Part shown: piece after piece, positions 1 through 64,000 of the stretch | How positions within the stretch are numbered: position 1 is the stretch's first letter | Layout: every line of letters starts with the position of its first letter | DNA from: an uncultured archaeon | GTDB lineage: Archaea > Thermoproteota > Nitrososphaeria > Nitrososphaerales > Gagatemarchaeaceae | Direction: 5' to 3' | Assembly: GCA_963817525.1 (NCBI GenBank) | Contig: CAWFOU010000007.1 | Span: forward strand, 256,001 to 320,000 | DNA length: 64,000 nt | Notes under the pieces: model-generated | Told to the model about the DNA's origin: nothing | The model's database searches: none | Seen by the model: the letters and a program-made list of their open reading frames with translations, nothing else | Program-made: the position numbers and the translations under genes

Positions 1-327
1 GACACGCTGGCGGGGATCGGGGCGATGGGGGTCGGGATCTTCAACGAGAGCTTCGGGTCGGCGCACGTGTTCTTCTCGGCCTTCACCTTCGTGGCCGCGG
101 GCATCCAGGCGCTCCTTGTCTTCAGGGTGGCGAAGGCGCCCTTTTCTCTCTTCGCGGCGCTCACGGGGCTGGTGACGCTCGTGGCGACGGTCCTATACGG
201 CACGGACACGTACATCGGGCTGGGCCAGGGAGGGATGGAGAGGATGGTCGTGTACCCCGTGCTCATCGGCGGGGTGGCCTTCGGAGGCTATCTGATGGCC
301 CTCGGCGACGCTCAGATTCTCCGTTAG
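1..327 (+). CDS. DUF998-like membrane protein, 5'-truncated by the window edge
   Basis: Hydrophobic ORF with GVGIFNE...H and GGMERM motifs typical of DUF998; frame is open towards the window start. Confidence 0.6.
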   Translation, partial: DTLAGIGAMGVGIFNESFGSAHVFFSAFTFVAAGIQALLVFRVAKAPFSLFAALTGLVTLVATVLYGTDTYIGLGQGGMERMVVYPVLIGGVAFGGYLMALGDAQILR

Positions 328-379
328 AGTCTCCGTCCAAGCAAGCGCTATAAGGCCCACGCGGAGCAACGCGGAAGAC

Positions 380-1184
380 ATGGGCGACACGGAGCATTCC
401 AAGGAGAGGCTACTCCCTAGTCCCCCGCAACAAGTACCTGGCTGTCGTCGCCTTCGCCGTCCTGTGCCTCAGCGCGGTGGGGCTCGCGGACGCGTCCCTG
501 CTGCCCTTCGAGTCCTGCCTGGGCGGGGCGCGGTCTCCTCGGGCTCGCTCTTCTCCATGGACGTCCTCACGTCCTTCCTGAACATCGGATACGCGGGGCT
601 GTTCCTCCTGATGGCGATGGAGAGCACGGCGTTCCCCGTCCCCAGCGAGGTGGTCCTGCCCGTTCGCGGGCTACCTGGTCTTCCTCGGCAAGATGAACCT
701 GGGGCTCGCCATCGTCGACGCCACGGCCGCGGGCCTGGCGGGTTCCCTAGTCGCATACTATCTGGGCTTGAAGCTCGGGAGGCCCGTCGTCTACGGGCTG
801 CTGGTGAGGGCGGGCGTCCCTGCCTCCCATCTCGACGACGGGGAGCGCTGGGTCGACTCGAAGGGCGCCTGGAGCGTCTTCGTCGGTAGGTTCATCCCCG
901 GCGTCAGGTCGGTGATATCCATCCCCGCAGGCGTCCTCAGGATGAAGCTCTGGCCGTTCGTGGTCCTGACGACCGTCGGCTCGTTCGTCTGGTCCGCTTT
1001 CCTCATCTATCTTGGCTACTCGGCGGGCTCACTCTGGCGGAGCTCCCTCGACACTCTCTCCGCCTATGCGGACCAGGCCGCCCTAGTCTTGGTCGCGGTC
1101 CTCTCGGTGCTCTACGTGGCCTATTACCTCGCGAGCCCGAGGCGCAAGTGGATAGTGCGTCTGGGATGGCATCTAGCAGCCTGA
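380..1184 (+). CDS. DedA/VTT family membrane protein (frameshifted)
   Basis: LMAMESTAFPVPSEVVLP in one frame, GRFIPGVRSVISIPAG in the next; frameshift near 660. Confidence 0.85.
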
Positions 1185-1655
1185 GCGGAAGGTTCTCGGC
1201 GGCATACCACCACTCGTTCGTCGAAGTTCGCCGTGGTCGGCCTGATCGGGGTGGGCGTGAACGAGGGGCTGCTCATCTTCCTAGACAAGTCCATGGGGGT
1301 CAACCTCCTCGCCGCCGGGGCGATCGCCATCGAGGTCTCGATCCTCTCGAACTTCGTCCTCAACGACCTCTGGACCTTCAGGGACAGGAGGACGGGCCGC
1401 GCCGCGGTCAGGCTGGCGAAGTTCAACGCCCTGATGTTGGCGGGCCTGGTGGTCAACCTCGGGGTCCTCGACCTCGGCACGGCCTACCTCGGGATCGATG
1501 CGGCGGTCTCCAACCTGGTGGGCATCGCGGCCGCCTTCTTCCTAAGGTACGCGCTCAGCGTGAAGTACGCGTGGATGCGCGTCGAGTCGATAGAGGAGGG
1601 TCAGCCCGCGGGCGTCGACAAGCCCCTCGCGGGTCCCGAGGCACCCCAGGCCTAG
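1166..1655 (+). CDS. GtrA family membrane protein (frameshift near 1223)
   Basis: KFAVVGLIGVGVNEG...SNFVLNDLWTF motif; ATG at 1166 lies in the adjacent frame. Confidence 0.8.
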
Positions 1656-3043
1656 GACTTCTTCAGGGCGGCCGCGAGGTCGGACAGCACCTTCTTGGCG
1701 TCCCCGAAGATCATCCACGTGTTGGGGAGGTAGAAGAGCTCGTTGTCCGACCCGGAGAAGCCTGGGCTCATGGAGCGCTTGATGAATATGACCGTCTTCG
1801 CCTTGTCTACGTTCATTATCGGCATGCCGTAGAGGGGCGAGTCTGGCTTTGTGCGGGCCGCCGGGTTGGTCACGTCGTTGGCGCCGACCACTATGACCAC
1901 GTCGGTCTCCGGGAATTCCGGGTTGATCTTCTCCATCTCCCAGAACTGGTCGTAGGGCACGTTGGCCTCCGCGAGGAGGACGTTCATGTGCCCGGGCATC
2001 CTTCCGGCCACCGGGTGGATGCCGTACTTGACGTCGATGCCCTTCTCCTGCAGCAGGTCGGTGACCTCCTTGACCGTGTGCTGGGCCTGGGCCACGGCCA
2101 TGCCGTAGCCTGGGACGATGACCACAGAACGGGCGTTCTCCAGGATGGTGGCGGCGTCGTCGGCGGTGAGCGACTGGACAGGGCGGGCCTGCACTGTCGC
2201 CGCTCCGGGAGCCCCCTTCACCACCTTCGCCCCGACCCCTCCGAAGAGGACGTTGGTGAAGGAGCGGTTCATGGCCTGGCTCATGATCAGCGCGAGGACG
2301 AAGCCCGAGGAGCCGTCGAGCGAGCCGGCGACTATGAGGAGCTTGTTGTTGAGGACGAAGCCTAGGCCTGCGGCCGACATGCCCGTGTAGGAGTTGAGGA
2401 TCGCGATGACCGTCGGCATGTCCGCGCCGCCGATCCCCATCACGAGCAGGAACCCAAACGCCAGCGCGAAGGCCGCCATTACTGGGAGGGCGAAGGTCTG
2501 CGAGGGCTCAGCGACCAGAAAGACCGCGATAGCGGCTGCGACCACGAGTATCGCGATGCTCACGTAGTTCTTCCCCGGATAGACGAACGGCCTGCCCGGG
2601 ATGAGCTCCTGGAGCTTTGCGAACGCGATGCAGCTGCCGGCGAAGGTCAGGAAGCCGAGTATCATCTCCGCCGAGAGGACCGAGAGCGTGAAGGCGTTGG
2701 CCGTGGTGTGGTAGTCGTAGAACTCGGCCGCGCCCACCAGTGCGACCGCCAGGGAGCCGAAGGCCTGGGAGACGGCTGTCCTCTGGGGGAGGGCCGTCGT
2801 CGCGACGCGCAGGGCGATGGGCGTGCCCACCACGAACCCCACGAGGATCCCGCCGATCAGGAGGTCAGTGCGGTGTATCGTGTAGGCGGCGAGGGTGGCG
2901 GCCACCCCGATGGCCATGCCGAGGGCCGCCGACCTTCCTCCCCACCTCGCGGTCTTGACGTCGCTCATGAACCTGAGCGAGAGGATGAAGAGGACTATCG
3001 CCGCGACGTAGAGCGCGAGGACGTAGGTGGGGTCGAGGGTCAA
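1652..3043 (-). CDS. pntB: NAD(P) transhydrogenase beta subunit
   Basis: GGADMP, PGYGMAVAQAQH, HPVAGRMPGHMNVLLAEA and GANDVTNPAA motifs. Confidence 0.97.
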   Translation of the reverse strand: MTLDPTYVLALYVAAIVLFILSLRFMSDVKTARWGGRSAALGMAIGVAATLAAYTIHRTDLLIGGILVGFVVGTPIALRVATTALPQRTAVSQAFGSLAVALVGAAEFYDYHTTANAFTLSVLSAEMILGFLTFAGSCIAFAKLQELIPGRPFVYPGKNYVSIAILVVAAAIAVFLVAEPSQTFALPVMAAFALAFGFLLVMGIGGADMPTVIAILNSYTGMSAAGLGFVLNNKLLIVAGSLDGSSGFVLALIMSQAMNRSFTNVLFGGVGAKVVKGAPGAATVQARPVQSLTADDAATILENARSVVIVPGYGMAVAQAQHTVKEVTDLLQEKGIDVKYGIHPVAGRMPGHMNVLLAEANVPYDQFWEMEKINPEFPETDVVIVVGANDVTNPAARTKPDSPLYGMPIMNVDKAKTVIFIKRSMSPGFSGSDNELFYLPNTWMIFGDAKKVLSDLAAALKKS

Positions 3044-3414
3044 CTCGAAGGCTTCTCCTTTGGCTTCTCCTTCTGCCTGGGCTTGAAGAGGCGCACGATG
3101 CGCTCAACCAGTATGAAACCGCTGATGATGTTCGTCGAGGCGAGGGCGACTCCGACGGCGGCCAGTATGAGCAGCGTCGGGTTGGTGGTCTCGCTCAAGA
3201 CGATGAGCGCCGCTATCATCGAGACGGAGGAGATGGCGTTGGTGAGCGCCATTAGCGGGGTGTGGAGCAGCCTGGTGACGTGGCGGATGAGCTCGACGCC
3301 GAGGAACGTCGCCATGATGAACACGAGCAGGTTGGTCACGAGGTCCTCCGAGGTGTACGAGATGGGGCTCGTCGCCGACGACGTCGCGTTCGACGCCACT
3401 AGCTCGAGGAACAT
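3040..3414 (-). CDS. pntA2: NAD(P) transhydrogenase alpha subunit, membrane part (alpha2)
   Basis: LHTPLMALTNAISS motif; lies between pntA and pntB. Confidence 0.93.
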   Translation of the reverse strand: MFLELVASNATSSATSPISYTSEDLVTNLLVFIMATFLGVELIRHVTRLLHTPLMALTNAISSVSMIAALIVLSETTNPTLLILAAVGVALASTNIISGFILVERIVRLFKPRQKEKPKEKPSS

Positions 3415-4616
3415 GCTAGGACTTCGCTCCCGCGGAGGCAGGCGCCGCGGCCGGTGGGGGCGCTGGGTGGCGCCGGAGGCGCCCACGTCGGGTCTATCGC
3501 CTTGTGCGTCGCGACGTGAACGACTTCCCCGGCGTTGATCACCATCGCCCCCTTCACCACGTCGTCCTTGGGGTCGATGGCGAGCTTGCCGTCCTTGAGC
3601 ATTATCAGCAACAGAGACTGGACGTTCTTGGAGTACAGCTTGCTCGACTCGGGCGCCATCGTGGAGGGCAGGTTCAGCGGGCCGTGAATGGTGACTCCGT
3701 ATTTCACGACGGTCTTGCCCGGCTCTGTGACGGCGCAGTTGCCCTTTGCCTCCGCCGCGAGGTCGACGACGACTGAGCCCGGGCGCATCCCCTTCACGGC
3801 ATCCTCGGTGATTAGTATCGGGGCCCTCTGGTTGGGGATCAGGGCGGTCGTTATCACGACGTCCATGAGCTTGGCGCGCCCCGCGAGGAACTCCTGCTGC
3901 TTCCTGGTGAACTCCTCGCCCATCGCCTTGGCGTACCCGCCGGCGTCCTGGGCGTCCTTCGCCTCGACGGGCATCTCGGCGAACTTCGCGCCGAGGCTCA
4001 TGACCTGCTCCTTGACGACGGGCCTTACGTCGTAGGCCTCGACCACGGCCCCGAGCCTCTTCGCGGTCGCTATGGCCTGGAGGCCCGCCACGCCAGCCCC
4101 GAGGATGAAGACCTTGGCCGGGGAGATCGTGCCCGCGGCCGTCATCATGAGCGGGAAGACCTTGGGGACCGTGTCCGCGGCGAGGAGGACGGCTTTGTAT
4201 CCGGCGACGTTCGCCTGCGAGGAGAGGGCGTCCATGGGCTGCGCCCTGCTGATGCGGGGGACCAGCTCCATCGCGAAGGTGGTGGCCTTGCGGGAGGCCA
4301 GCTTCTTTACCGTCTCGAGGTTGGCGAGGGGGGAGAGGAACGAGATGGTCACGGCGCCCTCCTTGACGAGCGAGGCCTCGTCCGGGGTGAAGGGAGTCAC
4401 CTTCAGGAGGATGTCGGCCTGCGAGTAGAGGGCATTTTGGTCGCTGGCTATGGTCGCGCCGGCGGCCGTGTAGTCCGAGTCAGGGAAGCCGGCGTTCTCG
4501 CCCGCCCCCTTCTCGACGACCACGCTGATCCCAGGACCGAACTTGGAGACGCTCTCCGGGACGACGGAGACGCGCCTTTCGAGGGCCGCCGTCTCTTTCG
4601 GGACGCCGACTATCAA
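3399..4616 (-). CDS. pntA: NAD(P) transhydrogenase alpha subunit, domain I
   Basis: RISRAQPMDALSSQANVAGYKAV and GAGVAGLQAIATAKRLGA motifs; C-terminal tail probably frameshifted near 3480. Confidence 0.95.
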   Translation of the reverse strand: MIVGVPKETAALERRVSVVPESVSKFGPGISVVVEKGAGENAGFPDSDYTAAGATIASDQNALYSQADILLKVTPFTPDEASLVKEGAVTISFLSPLANLETVKKLASRKATTFAMELVPRISRAQPMDALSSQANVAGYKAVLLAADTVPKVFPLMMTAAGTISPAKVFILGAGVAGLQAIATAKRLGAVVEAYDVRPVVKEQVMSLGAKFAEMPVEAKDAQDAGGYAKAMGEEFTRKQQEFLAGRAKLMDVVITTALIPNQRAPILITEDAVKGMRPGSVVVDLAAEAKGNCAVTEPGKTVVKYGVTIHGPLNLPSTMAPESSKLYSKNVQSLLLIMLKDGKLAIDPKDDVVKGAMVINAGEVVHVATHKAIDPTWAPPAPPSAPTGRGACLRGSEVLACSSS

Positions 4617-4688
4617 TCGTTTAACCCCGACAGGCCTGCGCCATGGGGAATTAAGCTTAACCTTTGTCGCGCGCGTTTCGCGCCCGGG

Positions 4689-6050
4689 TCACTTGCCAAG
4701 GTAGTTCTCCAGCGTCTGCCCCAGCCACATCATCCCCTTCTCGAAGAAGTCGAGCCGGATGTTTTCGTTGGGGGAGTGCAGAGCGGAGTCGACGGGGGAG
4801 ATGCCGATGTCCAGCCCGGCGACGCCGTATCTCCTCGTGAAGATGTAGAGGGGGCCTGTCCCAGCGCTCGAGAGCTCTATCGCCGGGTCCTTCTGGAAGA
4901 CCTCCTTCGCCCCCTTTATCGCGGCCTGCGCGAGGTCGCTCTTGTAGCTGGTCCTGGCGGCGGGCTCCATGGTCTCCAACGCGATCTCCACGTCGCCGTA
5001 GCCGTTCGCCTTCAGGTAGGCGACGAGCTTTGCATAGAGCTCCTGCGGGTCCTGGTCGGGGACCAGCCGGAAGTCCATCTTGCAGTGGGCCTCCGCGGGG
5101 AGCACGGTCTTGCTCCCCGTGCCCGTGTACCCGGCCCAGATGCCGGCGATGTTGGCCGTCGGGCGCGCCACCAACGACTTCTTCGCCTGGGCGACCGACA
5201 TCCCTCCTGCGAACTCCTTGCTCCCGTAGGTCGTGAGGAGCTCCGAGGCCTCCGACGGCTGCTCGTCAAGTAGCTTGAGCTCGTCCTCGGCGAGGTCCTT
5301 GACCTTGTCATACCACCCCGGGATGAGGATCCTCTCGTGGGAGTCCTTGATGAGGCTGAGCATCCTGGTGAGCCTCCAGGCGGCGCTCGGGAGGGCAGCC
5401 GCGTACATGCTGTGGGCGTCCTGTGACAGGGCGCGGACGGTGAACTCGAGGTAGATCATCCCCTTGACGCCGAGCCCGACGACCGGGGTGCCGTCCGCCC
5501 CTATCTTCCCGTACTCCCAGATCACGGCGTCGGACTTGAAGAGGTCGGGGCTCTTGTTCACGTACTCCTCGAGGTGCGGGCTCCCCACCTCCTCCTCGCC
5601 CTCGAAGCAGAACTTCACGTTGCACGGCGGCTCCCCGTTCACGTTGACGTAGGCCTCGATGAGCTTGAGCCTCGCGACCAGCTCTCCCTTGTCATCGGAG
5701 ACGCCGCGCCCGTAGAGCCTGCCGTCTCTGACCTCCGGCTTGAACGGTGGCGACTTCCAGAGCTCGAGCGGGACCTCGGGCTGGACGTCGTAGTGGTTGT
5801 AGAACAAGACCGTCTTGGGAGACTTGCTGGACTTTAGCTCCCCGTAGACGAGGGGGGCGGCCCCCGGGAGCTGGAGGACCTTCGTCGTCCCGCCTATCTC
5901 CTCTATCATCGACTTTACTATGGCCGCGCACTCTGCGATCCCCTCCTTCCTCGCGGAGACGCTGGGCTGCGAGGCGAGCCGGACGATGTCCTTCACGAAC
6001 CTTTCCTGGTTCTCGTGGATGTAGTCGCCGACCTTCTTGTCGTGCACCAT
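4689..6050 (-). CDS. M20/ArgE/DapE family metallopeptidase
   Basis: HYDVQP, GRGVSDDKG, EGEEEVGS and LHSPNE motifs; ATG at 6050 (the upstream part of the ORF call comes from a neighbouring gene). Confidence 0.92.
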   Translation of the reverse strand: MVHDKKVGDYIHENQERFVKDIVRLASQPSVSARKEGIAECAAIVKSMIEEIGGTTKVLQLPGAAPLVYGELKSSKSPKTVLFYNHYDVQPEVPLELWKSPPFKPEVRDGRLYGRGVSDDKGELVARLKLIEAYVNVNGEPPCNVKFCFEGEEEVGSPHLEEYVNKSPDLFKSDAVIWEYGKIGADGTPVVGLGVKGMIYLEFTVRALSQDAHSMYAAALPSAAWRLTRMLSLIKDSHERILIPGWYDKVKDLAEDELKLLDEQPSEASELLTTYGSKEFAGGMSVAQAKKSLVARPTANIAGIWAGYTGTGSKTVLPAEAHCKMDFRLVPDQDPQELYAKLVAYLKANGYGDVEIALETMEPAARTSYKSDLAQAAIKGAKEVFQKDPAIELSSAGTGPLYIFTRRYGVAGLDIGISPVDSALHSPNENIRLDFFEKGMMWLGQTLENYLGK

Positions 6051-6109
6051 CTGAGGTTCTGCGGGCGTCGCCCCGCTGCGCCAATTAAGCTTTAGACCGG
6101 GGAGCGGAG

Positions 6110-6815
6110 TCAGGAGATCTTCAGGAGCCCGTCGCCGTCGACCTTCATGGTGGTCTCGGGGCTCTTGGGGTCGAGCACGGACACCCCTCCGCTCACCAGC
6201 CAGCTGTGGAACCCTCCGCCCCCGCTGGGCGCCTTGATCTTGTGGGAAGAGTGGATGGAAAGGGTCCTGGTCTTCTCGGTGAAGTCCCTGCCGTCGACCT
6301 TGATCTTCAGCTTCTCGCGATTTGGTGTCTCGAAACGGACCTCGCGGGTGAACCTTCGGTATAGGCTGGCGATTATCAGGGCAAAGGCGATCATGACGCC
6401 GCTGTCGAGCCCGTTCATGATGGCCCTGGTCGTTTCGTTGACCGAGATCCCGGCGAGCCCGAAGAGGAGCAGCAAGAGGAGCATCAGTATCGCCACGGCG
6501 GCGGCCCGGGCTCGGTAGCCTCCGCCGGGGAGGTACTCGAAGTACATCCCGTATAGCGTCCCGAAGAGTATCGCGACGACGCCCGCTGGGAGGATGACGT
6601 CGAAAGGTATCCCCACCGTCACGGCATTGGAGAAGCAGGTCTGCGCCGCCGTCGCGCTGGAGCATGTGGAGTAAGTCGCCTGCAGCGACCGCGAGGACGG
6701 AGCCCTTCGATGCCTCGAGCAGGGCGAAGTTCAGGGCCCCGACCGCCAGCCCGAAGAAGGAGCCCCCCACTAGGCCGGCCTTCAAACCGGCAATCGCAGA
6801 AGCCGACTCGCTCAA
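6110..6815 (-). CDS. Hypothetical membrane protein with C-terminal beta-rich domain (frameshift near 6665)
   Basis: Hydrophobic N-terminus in the 6815 frame continues into ORF 6110..6622. Confidence 0.55.
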
Positions 6816-6833
6816 CCCCTGCCGTGCGTCAAA

Positions 6834-7306
6834 TCAGGAGAGGGCCTGGAGGACTTCCTGCTCGTGGCCGTCGACCTTTACCTTTCTGAAGACCTTCCTT
6901 ATCTTCCCGTCCTTGCCTATCACGAACGTGGACCGCTCGGTCCCCCAGTACTTCTTCCCGTAGTTCTCCTTCTCCACCCACGTCCCGTAGAGGTTGTTCA
7001 CCTTCAGGTCCTCGTCGCTGAGGAGGGTGAAGTTGAGCCCGTACTTGTTGATGAACTTCGAGTGCGAATCGAGCGAGTCCTTGCTCACCCCGAGGACGAC
7101 CGCGTCCACCTTCCCGAACTTCGGGAGGTTGTCCCTGAAGGAGCAGGCCTCCTTGGTGCAGCCGGGGGTGTCGTCCGCCGGGTAGAAGTAGAGGACGACG
7201 TTCTTGCCCCTCAGGTCGCTCAGCTTGACGCTCTCCCCGCTGGAGGATGGCAGGGAGAAGTCGGGCGCGACGTCGCCCGCGGCGAGCTCGTGCTTCGATG
7301 ACATGA
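6834..7306 (-). CDS. bcp: Peroxiredoxin Bcp/PrxQ
   Basis: YFYPADDTPGCTKEACSFRD active-site motif. Confidence 0.95.
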
Positions 7307-7358
7307 TGCTGCGAGCCGGTCGGCTGGCTGCCACTAGTAAAGCTTGGCGGGGAGCGCG

Positions 7359-7727
7359 CTACGGCGAGACTATCTGCGCGTTTATCTGCTTCCGGCTCGC
7401 GAAGCCCTCGCTCTGGGTGTGCCAGAACTCGATGCTCGACTCGCCGTATTTCCAGCAGAGGTAGACCACCTCGCCGAACCTCTTCGCGGGGAAGTCGAGG
7501 AGGCCGGTGTCGATGTCCCTGAGCTTCACGCCGAGGTCCTCGAGCTCCTGGATGTTCGCCATGAGGTCCTTCACCACCGAGTCGAGCTGGTCGGTCTTCT
7601 GCCTCGCCTCTGGGACCTCAAAGCCCACGAGGCTGAAGCGCTCGATCTCGTCCCTCAGGCTGTCCGCGACCTTCTTCCTCTCCATTATCGACTTTAGTCT
7701 CAGCTTGACGTCAGGGAGCATGCGCAT
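7359..7727 (-). CDS. DUF2203 family protein
   Basis: GLLDFPA...VYLCWKYGE...WH...GFASR motif; the in-frame FTPQEA motif just upstream suggests a true start slightly before 7727. Confidence 0.85.
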   Translation of the reverse strand: MRMLPDVKLRLKSIMERKKVADSLRDEIERFSLVGFEVPEARQKTDQLDSVVKDLMANIQELEDLGVKLRDIDTGLLDFPAKRFGEVVYLCWKYGESSIEFWHTQSEGFASRKQINAQIVSP

Positions 7728-8063
7728 CGCTTCTTGAGGAGTGAAGAGATGAGCAGGCTCATCTTTCGAAGATGCTGTAGGCGTCTATATCCCTCAGGAC
7801 AGATGTCTAAGAAAGATTAGCATATATCCCTTCGGTGAAAGAAATGTGAAAACACAAGGCCAAAATTTATTGATAAGCGGTCTTGAATGCTCGCATTTAT
7901 CGGCGTCCGCCGGCTTCGCGGACCGCGGGTCCGGAAAGAAAACGGCGCTTTCTCCGAGAAGGCTTATGTCGCACTGCGCCCGGATGCGGATGAGGGCAAA
8001 GCATGGCTCGTCTCGAGGAGGGGCGCGAGGAAGACGGCTGACAAGAAGCCTTCCCTGCGGACG

Positions 8064-8492
8064 ATGCGCGTCGCTGAGGTCATGACCAAGGGGGTCAAGA
8101 CGGTCGAGAGCGGCAGGACGCTCGAGGACAGCCTCACGCTCATGGTGGCCAACGACATCGGGTGCGTCGTCGTGACGGAAGAGGGGTCGCCCGTCGGCAT
8201 ATTCACCGAGCGAGACGTGCTGAGGAGGGCCGCCCAAGGGCAGGAGAGGCTCCAGCTGGCGATGAAGGAGGTTATGAGCAAGCCCCTGGTCACGGTCGCG
8301 CCGACAGCCACCATCTGGGAGGCGATGGAGTCGATGAGCGCCAGCAAGGTCAGGCACCTCCCCGTGGTAGACGGCGGGGCCCTCGTCGGCATCCTGACCC
8401 AGAGGGACATGTTTCGCCTCTTCTTCTCCTACAAGGAGCTGCTGCTCTCGGCGATAAACCTGGAAGAGATGCGGCGCTTCATGATGGAGTGA
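8064..8492 (+). CDS. CBS-pair domain protein
   Basis: VAEVMTK...GIFTERD and VRHLPVV...GILTQRD CBS repeats. Confidence 0.88.
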   Translation: MRVAEVMTKGVKTVESGRTLEDSLTLMVANDIGCVVVTEEGSPVGIFTERDVLRRAAQGQERLQLAMKEVMSKPLVTVAPTATIWEAMESMSASKVRHLPVVDGGALVGILTQRDMFRLFFSYKELLLSAINLEEMRRFMME

Positions 8493-8555
8493 GCGGCGGC
8501 CTGCGCTCCAGGGAGGAGACGGGGCTCCAACGACTTAAGTAGATTCGCCGCCGGG

Positions 8556-9113
8556 ATGAAAGTGGGACAATCCTTGTACACCAGGGGCGGAGACAAAGGC
8601 GAGACCAGCCTCTACGGGCCGAACAGGGTCCCGAAGGACTCCCCCAGGGTCGACGCCTACGGCACGATAGACGAGCTCAACTGCTGCATCGGCGTGGCGC
8701 TCGCGGGCTGCAGGCACAAGGAGATCTCAAAGCCCCTCAAGCGCGTCCAGGCCGAGCTCTTCACCGCCGGCGCGGACCTCGCGACCGAGTTCTCCCTCAA
8801 GGCGATGGCCCGCGTCCCCAGGATAACGAAGAAGGACACCGAGAGGCTCGAGAGGACGGTAGACGAGCTGCAGGGCAAGCTTCCCAAGCTCACGACGTTC
8901 ATCCTCCCCGGGGGGAGCCAGCTCTCCTCCTCGCTCCACCTCGCGAGGGCAGTTTGCAGGAGGGCGGAGAGGAAGGTCGTGACCCTCGGCCGGTCCGAGA
9001 AGATAAACCCGGAGATGGTCCCGTACCTCAACAGGCTCTCCACCTGCCTCTTCAACATGGCTCGCTACGCGAACGCGCTGGAAGGGGTGAAGGACGAGGT
9101 CTGGAAGAGATGA
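8556..9113 (+). CDS. pduO: PduO-type cob(I)alamin adenosyltransferase
   Basis: YTRGGDKGETSL, AYGTIDELN, FILPGG, RAVCRRAER and YLNRLS motifs. Confidence 0.95.
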   Translation: MKVGQSLYTRGGDKGETSLYGPNRVPKDSPRVDAYGTIDELNCCIGVALAGCRHKEISKPLKRVQAELFTAGADLATEFSLKAMARVPRITKKDTERLERTVDELQGKLPKLTTFILPGGSQLSSSLHLARAVCRRAERKVVTLGRSEKINPEMVPYLNRLSTCLFNMARYANALEGVKDEVWKR

Positions 9114-9126
9114 CCGAGCGGTCGCC

Positions 9127-9567
9127 CTAGACCTTGCCGTTGTCCCAAGAGTCCACCTTCTCTGGGACGAACTCGATGAACGCCCTCTTCTCCTTCCTCC
9201 TCTCCTTCACCCAGTCCTCGGGCATCTCGTCGGCCTTCCACTGGCGCTCGGAGTACTTGTCCTCGAAGAGGGCGGTGACCCTGGCTATCAGCCTCTTCTC
9301 GGTGACGAGCCTCGACCTGCCCCACATCACCACGCCCCGAAGCTCGCGATACTTGTCCCCGTCGTCTATCACGACGCAGGCCTTCCCCCTGGCCGCCAGC
9401 CCGACCTTGACCTTGTAGTCCTGGGCGCGCATGTAGACCTTCTTTCCGACGACGACGAACCAGATCGGGGTGACGTGGGGGTACCCGTCCTCCATCGCGA
9501 ATCCCAGGTACACCCTCCTCTGCGACTCTAGGAACCTCCCACACCTCCTCGCGGGACATGGCGACAT
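9127..9567 (-). CDS. Pyridoxamine 5'-phosphate oxidase-like (split-barrel, possibly F420-binding) protein
   Basis: GYPHVTPIWF...LRGV...SWD motifs; N-terminus probably frameshifted near 9540. Confidence 0.8.
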   Translation of the reverse strand: MSPCPARRCGRFLESQRRVYLGFAMEDGYPHVTPIWFVVVGKKVYMRAQDYKVKVGLAARGKACVVIDDGDKYRELRGVVMWGRSRLVTEKRLIARVTALFEDKYSERQWKADEMPEDWVKERRKEKRAFIEFVPEKVDSWDNGKV

Positions 9568-9743
9568 ACTGCCTGTTCGCCCGCCTGTAGAGAGCCAAGT
9601 CTGGCGCGGCCCGCTCCTGTTGCTGAGATAAGGCTTGCTGGGGTCTCGTCCCTGCCTTGCGACCAAAATGGTCTCAACTCTCGCCGATGAGAGGGGTCGA
9701 AAGGATCTCAACCTCTAAATATTCTCCGGGACGTTGGCACCTC

Positions 9744-10172
9744 ATGAAACACATACTCGTCGCGGTCGATGAGCACCCCCACGCCGAGCAGATAGTGGGA
9801 TGCGCCATCGAGATGGCGCAAGAGATGGCCGCCAAGATTCTCCTGATCTACGTCGTGGAAAGAGCCCCCGTCCCCGAAAAGTTTCGCGACGAGCACGGGG
9901 ACGCGCTGCCGGAGCATTTCTACGAGGACGAATTTGCGAGGACGGTCGGCCGGTGGATCACGGTGATAAAGAAGGCGGGAGTATCATGTCAGGGGGTTCC
10001 CGCCCATGGAGACCCCATCAAGGAAATCCTCACGGCCGCGAAATCGAGGAAGGCGGACTACATAATGATGGGGGCTCGCGAACTGCGAGGCCTACGGCGC
10101 CTGAGGGCCATCAGCAGCGTGTCGAGGAACGTGATAGAGAAGGCGACCATCCCCGTGATAGCCGTGCCGTAG
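9744..10172 (+). CDS. Universal stress protein (copy 1)
   Basis: ILVAVD...IMMGAR...SVSRNVIEKATIPVIAVP Usp signature. Confidence 0.9.
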   Translation: MKHILVAVDEHPHAEQIVGCAIEMAQEMAAKILLIYVVERAPVPEKFRDEHGDALPEHFYEDEFARTVGRWITVIKKAGVSCQGVPAHGDPIKEILTAAKSRKADYIMMGARELRGLRRLRAISSVSRNVIEKATIPVIAVP

Positions 10173-10413
10173 AGCTCCGGCTCCGCCCCTTCCTCCACGG
10201 TCCCAGGGGGAGGGCTCACGCCCCTCTCCATCCAGACCATGAAGTCCTCGTGCTCGACATTACCATTTGCAGGTCTGCGGAGCTTCTCCCCGCGCGCAGA
10301 GCAACTTGACACGCCTGAGATGTCTTGGAGAGGTACAAAATCGCCCATGCGCCGAAGAGTTTCCAGAGCCAATCGTCCTAAGCTCTATATATTCGGACGG
10401 GGCGAACGCCACC

Positions 10414-10839
10414 ATGAAGCAGATACTCGTCGCGGTCGATGAGCACCCCCACGCCGAGCAGATAGTCGACAGCGCGATCGAGCTCGCCAAGAGCATGTCC
10501 GCCAGGATCCTGCTGATGTACGTCGTCGAGGGGTCGGTCCCGGAAAACTACCGGGACGAGCACGGGGACGCCCTCCCCGAGCACTACTACCGGGACGAGT
10601 TCGAGAGGTCTGTCGGTCCGCTGGTGAAGATGATCGAGAAGTCAGGGCTGAGGTGCGAGGAGATACCCGGCTCAGGCGACCCCGTGAAGGAGATCCTCAA
10701 GACGGCGAAGTCGAGGAACGTGAGCTACATCGTCATGGGTACCCGCGAACTCAGAGGTCTGGGCCGGCTCAGGGCGATAGGCAGCGTGTCCAGGAACGTC
10801 ATAGAGAAGTCGAGCGTCCCTGTGGTCGCCGTGCCCTAG
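10414..10839 (+). CDS. Universal stress protein (copy 2)
   Basis: ILVAVD...IVMGTR...GSVSRNVIEKSSVPVVAVP; closely similar to copy 1. Confidence 0.9.
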   Translation: MKQILVAVDEHPHAEQIVDSAIELAKSMSARILLMYVVEGSVPENYRDEHGDALPEHYYRDEFERSVGPLVKMIEKSGLRCEEIPGSGDPVKEILKTAKSRNVSYIVMGTRELRGLGRLRAIGSVSRNVIEKSSVPVVAVP

Positions 10840-10853
10840 GGCGCCTCAGGAAC

Positions 10854-11633
10854 CTACCTCCCCACGAAGTTGGGCTTCCTCTTCTCCAGGAAGGCGCTCA
10901 TCCCCTCCTTCTTGTCCTCCGTCGCGAAGAGCGCGTAGAAGAGGGAGCGCTCGCGCTCCAGGCCGGACGAGAGGCCACCCTCCTGCGAGGCGGAGACCGC
11001 GGCCTTCGCAGATCGCACGGCCAGCGGGGCCTTCGAGGCTATCTCCGTCGCGAGCTTGCTGGCCTCCTCCAGGTACTTGCCCGGCGGCACGACGCGGTTG
11101 ACGAGGCCCAGCGCCCTGGCCTCCTCCGCCGATATCATCCCCCCCGTGAGTATCATCTCCATCGCCTTGTACCGACCCACCGCCCTCGCCAGGCGCTGCG
11201 TCCCTCCTCCGCCGGGGATGATCCCGATGTTGATCTCGGGCTGACCCAGCCTCGTCCCTTCGGAGGCGACGATGATGTCGCAGCACATCGCGAGCTCGAG
11301 ACCCCCGCCGAGCGCGTAGCCGCTGATGGCCGCGATCAGGGGCTTGGAGAACCTCACCGCGCGCTCCCAGACGGGCCGGAGGTGGTCGGAGCTCGCGATC
11401 TCCGCCGCCGAGAGCTTGACCATCTCCTTGACGTCAGCCCCGGCGCAGAACGCCTTGTCGCTCCCCGTCAGGACGACGCACCGCACGGACTCGTCCGCCT
11501 CCAGCGCGTCGAGAGCCGAGACCAGCTCCCTTACGAGCACGGAGTTCAGGGCGTTGAGCGCGTCCGGCCTGTTGAGCTTGACGGTTGCGACAGGTCCTTC
11601 GGCGTGAAGGGAGATCGTCTGGTAGTTCTCCAT
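10854..11633 (-). CDS. Enoyl-CoA hydratase (crotonase family)
   Basis: FCAGADV, GGGLELA and PEINIGIIPGGGGTQRL motifs. Confidence 0.95.
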   Translation of the reverse strand: MENYQTISLHAEGPVATVKLNRPDALNALNSVLVRELVSALDALEADESVRCVVLTGSDKAFCAGADVKEMVKLSAAEIASSDHLRPVWERAVRFSKPLIAAISGYALGGGLELAMCCDIIVASEGTRLGQPEINIGIIPGGGGTQRLARAVGRYKAMEMILTGGMISAEEARALGLVNRVVPPGKYLEEASKLATEIASKAPLAVRSAKAAVSASQEGGLSSGLERERSLFYALFATEDKKEGMSAFLEKRKPNFVGR

Positions 11634-11688
11634 GCCAGGCGCTGCAGACCGAGAACGTAAAAAAGCCTAGCTCCGGGTTGAAGCGCGC

Positions 11689-12093
11689 ATGCCGGTCGAG
11701 CACACGGTGAAGCTTCGCGTCAGGTTCGCGGAGACGGACGCGATGCAGGTGGTCTACTACGCCGAGTACTTCGTCTGGTTCGAGGTAGCGAGGACGGAGC
11801 TCTTCCGGTCCATAGGGATGCCGTACAGCGTCATATCCAGGAAGAGGGGGTTCCACACCCCGGTCGTCCAGGCCCACGCGGACTACAAGTCCTCGGCAAG
11901 GTACGACGACGAGGTCGCAGTGAGGGTGTGGGCGAGCAAGGTGGGGAAGTCTAGCGTGAGGCTCGACTATGAGGTGACCAAGCTCCCCGAGAAGGAGCTG
12001 CTGTGCACCGGGCACACGGTGCACGTCCTCATCGGCGAGGACGGCAGGCCAAAGGAGATCCCTGCGGACATGCGAAAGAAGATCTCGCGCTAG
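11689..12093 (+). CDS. YbgC/4-HBT family acyl-CoA thioesterase
   Basis: VRFAETDAMQVVYYAEYFVWFEVAR motif. Confidence 0.9.
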   Translation: MPVEHTVKLRVRFAETDAMQVVYYAEYFVWFEVARTELFRSIGMPYSVISRKRGFHTPVVQAHADYKSSARYDDEVAVRVWASKVGKSSVRLDYEVTKLPEKELLCTGHTVHVLIGEDGRPKEIPADMRKKISR

Positions 12094-12464
12094 GCGAGCT
12101 TTATCGCGATGACCGCAACCTGATGCCTTCCCCTCACCGAGTTGAAGGAATCGACCAGCGCCCCCATCATGCCGTACTTCTTCTTGATGAGTCTGATCGC
12201 CTGCTCCGCCACATCGCCTTCGACGAAATGGGCCTCTCCGTCGGACCACGCGCCCGTCACCTTGCCCCTCATGTCGGACGGGGCTACACGGACTCGCGGA
12301 TTCCTCCGAATCCGCTTGGCTTTCCAACTCGTCGGGTCGGTGCGCACGTAGATCACGCCGCGGTCCTCCACCAGCCAGACCGGGCTCCGGACAGCATCTC
12401 CATTCTTCCTGTAGCTCTCCAGGCTGATGACCCTCTCCCTGGCGATGTCCTTCGCCGAATCCAT
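12090..12464 (-). CDS. PPOX-class F420-dependent oxidoreductase-like protein
   Basis: SYRKNG..VRSPVW...KAKRIRRNPRV...KYG motif. Confidence 0.85.
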   Translation of the reverse strand: MDSAKDIARERVISLESYRKNGDAVRSPVWLVEDRGVIYVRTDPTSWKAKRIRRNPRVRVAPSDMRGKVTGAWSDGEAHFVEGDVAEQAIRLIKKKYGMMGALVDSFNSVRGRHQVAVIAIKLA

Positions 12465-12500
12465 CGGGTTCCGATGAGCGATGAGCGTTATAGGCTTTCG

Positions 12501-13399
12501 CTACTTTCCCGACGCGCTCTTGCTCGAGGACGGGGAGGCCCAGTCGTAGAACCCTTTCCCGGACTTTCTTCCTAGAAGCCCAGCCCTGACCATCTGCTTG
12601 ACGAGGGGGCTTGGACGATATTTGGAGTCCTCGAACTCCTGCATGAACACCTCAGAGATCCCAAGGCCGTGTCGAGGCCGACGAAGTCGAGGAGCTTCGA
12701 GGGCCCCATCGGCCAGTTGAGACCCATGGTCACGGCCTTGTCGATGTCCTCCGGGTCCGCCACCCCCTCGCTCACGAGGAGAGAGGCCTCGGTGAGGGCG
12801 GGGAGGAGTATCCTGTTGACTATGAAGCCTGGCGAGTCCTTCTTGCAGAGGACGGTCTCCTTTCCCATCTGCTTCGCGGCGACCCTGATCGACTCTACGG
12901 TGGAGTCGGAGGTCTTGGCGCCTCGGATGACCTCGACGAGCGGCATGAGCTGCGGGGGGTTGAAGAAGTGCATCCCAGCGACGTTCTCGGGGTTCTTGGT
13001 CGCGGAGGCGAGGAGCGTGATGCTGATCGAGGAGGTGTTAGAGGCGAGTATCGCGCCCGCGGGGAGGTGCTCGGAGATCTTCCGATAGAGGTCGAGTTTG
13101 AGCTTCGGGTCCTCCGATGCCGCCTCGATGACCAGCTGCGACTTTTCGACGGCGGCCTTGAGGTCAAGAGCCGGGTGGATCCTGGCGAGGATGTCGTCGG
13201 ATTTCTTCTTGTCCATGCCACCCTTCGCGACGAACTTCGCGAGGCTGTCCCTGATCATGGACATCCCCCTGTCTACGAACTCCTGCTTGACGTCGAGCAG
13301 GGTGACGTCGTACCCGGCGGTCTGGGCGCACACCTGCGCTATGCCGTGCCCCATCAAGCCCGCGCCGATCACGGTCACCCTCTTGATTTCGGGAGCCAT
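12501..13399 (-). CDS. 3-hydroxyacyl-CoA dehydrogenase (frameshift near 12660)
   Basis: [22 protein letters not shown] and GFIVNR motifs; the C-terminal GRKSGKGFY lies in a shifted frame ending at 12501. Confidence 0.92.
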
Positions 13400-13483
13400 G
13401 GTGCCACGCTCCAGGGAGCCGGTAATAATGGTTGGGAAATACCGGTGAACACATAAAAGCCAATTCGAGCTTGCCAGAGTTGC

Positions 13484-13600
13484 GCGGGGGTAGCAGAGTG
13501 GTCCGTCTAACAGACCCACAATAATGCGCGGGCCTTGAGTCTCACCAGAGACAGCCTGTGACCCATCCGGGTCTCGTGGGTTCGAATCCTACCCCCCGCG
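13484..13600 (+). tRNA. tRNA-Ser(TGA) with two introns (D-loop 13504-13521; anticodon loop 13540-13552)
   Basis: Acceptor GCGGGGG/CCCCCGC with discriminator G; D-arm GCAGAGTGGTC^TAATGC; anticodon stem CGGGC/GCCTG with loop CT-TGA-G^A; long variable arm; T-arm GTGGG-TTCGAAT-CCTAC. Confidence 0.9.
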
Positions 13601-13606
13601 CTCAAG

Positions 13607-14398
13607 TCAATATCTACCGAGAGCTGTAGGCCTTAGTGCCGCCTGTAGCCGTTCTTGTTTCCTCTTTATGGCGAAACCCACTAGTCGATTGAACTCCGAC
13701 AAAGATGTCGTCCTTACGTAAACTTCGTAACAATCGCGCCGTCTCAGGTAAGTCCTCCCTCTGTTTGAGATTTCCGAGCCTGCTTCTTTTTGGAGGTGCG
13801 GGCCCGTTGTTCCAATTCCCAGGGACGACAAGAGTCGGCGCACATATCTCAGCAAAGGGAGATTGGAATTCCAGCATGTGAGCTTTCTCCCCGTGATGCT
13901 TCCTTCGGAGTCGAAGAAACCTCTTAGGAATCTTCCCATGCAGTCGGGACAATGTTTGATGAATAGTTTGAATCTCTTCCAATCTCTATTTAGAAACTCG
14001 TAAAGGAGTACGCTCCTCGCTTCGATGGAAAAATCCCCTCGCCTCTTGTCAAACCATGGCGTGTGCGTCCTAGTCCCGAGTATCTTTGACAAGCAGCGAT
14101 CAAACTCCATGACGAAGTCCAAGTCTATTGCCGATAGCCGTATCCTTCGATTGTAGCCCTTCCTTGTTATTGAGCCGTCCCCTAGCTCGACTCCAATCAC
14201 GTAGGCAAGCTCTGGGCTAGGCTCTGGAGAGAAGTAGTTCGCACTTCCAAGAGGGCTGTGGATCTCTCTGAGCCATTCCGAGATTTGTCCTTTGGATGTT
14301 TTGAAGCCAGTCTCCCGCAGCAGGGTCTCGGCTATCTTGTTGTAGCTCATTCCGTCGGCTCTCAGTTCTTTGGCCCGCTCATTCGCACGGACTCTCAT
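13607..14398 (-). CDS. Free-standing two-motif LAGLIDADG homing endonuclease with N-terminal HTH
   Basis: Motif 1 LAYVIGVELGDGS and motif 2 FLRGFFDSEGS; N-terminal GMSYNKIA...SKGQISEWL HTH; visibly AT-richer than flanks. Confidence 0.9.
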   Translation of the reverse strand: MRVRANERAKELRADGMSYNKIAETLLRETGFKTSKGQISEWLREIHSPLGSANYFSPEPSPELAYVIGVELGDGSITRKGYNRRIRLSAIDLDFVMEFDRCLSKILGTRTHTPWFDKRRGDFSIEARSVLLYEFLNRDWKRFKLFIKHCPDCMGRFLRGFFDSEGSITGRKLTCWNSNLPLLRYVRRLLSSLGIGTTGPHLQKEAGSEISNRGRTYLRRRDCYEVYVRTTSLSEFNRLVGFAIKRKQERLQAALRPTALGRY

Positions 14399-14535
14399 TG
14401 CTAGAGGATGGTAGGACCTCGGCTCAGGGCACTTACTCGGAGTTCGCACTCAACACGAGTGCTAGTCCGTATTTAACGGCCACTCTCCCGCGGCGAAGTC
14501 AGATAAACCCCGGAGACCCTGAGAGTTGTCTACCA

Positions 14536-15687
14536 TTGAAGTTCCTGGTCATAGGAGGGGGGATAAGCGGGCTCTTTCTGTCGTACTACCTCCTCGAGGC
14601 GGGGGACGAGGTCGTCGTCGCGGACGCCCCCAAGGGGCCCGTCAGGACCTCCGCCTACAACGCGGGCCAGCTCTCGACCCGCCCCTCGTTCACGGACATC
14701 TACGCCCCCTCCGAGATAGTGCGCATCTCCGCGCGCGAAAGGCGGCTCAACCGCGGGTGGTTCGCGCTCGCGCGCAAGCAGAACCGCGAGAGATATGAGG
14801 AAATTGCGTCCGCCCTCGCGGAGCGGAGCCTCGCGCTATACGGCAAGTTCTTCGCGAAGGAGAGGGCCAAGGTCGACCTGACGGCAGAGGTGCTGGAGCT
14901 GCACTCGAAGCTGCGGAGCGAAAGCAGCCCCGAGCCCGGGGCGCGCTTCCTGGGCCCGAGCGAGCTCGCGGACGTGGGATACAAGGGCTTCGAGGGAGGA
15001 TGGCTCATTGAGGAAAAGTCCCTCCATTCAAGGAAGCTGCTCGACCACCTGACGTCGAGGATAGCCGAGATGGGGGGCAGGGCAGTCGAGGGCGACGTGC
15101 GCCTAAAGAGGAGTGGATCGCGCATCGCGCGGGCCGTCATCGAGGGCGAGGGATTGGTGGCCGACGCCTACGTCGTGGCGGCTGGCTCGTGGAGCCGGGA
15201 GGTCTGCGCGCCCCTCCGATACGACCCGATGGTCATCCCGGCGAGAGGCCTGGTCCTGTTCTACCGGACATGGGGGGAGAGAGCGGTGGACTATCCGGCG
15301 CACTACGAGGACGAGGGGGTGACCGTGACGCAGCACGATAGAGACACCGTCCGCTTCACCAGCTTCTTCGAGCTCGTCGGCTTCAACCCGCGATTCGGCC
15401 GGGCCAGGACTGACTGGCTCTTCGAGACCGTGACCTCGCATTTTTCCAGGCAGACGAAGCTCGAGTCCAACGAGGTCGGGGTGGGCTACCGCCCTTCGAC
15501 CCCCGACCAGCTCCCGGTGATGGGGCGGATCCCCCGCTGTGAGAACGGGTACATCCTTACTGGTTCGACGAGGAAGGGGATGGCCCTCGCTCCGGTCCTG
15601 AGCCAGCTGTTAATGGGCATCATGCTCGAGTCGGGCAAGAAGGACGACCCCCTTCTCCGGGCCATGGACCCCGCGAGGTTCGCGTGA
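14536..15687 (+). CDS. FAD-dependent oxidoreductase (DAO/DadA family)
   Basis: GGGISGL FAD motif, TSAYNAGQL, AAGSWS, GYRPSTPDQLPVMG. Confidence 0.85.
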   Translation: MKFLVIGGGISGLFLSYYLLEAGDEVVVADAPKGPVRTSAYNAGQLSTRPSFTDIYAPSEIVRISARERRLNRGWFALARKQNRERYEEIASALAERSLALYGKFFAKERAKVDLTAEVLELHSKLRSESSPEPGARFLGPSELADVGYKGFEGGWLIEEKSLHSRKLLDHLTSRIAEMGGRAVEGDVRLKRSGSRIARAVIEGEGLVADAYVVAAGSWSREVCAPLRYDPMVIPARGLVLFYRTWGERAVDYPAHYEDEGVTVTQHDRDTVRFTSFFELVGFNPRFGRARTDWLFETVTSHFSRQTKLESNEVGVGYRPSTPDQLPVMGRIPRCENGYILTGSTRKGMALAPVLSQLLMGIMLESGKKDDPLLRAMDPARFA

Positions 15688-15738
15688 GGCCGCCCTACGT
15701 GCCAAAGTTTTAAGCAGCTGCGAAAAGCGGCCCTCGTC

Positions 15739-16122
15739 ATGGCCGGCGCCGACGATTTCATCGCCCTGATAGAGAGCATGGGGAGGCGGGTCTTCGTGAC
15801 CGACGACCTAGTCGACCTCCGACAGCTCGACCAGCCCAACGAGATCTACGTCCTCCAGATGCTGAGCGTCTCCACGGCCGCGGGAGGGAGGGGCGGCGGC
15901 ATGGGCGACAGGAAGGTCGTCAAGGTCTACCACTTCTCGTGCGGCCACGGGGAGTGCAAGAAGGTGGGCGAGGTCGAGGACGAGGGGAAGATCGAGAGCC
16001 TCGACCTGCCATACCACGCGACTGCGTTTCCCATCCTCCTGCCCGATGGGCGGGAGAAGCTGGTCTCCGGGGTCACCGACAAGTCTCTCACGGCCTCGTA
16101 CCTGGCCGCGCTGGGCGTATAG
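15739..16122 (+). CDS. Conserved hypothetical protein
   Basis: Clean 127-aa ORF with host-like codon usage, downstream of TTTAAG box. Confidence 0.65.
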   Translation: MAGADDFIALIESMGRRVFVTDDLVDLRQLDQPNEIYVLQMLSVSTAAGGRGGGMGDRKVVKVYHFSCGHGECKKVGEVEDEGKIESLDLPYHATAFPILLPDGREKLVSGVTDKSLTASYLAALGV

Positions 16123-16164
16123 TTTCACAACCTAAATAACGTCAGAAGGAGGACCCGTTTCTCC

Positions 16165-17061
16165 TTGAAAGTCCTAGTCACAGGCTCCCAAGGCTTCGTC
16201 GGCAGGCACGTCATGAGCTACCTCGCGGGCCACGGCTTCGAGCCGATAGGCACCGACGTCACGGCGGGGGCGGACGTGGTCGGGAGCATGGTAGACGCCT
16301 CGTTCGTCAACGACAAGCTTGCGCGCCTCGACTTCGAGGCGATCGTCCACCTCGCGGGGATCGCCGACCTCAAGAAGACCATGGAGGACCCATATTCTTG
16401 CTTCCAGGTCAATTGCTTGGGGACGCTCAACGCGCTCGAGCTGGCGGTCAAGAAGAAGGTGAAGCGATTCCACTACGCCTCAAGCGCGAATGTCTACGGG
16501 GCGCCCAGGAAGAACCCGGTCACCGAGGACTTCCCGATGGACCCTCGTGTCCCTTACGACTACTCGAAGGTCGTCGGGGAGAACCTGGCCATGAGCTACT
16601 TCAAGACCAAGGGAGTACCCGTCGCAATGACCAGGGCGTGGCTCCTCTTCGGTGAGTACGACCATCCCTCGAGGGCCCTTCCGATCTTCATCAGAAAGTG
16701 CCTGAAAGACGAGCCCATCGGGCTGTTCAACTCTGGGAGGGACGTGACCGCGCCCTCACACTCGGCGAACTTTGCCAAGCTGATCGCCAAGCTCTTGGAG
16801 AAGGACGCAGCCGTCGGGCAGGCCTTCAACTTTGGGGGAGCGGAGACCGTCTCGATAAAGGACCTGGCCGAGAGGGTGAAGCGGCTGACCAACTCAAAGT
16901 CCGAACTCCAGATGCTCCCGCCGAGATCCCAGGCGGAGGCCGAGCCCCAGGTGAGCTATCCCTCGACGGAGAAGATGAGAAGGCTGCTCGGCTACGAGTA
17001 CGAGCTCAGCCTCGACGACGGGATAAAGCGCACGATCGACTGGATAAGGAAGAGTGGCTGA
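16165..17061 (+). CDS. NAD-dependent epimerase/dehydratase (extended SDR)
   Basis: TGSQGFVG, HLAG, SSANVYG and YDYSK motifs. Confidence 0.9.
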   Translation: MKVLVTGSQGFVGRHVMSYLAGHGFEPIGTDVTAGADVVGSMVDASFVNDKLARLDFEAIVHLAGIADLKKTMEDPYSCFQVNCLGTLNALELAVKKKVKRFHYASSANVYGAPRKNPVTEDFPMDPRVPYDYSKVVGENLAMSYFKTKGVPVAMTRAWLLFGEYDHPSRALPIFIRKCLKDEPIGLFNSGRDVTAPSHSANFAKLIAKLLEKDAAVGQAFNFGGAETVSIKDLAERVKRLTNSKSELQMLPPRSQAEAEPQVSYPSTEKMRRLLGYEYELSLDDGIKRTIDWIRKSG

Positions 17062-17068
17062 CCGGCGT

Positions 17069-17380
17069 CTAGCTGGTAAGGGTCAGCTCGATCTTGACGT
17101 CTTCGGGGATCCTGAGCTTCGTAATCTGCTTCATGGTCCTGTCGTCAGGCTCGATGTCGAGGATCCTGCGGTGGATCCTCAGCTGCCAGTGGTCGAACGT
17201 GTGAGTCCCCTCACCGGTCGGGGCCTTCCTCGTGGTGATCTTCAGCTTTTTCGTGGGGAGCGGCTGGGGGCCCTTGCTCTTCACCCCGGTCTTCTCCGTG
17301 ATCTCCTTGATCTCGCGTGCAAGGTTCTCAAGCTCGTCGAGGTTTGAGCTCGTCAACTTGATCCTCGCGTACTGCGTCAT
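17069..17380 (-). CDS. rps10: 30S ribosomal protein uS10
   Basis: ARIKLTS...KGPQPLPTKKLKITTRKAPTGEG...WQLRIHRRILD, archaeal S10 signature. Confidence 0.93.
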   Translation of the reverse strand: MTQYARIKLTSSNLDELENLAREIKEITEKTGVKSKGPQPLPTKKLKITTRKAPTGEGTHTFDHWQLRIHRRILDIEPDDRTMKQITKLRIPEDVKIELTLTS

Positions 17381-17486
17381 TGCCCTTCTTTTGACGCCGA
17401 TTGGGATTGGATATTTAGATGTTTGGACGCATCGTTGCGCAACCGAGAAATAGCGACCACCCCATTGAGAGGGCCCGCGAACAGGT

Positions 17487-17969
17487 TTGAGCATAGATTC
17501 GAAAGCGGCCGAGGAGGTCGTCGCGAAGCTGAAGCTGGACGTCAAGGCGCTCACCCTCCTATATGAGTCCGACGCCGACCTCCGCCCGGTGATAGAGCGG
17601 TCACTCCTAGAGTCCCAGGACGGATACATCGCTAGGTTTGTCAGCCTCCTCCAGTCCAGGAGGCCGCCCCGAGACGGCGGGAACCTCCCGATGGCCGTGG
17701 GAGAAATAATCCTCGCGTCCTTCCTCACCATCCTCGGCCTGGCCGCGTTCGTCCCCGCGATGGCGGGGCTCAGCACGCCCCAGCAGTGGCTGAGCTACTT
17801 CTCGAGCGTCGCGGGGCCTACCTTCGCAGCGCAGCCGTTCTACTCAGGGGTACCCGCCCTCGACTTCCTCTTCTCGGCGTTGCTGCTCCTGGGCGCGTTC
17901 TACAGCCTGCGGCGGGCCGGGAAGAACCTCAAGAACGCCGGCGTGGCTCTTGAGCCGGGTCGAAGTTAG
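17487..17969 (+). CDS. Hypothetical membrane protein
   Basis: Two hydrophobic helices; stop overlaps the start of the next gene. Confidence 0.6.
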   Translation: MSIDSKAAEEVVAKLKLDVKALTLLYESDADLRPVIERSLLESQDGYIARFVSLLQSRRPPRDGGNLPMAVGEIILASFLTILGLAAFVPAMAGLSTPQQWLSYFSSVAGPTFAAQPFYSGVPALDFLFSALLLLGAFYSLRRAGKNLKNAGVALEPGRS

Positions 17970-19816
17970 TGTCGCTGGAGAGCAGGCGCCTGGTCGCCCT
18001 GGCGGTCAAGATAGTGGCCCTCGTGGTGGGCCTCGGCGTCACCGCGTACGCCACCGGGTACCTTTACGACGACGTGGTCTTCATCTCCCAGCAGACCTCC
18101 GCCAGCGTGGGCGAGGTGGTGGTCGCCGTGGCCGCCCTGAGCCTCGCGCTCACGGGCATCGCGCTCATCGCCACCCTCCCAGAGTCGCTCAGGGTCAAGG
18201 TCAGGAGGCCGATCAAGGTCCAGCGCCTCAACCCGGTGTACGGATTCGGCACGATCCTCGCGGTGGGGGTCGGCGCGACCCTGGGGTCGCCGCTCTTCAT
18301 ACTCATACCGCAGAACATCGTCCAGTACGAGTTCGTCTCGGTGGGCTCGCTGTTCCTGGCGATGGCCCTCTCGATACTGATGGCGAAGGTCTACGCGGAC
18401 ATGTACTCGGACTCGAGGAAGAGGGGGCTCGATGCGGTGGGAGGACCATCTTTCACCAGGCTCGCCGCGGGCGTGAGGAGCGCCAGATACTTCATCAGCA
18501 GGGTCTCGATGTGGGTGGCGAACACCGCGCTCGCCGCCTATTCCAAGATAGTCTTCCTCATCTTCGACTTTACCTACTTTCCCAGCATACTCGGGGAGCT
18601 CGGCGTGCCGGGCGATGCCCAGACCTTGATAGTATGGGCGACCGCGATATCTCTGATAGCGTGGACCGTCCTGGACTCCTTCTACGAGGAGAGGCTCCTC
18701 TCCGTGACCGGAGGGCTCCAGATAATCCTCACCTCGGCGATGGTCGCGATACTTCTCTACGACAGCTTCAGGCTGGGCGAGAAGGGCTCGTGGAACCTGA
18801 CGGGAATCTTCCACTACACGGGCGGAGTCTCCTGGCCCATCGAGCTGGTGATCAACACAGGGTACCTCTACCTCCTGTTCTTCGGGTTCCAAGAGATCCA
18901 ATCCCTGGAGCGCGACGCGAGGGAGAGGACGTCAGTCCCGGTGATCTCGTGGATCAAGAGGGGATACACCCTGAGCAAGGCCCACTACCTCGGCGTTGCG
19001 ATGGTCCTCACGGTGATCATAACCGGCACGATCAACATCCTCTACGGAGTCGCGGTCTTCGCAATACACCCCTCCGCGAGCGCGGTCGACAGCGCCCAGA
19101 TACCGGCCCTCTACCTCGCGGACGCCTACCTCGGGCACTTCCAGGAGCTGCTGATGGGGATATGCTTCCTCATCGCCTCCGTCACCACTTTCGTCCCCGC
19201 CTTCCTCGCAGCCACCCGCCACCTAAGGGCGCTGGGGGAGGACGGGTACATGCCGACCTCCCTCGCGAACCTCTCGTGGCTCTTCACGCTGGTCTCCATA
19301 TTCCTCCTCGCGGTGAGCAACGAGAACTTCCTCGTCGACATAACCGACTTCATGGTCCTAGTGAGCCTGGGCATAATCACCCTCTCGAGCGTTTGGCTCA
19401 GGAGGTCGAGGGGAGCCGCTTTCGGGACCCCGGACCTGCTGCCGCTGGTGGTGGGGACCAGCTGCTTCGTCGCCGGGGGCGCCGTGTACCTGCTCAGCTC
19501 CTCGGTCGTGGTCTTCGGGACACTCGCGATCCTGTTCGCCTACCTCGCCTTCGACATCCTGGAGCTGGGGAACCTGGGAGTGCAGCTCTTCCTTTCGATC
19601 CTGAGCCTGGCCTGTCTACCCCTGCTCGCGCTCTTCCCTCACTCGGTGCACGCGAAGGGAATCCTGCTCTCCCTGCTGCCGATCACGCCCACGGGAGCGG
19701 ACGACCTCCTCGTCGGGATGCTCGCTATCGCCCCGGTTATCCTCCTGCTCAACTCGTACGTCGACGCGACCCTCCTCAAGAGCGCCCCGAAGAGAGGCGC
19801 CAGGCAGCGGAGATAG
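17969..19816 (+). CDS. APC-family amino acid permease-like protein
   Basis: GVGATLGSPLF and FFGFQEI motifs; many transmembrane segments. Confidence 0.8.
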   Translation: MSLESRRLVALAVKIVALVVGLGVTAYATGYLYDDVVFISQQTSASVGEVVVAVAALSLALTGIALIATLPESLRVKVRRPIKVQRLNPVYGFGTILAVGVGATLGSPLFILIPQNIVQYEFVSVGSLFLAMALSILMAKVYADMYSDSRKRGLDAVGGPSFTRLAAGVRSARYFISRVSMWVANTALAAYSKIVFLIFDFTYFPSILGELGVPGDAQTLIVWATAISLIAWTVLDSFYEERLLSVTGGLQIILTSAMVAILLYDSFRLGEKGSWNLTGIFHYTGGVSWPIELVINTGYLYLLFFGFQEIQSLERDARERTSVPVISWIKRGYTLSKAHYLGVAMVLTVIITGTINILYGVAVFAIHPSASAVDSAQIPALYLADAYLGHFQELLMGICFLIASVTTFVPAFLAATRHLRALGEDGYMPTSLANLSWLFTLVSIFLLAVSNENFLVDITDFMVLVSLGIITLSSVWLRRSRGAAFGTPDLLPLVVGTSCFVAGGAVYLLSSSVVVFGTLAILFAYLAFDILELGNLGVQLFLSILSLACLPLLALFPHSVHAKGILLSLLPITPTGADDLLVGMLAIAPVILLLNSYVDATLLKSAPKRGARQRR

Positions 19817-19822
19817 CTGGCC

Positions 19823-20910
19823 CTACCTGTCGCCCCGCTTGACCAGGCCCAGGGTCTCCATCATCTTCGTCCCCCCGGGCCCAGGAGCCTCAGCCTCTCA
19901 ATGGCCATCTTCGGGTCGACGGCGCTCATCGCCTTCATCGACTCCTTCGACCTGGCGAGGACGACGACCACCCCCTGCATGAACCCGAGGCAGTCGAGCG
20001 TTTCGAGGACGTCCTCCCCGGCGGCCTCGAGCCTGCTGAGCTGGAGCTTGTCCTTCCTTAGGTCGAGGATGGCGTCGAGCAGCCTCCCTGTGGCCCCCTT
20101 CAGCACCAGGAGGTCGAGGTGCTTGCTCAGGGCCACCTCCCCGGTGACGTCCACCTTCCCCTTGTCGTCGGAGTACTCGATGGTCATGAACGAGTCGCTG
20201 CCCGACCTCGAGAAGACGATGCCGACGGTGCTGCTAGTCTCTGTGTTCACGAAGGTGGCGTCGAGGTGGTTCTTGGAGGCCCTGGCGTTGGCCAGCGCGT
20301 AGTCGTCGAGCTTCTCAAAGTCCGGCACGGGCTCCTTCCTGAGCCAGGTCTTCCCGAGCCTGACTGGGAGCTTGAGCCCCTTCCTGACGCTGGAGAACCT
20401 GAACTCGCTCCTGAAGTAGGGGGAGCGCGGAGTGTTGAGCAGGAACTCGTACTCTATCTCGCCTGGGCACGTGTATTCGTCGTTCGCGGAGTAGGAGCTG
20501 TCCGAGAGCTCTAGCGATATCTCCTCGTCGGTGACGGGGAGCGGCGTCGCGGCCAGATAGACCTCTAGGCTCCTCCTGGCCTTCATCTCCTCCGACCTCG
20601 ATTCTGCCTCCATGTCTTTCAGGGTCTCCTCGAGCTTCGCCTTGATGTGGTCCTTCGCCTGCTGGATGGCGAGGGCTGCGAACTCGTTTATCTTCCTGGA
20701 GATGTTACCAGAGTCCTCGTCGTCGAGGCGGACGCCATCGAAGGCCTGAGCGATCCGAGAGGCCAGGCCGACCAGCTCCTCCACCTGCTCGCCTGCCCTC
20801 GTCTTCGCCTCGTCCTGCTCCTTGATGCTGCGCCCCCAATTCTCCGAATACCTCACCGCGTCTGCGAGTTCCGTGAAAAGGAGGTCGGCGCCATTGGACG
20901 CTTCAGACAT
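19823..20910 (-). CDS. Hypothetical protein with N-terminal coiled coil (frameshift near 19870)
   Basis: Long ORF with host-like codon usage; no recognised motif. Confidence 0.6.
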
Positions 20911-20973
20911 CCTCGAGACCGAGTTGTCTCAGTCGCCGATTAGATAAACGTGGTAGTAGCCCGCCGGGAGTGC

Positions 20974-23028
20974 TCATCGGCGCCTTCTTCGGGCCGCCAG
21001 GACACCCGTCGCGACGGCGAGCAAGGCGGCGACGGCCGTCACGGAGAGGAAGGCCGCTGTCGAGACGCCCGACGACGTGACGAAGCTCGTGACGACCGAG
21101 GTGGTGGCCGAGGCGCTCGTGGTCGGGAGCGTCGGCGCCAGGGCGACCATCACGCCGTTGGTTATCGGGAGCCCGGGGTCGTCGTTGCCGTTGCACACCG
21201 GGAAGACGAGCAGCTCCTCGCCGGTCGCGTCCTGCCCGATCGCGGGCTGGGTGCAGAGCGCGGACCCCAGGTTCTTCTGGAGGACTAGCCGTCCGGTCTC
21301 CTCGTTGATCGCCCTCAGGTACCCGTCCGCGGCAGGGACGAGGACCAGCCCGCCGGTGATGTCGACGCCCCCGCGGAAGCCGATGTCGGGGATGGGATAC
21401 TCCCAGAGGGGCTTGCCCGTGTCCACGCTGATCGCCCATACGGTGGTGTTCCAGGGCAGGCTGGGCCCTTCGTAGGAGAGGTCTTGGCCGAAGCTGCCGT
21501 ACGGGACGCCGGGGCCTACCGTGGGCGTGATGCTCACCCACTGCGGGCAGTTGTAGGTCACCACGACGGCGATGTTGTTCACCGGGTCGTAGGCAGGGTC
21601 AGACTCGATCCCCCCGCTGTGGCAGGGGTTCTGGACGTACGGCTCGACCGAGGGGTAGTCGGCCCACGGCTTCACCATGTCGCTCCTGTTGGTCGGGTCG
21701 AGGATCTCGCTCGCCGCCGTCCTCTCTATCGAGGGGGCGTCGAAGTACCAGAGCATCTTCCCCGTGGCCGCGTCGAGGGCGTAGAAGTAGCCGTTCTTGC
21801 ACCCTTTCATGACCACCTTCTGGGCCTGGCCGTCGACCGTGGCGTTGGCGAGCATGACGCTCCAAGAGCAGTCGTAGTCGCTCAGGTCGTGTGGGGAGGT
21901 CTGGAAGCCCCAGACGATCCTGCCCGTCGTCTCGTCTATTGCGAGGACGGAGGAGCTCCAGAGGTCGAGGCCCGGCCTGGTCGTCGCGTTCCAGTCCGGC
22001 GACGGCTGCCCCGTCCCCACGTAGACGAGCCCAGTCTGGGGGTCGTAAGCGTCCGAGCCGCCCCACCCACCGTCCGTCCCCGCGAAGCTCTGCTGGCCGT
22101 TGAACCCAAAGTCCCCCCAGTCCCCGTAGAGCATGCCGTAGAGAGTGGAGTTGGGGAGCGCCTTGAGGTTGATCTGGGCCGTCCCGTTGAAGACCCACGC
22201 GTAGCTCGCGTTCTCCACGGAGTGGATGGACCAGAACTGGTTCGAGCCGTCCTGCGGCGGCATGATGAACGTCCTCCACATCAGGGTCGGGGGGGAGGCG
22301 GTGACGTTCCAGGCCTCGAAGAACCCCCTGCCGGCGTCGGTCCCCTCGGAGTCCGAGTTGGTCACGGTCATTATCCCGCGGTCCTGGTCGATGATCAGCT
22401 GCTTGCCCCCAGGGTCGTAGTAGCCGTAGTTGCCGGGGACGTCGACGGGCAGGTAGTCCACCTTGAGCACCTGGGCTCCGGACGCCGCGTTGAGGGCGAA
22501 GACCGTGTAGTTGTCGGCGGCGACCCAGATTAGGGGCTGGTCCCTGACCAGCGTGGTGTACCAGAGCGCGTGGTAGTGCCCCTGGAGGTTGAGCGACTCG
22601 GGGAGGACGCCAATCCCTGGATAGTCATAGTTGAGGGAGAGGTTCTTGCTCCAGGAGAGCTGGCCCGTGTCGGCGCTCTGGGCGACGAGCTCGTCGGAGC
22701 TCGTGATGTAGTAGACCGTCCCCTGGGCGATTATCGGGGTGATGATGACGCTCGTCCCCAGTGTGCTGGGGATGCGCGGGTCGGGGAGGGGGAAAAGCCA
22801 CTTCAGGTCGAGCGTGTCGACGCTCGTCACGTTGATCGCGGTCTGCGGGCTGTAGTCCCAGTTGAACGGGAAGTTGCCATCGGGGCCTATCCAGTCCGCA
22901 GCGCTCTGGGCGCTAGGCACCTGGGCGGGCGCGGCCTGGAGGGCGCCCATGGAAGACGATGTGGAGAGCAGGAAGACCATCGAGGCGAGGGCGAGCAGGA
23001 GCAACGGCCGGGACGCGCTGGCTGACAA
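20974..23028 (-). CDS. Secreted, membrane-anchored PQQ-binding beta-propeller dehydrogenase-like protein
   Basis: Signal peptide; Trp-docking repeats (ALDAATGKMLW, DETTGRIVW); FQTSPHDLSDYD; Ser/Thr linker, TM helix and RRRRR tail. Confidence 0.85.
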   Translation of the reverse strand: MSASASRPLLLLALASMVFLLSTSSSMGALQAAPAQVPSAQSAADWIGPDGNFPFNWDYSPQTAINVTSVDTLDLKWLFPLPDPRIPSTLGTSVIITPIIAQGTVYYITSSDELVAQSADTGQLSWSKNLSLNYDYPGIGVLPESLNLQGHYHALWYTTLVRDQPLIWVAADNYTVFALNAASGAQVLKVDYLPVDVPGNYGYYDPGGKQLIIDQDRGIMTVTNSDSEGTDAGRGFFEAWNVTASPPTLMWRTFIMPPQDGSNQFWSIHSVENASYAWVFNGTAQINLKALPNSTLYGMLYGDWGDFGFNGQQSFAGTDGGWGGSDAYDPQTGLVYVGTGQPSPDWNATTRPGLDLWSSSVLAIDETTGRIVWGFQTSPHDLSDYDCSWSVMLANATVDGQAQKVVMKGCKNGYFYALDAATGKMLWYFDAPSIERTAASEILDPTNRSDMVKPWADYPSVEPYVQNPCHSGGIESDPAYDPVNNIAVVVTYNCPQWVSITPTVGPGVPYGSFGQDLSYEGPSLPWNTTVWAISVDTGKPLWEYPIPDIGFRGGVDITGGLVLVPAADGYLRAINEETGRLVLQKNLGSALCTQPAIGQDATGEELLVFPVCNGNDDPGLPITNGVMVALAPTLPTTSASATTSVVTSFVTSSGVSTAAFLSVTAVAALLAVATGVLAARRRRR

Positions 23029-23129
23029 AAAATTGCTACGCCTTGGGCGCAGCGACGACCCAACCGATTTAGCCGTTGCGTCTCTGGCGCGGAAACGGAT
23101 AAAAACGCGACTATGGGCCGGCGTCGAAG

Positions 23130-23912
23130 ATGATAGACCTTTCAAGGAAGAAGCTCTTCCTCTTCGACCTTGACGGCGTGCTGACCGCGGGCAAGGAGTC
23201 CCCCGTCAAGCTCGGCGGGACCAAGGTCATCAACAAGATAAGGGCAGGAAAGGGGAAGAGGCTCTTCGTCCTCACCAACGACTCGACGGACACGGTGGAG
23301 ACCGTGCTCGAGCGCCTCCAGAGGTTCGACATCCCGGTCAAGTACGAGGAGATACTCACCAGCGCCAAGCTCACCGCGCAGTACGTCTCGAAGAGGCACC
23401 CCAAGGGGACCTACTTCCTCGTGGGCGAGCGCGGCCTCGAGGAGGAGCTGAACAAGGAGGGGCTGAAGAGGACACGGGGGAGCAAGGCCGACGTCGTGGT
23501 GGTGGGCCTGGACAGGTGGCTCACCTACAACAAGCTGGACAAGGCCGGAGAGGTGGCCAGGAACGGGGCGTCCATAGTCGCCTGCCACTACGCGAAGCTC
23601 TACATGTTCAAGGACCGGGTCGCGATGGCGGTCGGCCCCATCGTCAGGGCCATCGAATTCGCCTCGGACAAGAAGGCCGTGGCGATAGGCAAGCCCTCCC
23701 GCCTCATGTTCGAGCTCGCCCTCGAGAAGGCCGGCTGCAGGCCAGAGGACGCGGTGATGGTGGGCGACCAGGAGGAGACTGACATACTGGGCGCGAAGAA
23801 GATGGGCATCACGAGCATCATGGTCAAGACCGGCGTCTTCTCCAGGGGAGAGACGAAGACCCAGGCGGACGCGGTGGTCGAGACCGTGGACGACGTCGCG
23901 GACGGCATCTGA
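23130..23912 (+). CDS. HAD-IIA hydrolase (NagD-like)
   Basis: FDLDGVL, LTND, IGKPS and MVGDQEETDILGA motifs. Confidence 0.92.
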   Translation: MIDLSRKKLFLFDLDGVLTAGKESPVKLGGTKVINKIRAGKGKRLFVLTNDSTDTVETVLERLQRFDIPVKYEEILTSAKLTAQYVSKRHPKGTYFLVGERGLEEELNKEGLKRTRGSKADVVVVGLDRWLTYNKLDKAGEVARNGASIVACHYAKLYMFKDRVAMAVGPIVRAIEFASDKKAVAIGKPSRLMFELALEKAGCRPEDAVMVGDQEETDILGAKKMGITSIMVKTGVFSRGETKTQADAVVETVDDVADGI

Positions 23913-23974
23913 GCGGAGAGCCCTTTGGGCGCAGGACTAAAGTGGGCGCGGCCCCCGGACGCGCGCGAGGGTAA

Positions 23975-25366
23975 ATGCGGATTCTGACTCCCGGGGCGCT
24001 GATCTTCCTGTCGACGCTGGGCGTGCTCGCGCTCTCGCTGAACGGGGTCTGGGCGGCCGACCATCCGGACAGCCTCCTGGAGCTCGCCTATGCGTTCTGG
24101 GCATACCACTCGGTCGTGTTGGGGACGCCAGGCCAGCTCGACCCCGTGTCGGTGGACGTCTTCGTGCGCAACGGGGTCTACTACAGCGCGCTCGCCCCCG
24201 GCGTCGCCGCCCTCTCGCTGCCCTTCACCGGATTGGGGTTCATCCTGGACGGGAGGTTCACCCTCTTCGGGAACGCCTTGCTGATGTCGGAGTTCTTCGT
24301 CGCGTTCTGCAACTCGGTGGCGGCCTACTTCGTCTTCAAGCTGGGCTCCATGTACTTCACCCAGAGGACCTCCGCGTTCCTCGCCTTCGCCTACGCCTTC
24401 TCGACCATAACCTGGCCGTTCGCGACGATGTTCTTCGAGAGCGACGTCTCCGCGATGCTCGACCTAATCGCGGTCTTTCTCGCCATCAGGATGGCCCGCG
24501 GCAAGGCAGCTCGCCTCGCGGACGCGATACCCTGCGGCGCCGCGCTGGGCGCCGCGTTCACGGTGGACTACATCAACTTCCTCTTCGTCCCCGTCATCTC
24601 GGCCTTCCTGCTCTACTCCTTCAGGGGGAGGCTCGCAGGGTTCGCGAAGGGGTTTGCGGGGTTGCTCGCGACGTCGGCCGTCGGCGCGGTCCTCCTGGGC
24701 CTCTACGACCAGGTGGCCTTCGGCAACCCGCTGGTGACCAGCGAGCAGGTCTACGACCACACAACGTCGGTCTTTCAGAGCTTCTCGTACCCGCTGCTCT
24801 CCGGGCTCTACCTCGACCTCTTCTCTCCGCTGAGGGGCGTCTTCCTCTACTGCCCCGTGCTCGTCGTCGGGGTGGTGGGGTGCTTCTACTTCTGGCAGCG
24901 TCGCGAGACGAGGAGCGAGTGCGTCCTCCTCGTCGCGTGCTTCCTGGCGATCGTGATTCCGTACTCGATGTGGTACAACGCTGAGGGGGGCGAGGGGTTC
25001 GGGCCGCGCTTCCTCATCCCGGCGATTCCCTTCCTGCTCCTCCCCGCGGGCTTCGCGATTGAGGCAAGGGGGCGCGTGGTGCGGGTGTTCGCCTACCTGC
25101 TCTACGGGGTGGGCGTGATCTTCAACGGCATCGCCGGGGTAACAACCGCCATCCCGCAGGTCGCGCCGATATCCCAGTTCCCCTTCCTGACACACGTGCT
25201 CCCCCTCTTCCTGAAGGGAGGAGGGGACACCTGGTGGTGGAAGGATGCCGGCTCTTTCTGGTGGGCGCCGTCAGTCCTCATCATCGCGGCGGCGCTCGCC
25301 CTCCCCTTCGTGTTCCCGAGGGGCAAGGACGGCGGCGGAGGGCTCCCGCGAGCGAAATCGTCTTAA
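23975..25366 (+). CDS. Polytopic membrane protein, GT-C glycosyltransferase-like
   Basis: About 11 TM helices with YYSALAPG and GFGPRFLIP motifs typical of PMT-like GT-C proteins. Confidence 0.65.
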   Translation: MRILTPGALIFLSTLGVLALSLNGVWAADHPDSLLELAYAFWAYHSVVLGTPGQLDPVSVDVFVRNGVYYSALAPGVAALSLPFTGLGFILDGRFTLFGNALLMSEFFVAFCNSVAAYFVFKLGSMYFTQRTSAFLAFAYAFSTITWPFATMFFESDVSAMLDLIAVFLAIRMARGKAARLADAIPCGAALGAAFTVDYINFLFVPVISAFLLYSFRGRLAGFAKGFAGLLATSAVGAVLLGLYDQVAFGNPLVTSEQVYDHTTSVFQSFSYPLLSGLYLDLFSPLRGVFLYCPVLVVGVVGCFYFWQRRETRSECVLLVACFLAIVIPYSMWYNAEGGEGFGPRFLIPAIPFLLLPAGFAIEARGRVVRVFAYLLYGVGVIFNGIAGVTTAIPQVAPISQFPFLTHVLPLFLKGGGDTWWWKDAGSFWWAPSVLIIAAALALPFVFPRGKDGGGGLPRAKSS

Positions 25367-25419
25367 GGCCCTCCCGGTTTCTGCCCTCGACATCAATGCA
25401 GCACTCCACAGGCAAGATA

Positions 25420-25806
25420 ATGAGATGCGCCGTATGCGGGAAGGAGGAGTCCACCCCTGGGACGTTCCCCATGGTCATCGGCGTGGGCAGGATCTGCATT
25501 TCGTGCGGGATGCAGACCGTGAAGTGCGACGTGTGCGGGACGGAGGTGAAGCGCCTGACCTCTTCGCGCTTCCAGGGCAGGAACCTGTGCCTGAAGGACC
25601 ACATGAAGGAGGTCGAGAAGTACAAGCAGCACATAGTCAAGACCTTCGACGAGGACAACGATAGCGTCGAGGAGATAATGCGCAAGTCCGTTGCCGACGG
25701 CCCGGAGGGCTACTCGCTGGTCACCCTGCGGAGGGCGAGGAACAGCATGCACGTGTGGGAAGCTGAGTACGAGAAGACGGAGATACTGCAGTCCCGCTGC
25801 AGCTGA
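25420..25806 (+). CDS. Zinc-finger protein
   Basis: CAVC, CISC, CDVC and CLKDH ligand pairs. Confidence 0.7.
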   Translation: MRCAVCGKEESTPGTFPMVIGVGRICISCGMQTVKCDVCGTEVKRLTSSRFQGRNLCLKDHMKEVEKYKQHIVKTFDEDNDSVEEIMRKSVADGPEGYSLVTLRRARNSMHVWEAEYEKTEILQSRCS

Positions 25807-25812
25807 GCGAAA

Positions 25813-26140
25813 ATGTCAGACAACAGCGAGGTCAGGCTCATCCAGAGGCTCGTCCAGGAGATTGAGAGGCTCAAACTCGGGCTCGACCCGGACGTCCTCG
25901 CGGCGTGGTATCGCAAGGTTGAGGTCGAGGCGAAGGCAAGGGCGCCGGCCCGACCTCAGGGACAGCATCCAGGTGATCAGGGACCCCGTCCTCACGATGA
26001 AGTTCGAGTTCAAGACGTCCAGGCGCGCGGTCGATAAGGTCATCGAGGCGATAGAGGCCAACCTCTCTGCGATGCCCATGGCGACGAGGCTCTACTTCGA
26101 GAAGCTCGAAGAGCTCATACAGGCGCAAGCCAAGGCTTGA
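25813..26140 (+). CDS. Hypothetical protein (frameshift near 25950)
   Basis: MSDNSEVRLIQRL frame continues as DLRDSIQVIRDPVLTMKFEFK in the adjacent frame. Confidence 0.6.
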
Positions 26141-26476
26141 GTCCTCTGGACGATTCCATGGCGCAGGACCAGCACAGAGGGCTATTGTGACCTGGTCCTA
26201 CAAGGAAGTACAAGGTCTGGAAGCCATCCGATGTCTTTCCGATAGAGCCCTGAGAGAGTAGTGACTCTAGGAGCTGGGTCAACTCGGCGACGGCTTATGC
26301 CTGTAGAATTCAGCAGGTCATTGTAGGTAATGGGCCTTTCGGCCATTTCTCGAATTATGGTCTTCACGTGCTGCACCTATTTCGGGCAACCTTTGTGACT
26401 TTTCATCGGTGCAACGGATATTTGATATCTGTTCTGGTTTGCAACTAAATGCCACTGGAATGCAACTGCATATATA

Positions 26477-27053
26477 TTGCGCACCGCCATCGCGCGGACC
26501 GTGCTTCCTGCCGATTCTCGTCGCAAACGGGACACGGAGTCCTTGAGTTTCAGGCTGGACAAGGACGACCTGGATGATCTGCGAGAGTTGGCAAGGTCGC
26601 GAAAGATAAGCTTGAACTCGCTCGTCGCCCAGATCCTCGACAGATACCTCAGAGCTCTGGGTCTATGACGGCTCGTTTGGTTTCTTTCCAATCAGCAAAA
26701 AGACGATCAGACTAGCCTTCGCAAAATTATCCCCCGAGGAGATAATGAAATCGCGAAAGAGTCGAGCGCTACAATCCACAAGCAGATAATCATGTTCCTC
26801 TACGGCGAAGTCACCGCGGCGACGGTCATCGACTACTTGGAGGTCTTCGGCTCTAGATTCGAGTCTTACAGGCACTTCCGCAAGGGGCCCCAAACACATC
26901 GTGACGATTTTTCATGAGGTCTCTCTCGAGTTCTCCCAGGTCTACTATGCCATCCTGGCGGCGATTCTTACGCTGGGAGAGTTCAAGATAATTGAGAGCG
27001 AGAGAGACCTGAATGAGGATGGTTTTTCGATCAGTTTTGATGTCCGGCGCTGA
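26477..27053 (+). CDS. Ribbon-helix-helix regulator with C-terminal alpha/beta domain (two frameshifts)
   Basis: SLSFRLD...ARSRKISLNSLVAQILDRY RHH; reading continues in shifted frames (GFLPISKKTIRL..., HIVTIFHEVSLEFS...FSISFDVRR*). Confidence 0.7.
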
Positions 27054-27125
27054 CCACATGGCCGTCCCTGATTTTCTGGTGAAGCTGAGATTTTCGTCCG
27101 CGGTTTGACTGGGATGCGCTGACAC

Positions 27126-28332
27126 CTAGTGCTTTGCGACGATCGCGAGCTCCTTCCCTATCTTGGCGAAGGCGCCGATCGCGAAGTCCAGGTCGTCCGG
27201 CGGTGAGCGCCGCGTTCATGATGGTCCTTAACCTGGCCTTCCCTTTCGCGACCATGGGGAAGACGATGGGCAGCGCGAAGACGCCCTCCTCGAAGAGGCG
27301 CGCGCTGAGCTTCTTCGCGACCTCCGCCTCCCCTACCATGATGGGCGTTATCGGCGACTCGCTCTTCCCGATGTCGAACCCTAGGTCGCTCATGGACTTT
27401 TTGAAGTGCCTCGTGTGTCTCCAGAGGGTCTCGACCCTCTCGGGCTCGTTCTCGAGGACGTCTATCGCTGCGATGCACGCGGCCGCGACGGCCGGCGGGT
27501 GCGAGCCGCTGAGCAGCCACGTGCGGGACTTGTTGTAGGCGAAGTTCGTCAGGTCGCGAGACCCGGAGACGTGCCCCCCGACTACCCCGAACGCCTTGGA
27601 GAAGGTCCCCATCTCGATCTGGACCTGCTTCCTCGTGAGGTTGAAGTGGGAGACGATCCCTCGACCGCCCTCGCCAAGGACTCCCTCCCCGTGGGCGTCG
27701 TCGACGTACACTATGGCGCCGTGGTCGCCGGCGAGCTTCGCAATCCGGTCGAGGGGGGCGATGTCCCCGTCCATGGAGAAGACGCCGTCTGTGATTATCA
27801 GCATCCTCCGGTATTGCGGGACGTGCCTTTCGGCGTCCTCGAGGACCCTCGCGAGGTCGGCCATATCGCCATGCTTGTAGACGGCCCTCTCCGCGCGCGA
27901 CAGCCTGACGCCGTCGATTATGCTGCCGTGGTTGAGCTCGTCGCTGATGACGATGTCCTGCTCCCCGACGAGCTGGGGTATCAGCCCGCTGTTGACCGCG
28001 TAGCCCGTCTGGTAGACAAGCGATGCCTCCGCGCGCTTGAAGTGCGCGAGCCTCTCCTCGAGCAGGATGTGGAGGTCCATGTTCCCCGCGATAGCCCTGA
28101 CCGAGCCGGAGCCCGCCCCGTGCGTGGTCACGCCGTCGATGGCGGCCTTCTTCAGGGCGGGGTGGTCTGTGAGTCCCAGGTAGTTGTTGGAGCACAGCAT
28201 GAGGACTCGCTTGCCGTCGATTTGGCACCAGGGGGTGCTCGGCCCCTGGAGCGTCCTGATCTTCCAGTCGAGGTCGCTCTGCACCAGCGCGCGGTACTCT
28301 TCCCCTAGGAATGACGTCGGGTCCCTGCTCAT
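27126..28332 (-). CDS. kbl: 2-amino-3-ketobutyrate CoA ligase (frameshift near 27200)
   Basis: CSNNYLGL, SDELNHGSIIDG, DGVFSMDGD and GTFSKAFG (PLP lysine); close to tdh. Confidence 0.9.
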
Positions 28333-28441
28333 CTCGAGATTCTCCCCCGACCCGCCTTAATTTCCTTTTTCACGGGGTGCTCGACGCCGAACGGGGGCCG
28401 ACCAGAAAGGTTCATTTCACACTGCTACGCCAACTGTCGCC

Positions 28442-28972
28442 ATGAACCTGAGACTCGTCGTTGGTGTCGGCTCTATCTCCCTGATCGCTATCTCGCTCTT
28501 GGTCGCTTCTTTTCCTCTAGCTAGCGCCCAGACGACCACCATCATCACCATCCCGAAAGGGTCTGGCTTCCCAGCCGGCGCTCCCGGGTACGCGCCCGAC
28601 AACGCCACGGTCGTGATAGGGGTGAACAACACGGTGGAGTGGGTGAACAACGACACGGTCGCGCACACGGTCACGCCCGTGAAGCAGCCCTCGGGCGGGA
28701 ACTGGCCGGCTGCGGGGTCGGGCAACCTTGCCGTGAACGCGACGTACACCTTTACGTTCACCGTGCCGGGCACCTACACCTACAACTGCCTGTACCACAC
28801 TTGGATGTCGGGGACGCTGACGGTGCTCCCCGCAACGCACACGACGGCCGAGTTCCCCACGGCAGCCCTTGCCATCGTCCTCTTCGCCGTGATTGCCGCC
28901 GTGATAGTGGCGGTTCCCCGGCTGAAGCCGAAGCCGGTAGCCAGCGCGGCGCCGCCCGCGATGGGCGCCTAG
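28442..28972 (+). CDS. Secreted plastocyanin-like cupredoxin with PEF-CTERM-like anchor
   Basis: Signal peptide; type-1 Cu ligands H(TV)...C-LY-H-TW-M; AEFP plus TM helix plus basic tail. Confidence 0.88.
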   Translation: MNLRLVVGVGSISLIAISLLVASFPLASAQTTTIITIPKGSGFPAGAPGYAPDNATVVIGVNNTVEWVNNDTVAHTVTPVKQPSGGNWPAAGSGNLAVNATYTFTFTVPGTYTYNCLYHTWMSGTLTVLPATHTTAEFPTAALAIVLFAVIAAVIVAVPRLKPKPVASAAPPAMGA

Positions 28973-29002
28973 CCTAAGAAACGAATTTCGCGACCCCTCG
29001 GC

Positions 29003-29971
29003 TTACGCCGAGAGCGTGCCCTGCTTCGCGCGGGCGCTGAGCTCCTTGATCATGTCCTTCGTCATGGCGCCGAGGTTGTACTTGGGTTTCCACCCCCAGT
29101 CCCTGCGCGCGACTCCGTCGTCGACGGACTCGGGCCACGAGTCGGCAATCTTCTGGCGGAAGTCGGGGACGAACTCGCAGGTGAACCCCGGAATGTGCTT
29201 CTTGATCTCCCTGGCTAGCTCCCCGGCGGAGAAGCTCAGCCCGGCGAGGTTGTGGCCCATGTGATAGGTGACGCTCCTCGGGCTGGCGTCCATCAGCATG
29301 AGGGTGGCCCGGATAGCGTCCGGCATGTACATCATGGGTAGGACCGTGTCCTCCCTCACGAAGCAAGTGTAGCGCTTCTTCAGGATGGCCTGATAGAACA
29401 TGTCGACGGCGTAGTCGGTCGTCCCGCCGTGCGGAGGGACCTTGTTGCTGATGATCCCCGGGTACCTTATCGAACGGACGTCAACGCCGTAGCGCTGGTG
29501 GTAGTAGTTGCAGAGGAGCTCGCCCGCCGCCTTCGTTATCCCGTACATCGTGGTGGGGGCGAGGGGCACGTCCTGGGGGGTCTTGACCCGCGGGATGCCA
29601 GGCCCGAAGACCGCGATGGAGCTAGGCCAGTAGACGCGCTTGACCCCCAGCTCCCTCGAGAGCTCGAGGATGTTCTGAAGGCCCTTCATGTTGACGTCCC
29701 AGGCGAGCTGTGGGTTCTTCTCGCCTGCCGCGGAGAGGATGGCAGCCAGGTGGTAGATCGTCGTCACACCCCAGGTCCCGATGGCCTCCTGCAGCTTCCG
29801 GATCTCGGTGACGTCGACCTGCTCGTTGGGGCCTGACGGGAGGACCTTCTCCACGGCCTTCAGCAGGATGTCGGTTGCGATGACGTTCTCCTCGCCGTGC
29901 TTCTCGCGGAGGGCGACGACGAGCTCGGAGCCGATCTGGCCGGCGGCTCCCGTCACCAAGATCTTGCCCAT
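29003..29971 (-). CDS. tdh: L-threonine 3-dehydrogenase (SDR type)
   Basis: GAAGQIGSEL, HLAAILSA, PSSIAVFG, YGITK and GGTTDYAV motifs. Confidence 0.92.
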   Translation of the reverse strand: MGKILVTGAAGQIGSELVVALREKHGEENVIATDILLKAVEKVLPSGPNEQVDVTEIRKLQEAIGTWGVTTIYHLAAILSAAGEKNPQLAWDVNMKGLQNILELSRELGVKRVYWPSSIAVFGPGIPRVKTPQDVPLAPTTMYGITKAAGELLCNYYHQRYGVDVRSIRYPGIISNKVPPHGGTTDYAVDMFYQAILKKRYTCFVREDTVLPMMYMPDAIRATLMLMDASPRSVTYHMGHNLAGLSFSAGELAREIKKHIPGFTCEFVPDFRQKIADSWPESVDDGVARRDWGWKPKYNLGAMTKDMIKELSARAKQGTLSA

Positions 29972-30059
29972 GAATTCTTGCGCTTTTCCGGCGTTCGCTA
30001 CATAAGGGTTTTCTGCGGTCGTCGGTCTTCCGAAACCTCGTCCGCCTCGCATCTTGTGA

Positions 30060-31760
30060 TGACACGCCTAGCCGTATTTCCACAACCGCGCCCTCGGAAT
30101 GACGGCCATGCACCCTGTCCTTGATCATGACGCTTCCACCGTATCTTTCGACTACGAGGGCTCGGACGATTGAGAGTCCCAGCCCGCTTCCTACGGCGCT
30201 GTCGAGATACCTTCTGAATACCTTCTCCTTTAGCTCCTCGGGGACGCCGACTCCGCGGTCTGTCACGCTGATCTTCCAGTACTGCTGCTTCGGCGTGCTT
30301 GGGGCGCCTTCGCTCGCTCTGCCTTCCCCTTCAAATTTCTCCACTTTCACGTCGATGGAAACATCGGCACCCTGCGTATATCTTACGGAGTTTGAGAAGA
30401 TGTTAACGAAAACCTCGTCCAGCAGCTCGTCGCAGACTGTCTGAGCCTCCAAGTCGTCGGAGGAATACGAGAATTCTATGTGTCTCCCAGGGTTGGCATC
30501 CCTAACCAGAGCGAAGGACCTATCCAAGGAGTCCTTCAGGTTGATCGGACCAAGTTGCACGTTTTCTTCGAAGGTGATCTTGCCTAACTTCTTCGCCCGC
30601 TCGATCAGGGACGTGGAGCCATCGATGGCGCTCGTCATCATGTTGAGCAGTCTCTCCCTCTTTTCGCCGTCGTGTTCGACCGCCAGCAGTTCGCTGTTGA
30701 ACCTCATGATCTGGTTGAAGTTCCTGATGTCGTGCGTGAGGACATCCTGCAGCAGCTGCGCCTGCTTCCGGCTGCGTTTCTCCTTCTCCCGGAGCTCCGT
30801 CTCTCCCCAAAGCGCCTCGAAGACCGAGACGAGCCCGGCGATGGTGGGCTTGCTCGTGCTGTAGATGTTGGTCGAAACCGCCTGCTCCGTCGTCTCTGCC
30901 TCGGAATTCAAGTACTGCGTGATGAACATCCTGCGCCTGTCGTAAATCAAGATGCTCACGTTGATTGACTTGTCCATGTTACGCCAAGTGGCGCTCGGAA
31001 GGAGCTCGGTGACCGAGCCGACGACCGTCGGCGAAAGGATCCTGACAGGGAACCCTTTCCTTTCCTGCCTCTCGGCGAGCCTCCGGAACGACTCCTTGTT
31101 CCTCAAGATCGTCTTCTCCGACGCCAGGATCATCAACACCTCTTCGCTGCACTCCTCCGTCATTCTTTCTCCGAGCTCGTAGACCCTATACATGTCATCG
31201 ATGACCACGGTCGATTCAGGTTCGACTCCTAGCTCCAGTTGCCCGATTCTCGCGTCGGCGGGCGTCGCGCTCCTCCACATTACCTGGAAGATCTGGTCAG
31301 CCTGAGATATCACGTCCTGTCTGGTGCTCCAGACCACCTCTCTGGGGATGGGAGCCTTCGAGGACGCTTGCTCCTCAATGGCCGACAGAGGCGCAGCGAG
31401 GTATTCTTCCTTCGAGAGCGCGAAACTCACCTTGTTTCCCTCGATGTGCCTGACCTCGACGCCCGCCTCCATCACGGCCTTATAGTAGCCCACGTTTTCT
31501 TTTTGCAAATCTGCGGCCAGCTGGAATTTCAGGTCTGGGTTCCGCGCGAACATCTGCCGCGTGTAGGCTATCGCTGGTTCCATTTCCTTGGGGATCCTCC
31601 TGTCGGCGAGAGCAACCAGATAGGATGAAGCTACCGCCCTCTCGATGAAAGCATTGACCAGCGACTCCACATTCTTCTCGCCCTTGACTACCCTCGTCTC
31701 TCCTTCGAGTCGGGCGTCTGCGCTTCCCTTGCCGCTGAGCAGTTGGTCCAAGCTTTCCAC
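30060..31760 (-). CDS. Soluble sensor histidine kinase (3' end approximate; probable frameshift read-through into tdh)
   Basis: H-box LTHDIRN, N-box NIFSNSVRY, G-boxes DRGVGV and GSGLGLSIV; N-terminal TrmB/PLD-like repeats typical of thaumarchaeal kinases. Confidence 0.85.
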
Positions 31761-31806
31761 GATTGGGTTGGAAAGAAGCGCGGGTTCTGGCCATAAAAGC
31801 CGTTTT

Positions 31807-31819
31807 GGAACATTGTTCT
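31807..31819. promoter_or_regulatory. Palindromic motif GGAACATTGTTCT, 8 nt upstream of TATA-like TTTTAT (31798-31793) of the histidine kinase gene
   Basis: Perfect GAACA-T-TGTTC palindrome; spacing shared with other copies. Confidence 0.65.
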
Positions 31820-31854
31820 CATTTAGAAATCTATACTTGCAGCGCGCGAGCCTC

Positions 31855-33651
31855 TCACGTCGGTTCAATCTCGGGCTTGGGGAGATGCTCTGGTGGGGCG
31901 TGGTAGACGGGCTGCACGTCGTTCGGCAGATCGGCCTCGAAGAAATCAATCGTCGTCAGTCTGTCGACCAGCTTCAGCAGCCTCACGAACCTCCTGGGAA
32001 GGAACACAGAGCCAGAGGTCGAACGTATGGAGTAGCCGTCCCGAATCCTCAGCAGGAACATGGGCATGGCCACCGCCAACGGGACGACCGGGATGAGCGA
32101 CAGCAGCCAATCTCCCGGTGCCGGACCGATTACGCTGCCGACGTAGGAGCGGACGGGAGGGGCGAGCGTCGCCACAAAAAGCAGTAATGCGGCGGCGCAG
32201 CCTGCCGCGAGGATCTCCCAGGAGAACCTCCTGTGTCTGGTGATCCTCGAGATGTCCTCCAGGGGGACTGAGATAGTCTCCCCTCCATCGTGATCGTCCT
32301 TGACCAGGAGCCGCCGATTAGTGACGATCGCCTTCAGCTTCCCCGATACCATCGCTTCTAGAGCCTGCTCATCGCTAGCCATGCTGCGCCTGAGCCTCTC
32401 GTCGTCCGAGCGCTCCCTGGCCAAGGCCTCGAGGCGCTTCGCGAGGTTATGGGTCAGCCTTGCCATCGTGAGCGCCCCCGTGCTGTGGACGGCGTTCGTC
32501 CCGAGCCTCTTGCGAAGGGGCTCGTCGTCCACGAGCCTCAGCACCGCGTCCGCGGCCCCGAGGATGTCGTCTGGCCCTTGGAGGACCATCCCGTTTTCCC
32601 CGTCCTTGACCACCCACTGCTGTCCGCCCGCTCCTGAGCTCACGCACCGGGACCCCGTTGGACATGAACTCCAGCTGCGTTATGCCGAGAGCCTCTGAAC
32701 GGCTCAAGATCAGATTGATGGTGGTGGCCTTTATCAGCGCTGACTTTTCGGTTTCAGATATTGAGCCCAGGATGGAGACGTTCGGAAGCTCAGCCGCCCT
32801 CTCCCTCACCCTCCTTCCATATTGTCCTTGTTCTGTACCCGCGATGACGAAATGTATGTCCGTCCTCTGGACCAGTCGTCTCGCGACCTCCAAGACGTTG
32901 AGGGTGTTCTTCCGCTCCTCTACCGTCCCAAGAGATGTGACGAGCTTCGTCGCTGGGAGGATGCCTAGATTGGCGAACACTTCAGCAGGGTCGCCCATCG
33001 AGGCCTGTCAGCTCGTCGATTCCGCCAGGGAAGAGGAAGCACCTGTCCTCGGCCGCCCCCCTCTCCTTCATGGCCTCCTTCTCGAAGGGCGAGACGACCA
33101 GGACCAGGTCGGCCTCTCTCACTATCAGCGAGAGGCTGGTCTGGTTCCAGGCTTCCCTGAAGGACCTCTCGACGACTCCGTATCTATCTGGGCTCGCCTC
33201 CTGGAAGTGGCTCATGTGGCAGAATATCGGGGTCAGCTTGGGTACGCCGTCGCGCGACAGGTTTCTCCTCCACTCTACGAACTTTAGGATCTCCTCCGGG
33301 CCATTCCAGAGCGTCGAATGCGTGATTAGGACGTTGAGCTTGAAGTTGTCCACTATCTTGGCGAGCGTGTCTATGAAGTCGATGAGGGAGGCTCGCCTCG
33401 GCGGCCAGGAGGTCGGCGCGCTCCCCACCCTAATCACCGGTATCCCGAGGCTCTCGTCGAAGGTATAGACGTACCCCGCGTGCATGGCAAGCTCCTCGTC
33501 GGAGATCACCGGCTTCTCGTCCTGATACGGACTCGTGATAAGGAAGGCGTCGTAGTTCATGCGCCCTGAACTCCTTGACCATCCTCTGCGCCACGAGCTC
33601 TTGTCCCTTGGTGAGGCTGGTCTGATACATGACGACGCCGATTCTGAGCAA
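31855..33651 (-). CDS. GT4 glycosyltransferase with C-terminal PH-like/TM domain, paralogue of 54453..56234 (three frameshifts)
   Basis: MLRIGVVMYQTSLTKGQELVAQRMV start identical to the paralogue; SRSEALGITQLEFMSNGVP; pieces in ORFs 33430..33651, 32982..33830, 32447..32998 and 31855..32643. Confidence 0.85.
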
Positions 33652-34101
33652 TCGGACTCACTTCCCGAGGAGTCCTGGGAGGCCAACGGCGACCCACCTC
33701 CAGAGGGTGACGCCCTCCGGGGGCGCGATGAGAGGCGTCGGTAAGGACGACAAGCGTGGTCAGCGCCAAAAGCAGCCTGATCCGTCTGGCGTTGCATCTT
33801 GGGCCTGCAACAATTTTGCATGGAGCTCATTTGGGTTACGGTGATGAATGCCGAGAAGATTTGCGTGGCATTCTAGACTAACAATTCACCATGTGGTGAG
33901 CGGAAGGCGGCTGCCAACCAATGGGGCGGCTTGGTGAGCCCGACAGATACGACTCCGAGGGGTCCGGGTGCGCTACGCTGATTGGTCCCATCGGACGGCC
34001 GAGCGACATCACCGCCGGATAGTAGAATCCATCATGAGACCAAATCAGAAAACTTTGCGAACCCCTATTCAGGCAAACGCGCCAATGGGTTCCCGAGATT
34101 C

Positions 34102-34521
34102 ATGTACACATTTGGGTTCGCGATTCCGTCTACGGCTGAAGGGCTCATCATTCTCGCCATCACTCTGGTAGTGCTGTGGATTGTGGTGTCAGTCCCGGTC
34201 TTCATCGCCGGCGAACTGATGACCGATGGGAAGGCGGACTTTGGGATGGCGATGGGGGCAACCCTCGGCGGAGCCGTGATGTACGTCCTTGTGCTCTGGG
34301 CGGGGACTTTCATACTTTCGCCGGTCCTCGGCGCCTCGGCGCTGGCATTGTCCTTCGTCCTCGCACTGTTGGTGTGGCTGGCGGTGTATCGCGCCTCCTT
34401 CGAAACGGGTTGGCTGCAGGCAGTAGGCATAGTTGTTGTAAGCTGGCTCGTTCTGGTCGTGATGGACGTGATACTCATGTCGCTCTTCGGGGTCTCATTC
34501 CCGAAGTTCTACCCCTTCTAG
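34102..34521 (+). CDS. Hypothetical 4-TM membrane protein
   Basis: Four hydrophobic helices. Confidence 0.65.
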   Translation: MYTFGFAIPSTAEGLIILAITLVVLWIVVSVPVFIAGELMTDGKADFGMAMGATLGGAVMYVLVLWAGTFILSPVLGASALALSFVLALLVWLAVYRASFETGWLQAVGIVVVSWLVLVVMDVILMSLFGVSFPKFYPF

Positions 34522-34536
34522 GACAGACCACCGCGG

Positions 34537-35172
34537 TCAGGGCTGAGCGTTCAGGTTCAGGATCGCGTCGACCCTGAGCCTCGTGGACGGGTTGGTTCCG
34601 ACGCGCCCCCAAAAAGAGGTGCGCCGTTTCCTTTTCGAGTTCTGGAGCGACTCCGCGGCGCGGATGGCCTGGACGAGCGCCTCCCCGTCCACGAACGAGA
34701 CAGCGAGCTTGTCGCAGCTCATCTCGTGCCTGAGATAGCGCTCGGAGTCGACGGTCGTGAGTACCGCTATAGCGCCGACGAACGCGAGCACCAACGAGAA
34801 GATCAGAGGAACTGCTGAGCCGGTTCCCACGAACACCGCGAAAGCCAACAGCACCGAGACCACGACCGCGGGAGCCACGAGCCGCCTTCTCCTCTCTCCG
34901 CCGTCTCCCAATACGTGTCCGAACTCATGCGCAGCCACTGCGCGTCTTTGGCTGTCTGTCAGGCTCGAGTAGTAGCGCGCACCGAACAAGAGCTTGTTTC
35001 CGAAGCTGAGCGCTGCGACGTTGGTCTTCGTGAGAAAGTATCTCTCACCCGTGTCGCTGCTCAAGCGACCCGAGACGCTCATGCTCTCCGCCAATGAGTC
35101 CAGTTCCGAAGACTTGAAGGCGGTCGCTCCCAGGAAGACTCTAAGGTACAGGCCGCCGGCGTCCACGAACAA
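34537..35172 (-). CDS. M48/M56-like zinc metallopeptidase
   Basis: AVAAHEFGH (HExxH), two TM helices, HEMSCD third ligand, TNPSTRLR. Confidence 0.75.
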   Translation of the reverse strand: MFVDAGGLYLRVFLGATAFKSSELDSLAESMSVSGRLSSDTGERYFLTKTNVAALSFGNKLLFGARYYSSLTDSQRRAVAAHEFGHVLGDGGERRRRLVAPAVVVSVLLAFAVFVGTGSAVPLIFSLVLAFVGAIAVLTTVDSERYLRHEMSCDKLAVSFVDGEALVQAIRAAESLQNSKRKRRTSFWGRVGTNPSTRLRVDAILNLNAQP

Positions 35173-35295
35173 TCCCTACGGCAACGTGGCCGCAGCCCGT
35201 AGATTTAGGTTGCGGAGGGACCCTTCACAAGCACGCGGTGACGCACCTTCCCGCACGCGCACAATTGAGGGTGCTATCAGCCCTGTCTTTTCGGG

Positions 35296-35544
35296 TCAAA
35301 GGACCGGGGCGCGCGCAGCGGAAACCAGAGCCGGCTGGCCGGCGTCTGGAGGGACAGACGGCTTGCCTTGGGGGCTGTTCTGGCTATGCGCCCGGGCGTG
35401 CCTGCTCATATGGATGTAGCAATATGTCCCGTCGCATATGTGGCACGTGTAGTGATATCCCAGGTGGAACTTCCCGCCGCAAAAGCGGCATACGGGCTCG
35501 GCCTCCGCTCCCGTCTCCCTTGAGGCGTCGAGGGTCGTCACCAT
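35296..35544 (-). CDS. Small AN1-like zinc-finger protein
   Basis: CRFC...CHIC...CYIH...H..H pattern. Confidence 0.65.
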   Translation of the reverse strand: MVTTLDASRETGAEAEPVCRFCGGKFHLGYHYTCHICDGTYCYIHMSRHARAHSQNSPQGKPSVPPDAGQPALVSAARAPVL

Positions 35545-35671
35545 CCCCCCCTCAAATCGAAAGGACCGGTCTTTCTCTCGCGCATCACCAATTCCTCGCA
35601 GCGATCTGTCCGCGCGCTTCGCACGTCACCCAAGGACTAGCGGGTTATTCAAGGTCGACCACCTTTCTTAA

Positions 35672-35684
35672 AGAACAATCCATC
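35672..35684. promoter_or_regulatory. Half-conserved motif AGAACAATCCATC, 8 nt upstream of TATGAA (35693)
   Basis: Perfect left half-site, same spacing as the other copies. Confidence 0.4.
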
Positions 35685-35729
35685 ATTCAGGATATGAAGG
35701 CACGTCCGCTGTAAGCTCTGCGAGGCTTC

Positions 35730-36269
35730 TTGAGTAGTCAACCGGACGCGGAATCAGAGGTGGTTTGGCAAGCCCATCCATGGATAACGCCTGCGCTAGC
35801 AGGGCTCACGATAGAGGCGGTCGCGTTCGCGATCGTCCTCTCATGGGCCGAGTTCGCGGCGGGCGTGGCCGTCAAAGCCGTCGGCCCTGTCCCGTTGCTC
35901 GCGGCGACATACGGGCTGGTCTTCTTCCTATGGCTGGGCGGATCCTTCAGGCTGGCCCTGGTGCGTGCGTCCAGTCATTACACCCTCAGGGGGTCAAGCC
36001 TTGAAATCCAGCATGGAATCCTTAGTCGGAGGATTTTCACCGTGTCTGCCGCTGGCTTCTCCGACCTCCAAGTAGTCAAGAGCGTCTGGGGCAGAATCCT
36101 AAATACGGGGACCATCGTGATAGAGACCGACAGCGATAGGGACCTGAGGCTGAGGATGATTCACGATCCGATCAAGGTCTCGACCAAGTTAAGGCAGGTG
36201 ATGACGGTTCCTGTTGTAAGGGTCTCTGGCCAAGAACCCATACAAGCAACGAAGGGCAACGGAAAGTAG
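35730..36269 (+). CDS. Bacterial-type PH domain (bPH_2) membrane protein
   Basis: Two TM helices then YTLRGSSLEIQHGILSRR...SVWGRILNTGTIVIET. Confidence 0.8.
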   Translation: MSSQPDAESEVVWQAHPWITPALAGLTIEAVAFAIVLSWAEFAAGVAVKAVGPVPLLAATYGLVFFLWLGGSFRLALVRASSHYTLRGSSLEIQHGILSRRIFTVSAAGFSDLQVVKSVWGRILNTGTIVIETDSDRDLRLRMIHDPIKVSTKLRQVMTVPVVRVSGQEPIQATKGNGK

Positions 36270-36463
36270 CGCCGCACCCTACACCGAGCGGGGATGCCCT
36301 TGGTTCCGTCGCACGTCGCAGCCAGGCTGAGAATGGTCAAGAGTCGCTCCAAGTGAGCTGAAACTCGCACCAGTCAGTGGCCGTGGGTCGCCGCAGCAGG
36401 CGGAAGCAGCCTCGTCTCCAGCGCGTGGACGAGCCCCCGTGCGAATGGGGCGTCCATTTCAGT

Positions 36464-36856
36464 TCACGCAGACTCCTGTACTTTTGGCTTGATGCTCAGC
36501 CCGTTTATCTTCTGCACGAGTTCTCGTATCCCTATCGGCTTCTGGATGACCTCGCGAACGTTCAGCTTCGCGAAGAGTTTGTTGACCTCGTTCATCAGGT
36601 CCACAAAACCCGTGAGGAAGATCACCTGGACCCCATTGTCTCTCCTCTTCATTTCGTAGACCATCTCGAACCCGTTCATTCTCGGCATCTTGATGTCGCT
36701 GATTATGAGGTCGTAGGCGCCTGGCTTGAAAGCTGCCAGAGCCTTGATAGGGTCATAGAACACGTCCGCCGCGAACCCGTGACTCTTCAGCCCCGCCCCG
36801 AGAGCATTCGCGACGTCATGCTCGTCGTCCACGATTAGGATTCTTAGGAGTGGCAT
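36464..36856 (-). CDS. Stand-alone response regulator receiver
   Basis: ILIVDDE, DIKMPRMNG, FLTG and QKP motifs. Confidence 0.92.
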   Translation of the reverse strand: MPLLRILIVDDEHDVANALGAGLKSHGFAADVFYDPIKALAAFKPGAYDLIISDIKMPRMNGFEMVYEMKRRDNGVQVIFLTGFVDLMNEVNKLFAKLNVREVIQKPIGIRELVQKINGLSIKPKVQESA

Positions 36857-36893
36857 TCGAGTAGACCAATGAGTGATTACATATAGTCCTCAA

Positions 36894-36906
36894 GATACAT
36901 TGTTCC
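36894..36906. promoter_or_regulatory. Motif GATACATTGTTCC, 8 nt upstream of TATATG (36885-36880) of the receiver gene
   Basis: 10/13 match to the GGAACATTGTTCT copy at 31807; conserved spacing. Confidence 0.55.
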
Positions 36907-37165
36907 TGAGTGGGCAAGGCCATTGCGTTTCGCCTCACCAAAAATGTTTCATTCACGGACGGTAGTGGCGGAGCTAGCTTGCTCGGCTAAGATGCTTCAC
37001 TGCAGTAGCACGAGCTGGCTACCTGACCGCAGCCATTGCAAACGCGGAACGGGCCCTCCAAGTGAGTGAGTTTGCCGCATCTGCCGCAAATCCCGCTCAT
37101 CTGCAAGCTGGTCATCGGCTTTTGATATCGCAGCCATTCTTATTGTGATGCTTGAATGTTAAGGA

Positions 37166-37417
37166 ATGAACGGCGTCATCATGGTTATGGCACTTGCCTG
37201 TAGGAGGAACCGCGGAGCCCGCGAGACAGCTCTCGTAGCGACCAGGCACACGAATGATGGAAGGTTCCGTGATGTCTTCTCGAGGGCATGTCGTTCAGGC
37301 CAACCTTGCGAGTGTGATTCGCGGCTCGGAGCATCCTTTTGCAAAGAACACCATTCAGCAATTGTATTTCGCTCGCTAGAGCGCGTTCACGACCAGGGCC
37401 TGGCGTCTGACCGATGA
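37166..37417 (+). CDS. Small Cys/His-rich hypothetical protein
   Basis: C-x5-C-x-C...FCKEHH pattern; TTAAG box upstream. Confidence 0.4.
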   Translation: MNGVIMVMALACRRNRGARETALVATRHTNDGRFRDVFSRACRSGQPCECDSRLGASFCKEHHSAIVFRSLERVHDQGLASDR

Positions 37418-37421
37418 CCGG

Positions 37422-38537
37422 TCATGTCGTTGCTGTGCCTATCGCCGTCGTGGGCTTCGAATCGAGCGGGAGCGTGAACTCGAAGACCGCACCGCCGCTG
37501 CCGTATTCAGCTTTGTTCCTCGCGCTTATTTTTCCGCCGTGGGCCTCCACGATGCCCTTGGAGATGAAGAGCCCTAGCCCTGTCCCGCCTTGAGATCGTG
37601 CTCCGAACTTCGTGAAGAGCACCTTAAACATGTCTGGGTCGATTCCAGGTCCGTCGTCGCTGACTTGCAACACAGCCTCTGCTTCGACACGTTTGATTGA
37701 GACTACGACCTCACCTTTGGTCGTGAACTTTGTCGTGTTTTCCAGGAGGTTGGACAGAACCTGGGCGATTCTCTCCCTATCTGCTGAGACGACTATCTCC
37801 TGGGCGGAAGGCTCGAACTTGAGGTCGGCCATTTTCGTTGCCTGCGTCTCGCGGACGATCTCCATGACGAAGAGGTTCAAATCGAACGTCTCCTTCCTCA
37901 AGGTGAGGGTCTTGCTGTCTATCCTCGCTACGTTGAGGATATTCTCGGCCAGGCGCTGAAGCCTTATCGCGTTGCGTTTGATCGCTTGGACCTCTTCGGA
38001 AGTTCCAATCGTGCTGGACTCCAAGATTTCCGCGTAGGCGAGAATCGGCATGATAGGCGTGCGCAGTTCGTGAGCCGCAACGTTGATGAACTCCGACTGC
38101 TGGATGAGCTGCTTTTGGGCAGAGATGATCAATTCCGAGACTGATGCCTTCTTCATCTTATCAGAGGTCGAGCCGCTGATGGCGGGGTCGGCGAGGGCCG
38201 CGAGGAGTCGCTGCTCATCGATCGTCTCCTCCCTCTGCATATTCAGCCAATCAGAGAGCGCCCCCAGACTTCGGCTGACCCTCACGTGCACGTCTCTTCG
38301 AACGGACTCCTGCCTGAGGCGTCTCCTTACAAGCTCATGCCGCTTCTGTAGGTCACGGACGGTATAATTGAGTGTCTGCGCGACCTCGAGGATGACCTTT
38401 TCCCTATCTTTCTTCGTCTTCTCGAAGGTAGAGACCGCTTGACTGCGGAACGCCTCTATGCGCCTTCTGGCGTCCTTCACCGAAGCCTCGTTGCGTATCC
38501 TGAACTCTTCGCGCGCGCGATCGATGTCTGTGCTCAT
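37422..38537 (-). CDS. Soluble histidine kinase, last gene of the gvp operon
   Basis: AAHELRTP, NLLENTTKFT, DDGPGI and GTGLGLFISKGIVEAHGG; ATGA overlap with the gvpH stop. Confidence 0.92.
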   Translation of the reverse strand: MSTDIDRAREEFRIRNEASVKDARRRIEAFRSQAVSTFEKTKKDREKVILEVAQTLNYTVRDLQKRHELVRRRLRQESVRRDVHVRVSRSLGALSDWLNMQREETIDEQRLLAALADPAISGSTSDKMKKASVSELIISAQKQLIQQSEFINVAAHELRTPIMPILAYAEILESSTIGTSEEVQAIKRNAIRLQRLAENILNVARIDSKTLTLRKETFDLNLFVMEIVRETQATKMADLKFEPSAQEIVVSADRERIAQVLSNLLENTTKFTTKGEVVVSIKRVEAEAVLQVSDDGPGIDPDMFKVLFTKFGARSQGGTGLGLFISKGIVEAHGGKISARNKAEYGSGGAVFEFTLPLDSKPTTAIGTATT

Positions 38538-38974
38538 TTTTGGTCCCTCCTCCGGAGGAAGGTGATCTCCACGACAGAGTTGTTCTGCGTGGTCGACTTT
38601 ACTTCGACGCTGCCGGGGGCGACCTTGCACGGGACGTCTCTTCGATGCACCCTCCCGCCCTTCGAGACCTCGATTCGCAGGACGTCGTCCAAGAACCTTA
38701 CGTGTACGTCCTCCTTCTTTACGCCCGGCAGCTCCACGACGACCCTGAGGCCCTTTTCGTCGTCGAAGACGTCGACTAGTGGCTCTTGGACTGGAGGCTC
38801 AACAGGCACGCTCTCAGGGATGGCACTCCTGATAGAGATGCTAGATGTGACCTTGATGAAGTCGTCCCCGACGGTCCTCCGCGCCTTCACTTGCCTCCCT
38901 TCATCGAGCTGCTTCAGGGTCCAGGCGAGTTCTACCCCCAGCTCCTCCAGCAGATCGTCGATGTCCCAGATCAA
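38534..38974 (-). CDS. gvpH: GvpH/Hsp20 family protein
   Basis: EPLVDVFD...VVVELPGVKKEDV...NNSVVEI alpha-crystallin domain; TTG start overlaps the gvpG stop. Confidence 0.75.
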   Translation of the reverse strand: MIWDIDDLLEELGVELAWTLKQLDEGRQVKARRTVGDDFIKVTSSISIRSAIPESVPVEPPVQEPLVDVFDDEKGLRVVVELPGVKKEDVHVRFLDDVLRIEVSKGGRVHRRDVPCKVAPGSVEVKSTTQNNSVVEITFLRRRDQK

Positions 38975-39201
38975 CCCGCGGGGCCTCCCTTCGATAGCTT
39001 CCTGAGCTCTTCCAGAATCTCCCCCTGGCGCTTCCCGTACTCCTCCTGGTCGATGAGGCCTGTGCTGAAGTCGATGTCCAACTGTACGACCCTCGATTTT
39101 AGCCACCTTCCGCGCTCACTGTTCTCGGCCTCGTTTGCGATTCGGTTGCACTCTTCGACAATAGCTTGGAACGTGATTTTCAGGATGAGATAGGTGGCTA
39201 T
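38971..39201 (-). CDS. gvpG: GvpG-like gas vesicle protein (76 aa, apparent ATA start; absent from ORF track)
   Basis: Manual translation IATYLILKITFQAIVEECNRIANEAENSERGRWLKSRVVQLDIDFSTGLIDQEEYGKRQGEILEELRKL...*; SD-like GAGGTGA 9 nt upstream. Confidence 0.7.
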   Translation of the reverse strand: MATYLILKITFQAIVEECNRIANEAENSERGRWLKSRVVQLDIDFSTGLIDQEEYGKRQGEILEELRKLSKGGPAG

Positions 39202-39215
39202 CGTCTCTGCTCACC

Positions 39216-39951
39216 TCAGCAGAAGGAGTACGGGGCCCACGGGCCGCTGGAGTGGACCAGCAGGCCCTTTTCCGCGTACTCCTTCCCGAGGAGTCCCGCG
39301 CGAGCCAAAAAAGCTCCGTCATCCTGGCGTGGGACCAGATACGCCGCGTTGAGCACGATTTGCTCGTGCTCCGACTTTAGAATCGAGTTTTCTTGCGAGT
39401 TTAGAACCAAATCGGCGTGTATCTCCCTGCTGAGCTGGTCCATCTTTCTGTAGGCTTCGCTCTTGATGGCCTCGCTCATCTTCAGCTTGGTGAAATACGA
39501 TGCGCCCTTGCCGGCCTTCGCCATGGAGCGGCGCATCTTCACGATCTCGGGCGACGTCTTCTCGACTTCGCTCTTCAGCTTCGCCAACCCCGCCTTGTTG
39601 AATAGGACTTTGATCCCGAACTCGTCCATCCCATCGAGCTTCATGAGCTTCTTCCGGTAATCATCATAGGACTTTGCGAGTAGTGTCACCACGCCGTCCT
39701 CCCTCTTGAATATCGTCCCGAACTTCACGGGAAGCGTCGTGCCGATCTTCCTCGAGGCCTCGACCATGCGCTGGTGCGCCATTATGTTGTCGATGTTCGC
39801 CTCTATCTCGGCGTAGGGGACGACGCTGACTACAGCCCCGACATCCTTGTACCCCACGATGTGGGCTGGCTTTCCGAACAGCCCCACGTCCTCGAGTGCC
39901 TGCGGGTCTGGCAGAGTCGACTATGCAGTAGACGTATCTGCCGTCGGTCAA
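39216..39951 (-). CDS. gvpF: GvpF/GvpL family gas vesicle protein (frameshift near 39900)
   Basis: GRYVYCIV start, AHQRMVE...TLPVKFG, LNAAYLV and SGPWAPYSF motifs. Confidence 0.88.
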
Positions 39952-40436
39952 AGGTGGATCACAGGCCCGTCGTCCAACCAACGCCTCTCTCCGTAAACCG
40001 GGTAGAGCATGGCGAGCAGGTCAATTCCTATAAGGTCAACGTCGGAGACCGATATCCGGACCTGCCCCGCGACGACTGCGCCCCTGTCGATGAGACGGTC
40101 GAGCACGTCGACCAGCGACGCCTTACCCCCCGTCTTGAGCAACGAGCCCAGCGCGACGTCAAGCTCTTTTGAGCCCAGCCCAAGGCTCTTCGTCAGTTTG
40201 GCCATCTCCCGGCTGAGCTGCATGAAAGCCACTCCCATCCGTTCGACCTCCTCCTCGGATAGTGTCCCGGACTCCACCCTCCGCATCGCCTGCCTCTCCA
40301 TGAGCTGCCTGACCACCTCCATCACCGTCAGTGTCAACTTGGCCAGCCCCTGCTGCATCTTTTGGCCTCCCTCTCCCAGGTCTATCCTGTCGCCTGAATC
40401 CCGAGTCCCCTTGGTCTTGTTGACCGCGCGCTGCAA
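39948..40436 (-). CDS. gvpK: GvpK fused to a C-terminal GvpJ/M-like (GvpA family) domain
   Basis: GLAKLTLTVMEVVRQLMERQAMRRVESGTLSEEEVERMG (GvpK) followed by SLVDVLDRLIDRGAVVAGQVRISVSDVDLIGI. Confidence 0.85.
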   Translation of the reverse strand: MQRAVNKTKGTRDSGDRIDLGEGGQKMQQGLAKLTLTVMEVVRQLMERQAMRRVESGTLSEEEVERMGVAFMQLSREMAKLTKSLGLGSKELDVALGSLLKTGGKASLVDVLDRLIDRGAVVAGQVRISVSDVDLIGIDLLAMLYPVYGERRWLDDGPVIHL

Positions 40437-40700
40437 CTAGCGAACCACCTTGTAGTTCTTGGCATCGGTCACACGTCTGGGAGGACTTCTCGTCTTGTGC
40501 TGCTCCTCCCATGGAAGTCTCAGTCCATAGCGCTTCGCTGTTTCCAGTGAAGCGATCACCAGGTTGACCTTGACGGAGAGCAGTTCAACGCTCCCGACGC
40601 TCACGGTGATGTCCCCGTTTATCACCACCCCCTTTTCCAAGATGCGGTCTAGGAGGTCGACCAGTGAGAGGTCCCTACGACCCATCTGGCTAAGGGACAA
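40437..40700 (-). CDS. gvpJ: GvpJ-like gas vesicle protein
   Basis: SLVDLLDRILEKGVVINGDITVSVGSVELLSVK...IASLETAKRYGL motif. Confidence 0.88.
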   Translation of the reverse strand: MSLSQMGRRDLSLVDLLDRILEKGVVINGDITVSVGSVELLSVKVNLVIASLETAKRYGLRLPWEEQHKTRSPPRRVTDAKNYKVVR

Positions 40701-40956
40701 TCTCGGCCCCCTCCCGTTTCATCCTACAGTAACCGCACACCCCTGAGTCCTTGAACCAGTGCTTGTTGCAGAACCCCTCTATGTTCTCCTCGCCCATTGT
40801 CTTCGAGAGGTAGACCTTCGCGATGTCGAAGGGGGTGCCGCGGTGACACTCTGGGCAGCGCATGAAGACCCAGCCCTTCTTCATCGCTTCCTCCATGTCG
40901 AGCTTGTCATACTTGCCGCAGACGAGACATATGGCCAATGATAGCCATCCGTCCAC
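40690..40956 (-). CDS. Small double-zinc-site protein inside the gvp operon
   Basis: CLVC, CPEC, CNKH and CGYC; 3 nt after the gvpA stop and overlapping gvpJ. Confidence 0.7.
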   Translation of the reverse strand: MDGWLSLAICLVCGKYDKLDMEEAMKKGWVFMRCPECHRGTPFDIAKVYLSKTMGEENIEGFCNKHWFKDSGVCGYCRMKREGAEIVP

Positions 40957-40959
40957 GAG

Positions 40960-41205
40960 CTAACGCACAGGAGGTTCGGTCATCGGAGCCGGCGTCCCGG
41001 GCGTGGCCGCGAGGCCCAGAGCCTGTGCGTAGCGCAGGAACGCGTCGATTCCCGCGACGACAATCCTTGCCCTGATCACCAGGATTTCGATTCCGACGAG
41101 GGCGACAGACACGTTGGCGTCTATTACAATTCCCTTGTCTAGGACTCTATCGATTAGGTCGTATATGTTAAGAAGAGGTCTATAGCCCATCTGTGCTTGG
41201 GACAC
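40960..41205 (-). CDS. gvpA: Gas vesicle structural protein GvpA
   Basis: DLIDRVLDKGIVIDANVSVALVGIEILVIRARIVVAGIDAFLRYAQALGL. Confidence 0.93.
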   Translation of the reverse strand: MSQAQMGYRPLLNIYDLIDRVLDKGIVIDANVSVALVGIEILVIRARIVVAGIDAFLRYAQALGLAATPGTPAPMTEPPVR

Positions 41206-41251
41206 GGTTACTCACCCGTGCTTGGGTTGCAAAGAGCATAAATGTTGGTAT

Positions 41252-41277
41252 GGAGAATTGTTATAGAACAATCTTCT
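41252..41277. promoter_or_regulatory. Tandem motif pair GGAGAATTGTTAT + AGAACAATCTTCT, 9 nt upstream of TTTATG (41242-41237) of gvpA
   Basis: Second copy matches the consensus 12/13; copies are directly adjacent. Confidence 0.65.
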
Positions 41278-41374
41278 ACCTGAGACTTGGGTCTCTAGCC
41301 GTGAGCCGACCGACCCTTGTCGCCAGGCAAGTCTCGGACAGTAGTGGTGCCAAACCACCCGAGGCCCGTCGATG

Positions 41375-41545
41375 TCATGAGATTGCGACGCCGAAAATCA
41401 GGGCAATCAGGAAGAGCACCACAAAGAGGACAATCAGGATCTTAGCTATCTCCATAGAGAACCCTGCAATCCCCCGTGCGCCGAAAGCGTACGCGAGGAA
41501 TGCGATCACCAGGAACACGATTGCCAACCCGAGTAGGCCGATCAC
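41375..41545 (-). CDS. DUF1328/UPF0391 (YtjA-like) small membrane protein, 56 aa (below ORF-track cutoff)
   Basis: Manual translation MIGLLGLAIVFLVIAFLAYAFGARGIAGFSMEIAKILIVLFVVLFLIALIFGVAIS. Confidence 0.85.
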   Translation of the reverse strand: MIGLLGLAIVFLVIAFLAYAFGARGIAGFSMEIAKILIVLFVVLFLIALIFGVAIS

Positions 41546-41782
41546 TGTGCTTTCCCCATGTAGAGGCGGGACGCAACCTTATGTTCGCGCGCTTAGAAAA
41601 TCCCTTAACATAGTTCTTCCTCGCCGAGTTCTCCGCAAGTCTGGAGCCACTACCGAGATTTGATTTCATTCCCGACCGCGCGATTCACGTATATCGTTAC
41701 GAATTCAATCCACAGAGAAGATTACCGGAGCGTTAATCGACTAGATTGACATTCCCGGCGGCGAATCCAAATACGTTAGCTT

Positions 41783-42442
41783 TTGGACAAAAGTCACGGG
41801 CTCGCGCAAAGCAGCATCGGAAAGGGAATCGCAAGCCTCGACAGGAGGTTCGGGGTGATCAAATTGGCGAAGTTCGCCATGGCAGCGGGCTCTGGGTTTC
41901 TGCTCGCCGAGGCAATGATCACTCTCGGCGTCCTGCGCCTGTACGGGAGTCTGACGGCTCCCCATGATGCATATTCCTCGCCGGAGTTCCTGACTATCGA
42001 CATCTCGGCACTGGCCCTGGGTGTGGCCCTCTCCTTTTTCCTAAATGAGCACTTCACTGTCCGCAATGTGCAAAAGCCTCACGACGGGTCGAATAGCCTT
42101 CCCGCCAGGCTGGCGAAGTTTGAAGGCGTCAACGCGCTAGGAAATGCTGCCATAATAGCTTGCCAATTCGCGCTCCTGGTGGCGCTATCGGTCTCACCCT
42201 CAATCGGCAATATCATCGGCGCGATCGTCTGCTATCCAATCACATATCTCATGTCTATGCACTTCGTTTGGAGGAACGCCGACAACGGGTTGGGAGAGGA
42301 TCACCTCGCCCAAAGGCGCGGGGTTGGGACGAAGAAGGCCGGTCCGCTCTCGCCGCCATTTGGCACGATTCTCGTCCTAGCCACGTTGTACGTGACCAGC
42401 CGGTTCGCGAGAAGAAAAGCCCGCCACCCTTGGGCAAGGTAG
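41783..42442 (+). CDS. GtrA family protein
   Basis: LAKFAMAAGSG...SFFLNEHFT...LAKF...YLMSMHFVW. Confidence 0.78.
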   Translation: MDKSHGLAQSSIGKGIASLDRRFGVIKLAKFAMAAGSGFLLAEAMITLGVLRLYGSLTAPHDAYSSPEFLTIDISALALGVALSFFLNEHFTVRNVQKPHDGSNSLPARLAKFEGVNALGNAAIIACQFALLVALSVSPSIGNIIGAIVCYPITYLMSMHFVWRNADNGLGEDHLAQRRGVGTKKAGPLSPPFGTILVLATLYVTSRFARRKARHPWAR

Positions 42443-42625
42443 GGAATCGTCCGCGGGCCTACGCACCCCTGGCCGACCCATGTATGTCCCCTCATTGAGA
42501 AATCTTCACGGTGCCGGCTTTGTATTGGAATCGGCACGGATCGCCCGTATTGATAACCAATGAAGCAATCCGCGTCCTCGACGTGCGCTGGCAGGAAATT
42601 GTCGAGATACGTGTAGCACACGGGG

Positions 42626-42691
42626 GAAGGCGATTAACAGAAACACGACCGCCAGCCCGAGCAGACCTATAATTCGCTGATCTTTCACCAT
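42626..42691 (-). pseudogene. 5' fragment duplicate of the DUF1328 gene
   Basis: IGLLGLAVVFLLIAF versus IGLLGLAIVFLVIAF; similarity stops abruptly after this. Confidence 0.6.
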
Positions 42692-42848
42692 GAGATATGG
42701 GAATCCGATGGTTATCCTGTGGAAGGCGGTTTTTCGGGTAGCATGGTTCTCGCAAAATACTGGCACAATGGACGACGAGCTCGTGCGCAAAAAAGTGGGA
42801 GGGGTTCGGCTCGAGCGCCCTTGCGAGCGAGCGTCTACCCCTACGGTC

Positions 42849-43049
42849 TTAGATGGTTGGACTCGGACCCGGACTGGGCGATTGACCAGGCATGGATGGG
42901 TTCTGCGTGGGCTTCTGGGTTCCCTGTTGGAGGTCTTCCTTGCTCGTCTTGCCAGTGTCATGGACGGGCATGTGTTTGGTGAGTGACTCCGCGTCCCTGA
43001 AGACAGCCCCGCATATGTCGCACTTGTATTGGGTTTCCTGTTCTGCCAT
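42849..43049 (-). CDS. C2H2 zinc-finger microprotein
   Basis: YKCDICGAVFRDAESLTKHMPVH; TTTAAG box about 25 nt upstream. Confidence 0.8.
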   Translation of the reverse strand: MAEQETQYKCDICGAVFRDAESLTKHMPVHDTGKTSKEDLQQGTQKPTQNPSMPGQSPSPGPSPTI

Positions 43050-43367
43050 GCCCCGATATCGAGTCTCGCCTTAAAGGAGTGTACCGATACGACTACATAA
43101 CACATCCACGTAAAATGCCTATACTCCTCTTGCCTGTGATGACCTCGGTGCCCTCTTTGGCGTGGGTCCAACCGGGCATCACCGGTCGTGAACGGTTGTC
43201 TCGCCTCTAATGGATCCGCATGCACAATCCTCTGACGCTTATGAGCTGCCTTGCATCAATGAATCGGCTCGCTGACTCACGCAGGACATGCTCCTCAGTG
43301 GAACTTTCTTAGGGGACCACCATGCGATAAGCGGTTAAACATCGCACCGATCTTGTTGCGAGAGAAA

Positions 43368-43499
43368 TTGAGCTGGCTGATAGTCTTCGTCAAGTGCGAG
43401 CAGTGCGAGATGACATTCAGAAACGAGGAGGGTTTGAAAAGACATCGCATTGCGCACGAGCCGGACGATGGTAGTGTGTTGGACACTCCACGGGAGTGA
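43368..43499 (+). CDS. C2H2 zinc-finger microprotein, 43 aa (below ORF-track cutoff)
   Basis: Manual translation ...VKCEQCEMTFRNEEGLKRHRIAH... Confidence 0.7.
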   Translation: MSWLIVFVKCEQCEMTFRNEEGLKRHRIAHEPDDGSVLDTPRE

Positions 43500-43652
43500 C
43501 CGAAAGCAACTACCGATGGCTCTACGAATCCAGCAATCCACCGACCAATCCCCGGCGAGGCATCGTGCGCCCGCTCCAAACCGAATGCGTGCGTGAGGCC
43601 GGATCAGGCGTTCCTGCGCCTAAAGTGAAAATCCCTGAGCGTTGTGCCCAGG

Positions 43653-43979
43653 CTACTTTTCCATCTCGTTGTCTTGGCCTCCGAATATGTCCGCTAGCTC
43701 ATCGTAGGCTGCCATAAGCCTCCTTCCCCGCTCGGTGGTCACATATTTCGTCCTCTTGACGTATTCCTCGACCTGCAGCGTTGAGACGAGTTTCCGATTG
43801 AGCATGAAGTCGATATATTGTTGGAGCTGCTTTGAGTTAAGGTTGCACTTGTACATGACATGCGTCTTGAGCGCTCCTCCCTCACAGACTGTGAGCATGA
43901 GGTCGACGATTTCAAGCCAACCCCTGTTCCCCCATCTCAGGACGCTCTTGTTCTCCAAGTCACCGTGATTCTCAGCCAT
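43653..43979 (-). CDS. Small winged-helix DNA-binding protein (archaeal HTH_45-like)
   Basis: RGWLEIVDLMLTVCEGGALKTHVMYKCNLNSKQLQQYIDFM...YVTTERG. Confidence 0.88.
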   Translation of the reverse strand: MAENHGDLENKSVLRWGNRGWLEIVDLMLTVCEGGALKTHVMYKCNLNSKQLQQYIDFMLNRKLVSTLQVEEYVKRTKYVTTERGRRLMAAYDELADIFGGQDNEMEK

Positions 43980-44200
43980 CTTTGCACCCGGCGACACGCC
44001 ACCCCTAATCATCCCAATAGCGCCTCCTCCTCAGCGGCCGCCAGTTCGGCATCGAATGCTTCGATTCGTTGACCAGTCTGAGCCTGCGACCTGACTCGAA
44101 TCACAGCTGCAACAGCGCTGGGCTCGACGTCGTGCCAGGCGCCCACCTGTGCGCAGTCTTGTCATAGAGCACCAATTACCGGGCCGCTTATATCATCGGT

Positions 44201-44213
44201 GCAATTTTGTTCT
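44201..44213. promoter_or_regulatory. Motif GCAATTTTGTTCT, 8 nt upstream of TATAAG (44192-44187); promoter reads towards the wHTH gene via a short leader ORF starting at 44165
   Basis: 9/13 match with near-complete right half-site; conserved spacing. Confidence 0.5.
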
Positions 44214-44976
44214 ATAACGCCGCAAGCATTCGTGAGTCTAGCTGGTGGGTCTCCGCAGCCGCTCCGCCTCCAGGTGGGATATCGCCGCCGTTTCCTCGGA
44301 TGAGCCGTGAGGCATCAGGGCCGAGGTTGAACAGCATGTCGACTATTGACAGATCAGGAACGAACGCCCCCGTGAATCTTTGGCGATATGGGATTGGGGC
44401 GTATTCCTGAAAGACGAGTCTGACCCCCTCGTTTTCGAACAGCGTCAGGTCTATGTAGTTCCTTCCGCCGCGGCCCGACACGTATGTGTCTGCCCCCACC
44501 GCTTTGCAAACGTTAACCAGTCGCTCGGTGGCCTTCCCATCCACCTTCAATTCTGACTCACGCACGACCGGGAGGTTGAGGCCGAGCCATTCCATCGATT
44601 GCTTCAAGAGGTCGAGGTCTAGCTCCAGCAGCAAGTCCCACTTACTTTGGAATGTCTCCTCAAGGCGGCCTGCGTAGAGCCCGTAGAATGATGCGTTGCG
44701 ATAGGAGAGGGAAATCTTCTTGCAGTGGTCGTCGCTCCAACGGACGCCGTTATTGATCTTGACAGAGGCGTTTGGAAGGAATTTGTCGTCCTTCACGATT
44801 GGCACGGTAAGCCATATCGGCCCTTGTGGGACGAGGATCTTGTTCCTGTTCGTGAACCGCTTATCGTATTGCACGTCATCCATTATCACGAGCACATCCG
44901 CGAGGCTCAGCTTGTGGAAAAAGCCCGGGTATGGGATGTACATCGGCTGATGGATGGCGGCCTTCATGATGTTCAC
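44212..44976 (-). CDS. WbqC family protein
   Basis: AIHQPMYIPYPGFFHK...DDVQY...NRNKI, YVSGRGG..Y and LSIVDMLFN motifs. Confidence 0.92.
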   Translation of the reverse strand: MNIMKAAIHQPMYIPYPGFFHKLSLADVLVIMDDVQYDKRFTNRNKILVPQGPIWLTVPIVKDDKFLPNASVKINNGVRWSDDHCKKISLSYRNASFYGLYAGRLEETFQSKWDLLLELDLDLLKQSMEWLGLNLPVVRESELKVDGKATERLVNVCKAVGADTYVSGRGGRNYIDLTLFENEGVRLVFQEYAPIPYRQRFTGAFVPDLSIVDMLFNLGPDASRLIRGNGGDIPPGGGAAAETHQLDSRMLAAL

Positions 44977-45007
44977 CGAACTGTTCTCGAGAGCTACTCC
45001 CTTCCGA

Positions 45008-45961
45008 TCATCGGTCTTCGCGCTGGCTCGAATGCGAGCCAGCCTGAGGGCGGCCGTGCGTCCCGAGCAGCCTCGATACTTCGGATGTTCTCCTTCGTAG
45101 AGTTATTGTGGTGACCCCCGCGGCAAACGCGATTCTGATTTGCGTCGTGGACGCGGTGGTCTCGTTTGCCGCCAGGAAGAGCGCGGCAGCCGCGATTGAA
45201 GCAGGCCTCTTTCCCACCAAGAGCGGTTCATTCTTCACTTTCTCCAGGATTTGAATCGCCCGCCTCTCTGTGACACCTCCCAGGCGAGCGCGGTTTGCGA
45301 TTCTGGAGACCTGAGAGGCAGGGTCGGGGGAAGAGAGGCGCAGTCCCGCCCCCTTTGACAGCACCTTTGAATAGTGCAAGATGCTCTTTCCACCCTGAGC
45401 GTCAGCAATGTGCTGTATCTCCTTTACCGACCGTGGGATACCGCTCTCCCTGCACGCGAGGTAGACGGCAGCCTCAGCCATCCCGACGATGGACCTCCGT
45501 TTCCCGCGTCCATCCTCGACGCCCCTGCGGTATAGCTCGTACGCTCTCTCGACCGTGTTCTTGCCGGTGCCCAGGGAGTCGCCGATACGTTGGATCTCGC
45601 CCGCCGCCCTCGTGAGGTTCCTCCTCTTGGAGTCGCTCGCGATGGTCATGTTGTTCAGGCGCCTTAGCCGATTCATGTCTCCGATGTCGGAGATTTGATT
45701 CCCCCTCGCGTCGACGTCGCGGCCGTCGATTTTGGCGGGCAGGGAGATGTAATACATCATGCCCGAGTTGTCATCACCAATCACTGAACCCAACTCCGCG
45801 GAGGGAGCACCGAAGAACTCCGAGAACTTCAGGTCGTCACTTCTGCTCACGACGCCGCATTCGGCACAGACTTGCTCGCCGGTATCGAAGTCAGACACGA
45901 GGTCAGCTCGACACTCACGGCACTTTTCGGTCACTTTCAAGGAGGTTGGGTCCGCTAACAT
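45008..45961 (-). CDS. tfb: Transcription initiation factor B paralogue (divergent)
   Basis: Zn ribbon CREC...CAEC; cyclin repeats RNLTRAAGEI, AVYLACRESGIPRS, GKRPASIAAAAL, TQIRIAFAAGVT. Confidence 0.9.
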   Translation of the reverse strand: MLADPTSLKVTEKCRECRADLVSDFDTGEQVCAECGVVSRSDDLKFSEFFGAPSAELGSVIGDDNSGMMYYISLPAKIDGRDVDARGNQISDIGDMNRLRRLNNMTIASDSKRRNLTRAAGEIQRIGDSLGTGKNTVERAYELYRRGVEDGRGKRRSIVGMAEAAVYLACRESGIPRSVKEIQHIADAQGGKSILHYSKVLSKGAGLRLSSPDPASQVSRIANRARLGGVTERRAIQILEKVKNEPLLVGKRPASIAAAALFLAANETTASTTQIRIAFAAGVTTITLRRRTSEVSRLLGTHGRPQAGSHSSQREDR

Positions 45962-46089
45962 GGCAGGCTTTTCGCGCGTCCCGAATAAAAACGGTTGGAC
46001 TAAAATTTCAATATTATTTTATGTCTTCAAAATTCAATAACAAAGTTCTGTGCGGTTGACCGAAGAAAAAACGGAAGCTCGAAGAGGAG

Positions 46090-46120
46090 ATAAAAAATAA
46101 AGGCCGCCATCAGGCGGCCT
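46090..46120 (-). terminator. Hairpin plus U-tract downstream of the wHTH gene
   Basis: AGGCCGCC-ATCA-GGCGGCCT perfect stem followed on the minus strand by TTATTTTTT. Confidence 0.6.
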
Positions 46121-46148
46121 GCGCTGATTCTTTCCGCGGCCGTGTCGT

Positions 46149-46439
46149 CTATCCGAGTAGATCTGGGATGACCGTTTCTGGGGTCTTGTTGTTGTCCAGA
46201 GAGACGATGTCGCTAATCTCGTCGTAGACTCTCAGGAACCGAAGGCCTTGCTCCGTGAGCTTGTATTCTTGGCTGTTCTCCTCGAAACTGATCAGTCGTC
46301 TTTCCTTGAGGAAGTGGATGTATTCCTGGACTTGCGCATAGGAAAGGTACGCGCTGTACATGAGCCGGGTCTTTGTCGCACCGTTCATCGCGGCCTGCAG
46401 AATCATGGCGATTATTTCTGTCCTGCTGCGGTACTTCAT
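46149..46439 (-). CDS. Small winged-helix DNA-binding protein (archaeal HTH_45-like)
   Basis: MKYRSRTEIIAMILQAAMNGATKTRLMYSAYLSYAQVQEYI...YKLTEQG. Confidence 0.92.
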   Translation of the reverse strand: MKYRSRTEIIAMILQAAMNGATKTRLMYSAYLSYAQVQEYIHFLKERRLISFEENSQEYKLTEQGLRFLRVYDEISDIVSLDNNKTPETVIPDLLG

Positions 46440-46478
46440 GCTACCGTGTTATTCTGAGGTTCTGTATATTAACTATCT

Positions 46479-46491
46479 GAAACAATCTTCT
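46479..46491. promoter_or_regulatory. Motif GAAACAATCTTCT, 6-8 nt upstream of TTAATATA (46472-46465) of the wHTH gene
   Basis: Shares AACAATCTTCTA (12 nt) with the gvpA site. Confidence 0.55.
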
Positions 46492-46656
46492 AAAAAGTCC
46501 CTCCAGTTAAAATCCTTGCAACTAATTCGTCGACTCCGCGTCATTTTGGTTGAACCGTGATGGCTCGAGTCAATTTCGACTTACAATCACAAAGTAGATA
46601 CCTCCCTACAAAAAGTCAATCATCGACTTATATGCTCGCGGCAGGCTTTCCTCAAT

Positions 46657-48414
46657 TTGTGTTCGATAATCGGCTATCTCGGCACAGGAGAGGGCGCTCC
46701 TCTCCTCGTGGAGGCCTTGAGGCGGATGGAGTACAGGGGATACGACAGTGCTGGCGTTGCCATGTTCTGCGACGGCAACATCGTCCTGAAGAAGGGCGTG
46801 GGCAAGGTCGAACAAGTCAACACCGCCAAGCAGCTCGCGACACTCCGGGGTACGGCGGGGATAGCCCACACCAGGTGGGCTACGCACGGTGGAGTGACCG
46901 AGGCTAATGCGCATCCTCACCTCTCTTCGTCAGGTAAGACGGCCATCGTCCACAACGGAATCATAGAGAACTACGAGGAGCTCAAGGCCGAGGTGGGACA
47001 GCGCGGCTACCTCTTCAGAAGCGAGACCGACAGCGAAGTCATCGCGAACCTCTTGCAGTGCAACCGAGACCTCGGGATGACGGTGGAGGAGGCGGTCATC
47101 GAGACCCTTCGAGAGCTCAAAGGGAGATATGCCTTCGTGGCACTCATGGACGACGGGACGCTCGTAGGAGCCAGGAACCATGCCCCGCTCATTCTGGGAA
47201 TCGGAAGGGACGGCGCGTTTGTGTCGAGTGACATCATGGGGTTTGTTCAGGCTACTGATGATGTGATTTACATGGACAACGGGCAGTTTGTGATGATCAC
47301 CCAAGACAAGATCCGGATATCCGACTTCGACGGGGCCCCAGCGGCTCAGCGTCTAGTCAGAGTGTCGAAGGAGTTAGCAGACGATGATAAAAGGGGATAC
47401 GTCCATCACACGTTGAAGGAGATAAACGAACAGCCCGAGGTCATCGAGAAGGCCGGAGACCGGTTCAGGGCTGAACTCGGAATCCTCGCGGGGATGATTA
47501 AGCAAGCCGAGGTCGTCTACATTACCGGAAGCGGCAGCAGCTACAACGCCGCGCTGATAGGGAAGCATCTGTTTTCGAAGCACGCTGGAATAAGGCTGGA
47601 GCCGATCATCTCGAGCGAGGCGCAGTTCTCCCCGATGTATCTCGACTCACGTTCCCTTCTCCTGGCATTGTCCCAGAGCGGGGAGAGCGCGGACGTGCTA
47701 GAGGCCGCCGCGATAGCAAAGGAGCACGGCGCGGCGGTCGCCTCGATCGTGAACGTGCCGACGTCGTCTCTGGCCCGCCTTTCCTCGATCTCCGTGAGCC
47801 TCAACTGCGGACCTGAGGTCGGGGTGGCCGCGACGAAGAGCTTCACGTCCCAGCTCGCGGTGCTCTATGCGCTGAACGACATCCTGTGCGGAGGGAGCGA
47901 ATACGACCTGCGAAACGTCCCCGCCGCGATGTCAGAGATACTCGCAGATGACGGGCGGATCCGCAACCTCGCGGAGGAGCTGAATGACATCTCTGACATA
48001 TACGTCCTCGGCGATGGCGTGCACTACTTTATGGCCTCCGAGGCGGCTCTGAAGCTAAAGGAGCTCGCGTACGTCCATGCCGAGGCGATGCCAAGCGGGG
48101 AGTTGAAGCACGGCCCCCTGGCCCTCCTGGACTCGGCCTCATACGTGCTGGTCTTCAACCCCTACGACTCGACGTACTCCAACACGCTCGCGTCCGCCCA
48201 CGAGGCCAAGGCGCGCGGGGTCAAGGTGATAGGCGTCTCCGACAGGCCGAACGAGATCTACGACCACTGGATCAGGATCCCACACGTCGATGACCAGCTC
48301 TTCTCGATTCTGGAGATATTGCCTATCCAGCTCCTGGCGTACCACATGGCCGTGAACCGCAATGCCGACCCCGACTACCCGAGAAACCTCGCCAAGTCGG
48401 TGACCGTAAAGTAA
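46657..48414 (+). CDS. glmS: Glutamine-fructose-6-phosphate aminotransferase
   Basis: N-terminal Cys, EYRGYDSAG, HTRWATHG, SQSGE, ELKHGP and PRNLAKSVTV motifs. Confidence 0.97.
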   Translation: MCSIIGYLGTGEGAPLLVEALRRMEYRGYDSAGVAMFCDGNIVLKKGVGKVEQVNTAKQLATLRGTAGIAHTRWATHGGVTEANAHPHLSSSGKTAIVHNGIIENYEELKAEVGQRGYLFRSETDSEVIANLLQCNRDLGMTVEEAVIETLRELKGRYAFVALMDDGTLVGARNHAPLILGIGRDGAFVSSDIMGFVQATDDVIYMDNGQFVMITQDKIRISDFDGAPAAQRLVRVSKELADDDKRGYVHHTLKEINEQPEVIEKAGDRFRAELGILAGMIKQAEVVYITGSGSSYNAALIGKHLFSKHAGIRLEPIISSEAQFSPMYLDSRSLLLALSQSGESADVLEAAAIAKEHGAAVASIVNVPTSSLARLSSISVSLNCGPEVGVAATKSFTSQLAVLYALNDILCGGSEYDLRNVPAAMSEILADDGRIRNLAEELNDISDIYVLGDGVHYFMASEAALKLKELAYVHAEAMPSGELKHGPLALLDSASYVLVFNPYDSTYSNTLASAHEAKARGVKVIGVSDRPNEIYDHWIRIPHVDDQLFSILEILPIQLLAYHMAVNRNADPDYPRNLAKSVTVK

Positions 48415-48490
48415 GTGCGGCAGGACTCGAGACGCGGATGATTATTCTAGAAGTTTGAACGTCAAGCCTAGATAACGCCCGCTGGTATAG

Positions 48491-48685
48491 ATGGTCGATA
48501 TGTCACTTCGGCGAGGGCGGGCAGTCGGGAAGTCGAATCAGTCCCAGGATGTGAACTTCTTGGTGCGGACTTGCGCGCAATGCGATATGGGAGTCTTGCT
48601 CAGTGTCGGAGACGTTCTTTGCGGGGAAAACTGGTACCACCGTGATTGCTGGGAAGAGATCCGAGGGGTCTTCCCAGACGTATAG
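48491..48685 (+). CDS. Small zinc-finger (CxxC...HxxC) protein
   Basis: CAQC...WYHRDCW. Confidence 0.55.
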   Translation: MVDMSLRRGRAVGKSNQSQDVNFLVRTCAQCDMGVLLSVGDVLCGENWYHRDCWEEIRGVFPDV

Positions 48686-48781
48686 CTAGCGGGTTGACCG
48701 GATCCCTTTGTTGGAGCCGACCGGGACCTTTCCGAGTTTTACCCGTCCAGTTGTTTATATTCGGGAATCGGAATCGCGCTG

Positions 48782-50143
48782 ATGATGATCAAAGTATCCG
48801 GCGGCCGGGAAGGCAAGAGCTCGGTGCGTGCCGTTCTCCCCGCTGAGCTCGCGCAGTTTCTGAATCGCCGCTCGTATTCCCTCCTCATCAAGGGCGAAGC
48901 CGCGACCGGGAAGACCATCCTTGCTCTATCGATACTCAAGGAGTTCGGGGCGGGGGGCAACTATCTGTATCTCTCGACGAGGGTCTCGCCGTCTCAACTC
49001 TTCGAGAACCACCCGTGGCTGGCGGATCTCCCCAAGACCGAGAAGCGGGAGGTCGGCGACCAACCGGAAGACCAGAATCAGAGCCGATTCGTGGACTCTA
49101 GGCTCGACGAACCGATCCCATTCTTCGAGCGGATTACAAACGAGCTGATGGATACTAAGTCGCCGACGATCGTAATCGATTCATGGGACCCTATCGCCAT
49201 GATGATGAAAGACGAAGCACTGTTCTCGAACACGAAGGTCTTGCAGACGTGGCGCGAGCGGGCCGAGGCGAAGATAATCACCTTGGTCGAGGACTCTGAG
49301 AACACCAGCTTCGATTCTCTCTTTGACGGGGTCGTCACTCTTGACCGATATTACGAAGACGGAAGGATCGTCAGGATGATACAGCTTTCAAAGCTAAGCG
49401 GTGTGAAAGTGACTCGCCCCTCATATCTTTTCACTCTGGATGGCGGCATCTTTCAGAGTTTTGGGTCGCAAAGCCCGTTGGAAATCGAGGCTCGAAAGTC
49501 TCGCGGTTGGGCATGGGAGAAGAGGATGCACACCACGGGATATGTTGAACTCGACGCGGTTTTGGATCGGACGCTGCCCCAAGGCACGTTGGTGCACATC
49601 AACGTGACACCGGGAGTCAACTCGGGGACCGTCCTTCTCTTGCTGAGCGGGATCCTTGGGCGAGGCGGCCCACGGTCAAGGGCCATGTTTTTCAGGCCGT
49701 TCGAAGGGATAGGTCTGGAAAAGGCAAGCGGCGCGCTCGGAGACGTGATCCCCATAAGGCAAGCCAGGCCAAGAGGAGGGGGCAACGGGTCAAAGACGTG
49801 GGCCGAGTCGCTCAAGGGCTTGGTGAAGAAGCAGAAAGGAGCTAGGCCCGGGCAGAAGATTGCCGTGGTAGTGGGCTCGGAGTTCCTTCTCAACGCCGAC
49901 GGAGAAGAGGACAGGGAGGCCCTGCTCGAGCTCATGAAATCTGAAATCGACCTGTCGGTGCTGGTCAGCGACAGCGAGACGCCCTCGGAGAGCGGTGCCC
50001 AGGCCGCGGACGTCTCCCTCAAGCTCTCCGACATCAACGGAATCCCGCTGCTGGAGGGGCAGCTCCCATGGACGGAATACTTCGTCATCGCCGCGAATGC
50101 CTTTAACGGCGACCTGACTCTTCGCCTCGTCCCGATGGTATAA
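48782..50143 (+). CDS. gvpD: GvpD-like / RAD55-KaiC family P-loop ATPase
   Basis: SLLIKGEAATGKT Walker A, YLSTRVS, IVIDSWD Walker B, DGVVTL; second KaiC-like domain with a degenerate P-loop. Confidence 0.75.
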   Translation: MMIKVSGGREGKSSVRAVLPAELAQFLNRRSYSLLIKGEAATGKTILALSILKEFGAGGNYLYLSTRVSPSQLFENHPWLADLPKTEKREVGDQPEDQNQSRFVDSRLDEPIPFFERITNELMDTKSPTIVIDSWDPIAMMMKDEALFSNTKVLQTWRERAEAKIITLVEDSENTSFDSLFDGVVTLDRYYEDGRIVRMIQLSKLSGVKVTRPSYLFTLDGGIFQSFGSQSPLEIEARKSRGWAWEKRMHTTGYVELDAVLDRTLPQGTLVHINVTPGVNSGTVLLLLSGILGRGGPRSRAMFFRPFEGIGLEKASGALGDVIPIRQARPRGGGNGSKTWAESLKGLVKKQKGARPGQKIAVVVGSEFLLNADGEEDREALLELMKSEIDLSVLVSDSETPSESGAQAADVSLKLSDINGIPLLEGQLPWTEYFVIAANAFNGDLTLRLVPMV

Positions 50144-50158
50144 ATATAGTGAAATCTG

Positions 50159-50551
50159 TTGAGTGGAACGTTGAGAATTCTCTTGGTGGACGACGAGGTC
50201 GACATCACCTCTAGCCTCAAGATGGGTCTCGAGCGTCATGGATTCCAGGTGGACGCCTTCAACGACCCCAAGAAGGCCCTCGCGGAATTCAAGGCAAACC
50301 GTTACGACATGATCTTCCTCGACATCAGGATGCCCCAGATGAACGGCTTCGAGCTGTACCGGGCCCTGAGAGCAAGCGACCAGAATGTGCAGATCGCCTT
50401 CTTGACCGCGTTCGATGTCTACCAAAACGAGTTCCACAAGATGTTTCCAGACATGAAGGTAGACAGGCTATTGCGGAAGCCCATCAGCATCAAGGAGCTG
50501 GTGGCATACGTAAAGTCCCAAAGGCCGCCTGCGAAAAAAGTCACGTTCTAG
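50159..50551 (+). CDS. Stand-alone response regulator receiver
   Basis: ILLVDDE, LDIRMPQMNG, FLTA and RKP motifs. Confidence 0.92.
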   Translation: MSGTLRILLVDDEVDITSSLKMGLERHGFQVDAFNDPKKALAEFKANRYDMIFLDIRMPQMNGFELYRALRASDQNVQIAFLTAFDVYQNEFHKMFPDMKVDRLLRKPISIKELVAYVKSQRPPAKKVTF

Positions 50552-50702
50552 GACGACTCGCCCTGGCACTCCGCCGATTGGGCCCCGGACTAGCGCGGCG
50601 TTCTGAGGCCGATGAAGGTTTCGTGCTTCTACTAGTGATTGATGTTAGGGAGTCGTGACCGCACTTGATTATAGCTTCGAGGCATACATTCTCCGAACGA
50701 AC

Positions 50703-51113
50703 ATGATCGGAGACAAGACTATTCGGTACGAAGGAAGGAACACCGACCTGGACTCACTGAGGGTCGGAATAGCCAACTACCTGCAGGGAGATGGCTTCAA
50801 AGTGCAGCTCCCGAAAGCGTCAGGTGCGGGGTGGCTCATCCAGGCCCAAAAGGGAGGGTTCCTGCGGGAGATCATTACGGCTGAGCGCGCGCTCAACATC
50901 ATGATACAGGGCGAGCCCAACAGCTTCAGCGTGCGAATAGGGGTAGGCAAGTGGGTCCAGAACGTGGCCGTGACAGCGGTGGAGACGATCGCCCTCTCCG
51001 AGCTCTTTCTTCCGCTCGACGTGGCAGAGATGGCGTGGACCCTGAACGTCGAGGACAAAGTCATCAAGAAGATCGACGAGCTCGTCCAATCGAACCCAGT
51101 CCCTGCGCGCTAG
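50703..51113 (+). CDS. Conserved hypothetical protein
   Basis: Clean ORF with TTATAG box upstream. Confidence 0.65.
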   Translation: MIGDKTIRYEGRNTDLDSLRVGIANYLQGDGFKVQLPKASGAGWLIQAQKGGFLREIITAERALNIMIQGEPNSFSVRIGVGKWVQNVAVTAVETIALSELFLPLDVAEMAWTLNVEDKVIKKIDELVQSNPVPAR

Positions 51114-51228
51114 GCAGCCTAGCGCCGGGGGCCCTATGTCGACCGCGCGGCCTACGATTTAGTCGTAATCGTAATCTCTCAGGTCGAAGGTTGCCCCTTC
51201 AGACGTCTAGCAGGCAGCGCGCCTGGAC

Positions 51229-51480
51229 TCAGGCCGCGGAGCCCTTCTTGAAGTGTTTGACCTTCCCGAAATCCCCGACATCGACGCCGAACCTCTTGGC
51301 CGCGGCGAGTATCCTGCGCCGCGCAGCCTCGGGGTGGCACTCGTTGGTTATAACCTGGTCGAAGCGAGCCATCGCGTTCCTGACGTGCGCCGCGTCGTTG
51401 ATCGGCAGCTTCCTGTCCACAGGGCAGGCAAATTGCGATGAGGAAAGACTCTCCCTCCTCTCCGTGTCTAGCTTGGCCAT
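51229..51480 (-). CDS. DUF6582-like small protein
   Basis: LSSSQFA.P..RKLPINDAAHVRNAMARFDQV...ARRRILAAAKRFGV. Confidence 0.8.
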   Translation of the reverse strand: MAKLDTERRESLSSSQFACPVDRKLPINDAAHVRNAMARFDQVITNECHPEAARRRILAAAKRFGVDVGDFGKVKHFKKGSAA

Positions 51481-51517
51481 GTTGGTGGGAATTCCCGGTC
51501 CCGTTTAAATAACGAAG

Positions 51518-51530
51518 TGAATATTGTTCT
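51518..51530. promoter_or_regulatory. Motif TGAATATTGTTCT, 8 nt upstream of TTTAAA (51509-51504)
   Basis: 11/13 match; conserved spacing. Confidence 0.6.
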
Positions 51531-51661
51531 TTAGGACCGGCCCGGACACGACTGCTCGCACCTGACTCGACACGGCGAGAATTCCATAGGATATCGGTAC
51601 GGAAAATTCACTTGAAGCGTAGTAAGGATTCGAATTTAAGGCTGTAATCGATTCCGTCGAT

Positions 51662-52177
51662 ATGGCACAGCAAACTCAAAGCAGCCCCCGTGGCGACACG
51701 GGGGAGTCGAACGAGTACAGGACACAGCAGGTCGTCGAAGGCACCGTCATGAGGATAACCGGTGCAGGGAATCTGGTCGTCTACCCCTCTAGCTCATCCG
51801 GCGACATAAATGTGGGGAACCCAGTCAGGATCGTGGTCGCAGAAAATGCGATCCGCGCCGTGATCTACCTGGAAGCGCGAGAGGACCCTATCTCTATTCC
51901 AATCGCCAGCACTTGGGCGATAATCGCCTCCGGTCCTGACAGCATTGAGAGATGCCAGGTCTTCTACAACGGCGTCCAGCTGAAGACGATCGACCACATG
52001 GGCCAGCTCAGATCCGAGGTGCGGATGCCTCGCGCCGGTTCGCTCTCCTACCGCATCCCTGCGCCCATGGAGCTGAACCCCGACTACATCGTCCAAGTGA
52101 GAGACGGCGACCGGGTGCTGAGAGAAGAGGCCCTCGGGTCGATGCACAGTACGCCGGCGTCTCCGCCCAAAGCCTGA
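51662..52177 (+). CDS. Hypothetical beta-rich protein
   Basis: 171-aa ORF with TTTAAG box about 25 nt upstream. Confidence 0.6.
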   Translation: MAQQTQSSPRGDTGESNEYRTQQVVEGTVMRITGAGNLVVYPSSSSGDINVGNPVRIVVAENAIRAVIYLEAREDPISIPIASTWAIIASGPDSIERCQVFYNGVQLKTIDHMGQLRSEVRMPRAGSLSYRIPAPMELNPDYIVQVRDGDRVLREEALGSMHSTPASPPKA

Positions 52178-52270
52178 TCCATTGAACCCTCCCGGAAAGG
52201 GCCGAGAGGGTCTCCCCGATTTTCTAATCGCAAAGTCGCATCGTCGGATGTAATTCGCCCGGATGAAATA

Positions 52271-52534
52271 TCAAGAGCCGACGACCCTAAAGTTGCAGTT
52301 GAAGTTGTAACCCTTCGAGGTCGGTGACGTCGATCCGACGCCAAGGAAGGTGGAGGTCGAGCCCGCGTTGGCGTAGGCGCCGCAGTGAAAGAGCGCGAAG
52401 GTCAGCGACACGTCTGCCTTGACGGTGGTGTTGCCGATGCCGTAAAACCACGACGAGGATTGGGAATAGGGGAAGATGGGCAGGAATATCGCGACGACTA
52501 TGACGACGCAGGCGACTATTGCTAGGCTGGACAA
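52271..52534 (-). CDS. Hypothetical small secreted or membrane protein
   Basis: Hydrophobic N-terminus, two Cys in the mature part. Confidence 0.5.
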   Translation of the reverse strand: MSSLAIVACVVIVVAIFLPIFPYSQSSSWFYGIGNTTVKADVSLTFALFHCGAYANAGSTSTFLGVGSTSPTSKGYNFNCNFRVVGS

Positions 52535-52707
52535 ACCGGTTATATTCTCTGGCTTGGTTGAAATGAGTTTGCAACAATCTTACACCGCTTTTTTACAAGG
52601 ACGGTATGCCATTGCAACGAGTCGGATGCGGTCCTTGGAGACGATGCCTAGGCTTGCCCCGCCCCGCACTTATTTTTGATCAGCGAAGGCTGCAGGCGCG
52701 ACCTGCG

Positions 52708-52962
52708 TCAGCCCTTCTCGACTACTACCTTGTCCATTATGATCTTGGCTACCGTGTAAGACCATAGCAATCGTTTATCTTTCATCCCCTTCATGTCGAT
52801 TCTCCTCCCGAATCGGAACGTAACGTGCCTGTCTCCTTCGCGCAGATTGATTCCGTATCCGCGAATGAGGTTGGCAAAAGTCTCCCATGCTCTAACGTGA
52901 ACGGAGTACTCGTAATCGACTCGCTCATCGTTAGCCGGGGACGACTCACCAATTGATTCCAT
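52708..52962 (-). CDS. Hypothetical protein
   Basis: ATG preceded by SD-like GGAGG and a promoter with the palindromic motif. Confidence 0.5.
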   Translation of the reverse strand: MESIGESSPANDERVDYEYSVHVRAWETFANLIRGYGINLREGDRHVTFRFGRRIDMKGMKDKRLLWSYTVAKIIMDKVVVEKG

Positions 52963-53013
52963 TATTCCTCCGCTTCAATAGAGTTTTCACCAGTTTCGGA
53001 TAAATAAACTCTA

Positions 53014-53026
53014 AGAACAATGTTAT
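53014..53026. promoter_or_regulatory. Motif AGAACAATGTTAT, about 9 nt upstream of TTTATC (53004-52999)
   Basis: 12/13 match to the consensus. Confidence 0.6.
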
Positions 53027-53188
53027 AGCGCGCTGGTATGGATTCCGGATGAGGTCTCTATCGGCGGGTGTGCAGAGCAGGGCTCGCTGCCCAGACCTCA
53101 ACGCCTCATGCGCGCGATGACACCTTCAAAAGCAGAATCTTTCCGACCTGGGCCGATGGCTCTCGCCAAGCCCTCCCGATGAAGGCAC

Positions 53189-54199
53189 GTGGCATTCGAC
53201 CTCTCGATCTTCCTGTCGCTGGCCTTCCTCTTCGGGATAGCGGCCCAGTTCGGGGCTGCGGACGGGCAGGCCTTCCTGCGGGGGGTCATCGGTGTGCTCG
53301 CGGGGAGACTCGGGTTGATGTACGCGGTGGTGGCGGTCGCCGCCCTCTTCTCGCCGTTCGTCCTCAACGACGTGCTGGTCCTGATACTCACGCCGGTCCT
53401 CATCGCCTATTCCAAGGAGTCGAGCACGGACATCGCCCCGCTCCTTGTCGCGGAGATAACCTTCACCAACCTAGCCAGCGCCCTCACGCCTCTCGGCAAC
53501 CCGCAGAACATCCTACTCTGGCAGGCCTCGGGGATCTCTGCGGGCGGTTTCGTGGCGGGGACCTGGCCTCAGCTCGCCATCGCGGGAGTGATCGGGGTCG
53601 TGCTGCTATACCCGTTCAGGACTAGGGTCGCCCGGCAGGGCAGTGTCACGCTCGCCTCCGGTTCGTGGTCGGCGGCTGCCTACCTCGCCGGGACGGTCGC
53701 AATAGTGTTCGTCCTGAACTTTTTTGGGGTCTCTAGCGTCGTGGCGCTGGGGACGGCGTTCGCGTTCGGCTTTGCGTTCACGTTCAGGACCCCGCGGAGG
53801 CTCGCCAGAGAGTACGACCTGAGGAGCCTGATAACGCTCTGCGTCGTGGTCGGCGCGGTGGCGGTCGTCGCGGCACTCGTCGAGCCCCTCCTCGTCCCCT
53901 ACGTGGCCCCGGTCGCCGAGGGGACGCAGCCCTACACCGCGGGCTTCTTCGGGCTGGTCTCAGCCTCTATAAGCAACGTGCCCGCGACCCAGCTCGTCCT
54001 CAGTACGACCACCGTGACCCCCCACGCCGTCCCAATCCTGGCGGTCGACGCCGGGCTCGCGGGCAACATCGACCCGATATCGTCTTTCGCGAACCTCCTG
54101 GCGCTGACGATGGTGAAGAGGAGCGGCCTTCCCATCCGGAGGACGATAATCCTTCAACTGGCGATAGGGCTAGTGGTGTTCCTGCCTGCCTTGCTGTGA
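53189..54199 (+). CDS. ArsB/NhaD/CitMHS-type ion transporter
   Basis: SPFVLND, NLASALTPLGNPQN, ISNVPA and AGNIDPISSFANL motifs. Confidence 0.85.
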   Translation: MAFDLSIFLSLAFLFGIAAQFGAADGQAFLRGVIGVLAGRLGLMYAVVAVAALFSPFVLNDVLVLILTPVLIAYSKESSTDIAPLLVAEITFTNLASALTPLGNPQNILLWQASGISAGGFVAGTWPQLAIAGVIGVVLLYPFRTRVARQGSVTLASGSWSAAAYLAGTVAIVFVLNFFGVSSVVALGTAFAFGFAFTFRTPRRLAREYDLRSLITLCVVVGAVAVVAALVEPLLVPYVAPVAEGTQPYTAGFFGLVSASISNVPATQLVLSTTTVTPHAVPILAVDAGLAGNIDPISSFANLLALTMVKRSGLPIRRTIILQLAIGLVVFLPALL

Positions 54200-54452
54200 C
54201 CTTGGACGGGTGCCTAGAAGAGCGCCTGGCTTGGACTCGCGCCTCTTCGAGAGGACCCACGCGAAGAAAATCGCGCGAAACCACCTCGGCGCGTCCTCCT
54301 TCGGGACATTGAAACTTATCTAGAAGTTGACTACGTTGCTTGGCCTGACGCCGAACCTTATACCTACGCCGGCCCTCGACGAGGGCGAGCCGGCCGGCCC
54401 CTCCCGGTAGCAATTTACTCCTTTCGAAGAACCCGAGCGCGCGGTTCGCGGG

Positions 54453-56234
54453 TCAGGCCCGGGGAGCCGCGGCGGCTTCGGCGTCCACGCCGGTGAGCTC
54501 GTTAGGTGTGAGCTTTTCCGCCAGCCTGAGAGCCTTTGCGAACTTGGAAGGAAGGAAGAGCTTCCGGGACGACCCGTAGTGCACCACGTATCCGTTTCTC
54601 ACGGAGGACAGAAAAGCCGCAGCCGCCACCACCGCGGGCACGAACGGCAACATCGCGGTGAGCAACCCGACCGCGCCCGGGAACCCGATGGACAAGAGCG
54701 CGGAAGAGAGGACGGGAGTGAGAGGCTTTAGCAACCCAACGCCCAGGGCCCCCTGCGCGACGAGGAGGCCCGTCGCAAGCGCCCCGAGGGCGAGCGTTCC
54801 CCAGGGGGCCTCTGCGTGCCTTTCGATGCTCGAGATGTCGTCGTACTTAATCGTCGTCACCTTGGTCCCGCTCTTGGCCGACCTGACGATAAGGCGCTTT
54901 GAGGTCGCCGCCACCTTCCTGCCCTTGTGCACCCAGGCCTCTATTATCCGCTCGTCTCCAGGCATGCCGTTGAGGGAGGAGAGGTCGTCGACCGACGCTC
55001 GGACCTCCTGCTCGAGACGCGTCGAGAGGGTGTCGACCAATCGTGGGAGGGAGTAGGGCGAGGCTGTCCGCGTCGCGACCTGCCCCAGCTTCCGTCTCAG
55101 CTTGGGACTGTCGGCCAGCCTCTTGATGGCGGCCGCCGCCCCGCTGGCGTCCTCGGGGCCGTTAAGGACTATCCCGTTGGCGCCGTTGCCGACGATCCAG
55201 GACTGACCCCCGACCCCGGACGTGATCACGGGGACTCCCGCCGACATGAACTCGAGTTGGGCGATGCCGAGGGCCTCAGACCTGCTCATCGTTATGTTTG
55301 CCAGGGAGGTCCTGATGAGGGCGGCCTTCTCCTCTTCCGTTATCGAGCCGAGCACCGAGACGTTCGGGAGCTTGCTCGCAGCGTCCTTGAGGGCGTCGGC
55401 GTACTCGCCGTCCGCCCTGCCTGCTATGACGATGCGAATGTCCTTCCTGTCCTCCAGTAGCTTGGCGACTTCGAGGAGCTCGAGCGGGTTCTTCCTCTCC
55501 TCGACCGTTCCCAAGAAGGAGATAAGCTTCGCATGTGGCGGAAGCCAGTGCTTTACCCGGAATTCCTCCTCTCCGCCCAGAGAAGCTATGTCTTCGTCGT
55601 CTATGCCGCCCGGAAAGAGGAAGATCTTCTCGTCCTTAGCGCCCAACCCCTTCATGAAGTTCGCCTCTTGGGGGGTCGTCACCAGGATGAGGTTCGCTGC
55701 CGCTATGACCTGCGGCAGGATGACATTGTTCCAGGCTTCTCTGTACGACCTCTCCACGATGGCGTACCTCTCGTCGTTGGGTTCTTGGAAGTGGCTCATG
55801 TGGCAGAAGATCAGAGGGGAGCGTGGGGCGCCGCCCTGTGCCATCTTCCTTCTCCAGGCCACGAACTTCACGACCTCCTCGGGGCCGTTCCAGAGGGTCG
55901 AATGGGTGATGAGGACGTTGAGCTTCAAGTCGTCGACGATGGTAGTCAGGACGCCGACGAAGTCGGTGAAGGATATCCGCCTGGGAGGCCAGGTCGTGTT
56001 GTCGCTGTTCACCCTGATAACGGGGATCCCCATGTCCCTGTCGAACATGTGGGCATAGCCTCCCCTCTTCTTCACCTCGTCCGGGCTGACAACCTGCTCC
56101 GAGTCCCGGAATACGCTCGTTATCAGGAACGCGTCGTGCCCCTGTCTGCAGAACTCCCTGACCATCCTCTGGGCCACAAGCTCCTGCCCTTTGGTGAGGC
56201 TGGTCTGATACATTACGACGCCAATTCTAAGCAA
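54453..56234 (-). CDS. GT4 glycosyltransferase with C-terminal PH-like/TM domain
   Basis: GTVEERKN and SRSEALGIAQLEFMSAGVPV (E-x7-E) motifs; C-terminal beta domain with two TM helices. Confidence 0.88.
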   Translation of the reverse strand: MLRIGVVMYQTSLTKGQELVAQRMVREFCRQGHDAFLITSVFRDSEQVVSPDEVKKRGGYAHMFDRDMGIPVIRVNSDNTTWPPRRISFTDFVGVLTTIVDDLKLNVLITHSTLWNGPEEVVKFVAWRRKMAQGGAPRSPLIFCHMSHFQEPNDERYAIVERSYREAWNNVILPQVIAAANLILVTTPQEANFMKGLGAKDEKIFLFPGGIDDEDIASLGGEEEFRVKHWLPPHAKLISFLGTVEERKNPLELLEVAKLLEDRKDIRIVIAGRADGEYADALKDAASKLPNVSVLGSITEEEKAALIRTSLANITMSRSEALGIAQLEFMSAGVPVITSGVGGQSWIVGNGANGIVLNGPEDASGAAAAIKRLADSPKLRRKLGQVATRTASPYSLPRLVDTLSTRLEQEVRASVDDLSSLNGMPGDERIIEAWVHKGRKVAATSKRLIVRSAKSGTKVTTIKYDDISSIERHAEAPWGTLALGALATGLLVAQGALGVGLLKPLTPVLSSALLSIGFPGAVGLLTAMLPFVPAVVAAAAFLSSVRNGYVVHYGSSRKLFLPSKFAKALRLAEKLTPNELTGVDAEAAAAPRA

Positions 56235-56388
56235 ATTTCAAATTACCCCGGATTTTCGTTGAGGATCCTCCAATTCGCTTCGCGTCATGGCAGGACGAAG
56301 AATATGGGCCGTCTTTCTATAAAAACCCCAGTGCAAGAATTCTACAGAAGAATTCTCTATCTTGAAATTCTGAGCACGCGAGCTTCGC

Positions 56389-57132
56389 TCATCTGCGGAC
56401 CAGCCTGCGAAGATCCAACGAAAGGCTGTCGTCACTGAGCGAGCGCAAGAAAGGGCCTAGTTCCTCGGGTTTCAGAGAATATCGGCAAGCGACGCCCTCG
56501 AGGCTCTGGCCGTGGTCGACGCAGATCGCCAGGTCGGCCTCTTCGAAGGCCGAGTTGTCCGATGTCGAATCCCCGAGGAACAAGACGCTGCCCGCCACCC
56601 CCAGGAGCCCCCTCAGCTCCCGGACGGCTCTTCCCTTGTCAGGCCTGCCCCCGAAGACGTCGAGATAGGGTCGAGCCTGGTCGCGGACCACCGTCAGCCC
56701 CATGTCCGTCAGGTCGGCAGTGGCGGTCGCGATGAACTTGGCGGGGGGCGGCGACGTAGCCCTCCAATCCACAGAGAAAGCGAGGAGCTCTCTGCCGGTG
56801 CTCCGCTTGAGCTCCAGAGTCAGGCCAAAGTCGTTGTGGCGCTTCACGTAATTCAACCCCTCACGGAGCCTGCTTGCCATCCGAGAGGTAGCGAACGCTC
56901 TGCCGTCGGAGAGGACGATCTCGAGACCCGAGACGCAGGCCCACGCCCGTGCGAAAGGGGCCCTCGAACGGACGAAGCCGTAGTCCTTAGACGTCACTAT
57001 CGCGACCGGAACCGAGTCGCTCAAATCGCGCAAGGGTCCTTCTATCTCTTCCGGCACGCGTGAAGCTTCGAGGCTGACGTCGTCAGGCGCCAGGGTGCCG
57101 TCGTAGTCAGTGAAGACCGCGCTGATCTTCAA
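56389..57132 (-). CDS. HAD-IIB phosphatase (trehalose-phosphatase-like)
   Basis: TDYDGTLAP, IVTSK, DKGRAV and LGDSTSDNSAF motifs. Confidence 0.82.
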   Translation of the reverse strand: MKISAVFTDYDGTLAPDDVSLEASRVPEEIEGPLRDLSDSVPVAIVTSKDYGFVRSRAPFARAWACVSGLEIVLSDGRAFATSRMASRLREGLNYVKRHNDFGLTLELKRSTGRELLAFSVDWRATSPPPAKFIATATADLTDMGLTVVRDQARPYLDVFGGRPDKGRAVRELRGLLGVAGSVLFLGDSTSDNSAFEEADLAICVDHGQSLEGVACRYSLKPEELGPFLRSLSDDSLSLDLRRLVRR

Positions 57133-57137
57133 GGCGC

Positions 57138-58061
57138 TCAGGAGGTCTTCACGGTCGGATTGGCCTGCTCGGCCGCCTTCGATTCCTCTTCCTCTTCCAA
57201 CTCCCTGTGCAGCCTTATGAGGCGGGTCAGAATCTCAGACTTTAGGAGCGCGTGGTCCTTCTCCTTCGCGTTCAGCACCGCCTTGACAATGTAGTACTCC
57301 TTGTCGCTCTGTTCGTTTACAACGAGGCTGACGATCGGGAATTCTCGAATGTCCTCCTTGATCCTGAAGAGGACCATCTCCGGGTCAAATCGGTTGGAAA
57401 ACTCGTACCGCACGTTGAAGAAGTAGTCATCCTGCGTGTAGGACAGAACCGCGGCGTCCGTTGCTAGGATCGAGTTGGGGATCTTCATCATCTGACCCTC
57501 CTCGGTGAGGATCTTCGTGAAGAACAGCCCAACCTCCTTCACCTCCCCCATGTACCCGGCATAGACCGAGTCGGGTGAGAAGTACTTGTAGCCGGGGAGG
57601 AAAGCCCACTGGAAAGGTATGTGCCAGCTGAGGATCCGCACTTGGCTCCCCGGCCTCACGGCCCCCGAAGTGAGGATGAGTATCCCCGCGAAGAAGCTCC
57701 CCAGCGTCGGCTGCAGGGCGAGTCCGAGGACGATCCCGCTGATGGCCGCGCCCGCGAGCAGCGCTGTCGGGGAGAATGAGAGGTAGGACGCCGAGGCGAC
57801 CACGGCAATGATGTATCCGAAGACGGCGACGGCGTTGCTGAAGACGAGGGCGTTCTTGCCGAGCTCTGACCTGAACTCGGCGGCGATGGTCCGAGACGCG
57901 TCCCTCGCCAGGAGGACGCCCCCCGCAAGAATCAGTCCGGCGTATGCAAATCTGAAATTCTCCGTGTACCCGGCGATCGCCCTGCTGAGGTAGAAGACGA
58001 CCACCAAGGCCACTGCTAGGATGGCTATGTCGGTAAGGAGCCTCTTGAAAGTGGGTCTCAA
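57138..58061 (-). CDS. mscS: MscS family mechanosensitive channel
   Basis: GIVLGLALQPTLGSFFAGILIL...PG..V...GEVKEVGLFFT...IPNS. Confidence 0.88.
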   Translation of the reverse strand: MRPTFKRLLTDIAILAVALVVVFYLSRAIAGYTENFRFAYAGLILAGGVLLARDASRTIAAEFRSELGKNALVFSNAVAVFGYIIAVVASASYLSFSPTALLAGAAISGIVLGLALQPTLGSFFAGILILTSGAVRPGSQVRILSWHIPFQWAFLPGYKYFSPDSVYAGYMGEVKEVGLFFTKILTEEGQMMKIPNSILATDAAVLSYTQDDYFFNVRYEFSNRFDPEMVLFRIKEDIREFPIVSLVVNEQSDKEYYIVKAVLNAKEKDHALLKSEILTRLIRLHRELEEEEESKAAEQANPTVKTS

Positions 58062-58205
58062 CTAGCTCCTCAACCTACCGAGAATCGCGCTGCCTTTTAT
58101 CATTGTCAAACACACTTCGTGTCCTTGGGAGGCCTTTGGATGCGCTCCGGACTCCGAGTCAGAGAGTCTGCGGCTGCGCCGAGATCTCGCTCGGCGCCCG
58201 CGACT

Positions 58206-59825
58206 CTATGACTGGGTGTAGATGGCTATGTAGGTGGCGTTCCCGTCCAGCGTGAAGCTCCTGGTCGGATCGGTGCTGTTGTTGTCTGTCCATTTGGTGA
58301 AGGTGACGTTGCTGAAGCTCGATGACATCGCGACAACATACGTCTCCCCGTTGAAGAGGATGAACGGCAGGATGCTGCCGCCCGTGAAGGTCGCCGTGAA
58401 CGGGGCAGTGGCGCCAGGTGGAGTCACGGTGAGATAGATGCCAGGGGTGTGCTGTGGATATCCGCCGATCACGGAGGCTGTGCCAATCTGCGACCCGTTG
58501 GGGAACTGCGCGATGATGTTCAGAGACGCGGCTTGCGCGGCCGGAACGGCCTCGTACTCCGCGTTCATAGTGTAGTTGCCCTGGCCTGCCGTCGTGTTGA
58601 GCGTCACATATGCGTATCTCTCCAGGTTGCCGTTGGAGAAGTGCCTGAAGTAGTAGTCCCCATACCAGTAGACGACCACCAGGTAATCGACGCCCGTCTG
58701 GAGACCCGTGAAGGTGTACGGGGTGAAGCCCGCCGCGACGTCGTTGTCGTTGAGCCGGAGGTTAACGTACATCCCGGTTATCGTAGCACCCGTGTGAAGA
58801 TCGCTGCTCGTGACGGTGATGGTGTTTGCAGCGCTTCCAGTCGCAGTGCATGTAGTCTCACAGAACTCTGCGGTGAGCGACGTCTGAGAGGTGCCGGCCG
58901 TCACGATTATGGTGTTGGTGGTGATCCCGTTCGTCCACTCTGAGAAGTAGGCGTTCGTGTAGTCGCTGATGATCACGCTGTAGCTAACACCGCTCGTAGT
59001 CGGGAAGTTATACGGCGTGAAGCCGGACCCGACCACCGTGCCGGCCTGCTCGATGACGGTGTACATGCCTGTCAGAGCGGCCCCGCCCACGTACTCCGAG
59101 CTGACCTCGATGGATGAGCCGGTCGGGGCTGTGCTGCAGCCTCCGGAGGTGGCGCAGTATTGTGCGGTCACGCTAGTCTGCGCAGAGTCCGCGGTCACGC
59201 TGATGGTGCGCGTGGTCGCGCCGCTGGTCCACTGATAGAAGTAGGCGCCCGTGTAGTCATCGACCGTGACCGTGTAGACCTGGCCGCTGGTCGTGGGGAA
59301 GCTCTCCGGCGTGAAGCCTGACGCGACCGTCACCCCGCCCGAGGCTAGGACTACGTACATGCCCGTGAGGGCGGCGCCGGTCGAGTACTCTGAGCTCACT
59401 GAGATGGACGACCCTCCGCACCCGGCTAGCGGGCAGTAGACTGCCGTCAACGCGACGGCGGGGCCTGTCGACGTCAGGGTGACCGCGTGTACCCGGGTCG
59501 TCGTCCCGTCAGAGTAGTGGCTGAAGAATTCGCCGCTGTAATCTCCCACTGAGACGTCGTAGGTTCCAGCTGGCAGGGTGAAGGATGCCGGGGTGAAGCC
59601 CGTCCCGGCGACGCCCCCGGAGGAGTTGGTGACCTCGACCCAGTATCCGGTGAGGGTCGTCCCCGTGTTTGTCTGTGAAGACACTGTCAGGTTGGGGGTG
59701 GCCGCAGAGAGCCTCGGAGCGCCGAGGAAGGCGAACGAGGTCGTAAGCATCAGAGCCAGTACGCCCAACACTAGAGGTGCGGGTACATGGTGACTAGTTC
59801 CCTTGCGGCCGGATAACTTTGACAT
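58206..59825 (-). CDS. Secreted Thr/Ser-rich surface protein with five ~95-aa GFTP repeats
   Basis: Signal peptide; repeats V-S-S...G..LTGMY...GFTP..F...Y.V...Y...F..W; Cys-pair linkers. Confidence 0.8.
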   Translation of the reverse strand: MSKLSGRKGTSHHVPAPLVLGVLALMLTTSFAFLGAPRLSAATPNLTVSSQTNTGTTLTGYWVEVTNSSGGVAGTGFTPASFTLPAGTYDVSVGDYSGEFFSHYSDGTTTRVHAVTLTSTGPAVALTAVYCPLAGCGGSSISVSSEYSTGAALTGMYVVLASGGVTVASGFTPESFPTTSGQVYTVTVDDYTGAYFYQWTSGATTRTISVTADSAQTSVTAQYCATSGGCSTAPTGSSIEVSSEYVGGAALTGMYTVIEQAGTVVGSGFTPYNFPTTSGVSYSVIISDYTNAYFSEWTNGITTNTIIVTAGTSQTSLTAEFCETTCTATGSAANTITVTSSDLHTGATITGMYVNLRLNDNDVAAGFTPYTFTGLQTGVDYLVVVYWYGDYYFRHFSNGNLERYAYVTLNTTAGQGNYTMNAEYEAVPAAQAASLNIIAQFPNGSQIGTASVIGGYPQHTPGIYLTVTPPGATAPFTATFTGGSILPFILFNGETYVVAMSSSFSNVTFTKWTDNNSTDPTRSFTLDGNATYIAIYTQS

Positions 59826-60062
59826 CGGCCAAGGACTCCCTCCGACTCTTGAATAGGGAGACCGAATAGAATAGCAGAGACATCGTATAGAGGAATCCTA
59901 GTAAAATTCTCATTTTTTTGCACCGACACGCGGACAAGCGGCCCATGTCTAGCCTTGCAGCGTCAGAGCCCTTCTCTCAAGTTGTAATAGGCGTTACGCG
60001 ATATATTTTTCTGCCCACAGCCAACGATTAAATATTACATTAGTGAAACCCGATCGAGAGAC

Positions 60063-60758
60063 TTGGGGCTCCTGAGCAGGCCGTCGATACCCGCCGTCGT
60101 GGCCTCGATAATCACGCACAACCCGCCGGTATACGAATGCCTCAAGGCGAAGCTGATCAACTACCACGCGCTCGCTGCTAACATAAAGTCAGAGGTGGAG
60201 AAGAGGGCGGGCAAGCCCACGACCGTGAACACGATAGTGGTCGCAATCATGAGGTTCTCCGACTCGATCGAGGACGCGGAGGGGGATCACGAGGCGCCTC
60301 TCAGCATATTGAAGGCCGCCCGCATAACGCTCGCCAGCGACGTCGTGGATGTGACCGTCAGGACGAAAAAATCGGAGCTCCTCGCGATGGTCAAGCAGAT
60401 TGCCGATCTATCGGCGGCTCTGAACGAGCCGGTCCATCTATTCCAGCTCTCGAACTCGATAAAGCTCATCGCAGACGAAGCCGAGTACCAGGCTATGATT
60501 CGAGGCTCTCTTGGGAAGGGTCACATTGCGAAGGAGACGACCAAGCTCTCCAGGCTGGACATCCACCTCTCTCCTGAGGTCGAAATCACTCCGGAGTTCG
60601 GGCTCTTTCTCACGGAATTGCTGTACCGTCACGGGATCAGCATACACCAGACCTACATCGGAGAAGAGACGATTTTGATCCTGGATAGGGACGAAGGTCC
60701 GAGGGCCTACGAGATCTTGCGGGAAGAGATCGACATGAGCAGGACCGCCGCCGAGTGA
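60063..60758 (+). CDS. Archaeal HTH plus ACT-like domain protein
   Basis: LINYHALAANIK...TIVVAIMR N-terminus; C-terminal ACT-like segment (TPEFG...GISIHQT...EETILIL). Confidence 0.7.
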   Translation: MGLLSRPSIPAVVASIITHNPPVYECLKAKLINYHALAANIKSEVEKRAGKPTTVNTIVVAIMRFSDSIEDAEGDHEAPLSILKAARITLASDVVDVTVRTKKSELLAMVKQIADLSAALNEPVHLFQLSNSIKLIADEAEYQAMIRGSLGKGHIAKETTKLSRLDIHLSPEVEITPEFGLFLTELLYRHGISIHQTYIGEETILILDRDEGPRAYEILREEIDMSRTAAE

Positions 60759-60982
60759 GGATAGCCGCTACTAGGAAGGCGCCGATCGCCGAGGCATCGG
60801 ATGCCTTGGTTGACCAGGTCGATGTTAGATACCGGTCAGACGACAAAAAAAACTCCCGCTAAATGGAAGACCGTAACGACCCCAGAGCTCCCATCTGGAT
60901 TCGTGGGTAGAGGTCTCCAGGTGGCTCGACCGTTTCGCCCGAGCGGCAGCCCTTTGCTGCAGCCCGAGCCGAAAGTCGGCGC

Positions 60983-61501
60983 CTAAGCCCAGATGGGCTT
61001 GAAGGCGATCAGAGTCTCGCTCGACTTTACGCCCTGGAGTTCGGCGATCTTCGAGACCTGGGAGAGAACTTCGTCCTGGTTCTTTCCGTAGATGCTCGCG
61101 ATGATGTCGAATTCACCTGAGACGGCGAACGCGTTGCGGACGTTCTGGTGCTGCTGTAGCGATGCAAGGACCTTCTGCGAAGGCTCGTTGACTTGCACCA
61201 GCACTAGCGCTAGGGAGTCAGTCGCCTGGACTGCGCGGGGGTTCGAGATGGACATGGTCGGTGTGTATGTCCTTGTGGAGGTGACCCCGTTCAGGGATCG
61301 GATCTTGTTCACAAGCTCGTAGACCTTCTGCTGCTCGGTCGCCTTCAGCTCGATCGCAAGGTCGAACCTGCCGACTACTGGCGAGAAGTATGTGATCCCG
61401 CTTATCTTCTTCAGTTGCTCAGTCACTTCGTTCAGCATTCGTGGCTGGACCGACGCGAAAATGGTCGTCGGGTATGTTTGAGTCGTCAGTTGGGTAGTCA
61501 T
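60983..61501 (-). CDS. Tandem Lrp/AsnC ligand-binding (RAM) domain protein without HTH
   Basis: VVGRFDL...IRSLNGVTSTRT and VSGEFDI...IAELQGVKSSETL repeats. Confidence 0.8.
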   Translation of the reverse strand: MTTQLTTQTYPTTIFASVQPRMLNEVTEQLKKISGITYFSPVVGRFDLAIELKATEQQKVYELVNKIRSLNGVTSTRTYTPTMSISNPRAVQATDSLALVLVQVNEPSQKVLASLQQHQNVRNAFAVSGEFDIIASIYGKNQDEVLSQVSKIAELQGVKSSETLIAFKPIWA

Positions 61502-61657
61502 TCTATTTCATAAATGAGACATCTGTAACACTATATAGGTTTTCATAACTAGACTTCAGTATATGCTCTTTCTTAGTGTCATTTGCTTATACACAGTATA
61601 CACTTATTAAGGGCGGTTCCGACGCTCGCTTTACTGGATGAAATAACGGTAGGATGA

Positions 61658-61969
61658 GTGAATAGGATGAGTTTCGGAAATCGAGGCGGAGGATTCGGCG
61701 GTAGCCGAGGAGGAAGCAGCGGAGGTTTTGGTTCCCTCAAGAAGCCAGTCGAGGTCGGTAAGGAGTACAATGTTACTATCTCTGACACGAGCAGGCGAGG
61801 AGAGGGGATTGCCAAGATCGACGGCTTCGTGATCTTTGTACCCGGCACTAAGATGGGTCAAAGCACGAGGATCAAGGTGACGCAAGTCTCAGAGCGGTTT
61901 GCCAACGGGCAAGTCGTCGAGGGTTCTTCACCGGCAGCCTCTCAGTCAACGGACAACACGACGCAGTAG
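61658..61969 (+). CDS. Single TRAM domain RNA chaperone
   Basis: KPVEVGKEYNVTISDTSRRGEGIAKIDGFVIFVPG; Gly/Arg-rich N-terminus. Confidence 0.92.
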   Translation: MNRMSFGNRGGGFGGSRGGSSGGFGSLKKPVEVGKEYNVTISDTSRRGEGIAKIDGFVIFVPGTKMGQSTRIKVTQVSERFANGQVVEGSSPAASQSTDNTTQ

Positions 61970-61972
61970 GCC

Positions 61973-62047
61973 CGTAGGCCGCGAGGCCTGCGCGTGACTA
62001 CGATGGTCGGCCCATGCGGGTCGACCATGTCTCTCCCTTTTTAATTT
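61973..62047 (+). terminator. Two hairpins plus U-tract after the TRAM gene
   Basis: CGTAGGCC-GCGA-GGCCTGCG and ATGGTCGGCCC-ATGC-GGGTCGACCAT followed by TTTTTAATTT. Confidence 0.55.
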
Positions 62048-62111
62048 CAAAGTTGCCGCCTTTTGCCCCCTCGAAAAGTCGAATAACCTGCGGCCGCACA
62101 GGGTAGAGAGA

Positions 62112-62957
62112 TTGGGCCTGCCTCTAGTGACGGTCGACGCGTTCACCGACGCCCGGTTCTCGGGCAACCCCGCGGCAGTCTGCGTCCTCCCGCCCGGGAA
62201 GGGGGAGGAGACGGAGTGGATGCAGAGGGTCGCTATGGAGATGAACCTCTCGGAGACGGCGTTTCTACGTCGACGCGGGGTCGTCCAGGGGATGCCCTCC
62301 TACGACCTGCGTTGGTTCACCCCGACCGTGGAGGTCGACCTCTGCGGACACGCCACCCTCGCGAGCGCGCACGTGCTGTGGGAGGAGGGCCACGTCCCTG
62401 GCAAGGAGAAGCTCCGCTTCCAGACGAGGAGCGGCGTCCTGACGGCTGAGAGGCGGACGAAAGGCGGGGAGGTTTGGATCCAGCTCGACTTCCCCGCGGG
62501 GCAGGAGCGGCCGTTCGAGGGCTCGACCGACGTCCTCACCGAGGCGCTGGGCGCCAAGCCCGTCCACGCGGGAGCCTACGACTCGGACTACCTGGTAGAG
62601 GTGGAGGGCGAGGACGTGTTGAAGGGGCTCTCCCCGAAGCTCGACCTCCTGAAGACGCTGCCCGTCCGAGGGGTCGCCGTCACGTCCACCCCGAGCGACT
62701 CCACGAAGGCGAAGGGCTACGACTTTGTCTCGAGGTTCTTCGCCCCTGGGGTAGGGGTGGGCGAGGACCCCGTCACGGGCTCCGCGCACTGCTACCTCGG
62801 CCCCTTCTGGGGTCGGCGCCTCGGGAAGGACGAGGTTCTGGGCTATCAGGCGTCAGCGCGGGGGGGCTTCGTGAGGGTGACCATGCGCGGCGACCGCGTC
62901 CTCCTCGGTGGGAAGGCCGTCACGGCGATGCGCGGGGAACTGGACGAGGACAGCTAG
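62112..62957 (+). CDS. PhzF family isomerase/epimerase
   Basis: VDAFT..FSGNPAAV, NLSETAF, EVDLCGHATLA and EDPVTGSAHC motifs. Confidence 0.95.
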   Translation: MGLPLVTVDAFTDARFSGNPAAVCVLPPGKGEETEWMQRVAMEMNLSETAFLRRRGVVQGMPSYDLRWFTPTVEVDLCGHATLASAHVLWEEGHVPGKEKLRFQTRSGVLTAERRTKGGEVWIQLDFPAGQERPFEGSTDVLTEALGAKPVHAGAYDSDYLVEVEGEDVLKGLSPKLDLLKTLPVRGVAVTSTPSDSTKAKGYDFVSRFFAPGVGVGEDPVTGSAHCYLGPFWGRRLGKDEVLGYQASARGGFVRVTMRGDRVLLGGKAVTAMRGELDEDS

Positions 62958-62995
62958 GTTATTATCCGAGCGAGCATTTCCAGAGATGCGAGACC

Positions 62996-63130
62996 ATGCC
63001 GACTTGCCCCAAGTGCGGGAAGATGATTAGCGCCCAGAGGTATTCGAGGCACCTGAAGCGCTGCGGCACGACCCACAAGAACAAGAGCAAAGTCCTCGAC
63101 CACCCTGACAACTTCTTTATGAAGATCTGA
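62996..63130 (+). CDS. C2HC zinc-finger microprotein (44 aa)
   Basis: MPTCPKCGKMISAQRYSRHLKRCG. Confidence 0.65.
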   Translation: MPTCPKCGKMISAQRYSRHLKRCGTTHKNKSKVLDHPDNFFMKI

Positions 63131-63164
63131 GTCCCTTGAGACCTTGGACTCGGCGTAAGCGAGC

Positions 63165-64000
63165 CTAGGCCCTGGAGGCTCGTCTCAGAAGGGCGAGGCG
63201 CGTGGTGCGGAAGACAATCCCAGCCGCGAGGATTGCCAGGCCGATGCCTATCTCCTCGGGGGCGAGCGAGAAGGCCAAGAGGAGGCACCCCACCAGGCCT
63301 GCTACGGCAAGGACACGCGGGAACATCCGCTGGTCCTTGGCGAGCCTCAACGCGGAGAGGTTCGTCACGGTGTAATACAGGAGCGTCCCGAAGCTCGAGA
63401 CGGCCACCGCCACTTCGAACGGGGCGAAGGCCGCCACCAGGATGGAGATGACGCCGACGAAGAGCACGCTCCGCCAGGGGTTCTGCCCGGCGCCCAAGCG
63501 CGCCAGCCCCGATGGAAGGTCGGACTCGCGGCCCATCGCGAACGCCACGCGAGAGACCCCGAGCAGGTCGGACAGGCCCTCGTTGAAGGTGGTGAGGAGG
63601 GCACCAGCGGCGACGACCGCGACCCCGAATCCGCTGCTGACGGCGATCATGGTCTCCTCAAGAGGCGAAGACGACAGGGAGAGGCGCGTGGCGCCCAACA
63701 CCGCGAGCACCGTGGTGGCGACGAGGAGGTAGAGGAGGGTTGCCGTGCCGAGCGCTATCACCGTCGCCCTCGGGATGGTGTGCCTCGGGTTGTGGACCTC
63801 CTCGACGAGCGTGGCGATGCGGCTGTATCCTGTGTACGCGAAGAAGAGGAGACCAGTAGCCTGCAGTATCCCCGCCACCCCTCCAGGCGCGAAGGGAGAG
63901 AGGTTCGAGGCTCGGGCGCCGGGGAGCCCGATCACGACCACCGCCAAGAGGGAGAGGACCGACAGGACCACGACGGCGTCGGTGACCCTGACCGTGCGGC
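63165..64000 (-). CDS. APC family amino acid permease, 5'-truncated by the window edge
   Basis: LLFFAYTGYSRIATLVEEVHNPRHTIPRA and SRVAFAMGR motifs. Confidence 0.88.
   Translation of the reverse strand, partial: RTVRVTDAVVVLSVLSLLAVVVIGLPGARASNLSPFAPGGVAGILQATGLLFFAYTGYSRIATLVEEVHNPRHTIPRATVIALGTATLLYLLVATTVLAVLGATRLSLSSSPLEETMIAVSSGFGVAVVAAGALLTTFNEGLSDLLGVSRVAFAMGRESDLPSGLARLGAGQNPWRSVLFVGVISILVAAFAPFEVAVAVSSFGTLLYYTVTNLSALRLAKDQRMFPRVLAVAGLVGCLLLAFSLAPEEIGIGLAILAAGIVFRTTRLALLRRASRA

What the first reader, a model, noticed from the sequence alone, without database searches (positions are those of the whole stretch)
13484..14398. Free-standing LAGLIDADG endonuclease ending 6 nt from a two-intron tRNA-Ser: possible collaborative homing of archaeal tRNA introns
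Seen: an AT-richer HTH-LAGLIDADG gene with both catalytic acidic residues (GDG, DSEG) converges on the tRNA, with its stop at 13607 and the discriminator at 13600. It is not inside an intron or intein, and no duplicated tRNA end is visible. Established: in phages, free-standing homing endonucleases can cut the intron-less allele of a neighbouring gene and co-convert the intron; how short archaeal tRNA introns spread is unresolved. Inference: this nuclease may target the intron-less or unlinked tRNA-Ser(TGA) locus, with the introns immunising the host allele.
Basis: partly seen in the sequence, partly recalled or inferred. Interest (0 to 1): 0.75.

Follow-up and report, generated by a model that had tools for sequence, protein, structure and literature searches.

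The report
Homing endonucleases parked behind archaeal tRNAs
A selfish DNA-cutting enzyme gene sits just behind a transfer-RNA gene, and its relatives do the same in many archaea, which suggests that tRNA gene ends are their landing sites and that the tRNA's introns are not needed for this.

Summary
Window 13484-13600 (+) is a tRNA-Ser(UGA) gene with two short introns. Six bases further on, 13607-14398 (-) encodes an intact free-standing, I-DmoI-like LAGLIDADG endonuclease that keeps both catalytic acidic residues.

The adjacency is systematic.
- All 3 copies in this genome converge on tRNA 3' ends.
- 58 of 75 evaluable homologous loci, from Nitrososphaerota (including Caldarchaeales), Thermococcus, Methanocaldococcus and Archaeoglobaceae, have a convergent tRNA at the ORF end. 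The 5'-side control gave 1 of 69.
- In Thermococcus, 34 of 62 species carry the family. Every hit lies downstream of the initiator tRNA-Met gene, and the state changes at least 17 times on the host tree.

- 26 of 48 script-detected partner tRNAs have intronless lengths.
- Intact endonuclease genes sit next to intronless tRNA-Cys in 4 genomes of this genus.
- Two phylogenetic pair tests were non-significant and pointed in opposite directions.

Best reading: a tRNA-3'-flank-targeting homing endonuclease family whose own insertion destroys its target. I found no description in print. Cleavage is untested.

The parts
13484..13600 (+). tRNA-Ser(UGA) gene with two introns; the discriminator G is at 13600
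   Evidence: Rfam RF00005, 37.3 bits. Orthologues in 12 other genomes. Cloverleaf fold.
13504..13521 (+). D-loop intron ('I2'), 18 nt
   Evidence: Limits fixed by orthologues that lack it: G006, G012, G004 and G050. It forms a hairpin with a 3-nt bulge at the 5' splice site.
13540..13552 (+). Anticodon-loop intron ('I3'), 13 nt, at the canonical 37/38 position
   Evidence: Limits fixed by orthologues that lack it: G013, G009, G012 and G001.
13601..13606 (.). 6-nt spacer between the tRNA 3' end and the endonuclease stop codon
   Evidence: Read directly from the sequence.
13607..14398 (-). Free-standing single-chain LAGLIDADG homing endonuclease gene, 263 aa
   Evidence: ORF. Pfam LAGLIDADG_3, E 2.9e-15. 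Profile match to I-DmoI, E 4.5e-12. Model with pLDDT 91, best fold match I-DmoI, TM about 0.7 on the target.
14270..14395 (-). N-terminal three-helix (helix-turn-helix-like) extension, residues 2-43. I-DmoI has no counterpart.
   Evidence: Helices 2-14, 19-30 and 36-43 in the model. The I-DmoI match covers only profile positions 63-208. No Pfam family matches above its cut-off.
14174..14209 (-). LAGLIDADG motif 1 (residues 64-75); catalytic D74 at 14177-14179
   Evidence: D74 is invariant in 25 homologues.
13898..13930 (-). LAGLIDADG motif 2 (residues 157-167); catalytic E165 at 13904-13906
   Evidence: E165 is conserved in at least 90% of 25 homologues.
14399..14544 (.). Endonuclease 5' region and upstream region of the next gene; holds the alternative GTG start at 14449
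   Evidence: ORF list and the sequence. Promoters were not mapped.
12572..13402 (-). Host flank: 3-hydroxyacyl-CoA dehydrogenase
   Evidence: NCBIfam match, E 4e-84. 87-88% identical in G006 and G012, whose tRNA-Ser(UGA) has no endonuclease beside it.
14545..15687 (+). Host flank: FAD-dependent oxidoreductase
   Evidence: NCBIfam matches. In G006 this gene starts about 80 nt after the tRNA, with no endonuclease between them.

Best explanation
The ORF is a selfish, free-standing homing endonuclease gene. It encodes a single-chain, two-motif LAGLIDADG enzyme of the I-DmoI type with an extra N-terminal three-helix domain. It belongs to an archaeal family whose members live as single-gene cassettes in the first 0-200 nt downstream of tRNA genes, mostly in convergent orientation.

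Proposed mechanism (inferred, not shown). The enzyme recognises a site in cassette-free alleles that spans the tRNA 3' end and its trailer, and cuts there. Double-strand-break repair from a cassette-bearing allele then copies the cassette in. The cassette replaces the trailer, and in most convergent Thermococcus alleles also the encoded CCA. That destroys the target and makes the host allele immune without any help from introns. The mature tRNA stays intact because the cassette lies just outside it. The conserved T-arm and acceptor half-site would explain both the fidelity to one tRNA across distant hosts and the occasional jumps to other tRNA genes.

In the window's genus the cassettes are old residents of the tRNA-Ser and tRNA-Cys loci. 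They are kept intact in some species and have decayed or been lost in others. tRNA introns may be carried along by co-conversion, but they are not part of the mechanism.

Shown: protein family, fold and retained catalytic residues; free-standing single-gene cassette; systematic tRNA-3'-end position; patchy, fast-changing distribution with decayed copies; purifying selection on intact copies.
Inferred: cleavage activity, the target site, homing by repair, and immunity by insertion.
For: Protein. Pfam LAGLIDADG_3. D74 invariant and E165 conserved in at least 90% of 25 homologues. I-DmoI is the best solved relative by profile (E 4.5e-12) and by fold.

Single-gene cassette. The G+C dip is confined to about 13550-14450. 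Host genes on both sides are shared with G006 and G012, which have no endonuclease at this tRNA.

tRNA association.
- Own genome: 3 of 3 copies.
- Of the 28 loci from other genomes returned (L007-L034), 22 have a convergent tRNA at the ORF end.
- 58 of 75 evaluable loci from public genomes: 48 by script and 10 by eye or Rfam. The 5'-side control gave 1 of 69.

Site fidelity with transfer. One starred clade holds all the copies next to initiator tRNA-Met from Thermococcus, Methanocaldococcus and Archaeoglobaceae.

Thermococcus. The initiator tRNA is present in 62 of 62 genomes and the family in 34 of 62. All 39 hit rows lie downstream of that tRNA on the same contig, and in 33 of 34 genomes within 400 nt. 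22 genomes have the convergent form and 12 the tandem form, and several copies are broken. The state changes at least 17 times on an RpoB tree of 59 scored species; shuffled labels gave a mean of 26 and a minimum of 21.

Recent spread within one genome. One Aigarchaeota MAG has three copies, 78-80% identical in protein, next to tRNA-Ser(GCU), tRNA-Pro and tRNA-Tyr. DNA similarity between two of them (L076, L088) stops at the base next to the tRNA 3' end.

Junction. Most convergent Thermococcus alleles lack the encoded CCA that the cassette-free and tandem alleles have.

Decay. Remnants of 50-60 codons lie next to tRNA-Ser(UGA) in G013 and G015. Stops and fragments occur in many genomes.

Selection. 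dN/dS is 0.05-0.36 in 14 of the 15 pairs of intact copies that gave a value, and 0.54 in the youngest pair.

Dispensable. 3 of 22 other genomes of the genus gave no match at E <= 1e-5; their completeness is 70-88%.
Against: - No cleavage or homing data exist, and the target site is not identified.
- In the window's genus I found no pair of near-identical alleles that differ only by the cassette. The 'empty' alleles are diverged, and one of them (G008, tRNA-Cys) may hold a marginal remnant.
- No contig of four public runs joins the tRNA directly to the downstream gene.
- Within the genus the endonuclease clades follow tRNA identity and roughly follow the two host clades. Intact copies are under purifying selection. 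Vertical descent of a useful gene would give the same pattern.
- The distance to the tRNA varies from an overlap of 103 nt to about +200 nt.
- Tandem lineages exist.
- 17 of 75 loci showed no convergent tRNA. One clade converges on a thiolase gene instead.
- The two split copies in this genome may be assembly errors rather than decay, because the window differs by 1-nt indels from public contigs at 12659, 12698 and 12701.
Confidence: 0.65

Rival explanations
1. Collaborative homing. The endonuclease cuts the intron-less tRNA allele at an intron insertion site. The intron protects the host allele and is co-converted together with the endonuclease gene, so this family drives the spread of short archaeal tRNA introns.
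For: - In the genus, the D-loop intron is present in 6 of 6 tRNA-Ser(UGA) alleles that have the endonuclease or a remnant, and in 3 of 7 without.
- Allele types do not follow the RpoB tree. G000's nearest relatives by RpoB, G006 (98%) and G012 (97%), lack both the intron and the endonuclease.
- Intron content of this tRNA differs at four sites among species.
- Any homing event would co-convert the 117-bp tRNA gene lying 6 nt away (established for homing; inference here).
Against: - 26 of 48 script-detected partner tRNAs have intronless lengths.
- All Thermococcus, Methanocaldococcus and Archaeoglobaceae partners are intronless initiator tRNAs.
- Intact endonuclease genes lie next to 72-nt tRNA-Cys in G007, G015, G010 and G001. 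The 3 tRNA-Cys genes without the endonuclease all have an intron.
- L071, L072 and L078 carry the closest out-of-genus homologues without the D-loop intron.
- Pair tests: 3 and 2 independent pairs, p >= 0.5, in opposite directions.
Confidence: 0.1
2. Domesticated LAGLIDADG protein. The family is kept because it does something for the host at tRNA loci. Examples would be a site-specific DNA-binding regulator, a terminator or roadblock for the tRNA gene, or a nuclease that guards tRNA genes, which are common integration sites.
For: - Purifying selection on intact copies.
- Near-fixation at tRNA-Cys in the genus: 15 of 18 evaluable loci.
- Clades that track tRNA identity and host clades.
- An extra N-terminal helix-turn-helix-like domain.
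- WhiA shows that LAGLIDADG folds can be domesticated (WhiA appears in the fold list at rank 45).
Against: - The catalytic acidic residues are retained. That WhiA has lost them is recalled knowledge.
- Many broken and fragmentary copies.
- Not found in 3 of 22 other genomes of the genus and in 28 of 62 Thermococcus species.
- At least 17 state changes on the Thermococcus tree, including swaps of orientation between sister species.
- Near-identical copies at three different tRNAs in one genome.
Confidence: 0.12
3. Stranded relic. The family was mobile in the past, but in this genus it is now inherited only vertically and is slowly decaying. The window's copy is intact by chance or only recently inactive, and no homing occurs today.
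For: - Copies at the same tRNA from species of the genus are only 55-58% identical.
- The closest protein in 5.8 billion outside its own cluster is 67% identical.
- A relative about 94% identical in DNA keeps the gene, with divergence similar to the flanks: 16/302, 9/211 and 9/235 differences in the gene, against 31/469 and 33/459 in the flanks.
- No cassette-free joint was seen.
Against: dN/dS of 0.12-0.19 among genus copies at one locus and conserved catalytic residues argue for a maintained function. The turnover in Thermococcus and the multi-copy spread in Caldarchaeales show that the family is active elsewhere.
Confidence: 0.13

Closest known systems
I-DmoI (intron-encoded LAGLIDADG endonuclease of the Desulfurococcus mobilis 23S rRNA intron)
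   Same: Single-chain enzyme with two LAGLIDADG motifs and an acidic residue in each. It is the best solved relative by profile (E 4.5e-12) and by fold (TM about 0.7 normalised to the target). It is archaeal.
   Different: I-DmoI is encoded inside an rRNA intron and homes together with it (recalled). The window's gene is free-standing, lies outside the RNA gene, and has an extra N-terminal three-helix domain (residues 2-43). Sequence identity is about 20%.
Free-standing homing endonucleases of T-even phages, especially SegB in the T4 tRNA gene cluster
   Same: A stand-alone endonuclease gene in an intergenic space beside conserved genes. SegB lies among tRNA genes, and by recalled knowledge it promotes inheritance of the tRNA region; PMC13096335 was seen only in the listing and abstract. 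Co-conversion of flanking markers is expected.
   Different: SegB is a GIY-YIG enzyme of a phage (recalled). The present family is LAGLIDADG and chromosomal, occurs in several archaeal phyla, and takes a fixed position at the 3' end of one tRNA gene.
Collaborative or trans homing (T4 mobE with the I-TevIII intron; cyanophage psbA intron with a neighbouring free-standing endonuclease)
   Same: A free-standing endonuclease next to an intron-bearing gene. PMC2790892 was seen only in the listing and abstract.
   Different: There, the intron interrupts the endonuclease's target (recalled). Here, about half of the partner tRNAs have no intron, and the correlation fails at tRNA-Cys.
WhiA (bacterial domesticated LAGLIDADG regulator)
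   Same: LAGLIDADG fold plus a helix-turn-helix domain. It appears in the fold list at ranks 45 and 47.
   Different: WhiA's HTH is C-terminal, its catalytic residues are lost, and it is universally conserved in its lineage (all recalled). Here the HTH-like part is N-terminal, the catalytic residues are kept, and the distribution is patchy with pseudogenes.
tRNA-gene-targeting mobile elements (integrase-borne islands and viruses at tRNA 3' halves; Ty3 and Dictyostelium TRE retroelements)
   Same: They use tRNA genes as conserved, safe landing sites (recalled).
   Different: Those elements use integrases or reverse transcription, and they duplicate or overlap the tRNA end. Here the unit is one LAGLIDADG gene with no integrase and no repeated tRNA end.

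Membership tests
LAGLIDADG homing endonucleases (single-chain, I-DmoI type) | Two LAGLIDADG motifs, each ending in a catalytic acidic residue | tested here: met
   The motifs are at residues 64-75 and 157-167. D74 is invariant and E165 is conserved in at least 90% of 25 homologues.
LAGLIDADG homing endonucleases (single-chain, I-DmoI type) | Family profile match and the pseudo-dimeric alpha-beta-beta-alpha-beta-beta-alpha fold | tested here: met
   Pfam PF14528, E 2.9e-15, above its cut-off. Profile match to I-DmoI, E 4.5e-12. Model with pLDDT 91; the top 28 listed fold matches are I-DmoI chains.
LAGLIDADG homing endonucleases (single-chain, I-DmoI type) | Site-specific cleavage of a long DNA target | not testable with these tools
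   Needs purified protein and DNA substrates.
Free-standing homing endonuclease genes | Own ORF in an intergenic space, not inside an intron or intein | tested here: met
   The gene has its own start and stop and lies between the tRNA and the FAD oxidoreductase gene. Homologues are 240-340 aa and stand-alone (which searched 144-461 aa only).
Free-standing homing endonuclease genes | Patchy presence at one conserved site among close relatives, with decayed copies (homing cycle) | tested here: met
   tRNA-Ser(UGA) locus: 4 intact, 2 remnants and 7 without, in 13 genomes. Thermococcus: 34 of 62 genomes, all at the initiator tRNA, with at least 17 state changes.
Free-standing homing endonuclease genes | Cuts the allele that lacks it and is copied in by repair, with co-conversion of flanks | not testable with these tools
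   Only indirect signs: the similarity between L076 and L088 ends at the tRNA 3' end, and the CCA is replaced in most convergent Thermococcus alleles.
Collaborative homing of an intron with a neighbouring endonuclease | Endonuclease presence correlates with intron presence in the neighbouring gene | tested here: not met
   tRNA-Cys: 9 alleles with both endonuclease and intron, 6 with endonuclease only, 3 with intron only, 0 with neither. 26 of 48 partner tRNAs have intronless lengths. Pair tests are non-significant and opposite in direction. At tRNA-Ser(UGA) alone the D-loop intron does co-occur: 6 of 6 against 3 of 7.
Collaborative homing of an intron with a neighbouring endonuclease | The cleavage site is the intron insertion site of the intron-less allele | not testable with these tools
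   Needs cleavage mapping.
WhiA-like domesticated LAGLIDADG regulators | Loss of catalytic residues and universal retention in the lineage | tested here: not met
   The catalytic residues are kept. The family was not found in 3 of 22 other genomes of the genus or in 28 of 62 Thermococcus species, and many copies are broken.
Intron- or intein-encoded endonucleases | ORF embedded in a self-splicing intron, an archaeal splicing-motif intron, or an intein | tested here: not met
   The ORF lies outside the tRNA, on the opposite strand, and has no extein flanks.

The most novel reading that the evidence does not exclude
A family of LAGLIDADG endonucleases, found in several archaeal phyla, uses the 3' ends of tRNA genes as homing sites. 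In lineages rich in tRNA introns, such as the window's, its repeated gene-conversion events drag whole tRNA alleles between strains, introns included. That would make it the missing DNA-level vehicle for the spread and reshuffling of short archaeal tRNA introns. The four-site intron polymorphism of tRNA-Ser(UGA), and its mismatch with the host tree, would be the footprint of this process.
Probability: 0.15. Interest if true: 0.85.

Novelty: new variant of a known kind. Interest (0 to 1): 0.68.

Why it matters
Homing endonucleases usually hide inside introns or inteins so that their insertion does no harm. This family appears to get the same result another way, by landing one base beyond the end of a tRNA gene, one of the most conserved targets a genome offers.

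If cleavage confirms this, it would:
- define a new niche for selfish genes in archaea;
- add many natural LAGLIDADG specificities that are easy to predict (each should be a tRNA end plus its trailer);
- explain why assemblies of some Caldarchaeales MAGs break at tRNA loci (an impression, not counted);
- give a testable DNA-level route by which tRNA alleles and their introns move between strains.

The family also occurs in single-contig Thermococcus genomes of about 2 Mb, so experiments may be feasible if these are cultured strains. Five literature searches found no description of it, and the Gagatemarchaeaceae genome paper mentions neither introns nor endonucleases (term search of the text).

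Tried and rejected
Reads. The look-up of sequencing runs listed 17 runs, and no RNA holder was listed. Contigs of four runs were laid on 12600-15700. None joins the tRNA directly to the downstream gene. The only joints lie in the dehydrogenase gene and come from other organisms or have short sides. A relative about 94% identical (X5) also carries the endonuclease gene. This is a blank, not evidence.

Insertion limits in the window's genus.
- G006 has the FAD oxidoreductase gene about 80 nt after the tRNA, but its spacer does not align with the window's.
- At tRNA-Cys, G000 and G008 share sequence up to about 4 nt past the tRNA by BLAST (about 30 nt by eye), and again after the cassette. G008's 346-nt filler gives a marginal profile hit (E 0.006 among 18 frames), so it may not be a truly empty site.

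tRNA detection. ARAGORN with defaults and Rfam both miss multi-intron tRNAs. I wrote a scan for the T-arm plus acceptor stem and read 10 further cases by eye or from Rfam. A tRNAscan-type caller for archaeal non-canonical introns was not available.

Integrase-borne island: rejected. The unit is one gene, the host flanks are conserved on both sides, and there is no repeated tRNA end.

Programmed frameshift as the cause of the split copies: not pursued. The breaks fall at different residues, and some may be assembly indels.

Intron correlation. The independent-pair tests have too few pairs (3 and 2) to reach significance.

Not used: complex prediction, the protein-atlas search, the search of protein representatives, the metagenome-contig scan, and build_rna_model. 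Supplementary files were not opened.
Full report
WHAT IS THERE

Window 13484-13600 (+) is a tRNA gene. Rfam's tRNA model matches end to end (37.3 bits, E 6.3e-6), with a 21-nt insertion in the D-loop, 16 nt where the model has 3 in the anticodon loop, and a long variable arm. ARAGORN with default settings sees no tRNA in the whole 64-kb window, and with introns allowed it mislabels this one.

Twelve orthologues found with a 36-base pattern fix the anatomy.
- The mature anticodon loop is CUUGAGA, so the anticodon is UGA (Ser).
- An 18-nt intron sits in the D-loop (13504-13521).
- A 13-nt intron sits at the canonical 37/38 position (13540-13552).
- Each intron is absent from some orthologues.
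- The precursor folds as a cloverleaf with one extra hairpin per intron.

Six bases after the discriminator, on the other strand, ORF 13607-14398 ends. It encodes 263 aa with Pfam LAGLIDADG_3 (E 2.9e-15) and two LAGLIDADG motifs. The acidic residues are D74 (invariant) and E165 (conserved in at least 90% of 25 aligned homologues). The best solved relative is the archaeal intron-encoded I-DmoI, both by profile (E 4.5e-12) and by fold (model pLDDT 91, TM about 0.7 on the target). Residues 2-43 form an extra three-helix, HTH-like domain. G+C drops to 0.48-0.54 over the gene only, and no copy of the tRNA end flanks it.

THE NEIGHBOURHOOD IS NOT A COINCIDENCE

The genome (2.8 Mb, 15 contigs) holds three copies of the family, plus one weak LAGLIDADG hit inside a 1129-aa frame. 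The two other copies lie convergent to intron-bearing tRNA genes, with the gene ending about 50 and 90-110 nt after the tRNA 3' end. One tRNA is tRNA-Cys(GCA) on contig 1 (ARAGORN calls it Arg; U73 and the orthologues say Cys). The other is tRNA-Ser(GCU) on contig 7. Both copies are split between two reading frames.

In the genus, 19 of 22 other genomes have the family, often in several copies. In 16 other families of the order only one genome gave a match, and that match lies in a 1149-aa frame.

Of the 28 loci returned for other genomes (L007-L034):
- 22 have a convergent tRNA right at the ORF end;
- 2 converge on the 3' end of a thiolase gene;
- 1 is cut by a contig end;
- 1 has only 117 nt of flank;
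- 1 shows nothing;
- 1 is the 1149-aa frame.

Of 20 further places (L048-L067):
- 10 have a convergent tRNA;
- 2 have a tRNA downstream in tandem;
- 3 converge on the thiolase gene;
- 5 are fragments or unclear.

WHO THE HOST IS, AND HOW FAR THE FAMILY REACHES

Record titles of related loci name non-ammonia-oxidising Nitrososphaerota (Thaumarchaeota), for example 'Candidatus Gagatemarchaeum stordalenia'. For more distant homologues they name Aigarchaeota/Caldarchaeales, Thermococcus, Archaeoglobaceae and Methanocaldococcus.

Of the 80 loci, 75 have at least 100 nt of 3' flank. In 58 of these 75 a convergent tRNA ends between an overlap of 110 nt and 200 nt past the ORF end. My scan found 48. 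The other 10 were read by eye or from Rfam, mostly multi-intron tRNAs. On the 5' side of the ORF the same scan finds a tRNA within 200 nt in 1 of 69 loci. The partners include Ser, Cys, Tyr, Pro, Thr, Arg, Asp, Glu, His, Ala, Gln, Gly, Val, and elongator and initiator Met (some of ARAGORN's labels for intron-bearing genes are unreliable).

SIGNS OF A SELFISH, SITE-SPECIFIC, MOBILE GENE

(a) Tree of 80 distinct copies. Clades follow the identity of the partner tRNA. One starred clade joins all copies next to initiator tRNA-Met from Thermococcus, Methanocaldococcus and Archaeoglobaceae.

(b) Thermococcus.
- All 62 species genomes have the same initiator tRNA, and 34 have the family.
- All 39 hit rows lie downstream of that tRNA on the same contig, and in 33 of 34 genomes within 400 nt.
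- 22 genomes have the convergent form (typically 51-69 nt away) and 12 the tandem form (163-187 nt away). Several copies are broken or reduced to fragments.
- On an RpoB tree, the state (none, convergent, tandem) changes at least 17 times among 59 scored species. Shuffled labels gave a mean of 26 and a minimum of 21. Sister species differ, even in orientation.

(c) One Aigarchaeota MAG has three copies, 78-80% identical in protein, next to tRNA-Ser(GCU), tRNA-Pro and tRNA-Tyr. The DNA similarity between two of them (L076, L088) runs through the 3' untranslated part and stops at the base next to the tRNA's discriminator.

(d) Most convergent Thermococcus alleles lack the encoded CCA that the cassette-free and tandem alleles carry. 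The junction is therefore at tRNA position 73/74. On the far side, the cassette ends just before the promoter-like TTTTTAAA element of the next gene.

(e) At the window's own site the gene is intact in 4 genomes, reduced to a C-terminal remnant in 2, and absent from 7.

(f) Intact copies are under purifying selection. dN/dS is 0.05-0.36 in 14 of the 15 pairs that gave a value, and 0.54 in the youngest pair; two further pairs were saturated.

(g) Public databases call these proteins 'DNA endonuclease', 'intein-encoded DNA endonuclease-like protein', 'LAGLIDADG family homing endonuclease' or hypothetical. The nearest protein outside the window's own cluster is 67% identical.

DO THE INTRONS MATTER?

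This genome is rich in tRNA introns. Of the 27 tRNAs that Rfam detects, 11 are longer than an uninterrupted tRNA, and many of the roughly 46 expected (recalled number) are not detected at all. Three intron-bearing partners out of three therefore say little.

Across the family, 26 of 48 script-detected partners have intronless lengths.

At tRNA-Cys in the genus (19 loci, 18 evaluable):
- the endonuclease or a remnant is present in 15, of which 9 have an intron and 6 do not;
- 4 of those 6 intronless genes lie beside intact endonuclease genes;
- the 3 loci without the endonuclease all have an intron.

At tRNA-Ser(UGA), four intron sites are polymorphic: position 8/9, the D-loop, 37/38 and the T-loop. 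The D-loop intron is present in 6 of 6 alleles with the endonuclease or a remnant, and in 3 of 7 without. The allele types do not follow the RpoB tree. The window's nearest relatives, G006 (98% RpoB identity) and G012 (97%), lack both the D-loop intron and the endonuclease, although their flanking dehydrogenase is 87-88% identical. That is suggestive, but three out-of-genus homologues (L071, L072, L078) have the endonuclease without the D-loop intron. Phylogenetically independent pairs are few and non-significant: 3 pairs with 1.7 going the same way on average at Ser, and 2 pairs with 1.2 going the opposite way at Cys.

I conclude that introns are not needed for coexistence with the endonuclease. 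At most they ride along by co-conversion.

MOST LIKELY MECHANISM

The family behaves like a free-standing homing endonuclease whose homing site is the junction between a tRNA 3' end and its trailer. The insertion itself replaces the trailer half of the site. This protects the host allele and leaves the tRNA intact. The conserved T-arm and acceptor half explains both the fidelity to one tRNA across classes of archaea and the occasional moves to other tRNAs.

The family, fold, active-site residues, position, distribution, decay and selection are shown. Cleavage, the target, and repair-mediated copying are inferred.

Points against:
- There is no biochemical evidence.
- No near-identical filled and empty pair was found in the window's genus.
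- No cassette-free joint was seen in four public runs.
- The spacing varies, and tandem lineages exist.
- 17 of 75 loci lack a convergent tRNA.
- Within the genus, the pattern of clades matching hosts and loci, combined with purifying selection, would also fit a useful resident gene.
- The frameshifts in this genome's two other copies may be assembly errors, because public contigs differ from the window by single-base indels at 12659, 12698 and 12701.

COMPARISON WITH WHAT IS KNOWN

The protein is a member of the LAGLIDADG family, nearest to I-DmoI. In lifestyle it resembles the free-standing phage endonucleases, in particular SegB in the T4 tRNA cluster (a GIY-YIG enzyme; recalled, and PMC13096335 seen only in a listing). 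It is not WhiA-like: the catalytic residues are kept, the HTH-like domain is N-terminal, and the distribution is patchy. It is not intron- or intein-borne.

Five full-text searches, passages of two papers, and a term search of the Gagatemarchaeaceae genome paper turned up no description of LAGLIDADG genes at archaeal tRNA 3' ends. The library lacks most subscription journals, and I did not see supplements.

VERDICT

This is a new variant of a known kind. It is of clear interest to people who work on mobile elements and on archaeal tRNA genes, and it is testable in Thermococcus.

Noticed in passing
window 13484-13600 and loci L035-L047: The tRNA-Ser(UGA) gene is polymorphic for four intron sites among 13 genomes: position 8/9, the D-loop, 37/38 and the T-loop. 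One genome (G015) has all four. Alleles with the 8/9 intron carry a second copy of the 7-nt acceptor sequence just upstream, and a different upstream (promoter) region.
   Followed up: partly
window 13484-13490 / 13593-13599: This genome's acceptor stem reads GCGGGGG/CCCCCGC, where all 12 orthologues read GCCGGGG/CCCCGGC. This is a compensatory swap at base pair 3-70.
   Followed up: no
window 12572-12720: Public contigs differ from the window by single-base indels at 12659, 12698 and 12701. The 3-hydroxyacyl-CoA dehydrogenase loses its family match after about residue 250 of 276. The assembly probably has indel errors here, which weakens the claims that the two other copies are pseudogenes.
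   Followed up: partly
window 14545-15687; L035, L044: The FAD-dependent oxidoreductase next to the endonuclease is present in G006 (73% identical) but missing in G012, where the tRNA is followed directly by the homologue of ORF 15739-16122. The neighbouring genes are 87-91% identical. The space after this tRNA is a variable spot beyond the endonuclease itself.
   Followed up: no
L024, L026, L059, L062, L063 (and L135): One clade of the family converges on the 3' end of a thiolase-like gene (Thiolase_C_1, E 1.2e-29) instead of a tRNA. In L059 the two ORFs overlap by 12 nt. L135, a Nitrososphaeria locus, also faces a protein-coding gene end that looks thiolase-like by eye.
   Followed up: partly
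L021, L029, L030, L081: The tRNA-Ser(GCU) gene that carries an endonuclease on its 3' side has the archaeal SRP RNA gene on its 5' side, within about 60-120 nt where both coordinates were returned (L021, L029). The order is therefore SRP RNA, tRNA, endonuclease.
   Followed up: no
L130, L111, L120, L096, L093, L147: In several Nitrososphaerota loci the endonuclease reading frame stays open for 60-100 nt across the whole antisense tRNA gene. The protein's tail would then be encoded opposite the tRNA, if the frame is really used.
   Followed up: no
L190-L219 (Thermococcus initiator tRNA locus): Two lineages of the family occupy the same intergenic space in opposite orientations. The tandem lineage ends exactly at the TTTTTAAA promoter-like element of the next gene, and the near-empty allele L199 keeps the last 17 nt or so of that ORF. 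A short conserved trailer motif follows the tRNA in both cassette types.
   Followed up: partly
G000:C1:934808-935218: There is a weak LAGLIDADG match (E 6.5e-5) inside a 1129-aa open frame. It is probably an intein in a large protein.
   Followed up: no
whole genome G000: Rfam detects only 27 tRNA genes in a genome that is 95% complete. ARAGORN with introns allowed produces several implausible calls with introns of 300-1700 nt. Many tRNA genes here seem to be heavily interrupted.
   Followed up: no
L035 (G006), about 750 nt between the dehydrogenase start and the tRNA: G006 has about 750 nt of extra sequence upstream of tRNA-Ser(UGA), where this genome has about 80 nt. It does not match the endonuclease. 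Its content was not examined.
   Followed up: no

Follow-up and report, generated by a model that had tools for sequence, protein, structure and literature searches.

The DNA analysed here, a single stretch of 64,000 nucleotides (the window), contains an insert of about 23 kb (~30012–53190), defined against relatives that lack the gene module it carries. In six of these (G017, G020, G022, G023:C15, G030 and G033) the flanks of the insert are joined, with the gene ending at ~30011 abutting CitMHS at ~53190, and the blastn matches of G033 DNA end at 30011 and restart at 53195. A preliminary description had extended the block to 58061; the empty site rejects that boundary in favour of ~53190 and leaves the CitMHS–GT4–HAD–MscS run (GC of 0.621 for 53190–58061) as chromosomal backbone. 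The gene inventory itself was reproduced with Pfam: TFB, two HTH_45 proteins, two soluble kinases, two receivers, a GvpD/KaiC-like ATPase, gvp genes, WbqC, GlmS, GtrA, MscS, HAD, DUF1328 and DUF6582. The six small Cys/His-rich proteins are likewise present, five with CxxC motifs (35296, 36987, 40690, 42849 and 48491) plus DUF6582, and the intergenic spacers are longer (median gap of 115 nt in the block vs. 76 genome-wide, from hand-curated and automatic gene lists, respectively). Only the second of the two reported GT4 genes is intact; the first is its duplicate in three frameshifted pieces, reflecting either decay or assembly error. The observation is partly confirmed, in that the listed genes exist but form another unit than originally outlined (Table 1).

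Table 1 Features of the insert and its right flank, with the evidence for each assignment
Feature	Position	Strand	Evidence and remarks
Insert (true island extent)	30012..53190	.	Flanks joined in six relatives
HK1, soluble histidine kinase, accessory	30060..31760	-	HATPase_c; likely GTG start at 31760; box at 31820
Frameshifted duplicate of backbone GT4, accessory	31855..33630	-	Three pieces, 34–55% identical to GT4 54453–56213
REC1, stand-alone receiver	36464..36856	-	PF00072; same place in G031
37-aa CxxC protein between HK2 and REC1	36987..37100	-	DNA conserved in G015 and G031
HK2, histidine kinase, last gene of gvp operon	37422..38537	-	HisKA+HATPase
GvpH-like, Hsp20 fold	38534..38974	-	HSP20/Hsp20 matches below cut-off; position conserved
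GvpG-like	38971..39210	-	Position conserved; G063 orthologue hits PF05120 at 22.6 bits, below cut-off
GvpF/L	39216..39951	-	PF06386, 3e-49; one-base frameshift near 5' end in this assembly
GvpK fused to gas-vesicle domain	39948..40436	-	PF05121 + PF00741
GvpJ/M-like	40437..40700	-	PF00741; top NCBIfam match GvpJ, below cut-off
ZnF-type protein, marker of this gvp operon type	40690..40938	-	Seven invariant Cys in 10 orthologues
GvpA shell protein	40960..41190	-	Matches gas vesicle structural protein 8GBS (E 1.7e-17); box at 41265
DUF1328, accessory	41375..41545	-	PF07043; adjoins module in G023 too
GtrA-like membrane protein, accessory	41783..42442	+	PF04138; near module in G023 and second copy
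C2H2 small protein	42849..43049	-	PF00096
HTH1, Sso10a-type wHTH	43653..43979	-	PF14947
WbqC-like	44212..44976	-	PF08889, 6e-65
TFB*, divergent TFB	45008..45961	-	Altered recognition helix and B-reader region
HTH2, Sso10a-type wHTH, candidate box-binding activator	46149..46439	-	PF14947; E 8e-10 to Sso10a 1R7J; box at 46492
Deletion scar	46492..46655	.	163 nt vs. 9.4 kb (G031) and 10.7 kb (G015) of Pel-like genes; blastn + Pfam
Module GlmS paralogue (hexosamine supply)	46657..48414	+	Pfam; synteny
Small Cys protein between GlmS and ATPase	48491..48685	+	Place conserved as far as Nitrosotalea loci
KaiC/GvpD-like P-loop ATPase, predicted REC2 partner	48782..50143	+	PF07088, PF06745
REC2, stand-alone receiver	50159..50551	+	PF00072
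DUF6582, accessory	51229..51480	-	Pfam; box at 51531
Hypothetical 84-aa protein, accessory	52708..52962	-	Box at 53027; G015 homologues carry box too
CitMHS, GT4, HAD, MscS (chromosomal backbone, outside module)	53189..58061	.	Empty site; GC

The lower GC previously noted for the block is a real dip (0.581 vs. a mean of 0.609) but a mild and unremarkable one. Sliding-window GC and tetranucleotide profiles, which had been proposed as a check, place it within the ordinary range of the genome: GC is as low in 10% of 28-kb windows (n = 1270), GC3 in 5.5% of windows, and the tetranucleotide deviation is as large in 16–17% of 365 windows. Consistent with the earlier report of no integrase, transposase or att site, the block contains no integrase, tRNA target, terminal or att repeats or foreign composition that would mark an integrative mobile element, and its ordinary composition together with these absences speaks against a recent horizontal island. 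The empty site is as compatible with loss as with gain.

The gas-vesicle operon has the order gvpA-ZnF-J-K-F/L-G-H-kinase and comprises the core of a gas vesicle cluster, i.e., GvpA, an A-like J/M protein, GvpF/L as a single gene, GvpK and GvpG. GvpA retains the shell-protein pattern, and GvpF/L, whose initial 16 codons lie in a different frame from the remainder, is intact in G015 and G031. The ZnF-type protein had no family match in profile searches; among 40 loci encoding it, none is bacterial by title, all 40 carry gvpA/J/K/F-L, and where the upstream sequence extends for 5 kb or more (27 loci), other module genes occur at 24. Its identity as a GvpC piece or part of a longer protein was set aside, on weak evidence, as it has neither a longer homologue nor a family. 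The start of HK2 overlaps the gvpH stop, and HK2 ends the operon at 37/40 loci, a count that takes in kinase-domain-only matches. Its N-terminus is modeled as a ~100-residue helix of no known family (residues 3–102, pLDDT 45–85; the model is poor at residues 80–141). Fold searches with HK2 returned kinase cores only, and its N-terminal 140 residues match only 18 proteins, all of the same architecture.

Gas-vesicle formation is predicted from these genes, and buoyancy is uncertain because GvpN and GvpO were not found: TIGR02640 (GvpN) gave 0/5 genomes above cut-off and PF05800 (GvpO) 0/5 with a silent control, and neither gvpC nor GvpO lies in the operon. Mutants in gvpN form only tiny vesicles (PMC9501494), and in the S. 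coelicolor cluster, likewise without gvpN, no vesicles were observed (PMC4982088). A single regulon with a reduced, non-buoyant Gvp set could be envisaged, in which tiny bicones or a scaffold would let HK2 sense gas, turgor or drying and so time matrix synthesis. The S. coelicolor precedent, the missing GvpN, GvpO and GvpC, the closing position of HK2 in most loci and the narrowly distributed helix that replaces a known sensor would all suit such a device. However, the shell-protein pattern of GvpA and the match between the assembly genes left and the Serratia essentials (A, F, G, K and A-like genes; PMC4982088) speak against this reading, which we regard as unlikely.

In relatives, the main effector of the module is a Pel-like polysaccharide cluster of PelF, PelG-like, epimerase, spherulin-4 and TPR genes. 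These were lost from the window copy, which is thus not the self-contained block described previously; a second copy in the same genome, 640 kb away, retains them and is devoid of gvp. PelF, absent from the window copy, combines DUF3492 and GT4 domains at the second copy, and the G015 protein scores 123 bits against the NF038011 cut-off of 100. Beside it, Pfam PelG is detected in 8/16 members of the PelG-like family (best 5e-13); the first member is below cut-off, and the PelG-like protein has a MOP fold. Distant homologues of the PelG-like protein score 45–55 bits (cut-off 29), and searches against plasmids and PDB sequences gave no matches. A 200-aa SNAP/TPR-like gene precedes pelF, a possible counterpart of the membrane-anchored TPR protein PelE, and the spherulin-4 hydrolase matches 5C5G/5D6T (E 4e-14). 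The c-di-GMP receptor PelD was found in none of the annotated loci (PF16963 0/5 genomes, control silent), nor was a PelA-type/GH114 hydrolase-deacetylase (PF03537 0/5, control positive in 3/14); spherulin-4 and PIG-L are present in its place. In this genome PIG-L, the partner gene of HTH1, was found only at the second copy; it has been deleted from the window copy, where its promoter box persists at 44214. A separate GlmS on C1 is 41% identical to the module GlmS.

Two known polysaccharide systems resemble this gene set. The galactosaminogalactan cluster of Aspergillus comprises Sph3, Uge3 and Agd3, and the module likewise pairs a spherulin-4 hydrolase with an epimerase and a deacetylase, although its synthase is PelF/PelG-like rather than of the fungal type and its polymer is predicted from genes. 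The Gram-positive Pel locus pelDEA(DA)FG of Bacillus cereus (PMC7112168, PMC7890745) shares the PelF GT4 and adjacent PelG-like MOP transporter as well as TPR, epimerase, hydrolase and deacetylase genes. In contrast to that locus, no PelD or PelA-type gene was found in the archaeal module, where spherulin-4 and PIG-L stand instead; the module adds WbqC, ATP-grasp and GlmS and appears to be controlled transcriptionally.

The synteny comparison among Nitrososphaerota MAGs suggested earlier shows conservation of the module across four Nitrososphaerales families, with gene order kept in G015, G031, G063 and the ammonia-oxidizer genomes G162, G300, G319 and G252; the gvp-Pel part is also present in Ca. 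Nitrosotalea devanaterra, which is in culture. Among 401 genomes of the class, 22 have both gvp and PelF, one gvp only, six PelF only and 372 neither (11, 1, 0 and 20 in genus g24), i.e., PelF accompanies this gvp operon type in 22/23 genomes, counts in which kin are non-independent and physical linkage is inflating. Weak partial DUF3492 hits (G302, G468, G484) and G091 were left out, and the gvp cluster of G011 is of another type. Both parts co-occur even where they lie 30–90 kb apart (G212, G262). Four rhizosphere RNA runs from one study yielded thin contigs over module and flanks alike, uninformative on induction, and among the annotation labels of dataset S2 for N. viennensis, terms for gas vesicles (gvp), spherulation, WbqC, DUF3492 and PelG matched one unrelated label, a result that depends on the annotation.

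Presence is patchy, with gvp in 9/97 and PelF in 15/97 genomes of the family. Several genomes hold two module copies, the gvp operon and the Pel genes lie at separate places in G021, G039–G041 and the f4 genomes, and the PelF tree, poorly resolved in its deep branches, does not recover family f1 as a single group. Such a pattern might arise at a hotspot or on a mobile island, where separately useful cassettes travel together and are not under shared control. We consider this very unlikely given the lack of integrase, tRNA and terminal repeats, a module GC within 0.02 of its flanks in eight genomes spanning 0.36–0.60, the separation of f1 from f2 in the TFB* tree, and a promoter box shared by gvp-side and Pel-side genes across families.

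TFB* sits between the two Sso10a-type wHTH genes (HTH_45 has 25 matches genome-wide). It keeps the Zn ribbon and both cyclin repeats and scores 169 bits vs. the canonical TFB cut-off of 384; its recognition helix reads TTITLRRR vs. TEVTVRNRY in 1D3U (clade pattern T[TP]IT[IL]R[KR]R). With its helix and B-reader region diverged, TFB* is not a canonical TFB. In a tree built without 12 loci that were duplicates or came from this genome itself, and without TFB matches shorter than 230 aa or containing a stop, it belongs to a clade of 30 rows (support 100/99). For 28 of these rows, module genes lie no more than 7 kb away; the clade does not include four TFBs of families f4 and f5 that also adjoin the module.

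Many module promoters carry a box, TAGAACAAT, 12–14 nt upstream of the TATA box, and its place just upstream of BRE/TATA is conserved at the gvpA, PIG-L and HTH2 promoters. Genome-wide there are 14 strong sites, of which six lie in the block (0.14 expected) and four precede genes outside the training set. The box occurs in 33/59 HTH2-like promoters, and in the N. devanaterra locus genome seven of eight strict sites fall within 44 kb (backwards control 0). It is weak before TFB* (8/27 vs. 5 at wrong spacing) and not enriched before GlmS (1/18), ATPase (2/31) or ATP-grasp (2/15). In the second copy a 9-bit threshold yields no sites and a 7-bit threshold two, G031 and G486 have no strict sites, and the four strict sites of G262 fall outside its module. 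The binder of the box is a guess, HTH2 being the most likely; Sso10a itself is classed as a chromatin protein. TFB-RF1 of Pyrococcus furiosus (PMC5937170) likewise uses a semi-palindromic site whose spacing to a weak BRE and TATA box downstream is fixed, but that site is TCTG-N5-CAGA and the ordinary TFB is recruited. A placement of TFB-RF1 among the HTH_45 proteins was not confirmed in the literature consulted and is not assumed here. Together, synteny across families, the empty site and the common box bear out the earlier proposal of a regulatory block that has a TFB and phosphorelay of its own, and they show it to be inherited as a unit.

The interpretation of the block as a general-stress or dormancy island is not supported as drawn because the osmotic genes behind the argument (MscS, HAD and GT4) are backbone; none is preceded by the box, and the backbone GT4 occurs in seven genus members without any gvp, PelF or TFB* match. 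What survives is a stress flavor among small accessory genes, i.e., the box-bearing DUF6582, DUF1328 (also in G023), and CsbD and DUF5670 near the second copy. The DUF1328, CsbD, DUF5670 and DUF883-like families are known from bacterial general-stress regulons, and such genes lie near module copies. Matrix and vesicles could accordingly be two among many protective outputs of an archaeal general-stress or dormancy regulon, to which the boxes before DUF6582, HK1 and the 84-aa protein gene and the GT4-HAD-MscS run adjoining the module in G021 would lend weight. Yet the stress-type genes lie outside the core common to the families (DUF6582 was not found in the syntenic loci of G015, G031 and G063), the module is missing from most relatives, and only 14 strong sites genome-wide point to a small regulon; we find a regulon of this breadth unlikely. 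Homologues of the accessory HK1 adjoin the module in G015 and G063, and the C2H2 small protein recurs in module loci of G015, G031, G023, G025 and G021 and at the second copy. Overall, the earlier interpretation is partly supported.

The genome has three receiver domains, two of them within the block, and D55, T83 and K107 of REC2 are invariant in 26 orthologues. The modeled REC2-ATPase complex scores 0.70 (best of three controls 0.00), with at least 95% contact agreement between runs and partner pLDDT of at least 84; the mark used is reached by 116/157 solved pairs and 2/215 mismatched ones. Predicted contacts map to invariant residues on both proteins, and the models support binding of REC2 to the ATPase. 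Among the block genes GvpE has no match, and the P-loop domain does match PF07088. Stand-alone receivers, soluble kinases and a KaiC-family ATPase also characterize the archaeal KaiC-like hubs and REC-only regulators (PMC5847659), and KaiC-REC fusions occur in Methanosarcinaceae (PMC5847659); the REC-only protein of the module differs in that its neighborhood is conserved and that both a partner (predicted) and an output (candidate) can be named for it. The haloarchaeal gvp system with GvpD/GvpE (PMC9501494) shares GvpA, J, K, F/L, G and H-like genes, a GvpD-type P-loop ATPase and an activation site next to the BRE, whereas in the module GvpC, N, O, E and I were not found, a ZnF gene and a kinase are added, the ATPase is paired with a receiver, and the operon is tied to a matrix cluster. 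The gvp locus of Serratia sp. ATCC 39006 (PMC4982088) likewise includes regulatory genes, gvrA/B/C, which are required for gvpA expression, but it follows sigma-54/NtrC logic and has gvpN and gvpC, where the module uses TFB, wHTH and a KaiC-like ATPase.

The best reading of the module is a phosphorelay-gated programme rather than a general stress island. The insert is a trimmed copy of a module conserved in Nitrososphaerales, and we lean modestly towards viewing this module as a single switchable matrix-plus-gas-vesicle programme through which cells would aggregate and live at interfaces, much as in a pellicle. In this programme the soluble kinases are predicted to phosphorylate the stand-alone receivers, and REC2 would bind the KaiC/GvpD-like ATPase, which may gate an activator as GvpD gates GvpE in haloarchaea. 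HTH2, the most likely activator, would bind the box, amplify its own expression and bring TFB* to promoters whose BREs are non-standard. GlmS, epimerase, PelF/PelG, PIG-L and spherulin-4 would then synthesize a GalNAc-type polymer, deacetylate part of it and trim it, GvpA/J/K/F-L/G would form small gas-filled shells, and HK2 may provide feedback; in this genome, matrix and vesicle outputs would be divided between the two copies. More tentatively, and less probably than not, the module may represent an old Nitrososphaerales developmental switch leading from kinase via receiver, KaiC-like ATPase, Sso10a-type activator and dedicated TFB to a Pel-type matrix and GvpN-free gas vesicle, with a vesicle-reading kinase. 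If true, this switch would amount to a programme for floating biofilms in archaea and a worked-out receiver-to-transcription route, including in cultured acid-soil ammonia oxidizers.

These results bear on three questions. Regarding the role of gas vesicles in soil microbes, the gvp genes are here linked with a promoter box and with a cluster for matrix synthesis. Stand-alone receivers make up ~75% of thaumarchaeal regulators, mostly without a conserved neighborhood (PMC5847659), and for their route to transcription one receiver now has a predicted partner. Extra TFBs of ammonia-oxidizing archaea are up-regulated in biofilms (PMC12448741), and one such TFB clade has a fixed gene set here. Predicted carbohydrate genes of three other AOA were uninduced in biofilms on glass surfaces (PMC12448741), which counts against the proposed matrix programme. 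With a cultured strain carrying the gvp-Pel part, all three questions are experimentally approachable.

The module (a gvp operon, a Pel-like cluster, a divergent TFB termed TFB*, and regulators) is built from known parts, and we are highly confident that it is real, conserved and probably co-regulated. A matrix-plus-vesicle programme is its most likely reading, which we rate at somewhat better than even. Genes listed for the block at 30060–58061 in the preliminary description are confirmed by Pfam, and the lower GC reported there is real but mild (0.581 vs. 0.609; 10% of 1270 windows are equally low). The block holds two of the three receiver domains of the genome, which has eight whole TFB genes and 25 HTH_45 matches overall. 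Its right-hand end at 58061, however, did not hold. In six members of the genus, the gene ending near 30011 directly joins CitMHS near 53190 (empty site), with GT4-HAD(-MscS) after CitMHS in five of them, and in G015 and G031 the module adjoins the same backbone genes as in the window; we therefore separate an insert from the backbone that follows it (Table). The backbone GT4 is present in 12 of 23 genus genomes, seven of which gave no match to gvp, PelF or TFB*, although, contrary to a clean split, G021 has GT4-HAD-MscS adjoining its own module. As described earlier for integrases and att sites, no integrase, terminal repeat or tRNA was seen at the insert.

Features of the module, its surroundings and related loci (positions without prefix refer to the window; C, contigs of the genome under study; L, loci)
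Feature	Position	Observation
Insert	~30012–53190	GC 0.573; 8% of 1288 windows equally low
Backbone, CitMHS onward	53190–58061	GC 0.621
Six block box sites		before HK1 (soluble histidine kinase), gvpA, former PIG-L, HTH2, DUF6582 and the 52708 gene
Second module copy	C7:941–957 kb	PIG-L and Pel-like genes, without gvp genes
Surroundings of second copy (L016–L018)	C7:931000–973000	two further KaiC/GvpD-like ATPases; Lrp-like genes; three HTH_45 genes additional to the window's set; dCache kinase carrying the genome's third receiver; CsbD, DUF5670, DUF883-like gene, ice-binding-like domain
Lone spherulin-4 gene	C1:167583	preceded by weaker box (7.6 bits); distant from both copies
Metallophosphoesterase after module TFB	L039:12270–13202; L044:5083–6018	Nitrosopumilaceae and family f4 loci
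gvpF/L	39216–39951	one-base frameshift
Other genes ending out of frame	12572–13399; 27031–28332	
Other gvp cluster type (G011)	L007:1998–12763	interrupted by transposase-like genes; GvpO-like and ArsA-like ORFs (by eye)
Identical stretches across contigs	C1:501007 = C4:13341; C7:526899 = C2:11091	
Two tandem USP-like genes	9744–10839	outside the block (by eye)
Thr/Ser-rich secreted protein	58206–59750	~95-residue repeats; no Pfam match; ~39 tblastn matches in the genome

In G015, G031 and G063 the gvp side reads HK2-gvpH-G-F/L-K-J-ZnF-A (HK2, soluble histidine kinase; ZnF, zinc-finger-type gene marking this operon type), followed by HTH1-PIG-L-WbqC-TFB*-HTH2 (HTH1 and HTH2, Sso10a-type wHTH genes), ~10 kb absent from the window, and (GlmS)-ATPase-receiver. 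The absent stretch comprises spherulin-4, ATP-grasp, PelG-like, epimerase, DUF3492 plus GT4 PelF, and TPR protein genes; the window retains a 163-nt scar at the Pel-like gene deletion and an orphaned PIG-L promoter. The second copy shares 71% (TFB) and 84% (GlmS) identity with the window copy. PelF exceeds the NCBIfam cut-off, eight of 16 members of the PelG-like family match Pfam PelG, and the predicted fold of the latter is that of a MOP transporter (structure model, pLDDT 83). The spherulin-4 product matches 5C5G/5D6T, which we take to be Aspergillus Sph3. The cluster is predicted to work like Pel, yet we do not file it as Pel because neither PelD nor GH114 was found in the five genomes searched. 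Full-text literature covering few subscription papers yielded no description of an archaeal Pel-like cluster or its gvp link, although supplements of PMC4836417 and PMC7554672 may list such genes; the available text of the Pel papers PMC7112168 and PMC7890745 does not mention archaea. The link to gas vesicles, the promoter box, the empty site and the receiver–ATPase pair are new findings of this analysis.

Synteny across relatives, proposed earlier as a check, extended the module set to ammonia-oxidiser families. Pel-like and gvp genes are joined in G162, G300 and G319 (family f2) and G252 (f5) and held apart in f4 genomes. Scanning GTDB genomes for the ZnF gene returned 40 loci, some from genomes also in our comparison set, whose titles name Thaumarchaeota/Nitrososphaerota taxa in 38 cases, an 'uncultured archaeon' in one and 'Thermoproteota' in one; where 5 kb or more of upstream sequence was available (27 loci), 24 contain other module genes. 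Isolate palsa_1368, placed in Gagatemarchaeaceae by the accessible part of PMC10640624, is among the two closest named loci, so the source lineage is likely Group I.1c (Gagatemarchaeaceae). In Ca. Nitrosotalea devanaterra (L082), a stretch of 20 kb brings together the gvp operon, PelG-epimerase-PelF-TPR, and genes for GlmS, the ATPase, a kinase, a receiver and spherulin-4. Among 401 class genomes, with three weak partial hits left out and kin not independent, gvp and PelF co-occur in 22, gvp occurs alone in one, PelF alone in six, and neither in 372. Within the family, PelF and TFB* accompany this gvp operon in 8/8 genomes and TFB* accompanies PelF in 14/15, while four of 18 genomes with TFB* have no PelF match. 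Module GC tracks host GC and the TFB* tree keeps f1 and f2 separate, which fits old inheritance with losses; deep branching of the PelF tree is unresolved. Loci L030, L031 and L032 (in G094, G055 and G042) are reduced and retain HTH1-TFB*-HTH2 along with the ATPase, receiver and kinase, while Pel and gvp genes are few or missing: the core regulators can persist after loss of the effectors. Among 301 genomes from other families of Thermoproteota, three also have PelF-PelG next to KaiC-like ATPases, which points to a Pel-KaiC link of wider reach in archaea. Loci L128, L129 and L130 (G534, G737, G562) each have several such ATPases, and two also a Roadblock gene.

The TFB* clade (support 100/99) takes in 30 of 43 TFB entries, of which 28 lie no more than 7 kb from module genes and the other two are on contigs of <6 kb; four module-adjacent TFBs (f4, f5) fall outside it. 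Where 1D3U has TEVTVRNRY, the recognition helix of the clade reads T[TP]IT[IL]R[KR]R; its B-reader region has also diverged. A metallophosphoesterase downstream of some module TFBs (Table) is a possible off-switch.

In module upstream regions, TAGAACAAT precedes the TATA box; it occurs with at most two mismatches in 46 of 58 gvpA and PIG-L promoters of relatives, at 12–14 nt spacing in 44 of these. A matrix trained without the genome under study, at thresholds of our choice (9, 7 and 5 bits), gave 14 sites genome-wide at 9 bits, six of them in the block (0.14 expected; two orthologous to training promoters). Wrong-spacing controls gave 1/5 and 1/6 in the block, where TATA-like density is just 1.3-fold; at 5 bits, seven of 69 sites lie in the block (permuted matrices, 0–4). 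HTH2-like promoters carry the box in 33 of 59 cases (shuffled, 5.5; wrong spacing, 14), and the box is missing from most promoters of the GlmS, ATPase, TPR, ATP-grasp and receiver genes. A strict pattern found eight distinct sites in the L082 genome, seven within 44 kb (backwards control, 0), and none in G031 or G486; all four in G262 lie outside the module, and the backwards control in G212 gave three. The looser matrix found 1–17 sites inside and 0–1 outside seven modules, whose bounds we drew ourselves, for G162 after the sites were known. The second copy is weak in the box (no sites at 9 bits, two at 7 bits). The lone spherulin-4 gene is, from its upstream sequence, a possible distant regulon member.

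By analogy with TFB-RF1 (available text of PMC5937170), the box would lead to TFB recruitment, and by analogy with GvpD/GvpE (available text of PMC9501494) the ATPase would act on the activator. A complex model of the ATPase with the stand-alone receiver REC2 supports predicted binding: its score was 0.70, while none of three controls exceeded 0.00, with at least 95% of contacts in agreement between runs and partner pLDDT of at least 84. This mark was reached by 116/157 solved and 2/215 mismatched pairs, counts that are only rough for the alignments used here. Modelled contacts (ATPase residues 112–125 and 149–161; receiver residues 56–64 and 83–98) are largely invariant in 26 orthologues and adjoin D55 and T83. 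The ATPase has distant KaiC proteins as its relatives in the PDB, so the model may instead reflect recall of a like complex.

By sequence comparison, the window GvpA is a typical gas-vesicle protein. Buoyancy is nevertheless the weakest link of the matrix-plus-vesicle reading, because searches found neither GvpN nor GvpO, gvpC is absent from the operon, and the available text of PMC9501494 gives gvpA, C, F, G, K, L and N as the conserved set and tiny vesicles without gvpN, while that of PMC4982088 notes no vesicles for the S. coelicolor gvp cluster. Accessible parts of two papers report gas-vesicle genes in N. gargensis (PMC3835317) and, in passing, 'gas vacuoles' of N. devanaterra (PMC4836417). 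Assembly error is a plausible cause of the gvpF/L frameshift, since backbone genes in the window also end out of frame; with many similar breaks on long contigs of G030 and G031, this suggests indel errors in these assemblies. The genome under study is 95% complete with 8.75% contamination, a figure with which its identical stretches on different contigs agree. Relatives of the Thr/Ser-rich secreted protein adjoin, or are fused to, spherulin-4 genes at module loci.

Follow-up and report, generated by a model that had tools for sequence, protein, structure and literature searches.

A conserved 13-bp palindrome upstream of BRE/TATA in an uncultured soil thaumarchaeon: a candidate site for a small Sso10a-family winged-helix regulator

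Among the archaeal activators that bind just upstream of BRE/TATA are Ptr2, SurR, TrmBL1 and GvpE. Ptr2, a Lrp-family protein of Methanocaldococcus jannaschii, activates from palindromic upstream sites, while the upstream activating sequence of GvpE adjoins the BRE of the haloarchaeal gvpA promoter. EarA is the example of activation by factors bound just upstream of BRE/TATA that is given in parts of PMC5512572 and PMC10665913. This euryarchaeal archaellum regulator, a small winged-helix protein of Methanococcus maripaludis and Pyrococcus furiosus, is believed to draw TFB to a weak BRE (sections of PMC5512572, PMC10665913 and PMC10117864), and TFB-RF1 of P. furiosus is an activator of the same upstream-site kind (PMC5512572, in part). 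The Sso10a proteins of Sulfolobus are, in those parts of PMC4941522 that treat them, abundant general architectural DNA binders whose cognate sequence is not known, and the title of Chen 2004, cited there, describes the solved relative as a dimer of winged-helix domains.

We analysed a 64-kb stretch of DNA (the window, at its full length) from an uncultured, non-ammonia-oxidising thaumarchaeon of soil. An earlier note had reported a recurrent 13-mer beside TATA boxes in this DNA and had likened it to the haloarchaeal GvpE system, a frame that does not apply here, close relatives being Thaumarchaeota/Nitrososphaerales MAGs. The coordinates and sequences were correct on re-check. The consensus first proposed, AGAACAWTGTTCT, was the reference for the window scan and for mismatch counts, which were made by hand for sites outside the window-scan list; our refined consensus is AGAASAWTSTTCY, a palindrome of layout AGAAS-AWT-STTCT (5 + 3 (A/T) + 5), frequently flanked by T and A to give 15 bp, and often repeated in tandem with a period of 13 nt. 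The copies considered are as follows.

31807..31819, minus strand: motif copy, minus-strand AGAACAATGTTCC, separated by 7 nt from CTTTTAT and preceding the histidine kinase gene
35672..35684, plus strand: weak copy AGAACAATCCATC, separated by 7 nt from ATATGAA and preceding the bacterial-PH-domain (bPH) gene 35760-36269
36894..36906, minus strand: copy GGAACAATGTATC, separated by 8 nt from TATATGT and preceding the receiver gene 36464-36856
41252..41277, minus strand: gvpA tandem pair, distal AGAAGATTGTTCT (41265-41277) and proximal ATAACAATTCTCC (41252-41264), the latter followed by 7 nt and CATTTATG
44201..44213, minus strand: variant 13-mer AGAACAAAATTGC, 7 nt from ATATAAG, in the promoter of the wHTH-1 unit and directly 3' of the WbqC stop codon
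46037..46049, minus strand: motif-like site AGAACTTTGTTAT, which precedes the TATA of the TFB paralogue by about 46 nt
46479..46491, minus strand: copy AGAAGATTGTTTC, 6-7 nt from TTAATATA and 24 nt 5' of the wHTH-2 start codon
51518..51530, minus strand: copy AGAACAATATTCA, separated by 5-7 nt from TTATTTAAA and preceding the DUF6582 gene 51229-51480
53014..53026, minus strand: copy ATAACATTGTTCT, separated by 6-7 nt from TTATTTAT and preceding the 84-aa ORF 52708-52962
56333..56358, minus strand: tandem variant AGAGAATTCTTCT + GTAGAATTCTTGC, separated by 7 nt from TTTTTATAG and preceding the GT4 glycosyltransferase gene 54453-56213

Such a word could be a product of chance, being A/T-rich and common in a low-GC island, and the region from 30 to 58 kb does have a lower GC content (55-60%) than the first 30 kb (62-65%). 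Composition-matched controls were nevertheless exceeded. At up to three mismatches to AGAACAWTGTTCT the window held 16 matches; dinucleotide shuffles gave 6.80 +/- 2.57, and 0/100 of them reached 16. The five matches with at most two mismatches (31807, 41265, 46037, 51518 and 53014) all fell within 31.8-53.0 kb. Across the genome there were 46 matches with at most two mismatches, 35 of them intergenic by rough gene calls (29 half-site-permuted palindromes gave 6-18 intergenic matches), and 8 intergenic ones with at most one, against no more than 2 for the permuted palindromes. The claim that the motif outnumbers controls thus holds genome-wide at up to two mismatches but fails at three, where enrichment was absent (124 intergenic sites versus 3101 for the 29 controls), and the most degenerate of the reported copies are therefore indistinguishable from chance by sequence alone. 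Nor did the 13-mer emerge from a 6-mer scan made blind on the upstream regions of 871 crude promoters. Relative to AGAACAWTGTTCT, the copies at 31807 (which matches AGAASAWTSTTCY with 0 mismatches), 41265 and 53014 carry one mismatch, that at 51518 two and that at 46479 three, and these five strong copies are real; those at 36894 and 44201 carry four, and that at 35672 carries five and has a single half-site only. Chance, already disfavoured, is a highly improbable explanation, the main argument against it being the conservation at orthologous promoters described below.

With TATA boxes and starts deduced from A/T richness and rough ORF calls, the 13-mer lies on the upstream side of the TATA-like box, away from the gene, at a gap of 5-8 nt, and the predicted boxes stand 21-37 nt from the start codon; this places it directly upstream of the BRE position, at roughly -38 to -52. 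Windows resembling a TATA box (6/7 A/T or more) started 6-10 nt from the motif at 17/34 sites and at 79/314 control sites (Fisher p = 0.004). Moreover, the oriented refined motif had a TATA-like window beyond a 5-9 nt gap at 62 sites, whereas 40 column-permuted patterns gave 16.7 +/- 6.2 (maximum 31). The previously proposed position upstream of TATA holds, with the gap now put at 5-8 nt. Sites with at most two mismatches and the TATA geometry numbered zero at 1-31 kb, in line with the earlier note, which had seen none at the few promoters checked in the first 30 kb, and zero at 57-64 kb.

The shared element links gvpA, receiver, kinase and DUF6582 genes, a small-protein family and small wHTH genes, as had been proposed. 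The kinase and the gas-vesicle genes are the following.

29622..31760, minus strand: histidine kinase (HATPase_c), putative target
38534..41190, minus strand: gas-vesicle operon (Pfam), with the six genes below
40960-41190, minus strand: gvpA (Pfam)
40690-40956, minus strand: zinc-ribbon ORF (Pfam)
40437-40685, minus strand: gvpJ/M (Pfam)
39948-40436, minus strand: gvpK-gvpJ fusion (Pfam)
39216-39887, minus strand: gvpF/L (Pfam)
38534-38974, minus strand: Hsp20-like ORF (Pfam)

The gas-vesicle gene order is identical in the related genomes G020, G009 and G013, and no GvpE-type gene was recognised within the window, as had been noted before. The label "stress microproteins" given to the small proteins downstream of the 13-mer was a guess; family searches with them returned no match.

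Conservation upstream of orthologues was confirmed. A site with at most two mismatches was present at 12/16 wHTH-2, 4/5 gvpA, 5/10 DUF6582 and 6/11 84-aa-family promoters, all distinct, the chance rate of a match being about 5e-5 per position and the flanks of orthologous promoters having diverged until they could not be aligned by eye. The 16 wHTH-2 promoters are orthologous or paralogous, and allowing three mismatches brings the count to 14/16, each of the 14 being followed by a TATA-like box 4-9 nt away. The gvpA tandem is present in G020 and G009, reduced to a single site in G013 and missing from G027, while the 46037 site is at the identical place in G009 and G020 and adjoins TATA instead in G013 and G027. 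Among the related kinase loci compared, one other, in G021 only, has a promoter site with the geometry of 31807.

Some of the weaker copies have conserved counterparts (36894, 35672, 44201 and 56333/56346) but others do not: for 48436 and 41605 the orthologous promoter compared was without a site, and for 42738 and 52571 there was no supporting comparison, so these four weak copies lack support. The G009 receiver orthologue carries GGAAGAATCTAGC-N8-TATTTGA, and a bPH paralogue (G000, C7:1177533) carries AGAACAATTTTCC-N7-ATATATC; the promoter of the G009 orthologue of the bPH gene 35760-36269 had no site. At the position of 44201 three other loci have GTAACAATATTGC or CTAACAATATTCC, then N7, then ATATAA, and the proximal GT4 13-mer is kept in 7 orthologues of at least 67% identity. 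By these comparisons the 44201 and 56333/56346 elements are separately conserved variant 13-mers at an unchanged TATA-proximal position, so that three related, separately conserved 13-mers (AGAASAWTSTTCY, GTAACAATATTGC and GTAGAATTCTTKC) occur at one position. Several of the GT4 orthologues with the proximal 13-mer come from genomes in which a wHTH-2 orthologue was not detected, and that variant at least therefore needs another factor.

The candidate regulators lie in a cluster of four genes.

46149..46439, minus strand: wHTH-2, Sso10a-family winged-helix protein (profile and structure-sequence matches)
45008..45961, minus strand: divergent TFB paralogue, zinc ribbon and two cyclin repeats
44212..44976, minus strand: WbqC-family gene, member of a conserved four-gene cassette
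43653..44012, minus strand: wHTH-1, Sso10a-family / HTH_45, second subfamily

wHTH-2 matches Pfam PF14947 (HTH_45) at 74.8 bits (cut-off 25.5) and NCBIfam NF053610 (Sso10a_fam) at 82.8 bits (cut-off 60). It aligns with 1r7j (E = 6.4e-16) over residues 2-81 against 2-82, that is, the winged helix and the start of a C-terminal helix that by the alignment seems shorter than that of Sso10a, and with 4hw0 (E = 2.1e-5). Twelve orthologues show no variation at residues 32-36, 39 and 40 (L S Y A Q.. E Y), which, going by the wHTH fold, probably form the recognition helix. The genome has 13 HTH_45 matches. The site is present at wHTH-2 and at both of its closest paralogues (3/3), and also at a wHTH-2 orthologue (L011) from another family of the order, whereas most of the 10 more distant HTH_45 places lack it, a good match being found at one locus only (two identical copies) and facing the divergent gene. 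Both small wHTH genes had been put forward as candidates with the site; this stands for 46149-46439 but not for the 43653 unit, whose 44201 site is a different conserved 13-mer. The best candidate binder is wHTH-2. When genomes were sorted by hand from protein-search matches, members of the genus in which a wHTH-2 orthologue or fragment occurs had 136 whole-genome motif matches in sum against 41 for the reversed pattern, and those in which neither occurs 49 against 33; this correlation of motif count with wHTH-2 presence is weak and the genomes are kin, and in G005 the motif occurs 12 times against once for the reversed pattern, yet the HTH_45 match is only distant. The antiparallel coiled-coil rod of Sso10a, moreover, may space its winged helices too widely for half-sites 8 bp apart, which counts against wHTH-2. 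So does the general architectural behaviour of the Sso10a proteins studied to date, which are not known to have a specific site.

The 13-mer may instead be a real regulatory site read by a binder of another family encoded elsewhere, such as Lrp/AsnC, in which case the wHTH genes would be mere targets. Operators of Lrp/AsnC proteins are as a rule palindromic and 13 bp long, with A/T at the centre, and the 5 + 3 (A/T) + 5 layout found here has that format; the genome has 17 AsnC_trans_reg matches, with one such gene in the window at about 60983-61438, and persistence of the GT4 variant where no wHTH-2 orthologue was found also speaks for another family. However, 0/14 of the Lrp-domain genes examined have a site with at most two mismatches beside a TATA, the sole two-mismatch match, upstream of C1:171404, being about 120 nt away without an adjacent TATA, and the site tracks the wHTH-2 promoters. 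We therefore regard a binder of another family as unlikely.

The neighbours of wHTH-2 are the TFB paralogue, WbqC and GlmS, and this genome has two copies of the cassette wHTH-2 / TFB / WbqC / wHTH-1, which is likewise present in G020 and G009. The TFB paralogue 45008-45961 has two TFIIB repeat matches and CxxC...CxxC at residues 14-35, and is called divergent because it scores 160 bits against an NCBIfam cut-off of 384. Among 14 divergent-TFB places in the genomes searched an HTH_45 gene lies within 350 nt at 9 and within 3.5 kb at 4 more (13/14), while ordinary-TFB places had one nearby in 0/9 cases among the matches listed. This adjacency, absent from the earlier note, is the strongest contextual clue. 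Motif-like sites are present in the promoters of TFB paralogues at 7/9 loci inspected.

With the TFB gene in the same cassette and the motif adjoining the BRE position, the 13-mer might be an extended core-promoter element read by the divergent TFB itself, without a wHTH protein. TFB, however, is monomeric and reads about 6-7 nt beside TATA, while a 13-15 bp palindrome with 13-nt-period tandems reaching 26-39 nt upstream suits a dimeric factor, and in several site-bearing genomes, such as G005, G015 and G021, no TFB of this type was found at E <= 1e-40. Reading by TFB itself is thus very unlikely.

A further alternative is that wHTH-2 does bind but represses, or autorepresses, or acts as a local architectural protein. 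Small self-regulated wHTH proteins are frequently repressors, the association of site and regulator gene is equally compatible with autorepression and activation, and the proximal half-site adjoins the BRE position and could block TFB; Sso10a proteins, for their part, bend, bridge or coat DNA, as parts of PMC4941522 describe. On the other side, the 13-mer overlapped neither TATA nor the start region in any promoter examined, and surplus copies stack outward from the core promoter. The 6-nt interval separating motif from TATA has near-zero information content across 66 sites, which were chosen by motif and TATA and about half of which may be fortuitous, with no lineage reference for BRE; a conserved purine-rich BRE is likewise not seen in the 6-8 nt at that position, in a site set with the same selection, and a weak BRE is the setting described for EarA-type activators in parts of PMC5512572. 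Repression or an architectural role is accordingly a rather doubtful reading. Activation is most likely because the 13-mer is always beyond BRE/TATA at a fixed distance, its copies stack outward and no conserved BRE is seen between, in the site set selected as above.

Our preferred reading, which we hold to be somewhat probable, is that the 13-mer is the docking site of a dimer of wHTH-2 or its close paralogues, which would control their own genes and a small regulon. The bound dimer would bring TFB/TBP onto a weak core promoter, the recruited TFB possibly being the neighbouring divergent paralogue. The candidate regulon, belonging to this non-ammonia-oxidising thaumarchaeon and its genus, would comprise the gas-vesicle operon, receiver, kinase, DUF6582 and 84-aa-family genes, PH-domain proteins, secreted proteins elsewhere in the genome and the regulator's own gene. 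A broader and distinctly speculative proposal is that of a portable, alternative-sigma-like cassette pairing an Sso10a-type wHTH with its own TFB, together with WbqC and a second winged-helix gene; the wHTH dimer would dock on the 13-15 bp palindrome where the BRE would be extended and recruit the TFB to BRE-poor promoters, switching on gas-vesicle and signalling genes along with envelope and secreted proteins. If true, the three 13-mers and 13 HTH_45 matches would point to a promoter code spanning the family, with each paralogue reading a variant of its own.

Compared with described systems, the conserved cis-element directly upstream of BRE/TATA has the geometry of archaeal activators, as originally suggested. 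EarA, compared with wHTH-2 by description only, is likewise a small wHTH protein with sites directly upstream of BRE at a fixed distance and often side by side. Its sites, however, are repeated 6-8 nt words of the TACATA type (PMC10665913, in part), as opposed to a 13-15 bp palindrome; its target is the archaellum operon, as opposed to gas vesicles, signalling genes and small proteins; and its gene adjoins methyltransferase and/or archaellum/chemotaxis genes, in the parts of PMC10117864 concerned, as opposed to a TFB paralogue, WbqC and GlmS. wHTH-2 and wHTH-1 are by sequence members of the Sso10a / Sac10a family (1r7j, 4hw0; HTH_45; NF053610), but wHTH-2, unlike Sulfolobus Sso10a, is tied to a specific conserved palindrome, its own promoter and a TFB paralogue. 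Palindromic or upstream sites adjoining the core promoter are also found with Ptr2 and TFB-RF1, which recruit TBP or TFB; their protein families differ from that of wHTH-2, and the Lrp-domain genes examined here have no TATA-adjacent site. As in the GvpE system, a candidate activator site stands beside the BRE of the gas-vesicle structural gene, but here it does so in another phylum, with an unrelated motif that serves many non-gvp genes.

An earlier note on this DNA proposed that a 13-bp palindrome recurs at a fixed spacing upstream of TATA-like boxes and marks an activator regulon, and all the copies it listed were present in the sequence as written. When we scanned the window with its consensus, allowing up to three mismatches, 16 matches were obtained, compared with 6.8 +/- 2.6 in shuffled sequence (0 of 100 shuffles reached 16), and the five matches with up to two mismatches all lay within 31.8-53.0 kb. 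Across the host genome (2.82 Mb, 15 contigs, ~61% GC), 35 intergenic matches with up to two mismatches were found versus 6-18 for 29 palindromes with permuted half-sites, and eight with up to one mismatch versus at most two. The motif is commoner than in shuffles, a comparison that the note had named, and commoner than permuted palindromes. At three mismatches the excess was gone (124 sites versus a control mean of 107), and therefore degenerate copies need support beyond their sequence.

The fixed placement was also borne out: 17 of 34 motif sites, versus 79 of 314 control sites, had a TATA-like window beginning 6-10 nt away (p = 0.004), TATA boxes being assigned by A/T richness. At the supported window copies, the adjacent gene is on the minus strand and left of the TATA box, copy 35672 with its plus-strand gene excepted; the motif therefore lies upstream of TATA, at a position beyond the BRE. 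The distance from TATA to the start codon was 21-37 nt at supported copies. An oriented consensus refined from orthologous promoters, AGAASAWTSTTCY, often with T before and A after it, gave 62 genome sites with the TATA geometry, whereas 40 patterns with permuted columns averaged 16.7 +/- 6.2 and never exceeded 31. The richest two 25-kb bins were the window region and a low-GC island at 75-100 kb of the same contig, C7, on which the window spans 256001-320000.

In this island (C7:74000-101000, 54% GC) five paralogous secreted proteins of 187-417 aa, with signal-peptide-like N-termini, are encoded behind a near-identical ~110-nt 5' region, in which the motif precedes the start codon by about 73 nt and adjoins an inverted repeat (CAGTTGA...TCAACTG). 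The genes for two membrane-anchored proteins (C7:95831-97054 and C1:744392-745138) have AGAACATTCTACC-N6-TTGAATA in common. Weak matches elsewhere had chance neighbours, among them a RuBisCO-large-subunit-like gene (C8:55128-56303) and a eukaryote-type topoisomerase IB (C7:122638-124218).

A blind 6-mer enrichment over 871 crude promoters, a set that misses many small genes, left the motif outside the top 30; rather than being common to promoters in general, it marks a small regulon. The half-site alone was uninformative (274 intergenic TGTTCT words without flanking signal). A start-codon-anchored composition profile was set aside as too noisy with our gene calls, which came from a simple codon-score caller that misses small genes.

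Pfam and NCBIfam scans, which took in the ORFs between 29.6 and 58 kb of the window, identified the following genes.

Genes of the locus (window coordinates)
36464-36856, minus strand: receiver
37422-38537, minus strand: histidine kinase
38534-41190, minus strand: gas-vesicle operon, with gvpA (40960-41190), a zinc-ribbon ORF, gvpJ/M, a gvpK-gvpJ fusion, gvpF/L and an Hsp20-like ORF
43653-44012, minus strand: wHTH-1 (Pfam HTH_45, NCBIfam Sso10a family)
between both wHTH genes, minus strand: WbqC-family gene
45008-45961, minus strand: divergent TFB, between both wHTH genes
46149-46439, minus strand: wHTH-2 (Pfam HTH_45, NCBIfam Sso10a family)

Since close relatives found with the wHTH protein include a Thaumarchaeota archaeon, a Nitrososphaerales archaeon and Candidatus Gagatemarchaeum, the host is a non-ammonia-oxidising thaumarchaeon, and the haloarchaeal frame implied by the comparison with GvpE has to be given up. 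The ORF between gvpA and gvpJ/M (40690-40956) encodes an 88-aa cysteine-rich, zinc-ribbon-like protein with 80-94% identity in three related genomes (G020, G009 and G013), and every copy of the operon has the histidine kinase and receiver downstream. No GvpN or GvpO family match was found among 33 ORFs scanned. At 48782-50551 a KaiC/GvpD-like P-loop ATPase (modest GvpD_P-loop match, E = 7.5e-13) is followed by a receiver-only response regulator, a pair conserved in G020; the promoter of this unit is without the motif. The region 30001-58000, at 55-60% GC, is poorer in GC than the first 30 kb (62-65%); its GC skew is negative from about 38-46 kb, and it may be a flexible island. Elsewhere in the assembly, near-identical or identical stretches occur on two contigs (C1:500994 = C4:13328, C1:545900 = C13:7220, C1:549513 ~ C6:1669), which suggests assembly redundancy or strain mixing and fits the stated 8.75% contamination.

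Conservation at orthologous promoters, a check that the earlier note had named, is the strongest evidence for the element. Orthologues and paralogues were sought in 40 related genomes, all of them MAGs (54-99% complete) in which 'not found' does not equal 'absent', and the upstream regions were inspected, counting distinct promoters.

Promoters with the motif in four gene families
wHTH-2: 16 promoters; 12 with up to two mismatches; 14 with up to three, each of these having a TATA-like box at a gap of 4-9
gvpA: 5 promoters; 4 with up to two mismatches; 4 with up to three
DUF6582: 10 promoters; 5 with up to two mismatches; 8 with up to three
84-aa family: 11 promoters; 6 with up to two mismatches; 6 with up to three

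A chance match with up to two mismatches is expected at about 5e-5 per position, and the sequence flanking the motif varies freely among genomes. Two abutting copies stand at the gvpA promoter in the host, G020 and G009, and one in G013; tandem copies with a 13-nt period also occur at one 84-aa-family, one DUF6582 and one TFB promoter. The receiver promoter has a three-mismatch copy 8 nt from TATA in the host and G009.

Not all copies fared equally well. The weak ones at 48436 and 41605 had no counterpart in the orthologous promoter compared, and for 42738 and 52571 no comparison gave support. Copy 44201 is a different 13-mer, conserved in four loci as GTAACAATATTGC-N7-ATATAA at the promoter of the wHTH-1 unit, directly after the WbqC stop codon. 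Copy 56333 is likewise a variant, GTAGAATTCTTKC, kept in the seven close glycosyltransferase orthologues, and in some genomes keeping it no wHTH-2 orthologue was found. The kinase copy at 31807 is unique among true relatives; a similar site stands at a single related kinase, which in G021 neighbours a broken wHTH-2 gene.

Which protein reads the palindrome? Its layout of 5 + 3 (A/T) + 5 is typical of Lrp/AsnC sites, and we considered a protein of that family as the binder. We examined 14 Lrp-domain genes, and not one carries the site in position next to TATA. Near the end of the window, the ORF at 60983-61438 gave two AsnC_trans_reg (RAM) domain matches; its promoter lacks the motif.

The candidate we favour is wHTH-2, a member of the Sso10a family by both sequence similarity to a solved structure and profile comparison (PDB 1r7j, Sso10a, E = 6.4e-16; NCBIfam 82.8 bits, cut-off 60). 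The host genome has 13 HTH_45 matches; three of these genes, wHTH-2 and the two paralogues nearest to it (70% and 62% identity), have the site 6-7 nt from their own TATA, the more distant genes being mostly without it. The site is also kept at wHTH-2 orthologues across the genus and at an orthologue in G027, which belongs to another family of the order. Twelve orthologues show no variation at residues 32-36, 39 and 40 (L S Y A Q.. E Y), which probably lie in the recognition helix. Over the corresponding stretch wHTH-1 differs in sequence, and its own promoter carries a different 13-mer, a pattern that would fit one 13-mer variant per wHTH paralogue.

Whole-genome counts of the motif versus its reversed pattern summed to 136 versus 41 in genus members with a wHTH-2 orthologue or fragment and to 49 versus 33 in those without, these being sums grouped by hand over kin genomes, with coding DNA included and G005 an exception. 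As a second control pattern for this survey ASAAGAWTCTTST was useless, as it overlaps the motif, and only the reversed pattern was used.

The wHTH genes are moreover linked to TFB paralogues. A search with the window's TFB returned 23 places at E <= 1e-40. Of these, 14 hold the divergent type (36-100% identity), with an HTH_45 gene within 350 nt at nine and within 3.5 kb at four, the remaining one being cut by a contig end; for the ordinary type (33-34% identity), none of nine places had an HTH_45 gene nearby among the matches listed, 14 weak ones aside. The cassette of wHTH-2, TFB, WbqC and wHTH-1 adjoins the gvp operon in the host, G020 and G009. A second copy in the host (C7:942166-945478) consists of a wHTH-1-like gene, a 236-aa gene, WbqC, TFB and a divergent wHTH-2-like gene. 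Close by stand paralogues of GlmS (954613) and of a 152-aa ORF (956881), as well as two further HTH_45 genes; in the window cassette the 236-aa gene is seemingly missing between WbqC and wHTH-1, with ~170 nt left between promoter and wHTH-1. Upstream of the TFB paralogues a motif-like site was found in seven of nine loci. In G013 and G027 it stands beside TATA, and elsewhere about 46 nt farther out. A predicted complex of the TFB core (residues 95-310) with two wHTH-2 copies, run without controls, scored 0.00 with no verdict and weighs neither for nor against binding.

To our knowledge, almost nothing is known of how Thaumarchaeota control their genes, and nothing at all in the case of uncultured acid-soil lineages. 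Within the portions of the literature available to us, the motif, a specific site linked to the Sso10a family, the pairing of Sso10a proteins with TFB paralogues and a regulatory study of this lineage all appear undescribed: no paper with 'PF14947' was found, the accessible Sso10a literature gives no specific DNA site, the genome paper on Gagatemarchaeaceae mentions neither gas vesicles nor TFB, promoters or transcription factors in its main text, and no mention of the element was found for TFB paralogues of Thaumarchaeota, promoter motifs of Nitrososphaera or gas vesicles of thaumarchaea. Whether Sso10a proteins act as transcription factors or as chromatin proteins has been argued both ways, and if our candidate is right, the motif would give the family its first cognate DNA sequence. 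The proposed regulon is testable: a single motif at fixed geometry, some 20-30 promoters in each genome, and a 96-residue protein as the candidate factor. The repeated wHTH/divergent-TFB pairing would likewise open to test the long-standing question of what purpose the many archaeal TFB paralogues serve, and whether partner proteins direct them to subsets of promoters. The regulon may also represent gas-vesicle gene control outside haloarchaea, cyanobacteria and other bacteria.

In summary, a conserved palindrome sits at constant distance on the far side of the BRE position, with extra copies stacking outward, and a winged-helix gene of a dimer-forming family usually carries the site (14/16 promoters at up to three mismatches), with a divergent TFB adjoining. 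No conserved BRE was seen between motif and TATA in a site set that was selected on both and is perhaps half chance hits. Repression, architectural binding or another binder is possible. Public sequence runs matched the region 38500-47500 in soil-metagenome DNA contigs, with none listed in RNA. The most likely reading is activation by wHTH-2, in which a dimer would bind the palindrome and help TFB/TBP onto a weak core promoter. EarA is a winged-helix protein with sites immediately upstream of the BRE, and a stronger BRE bypasses the need for it (PMC5512572, PMC10665913, PMC10117864). EarA is thought to aid TFB/TBP at a weak core promoter, the same action that we propose for wHTH-2, and the upstream activator site abutting BRE/TATA is a known kind of system, whose placement the site described here shares.
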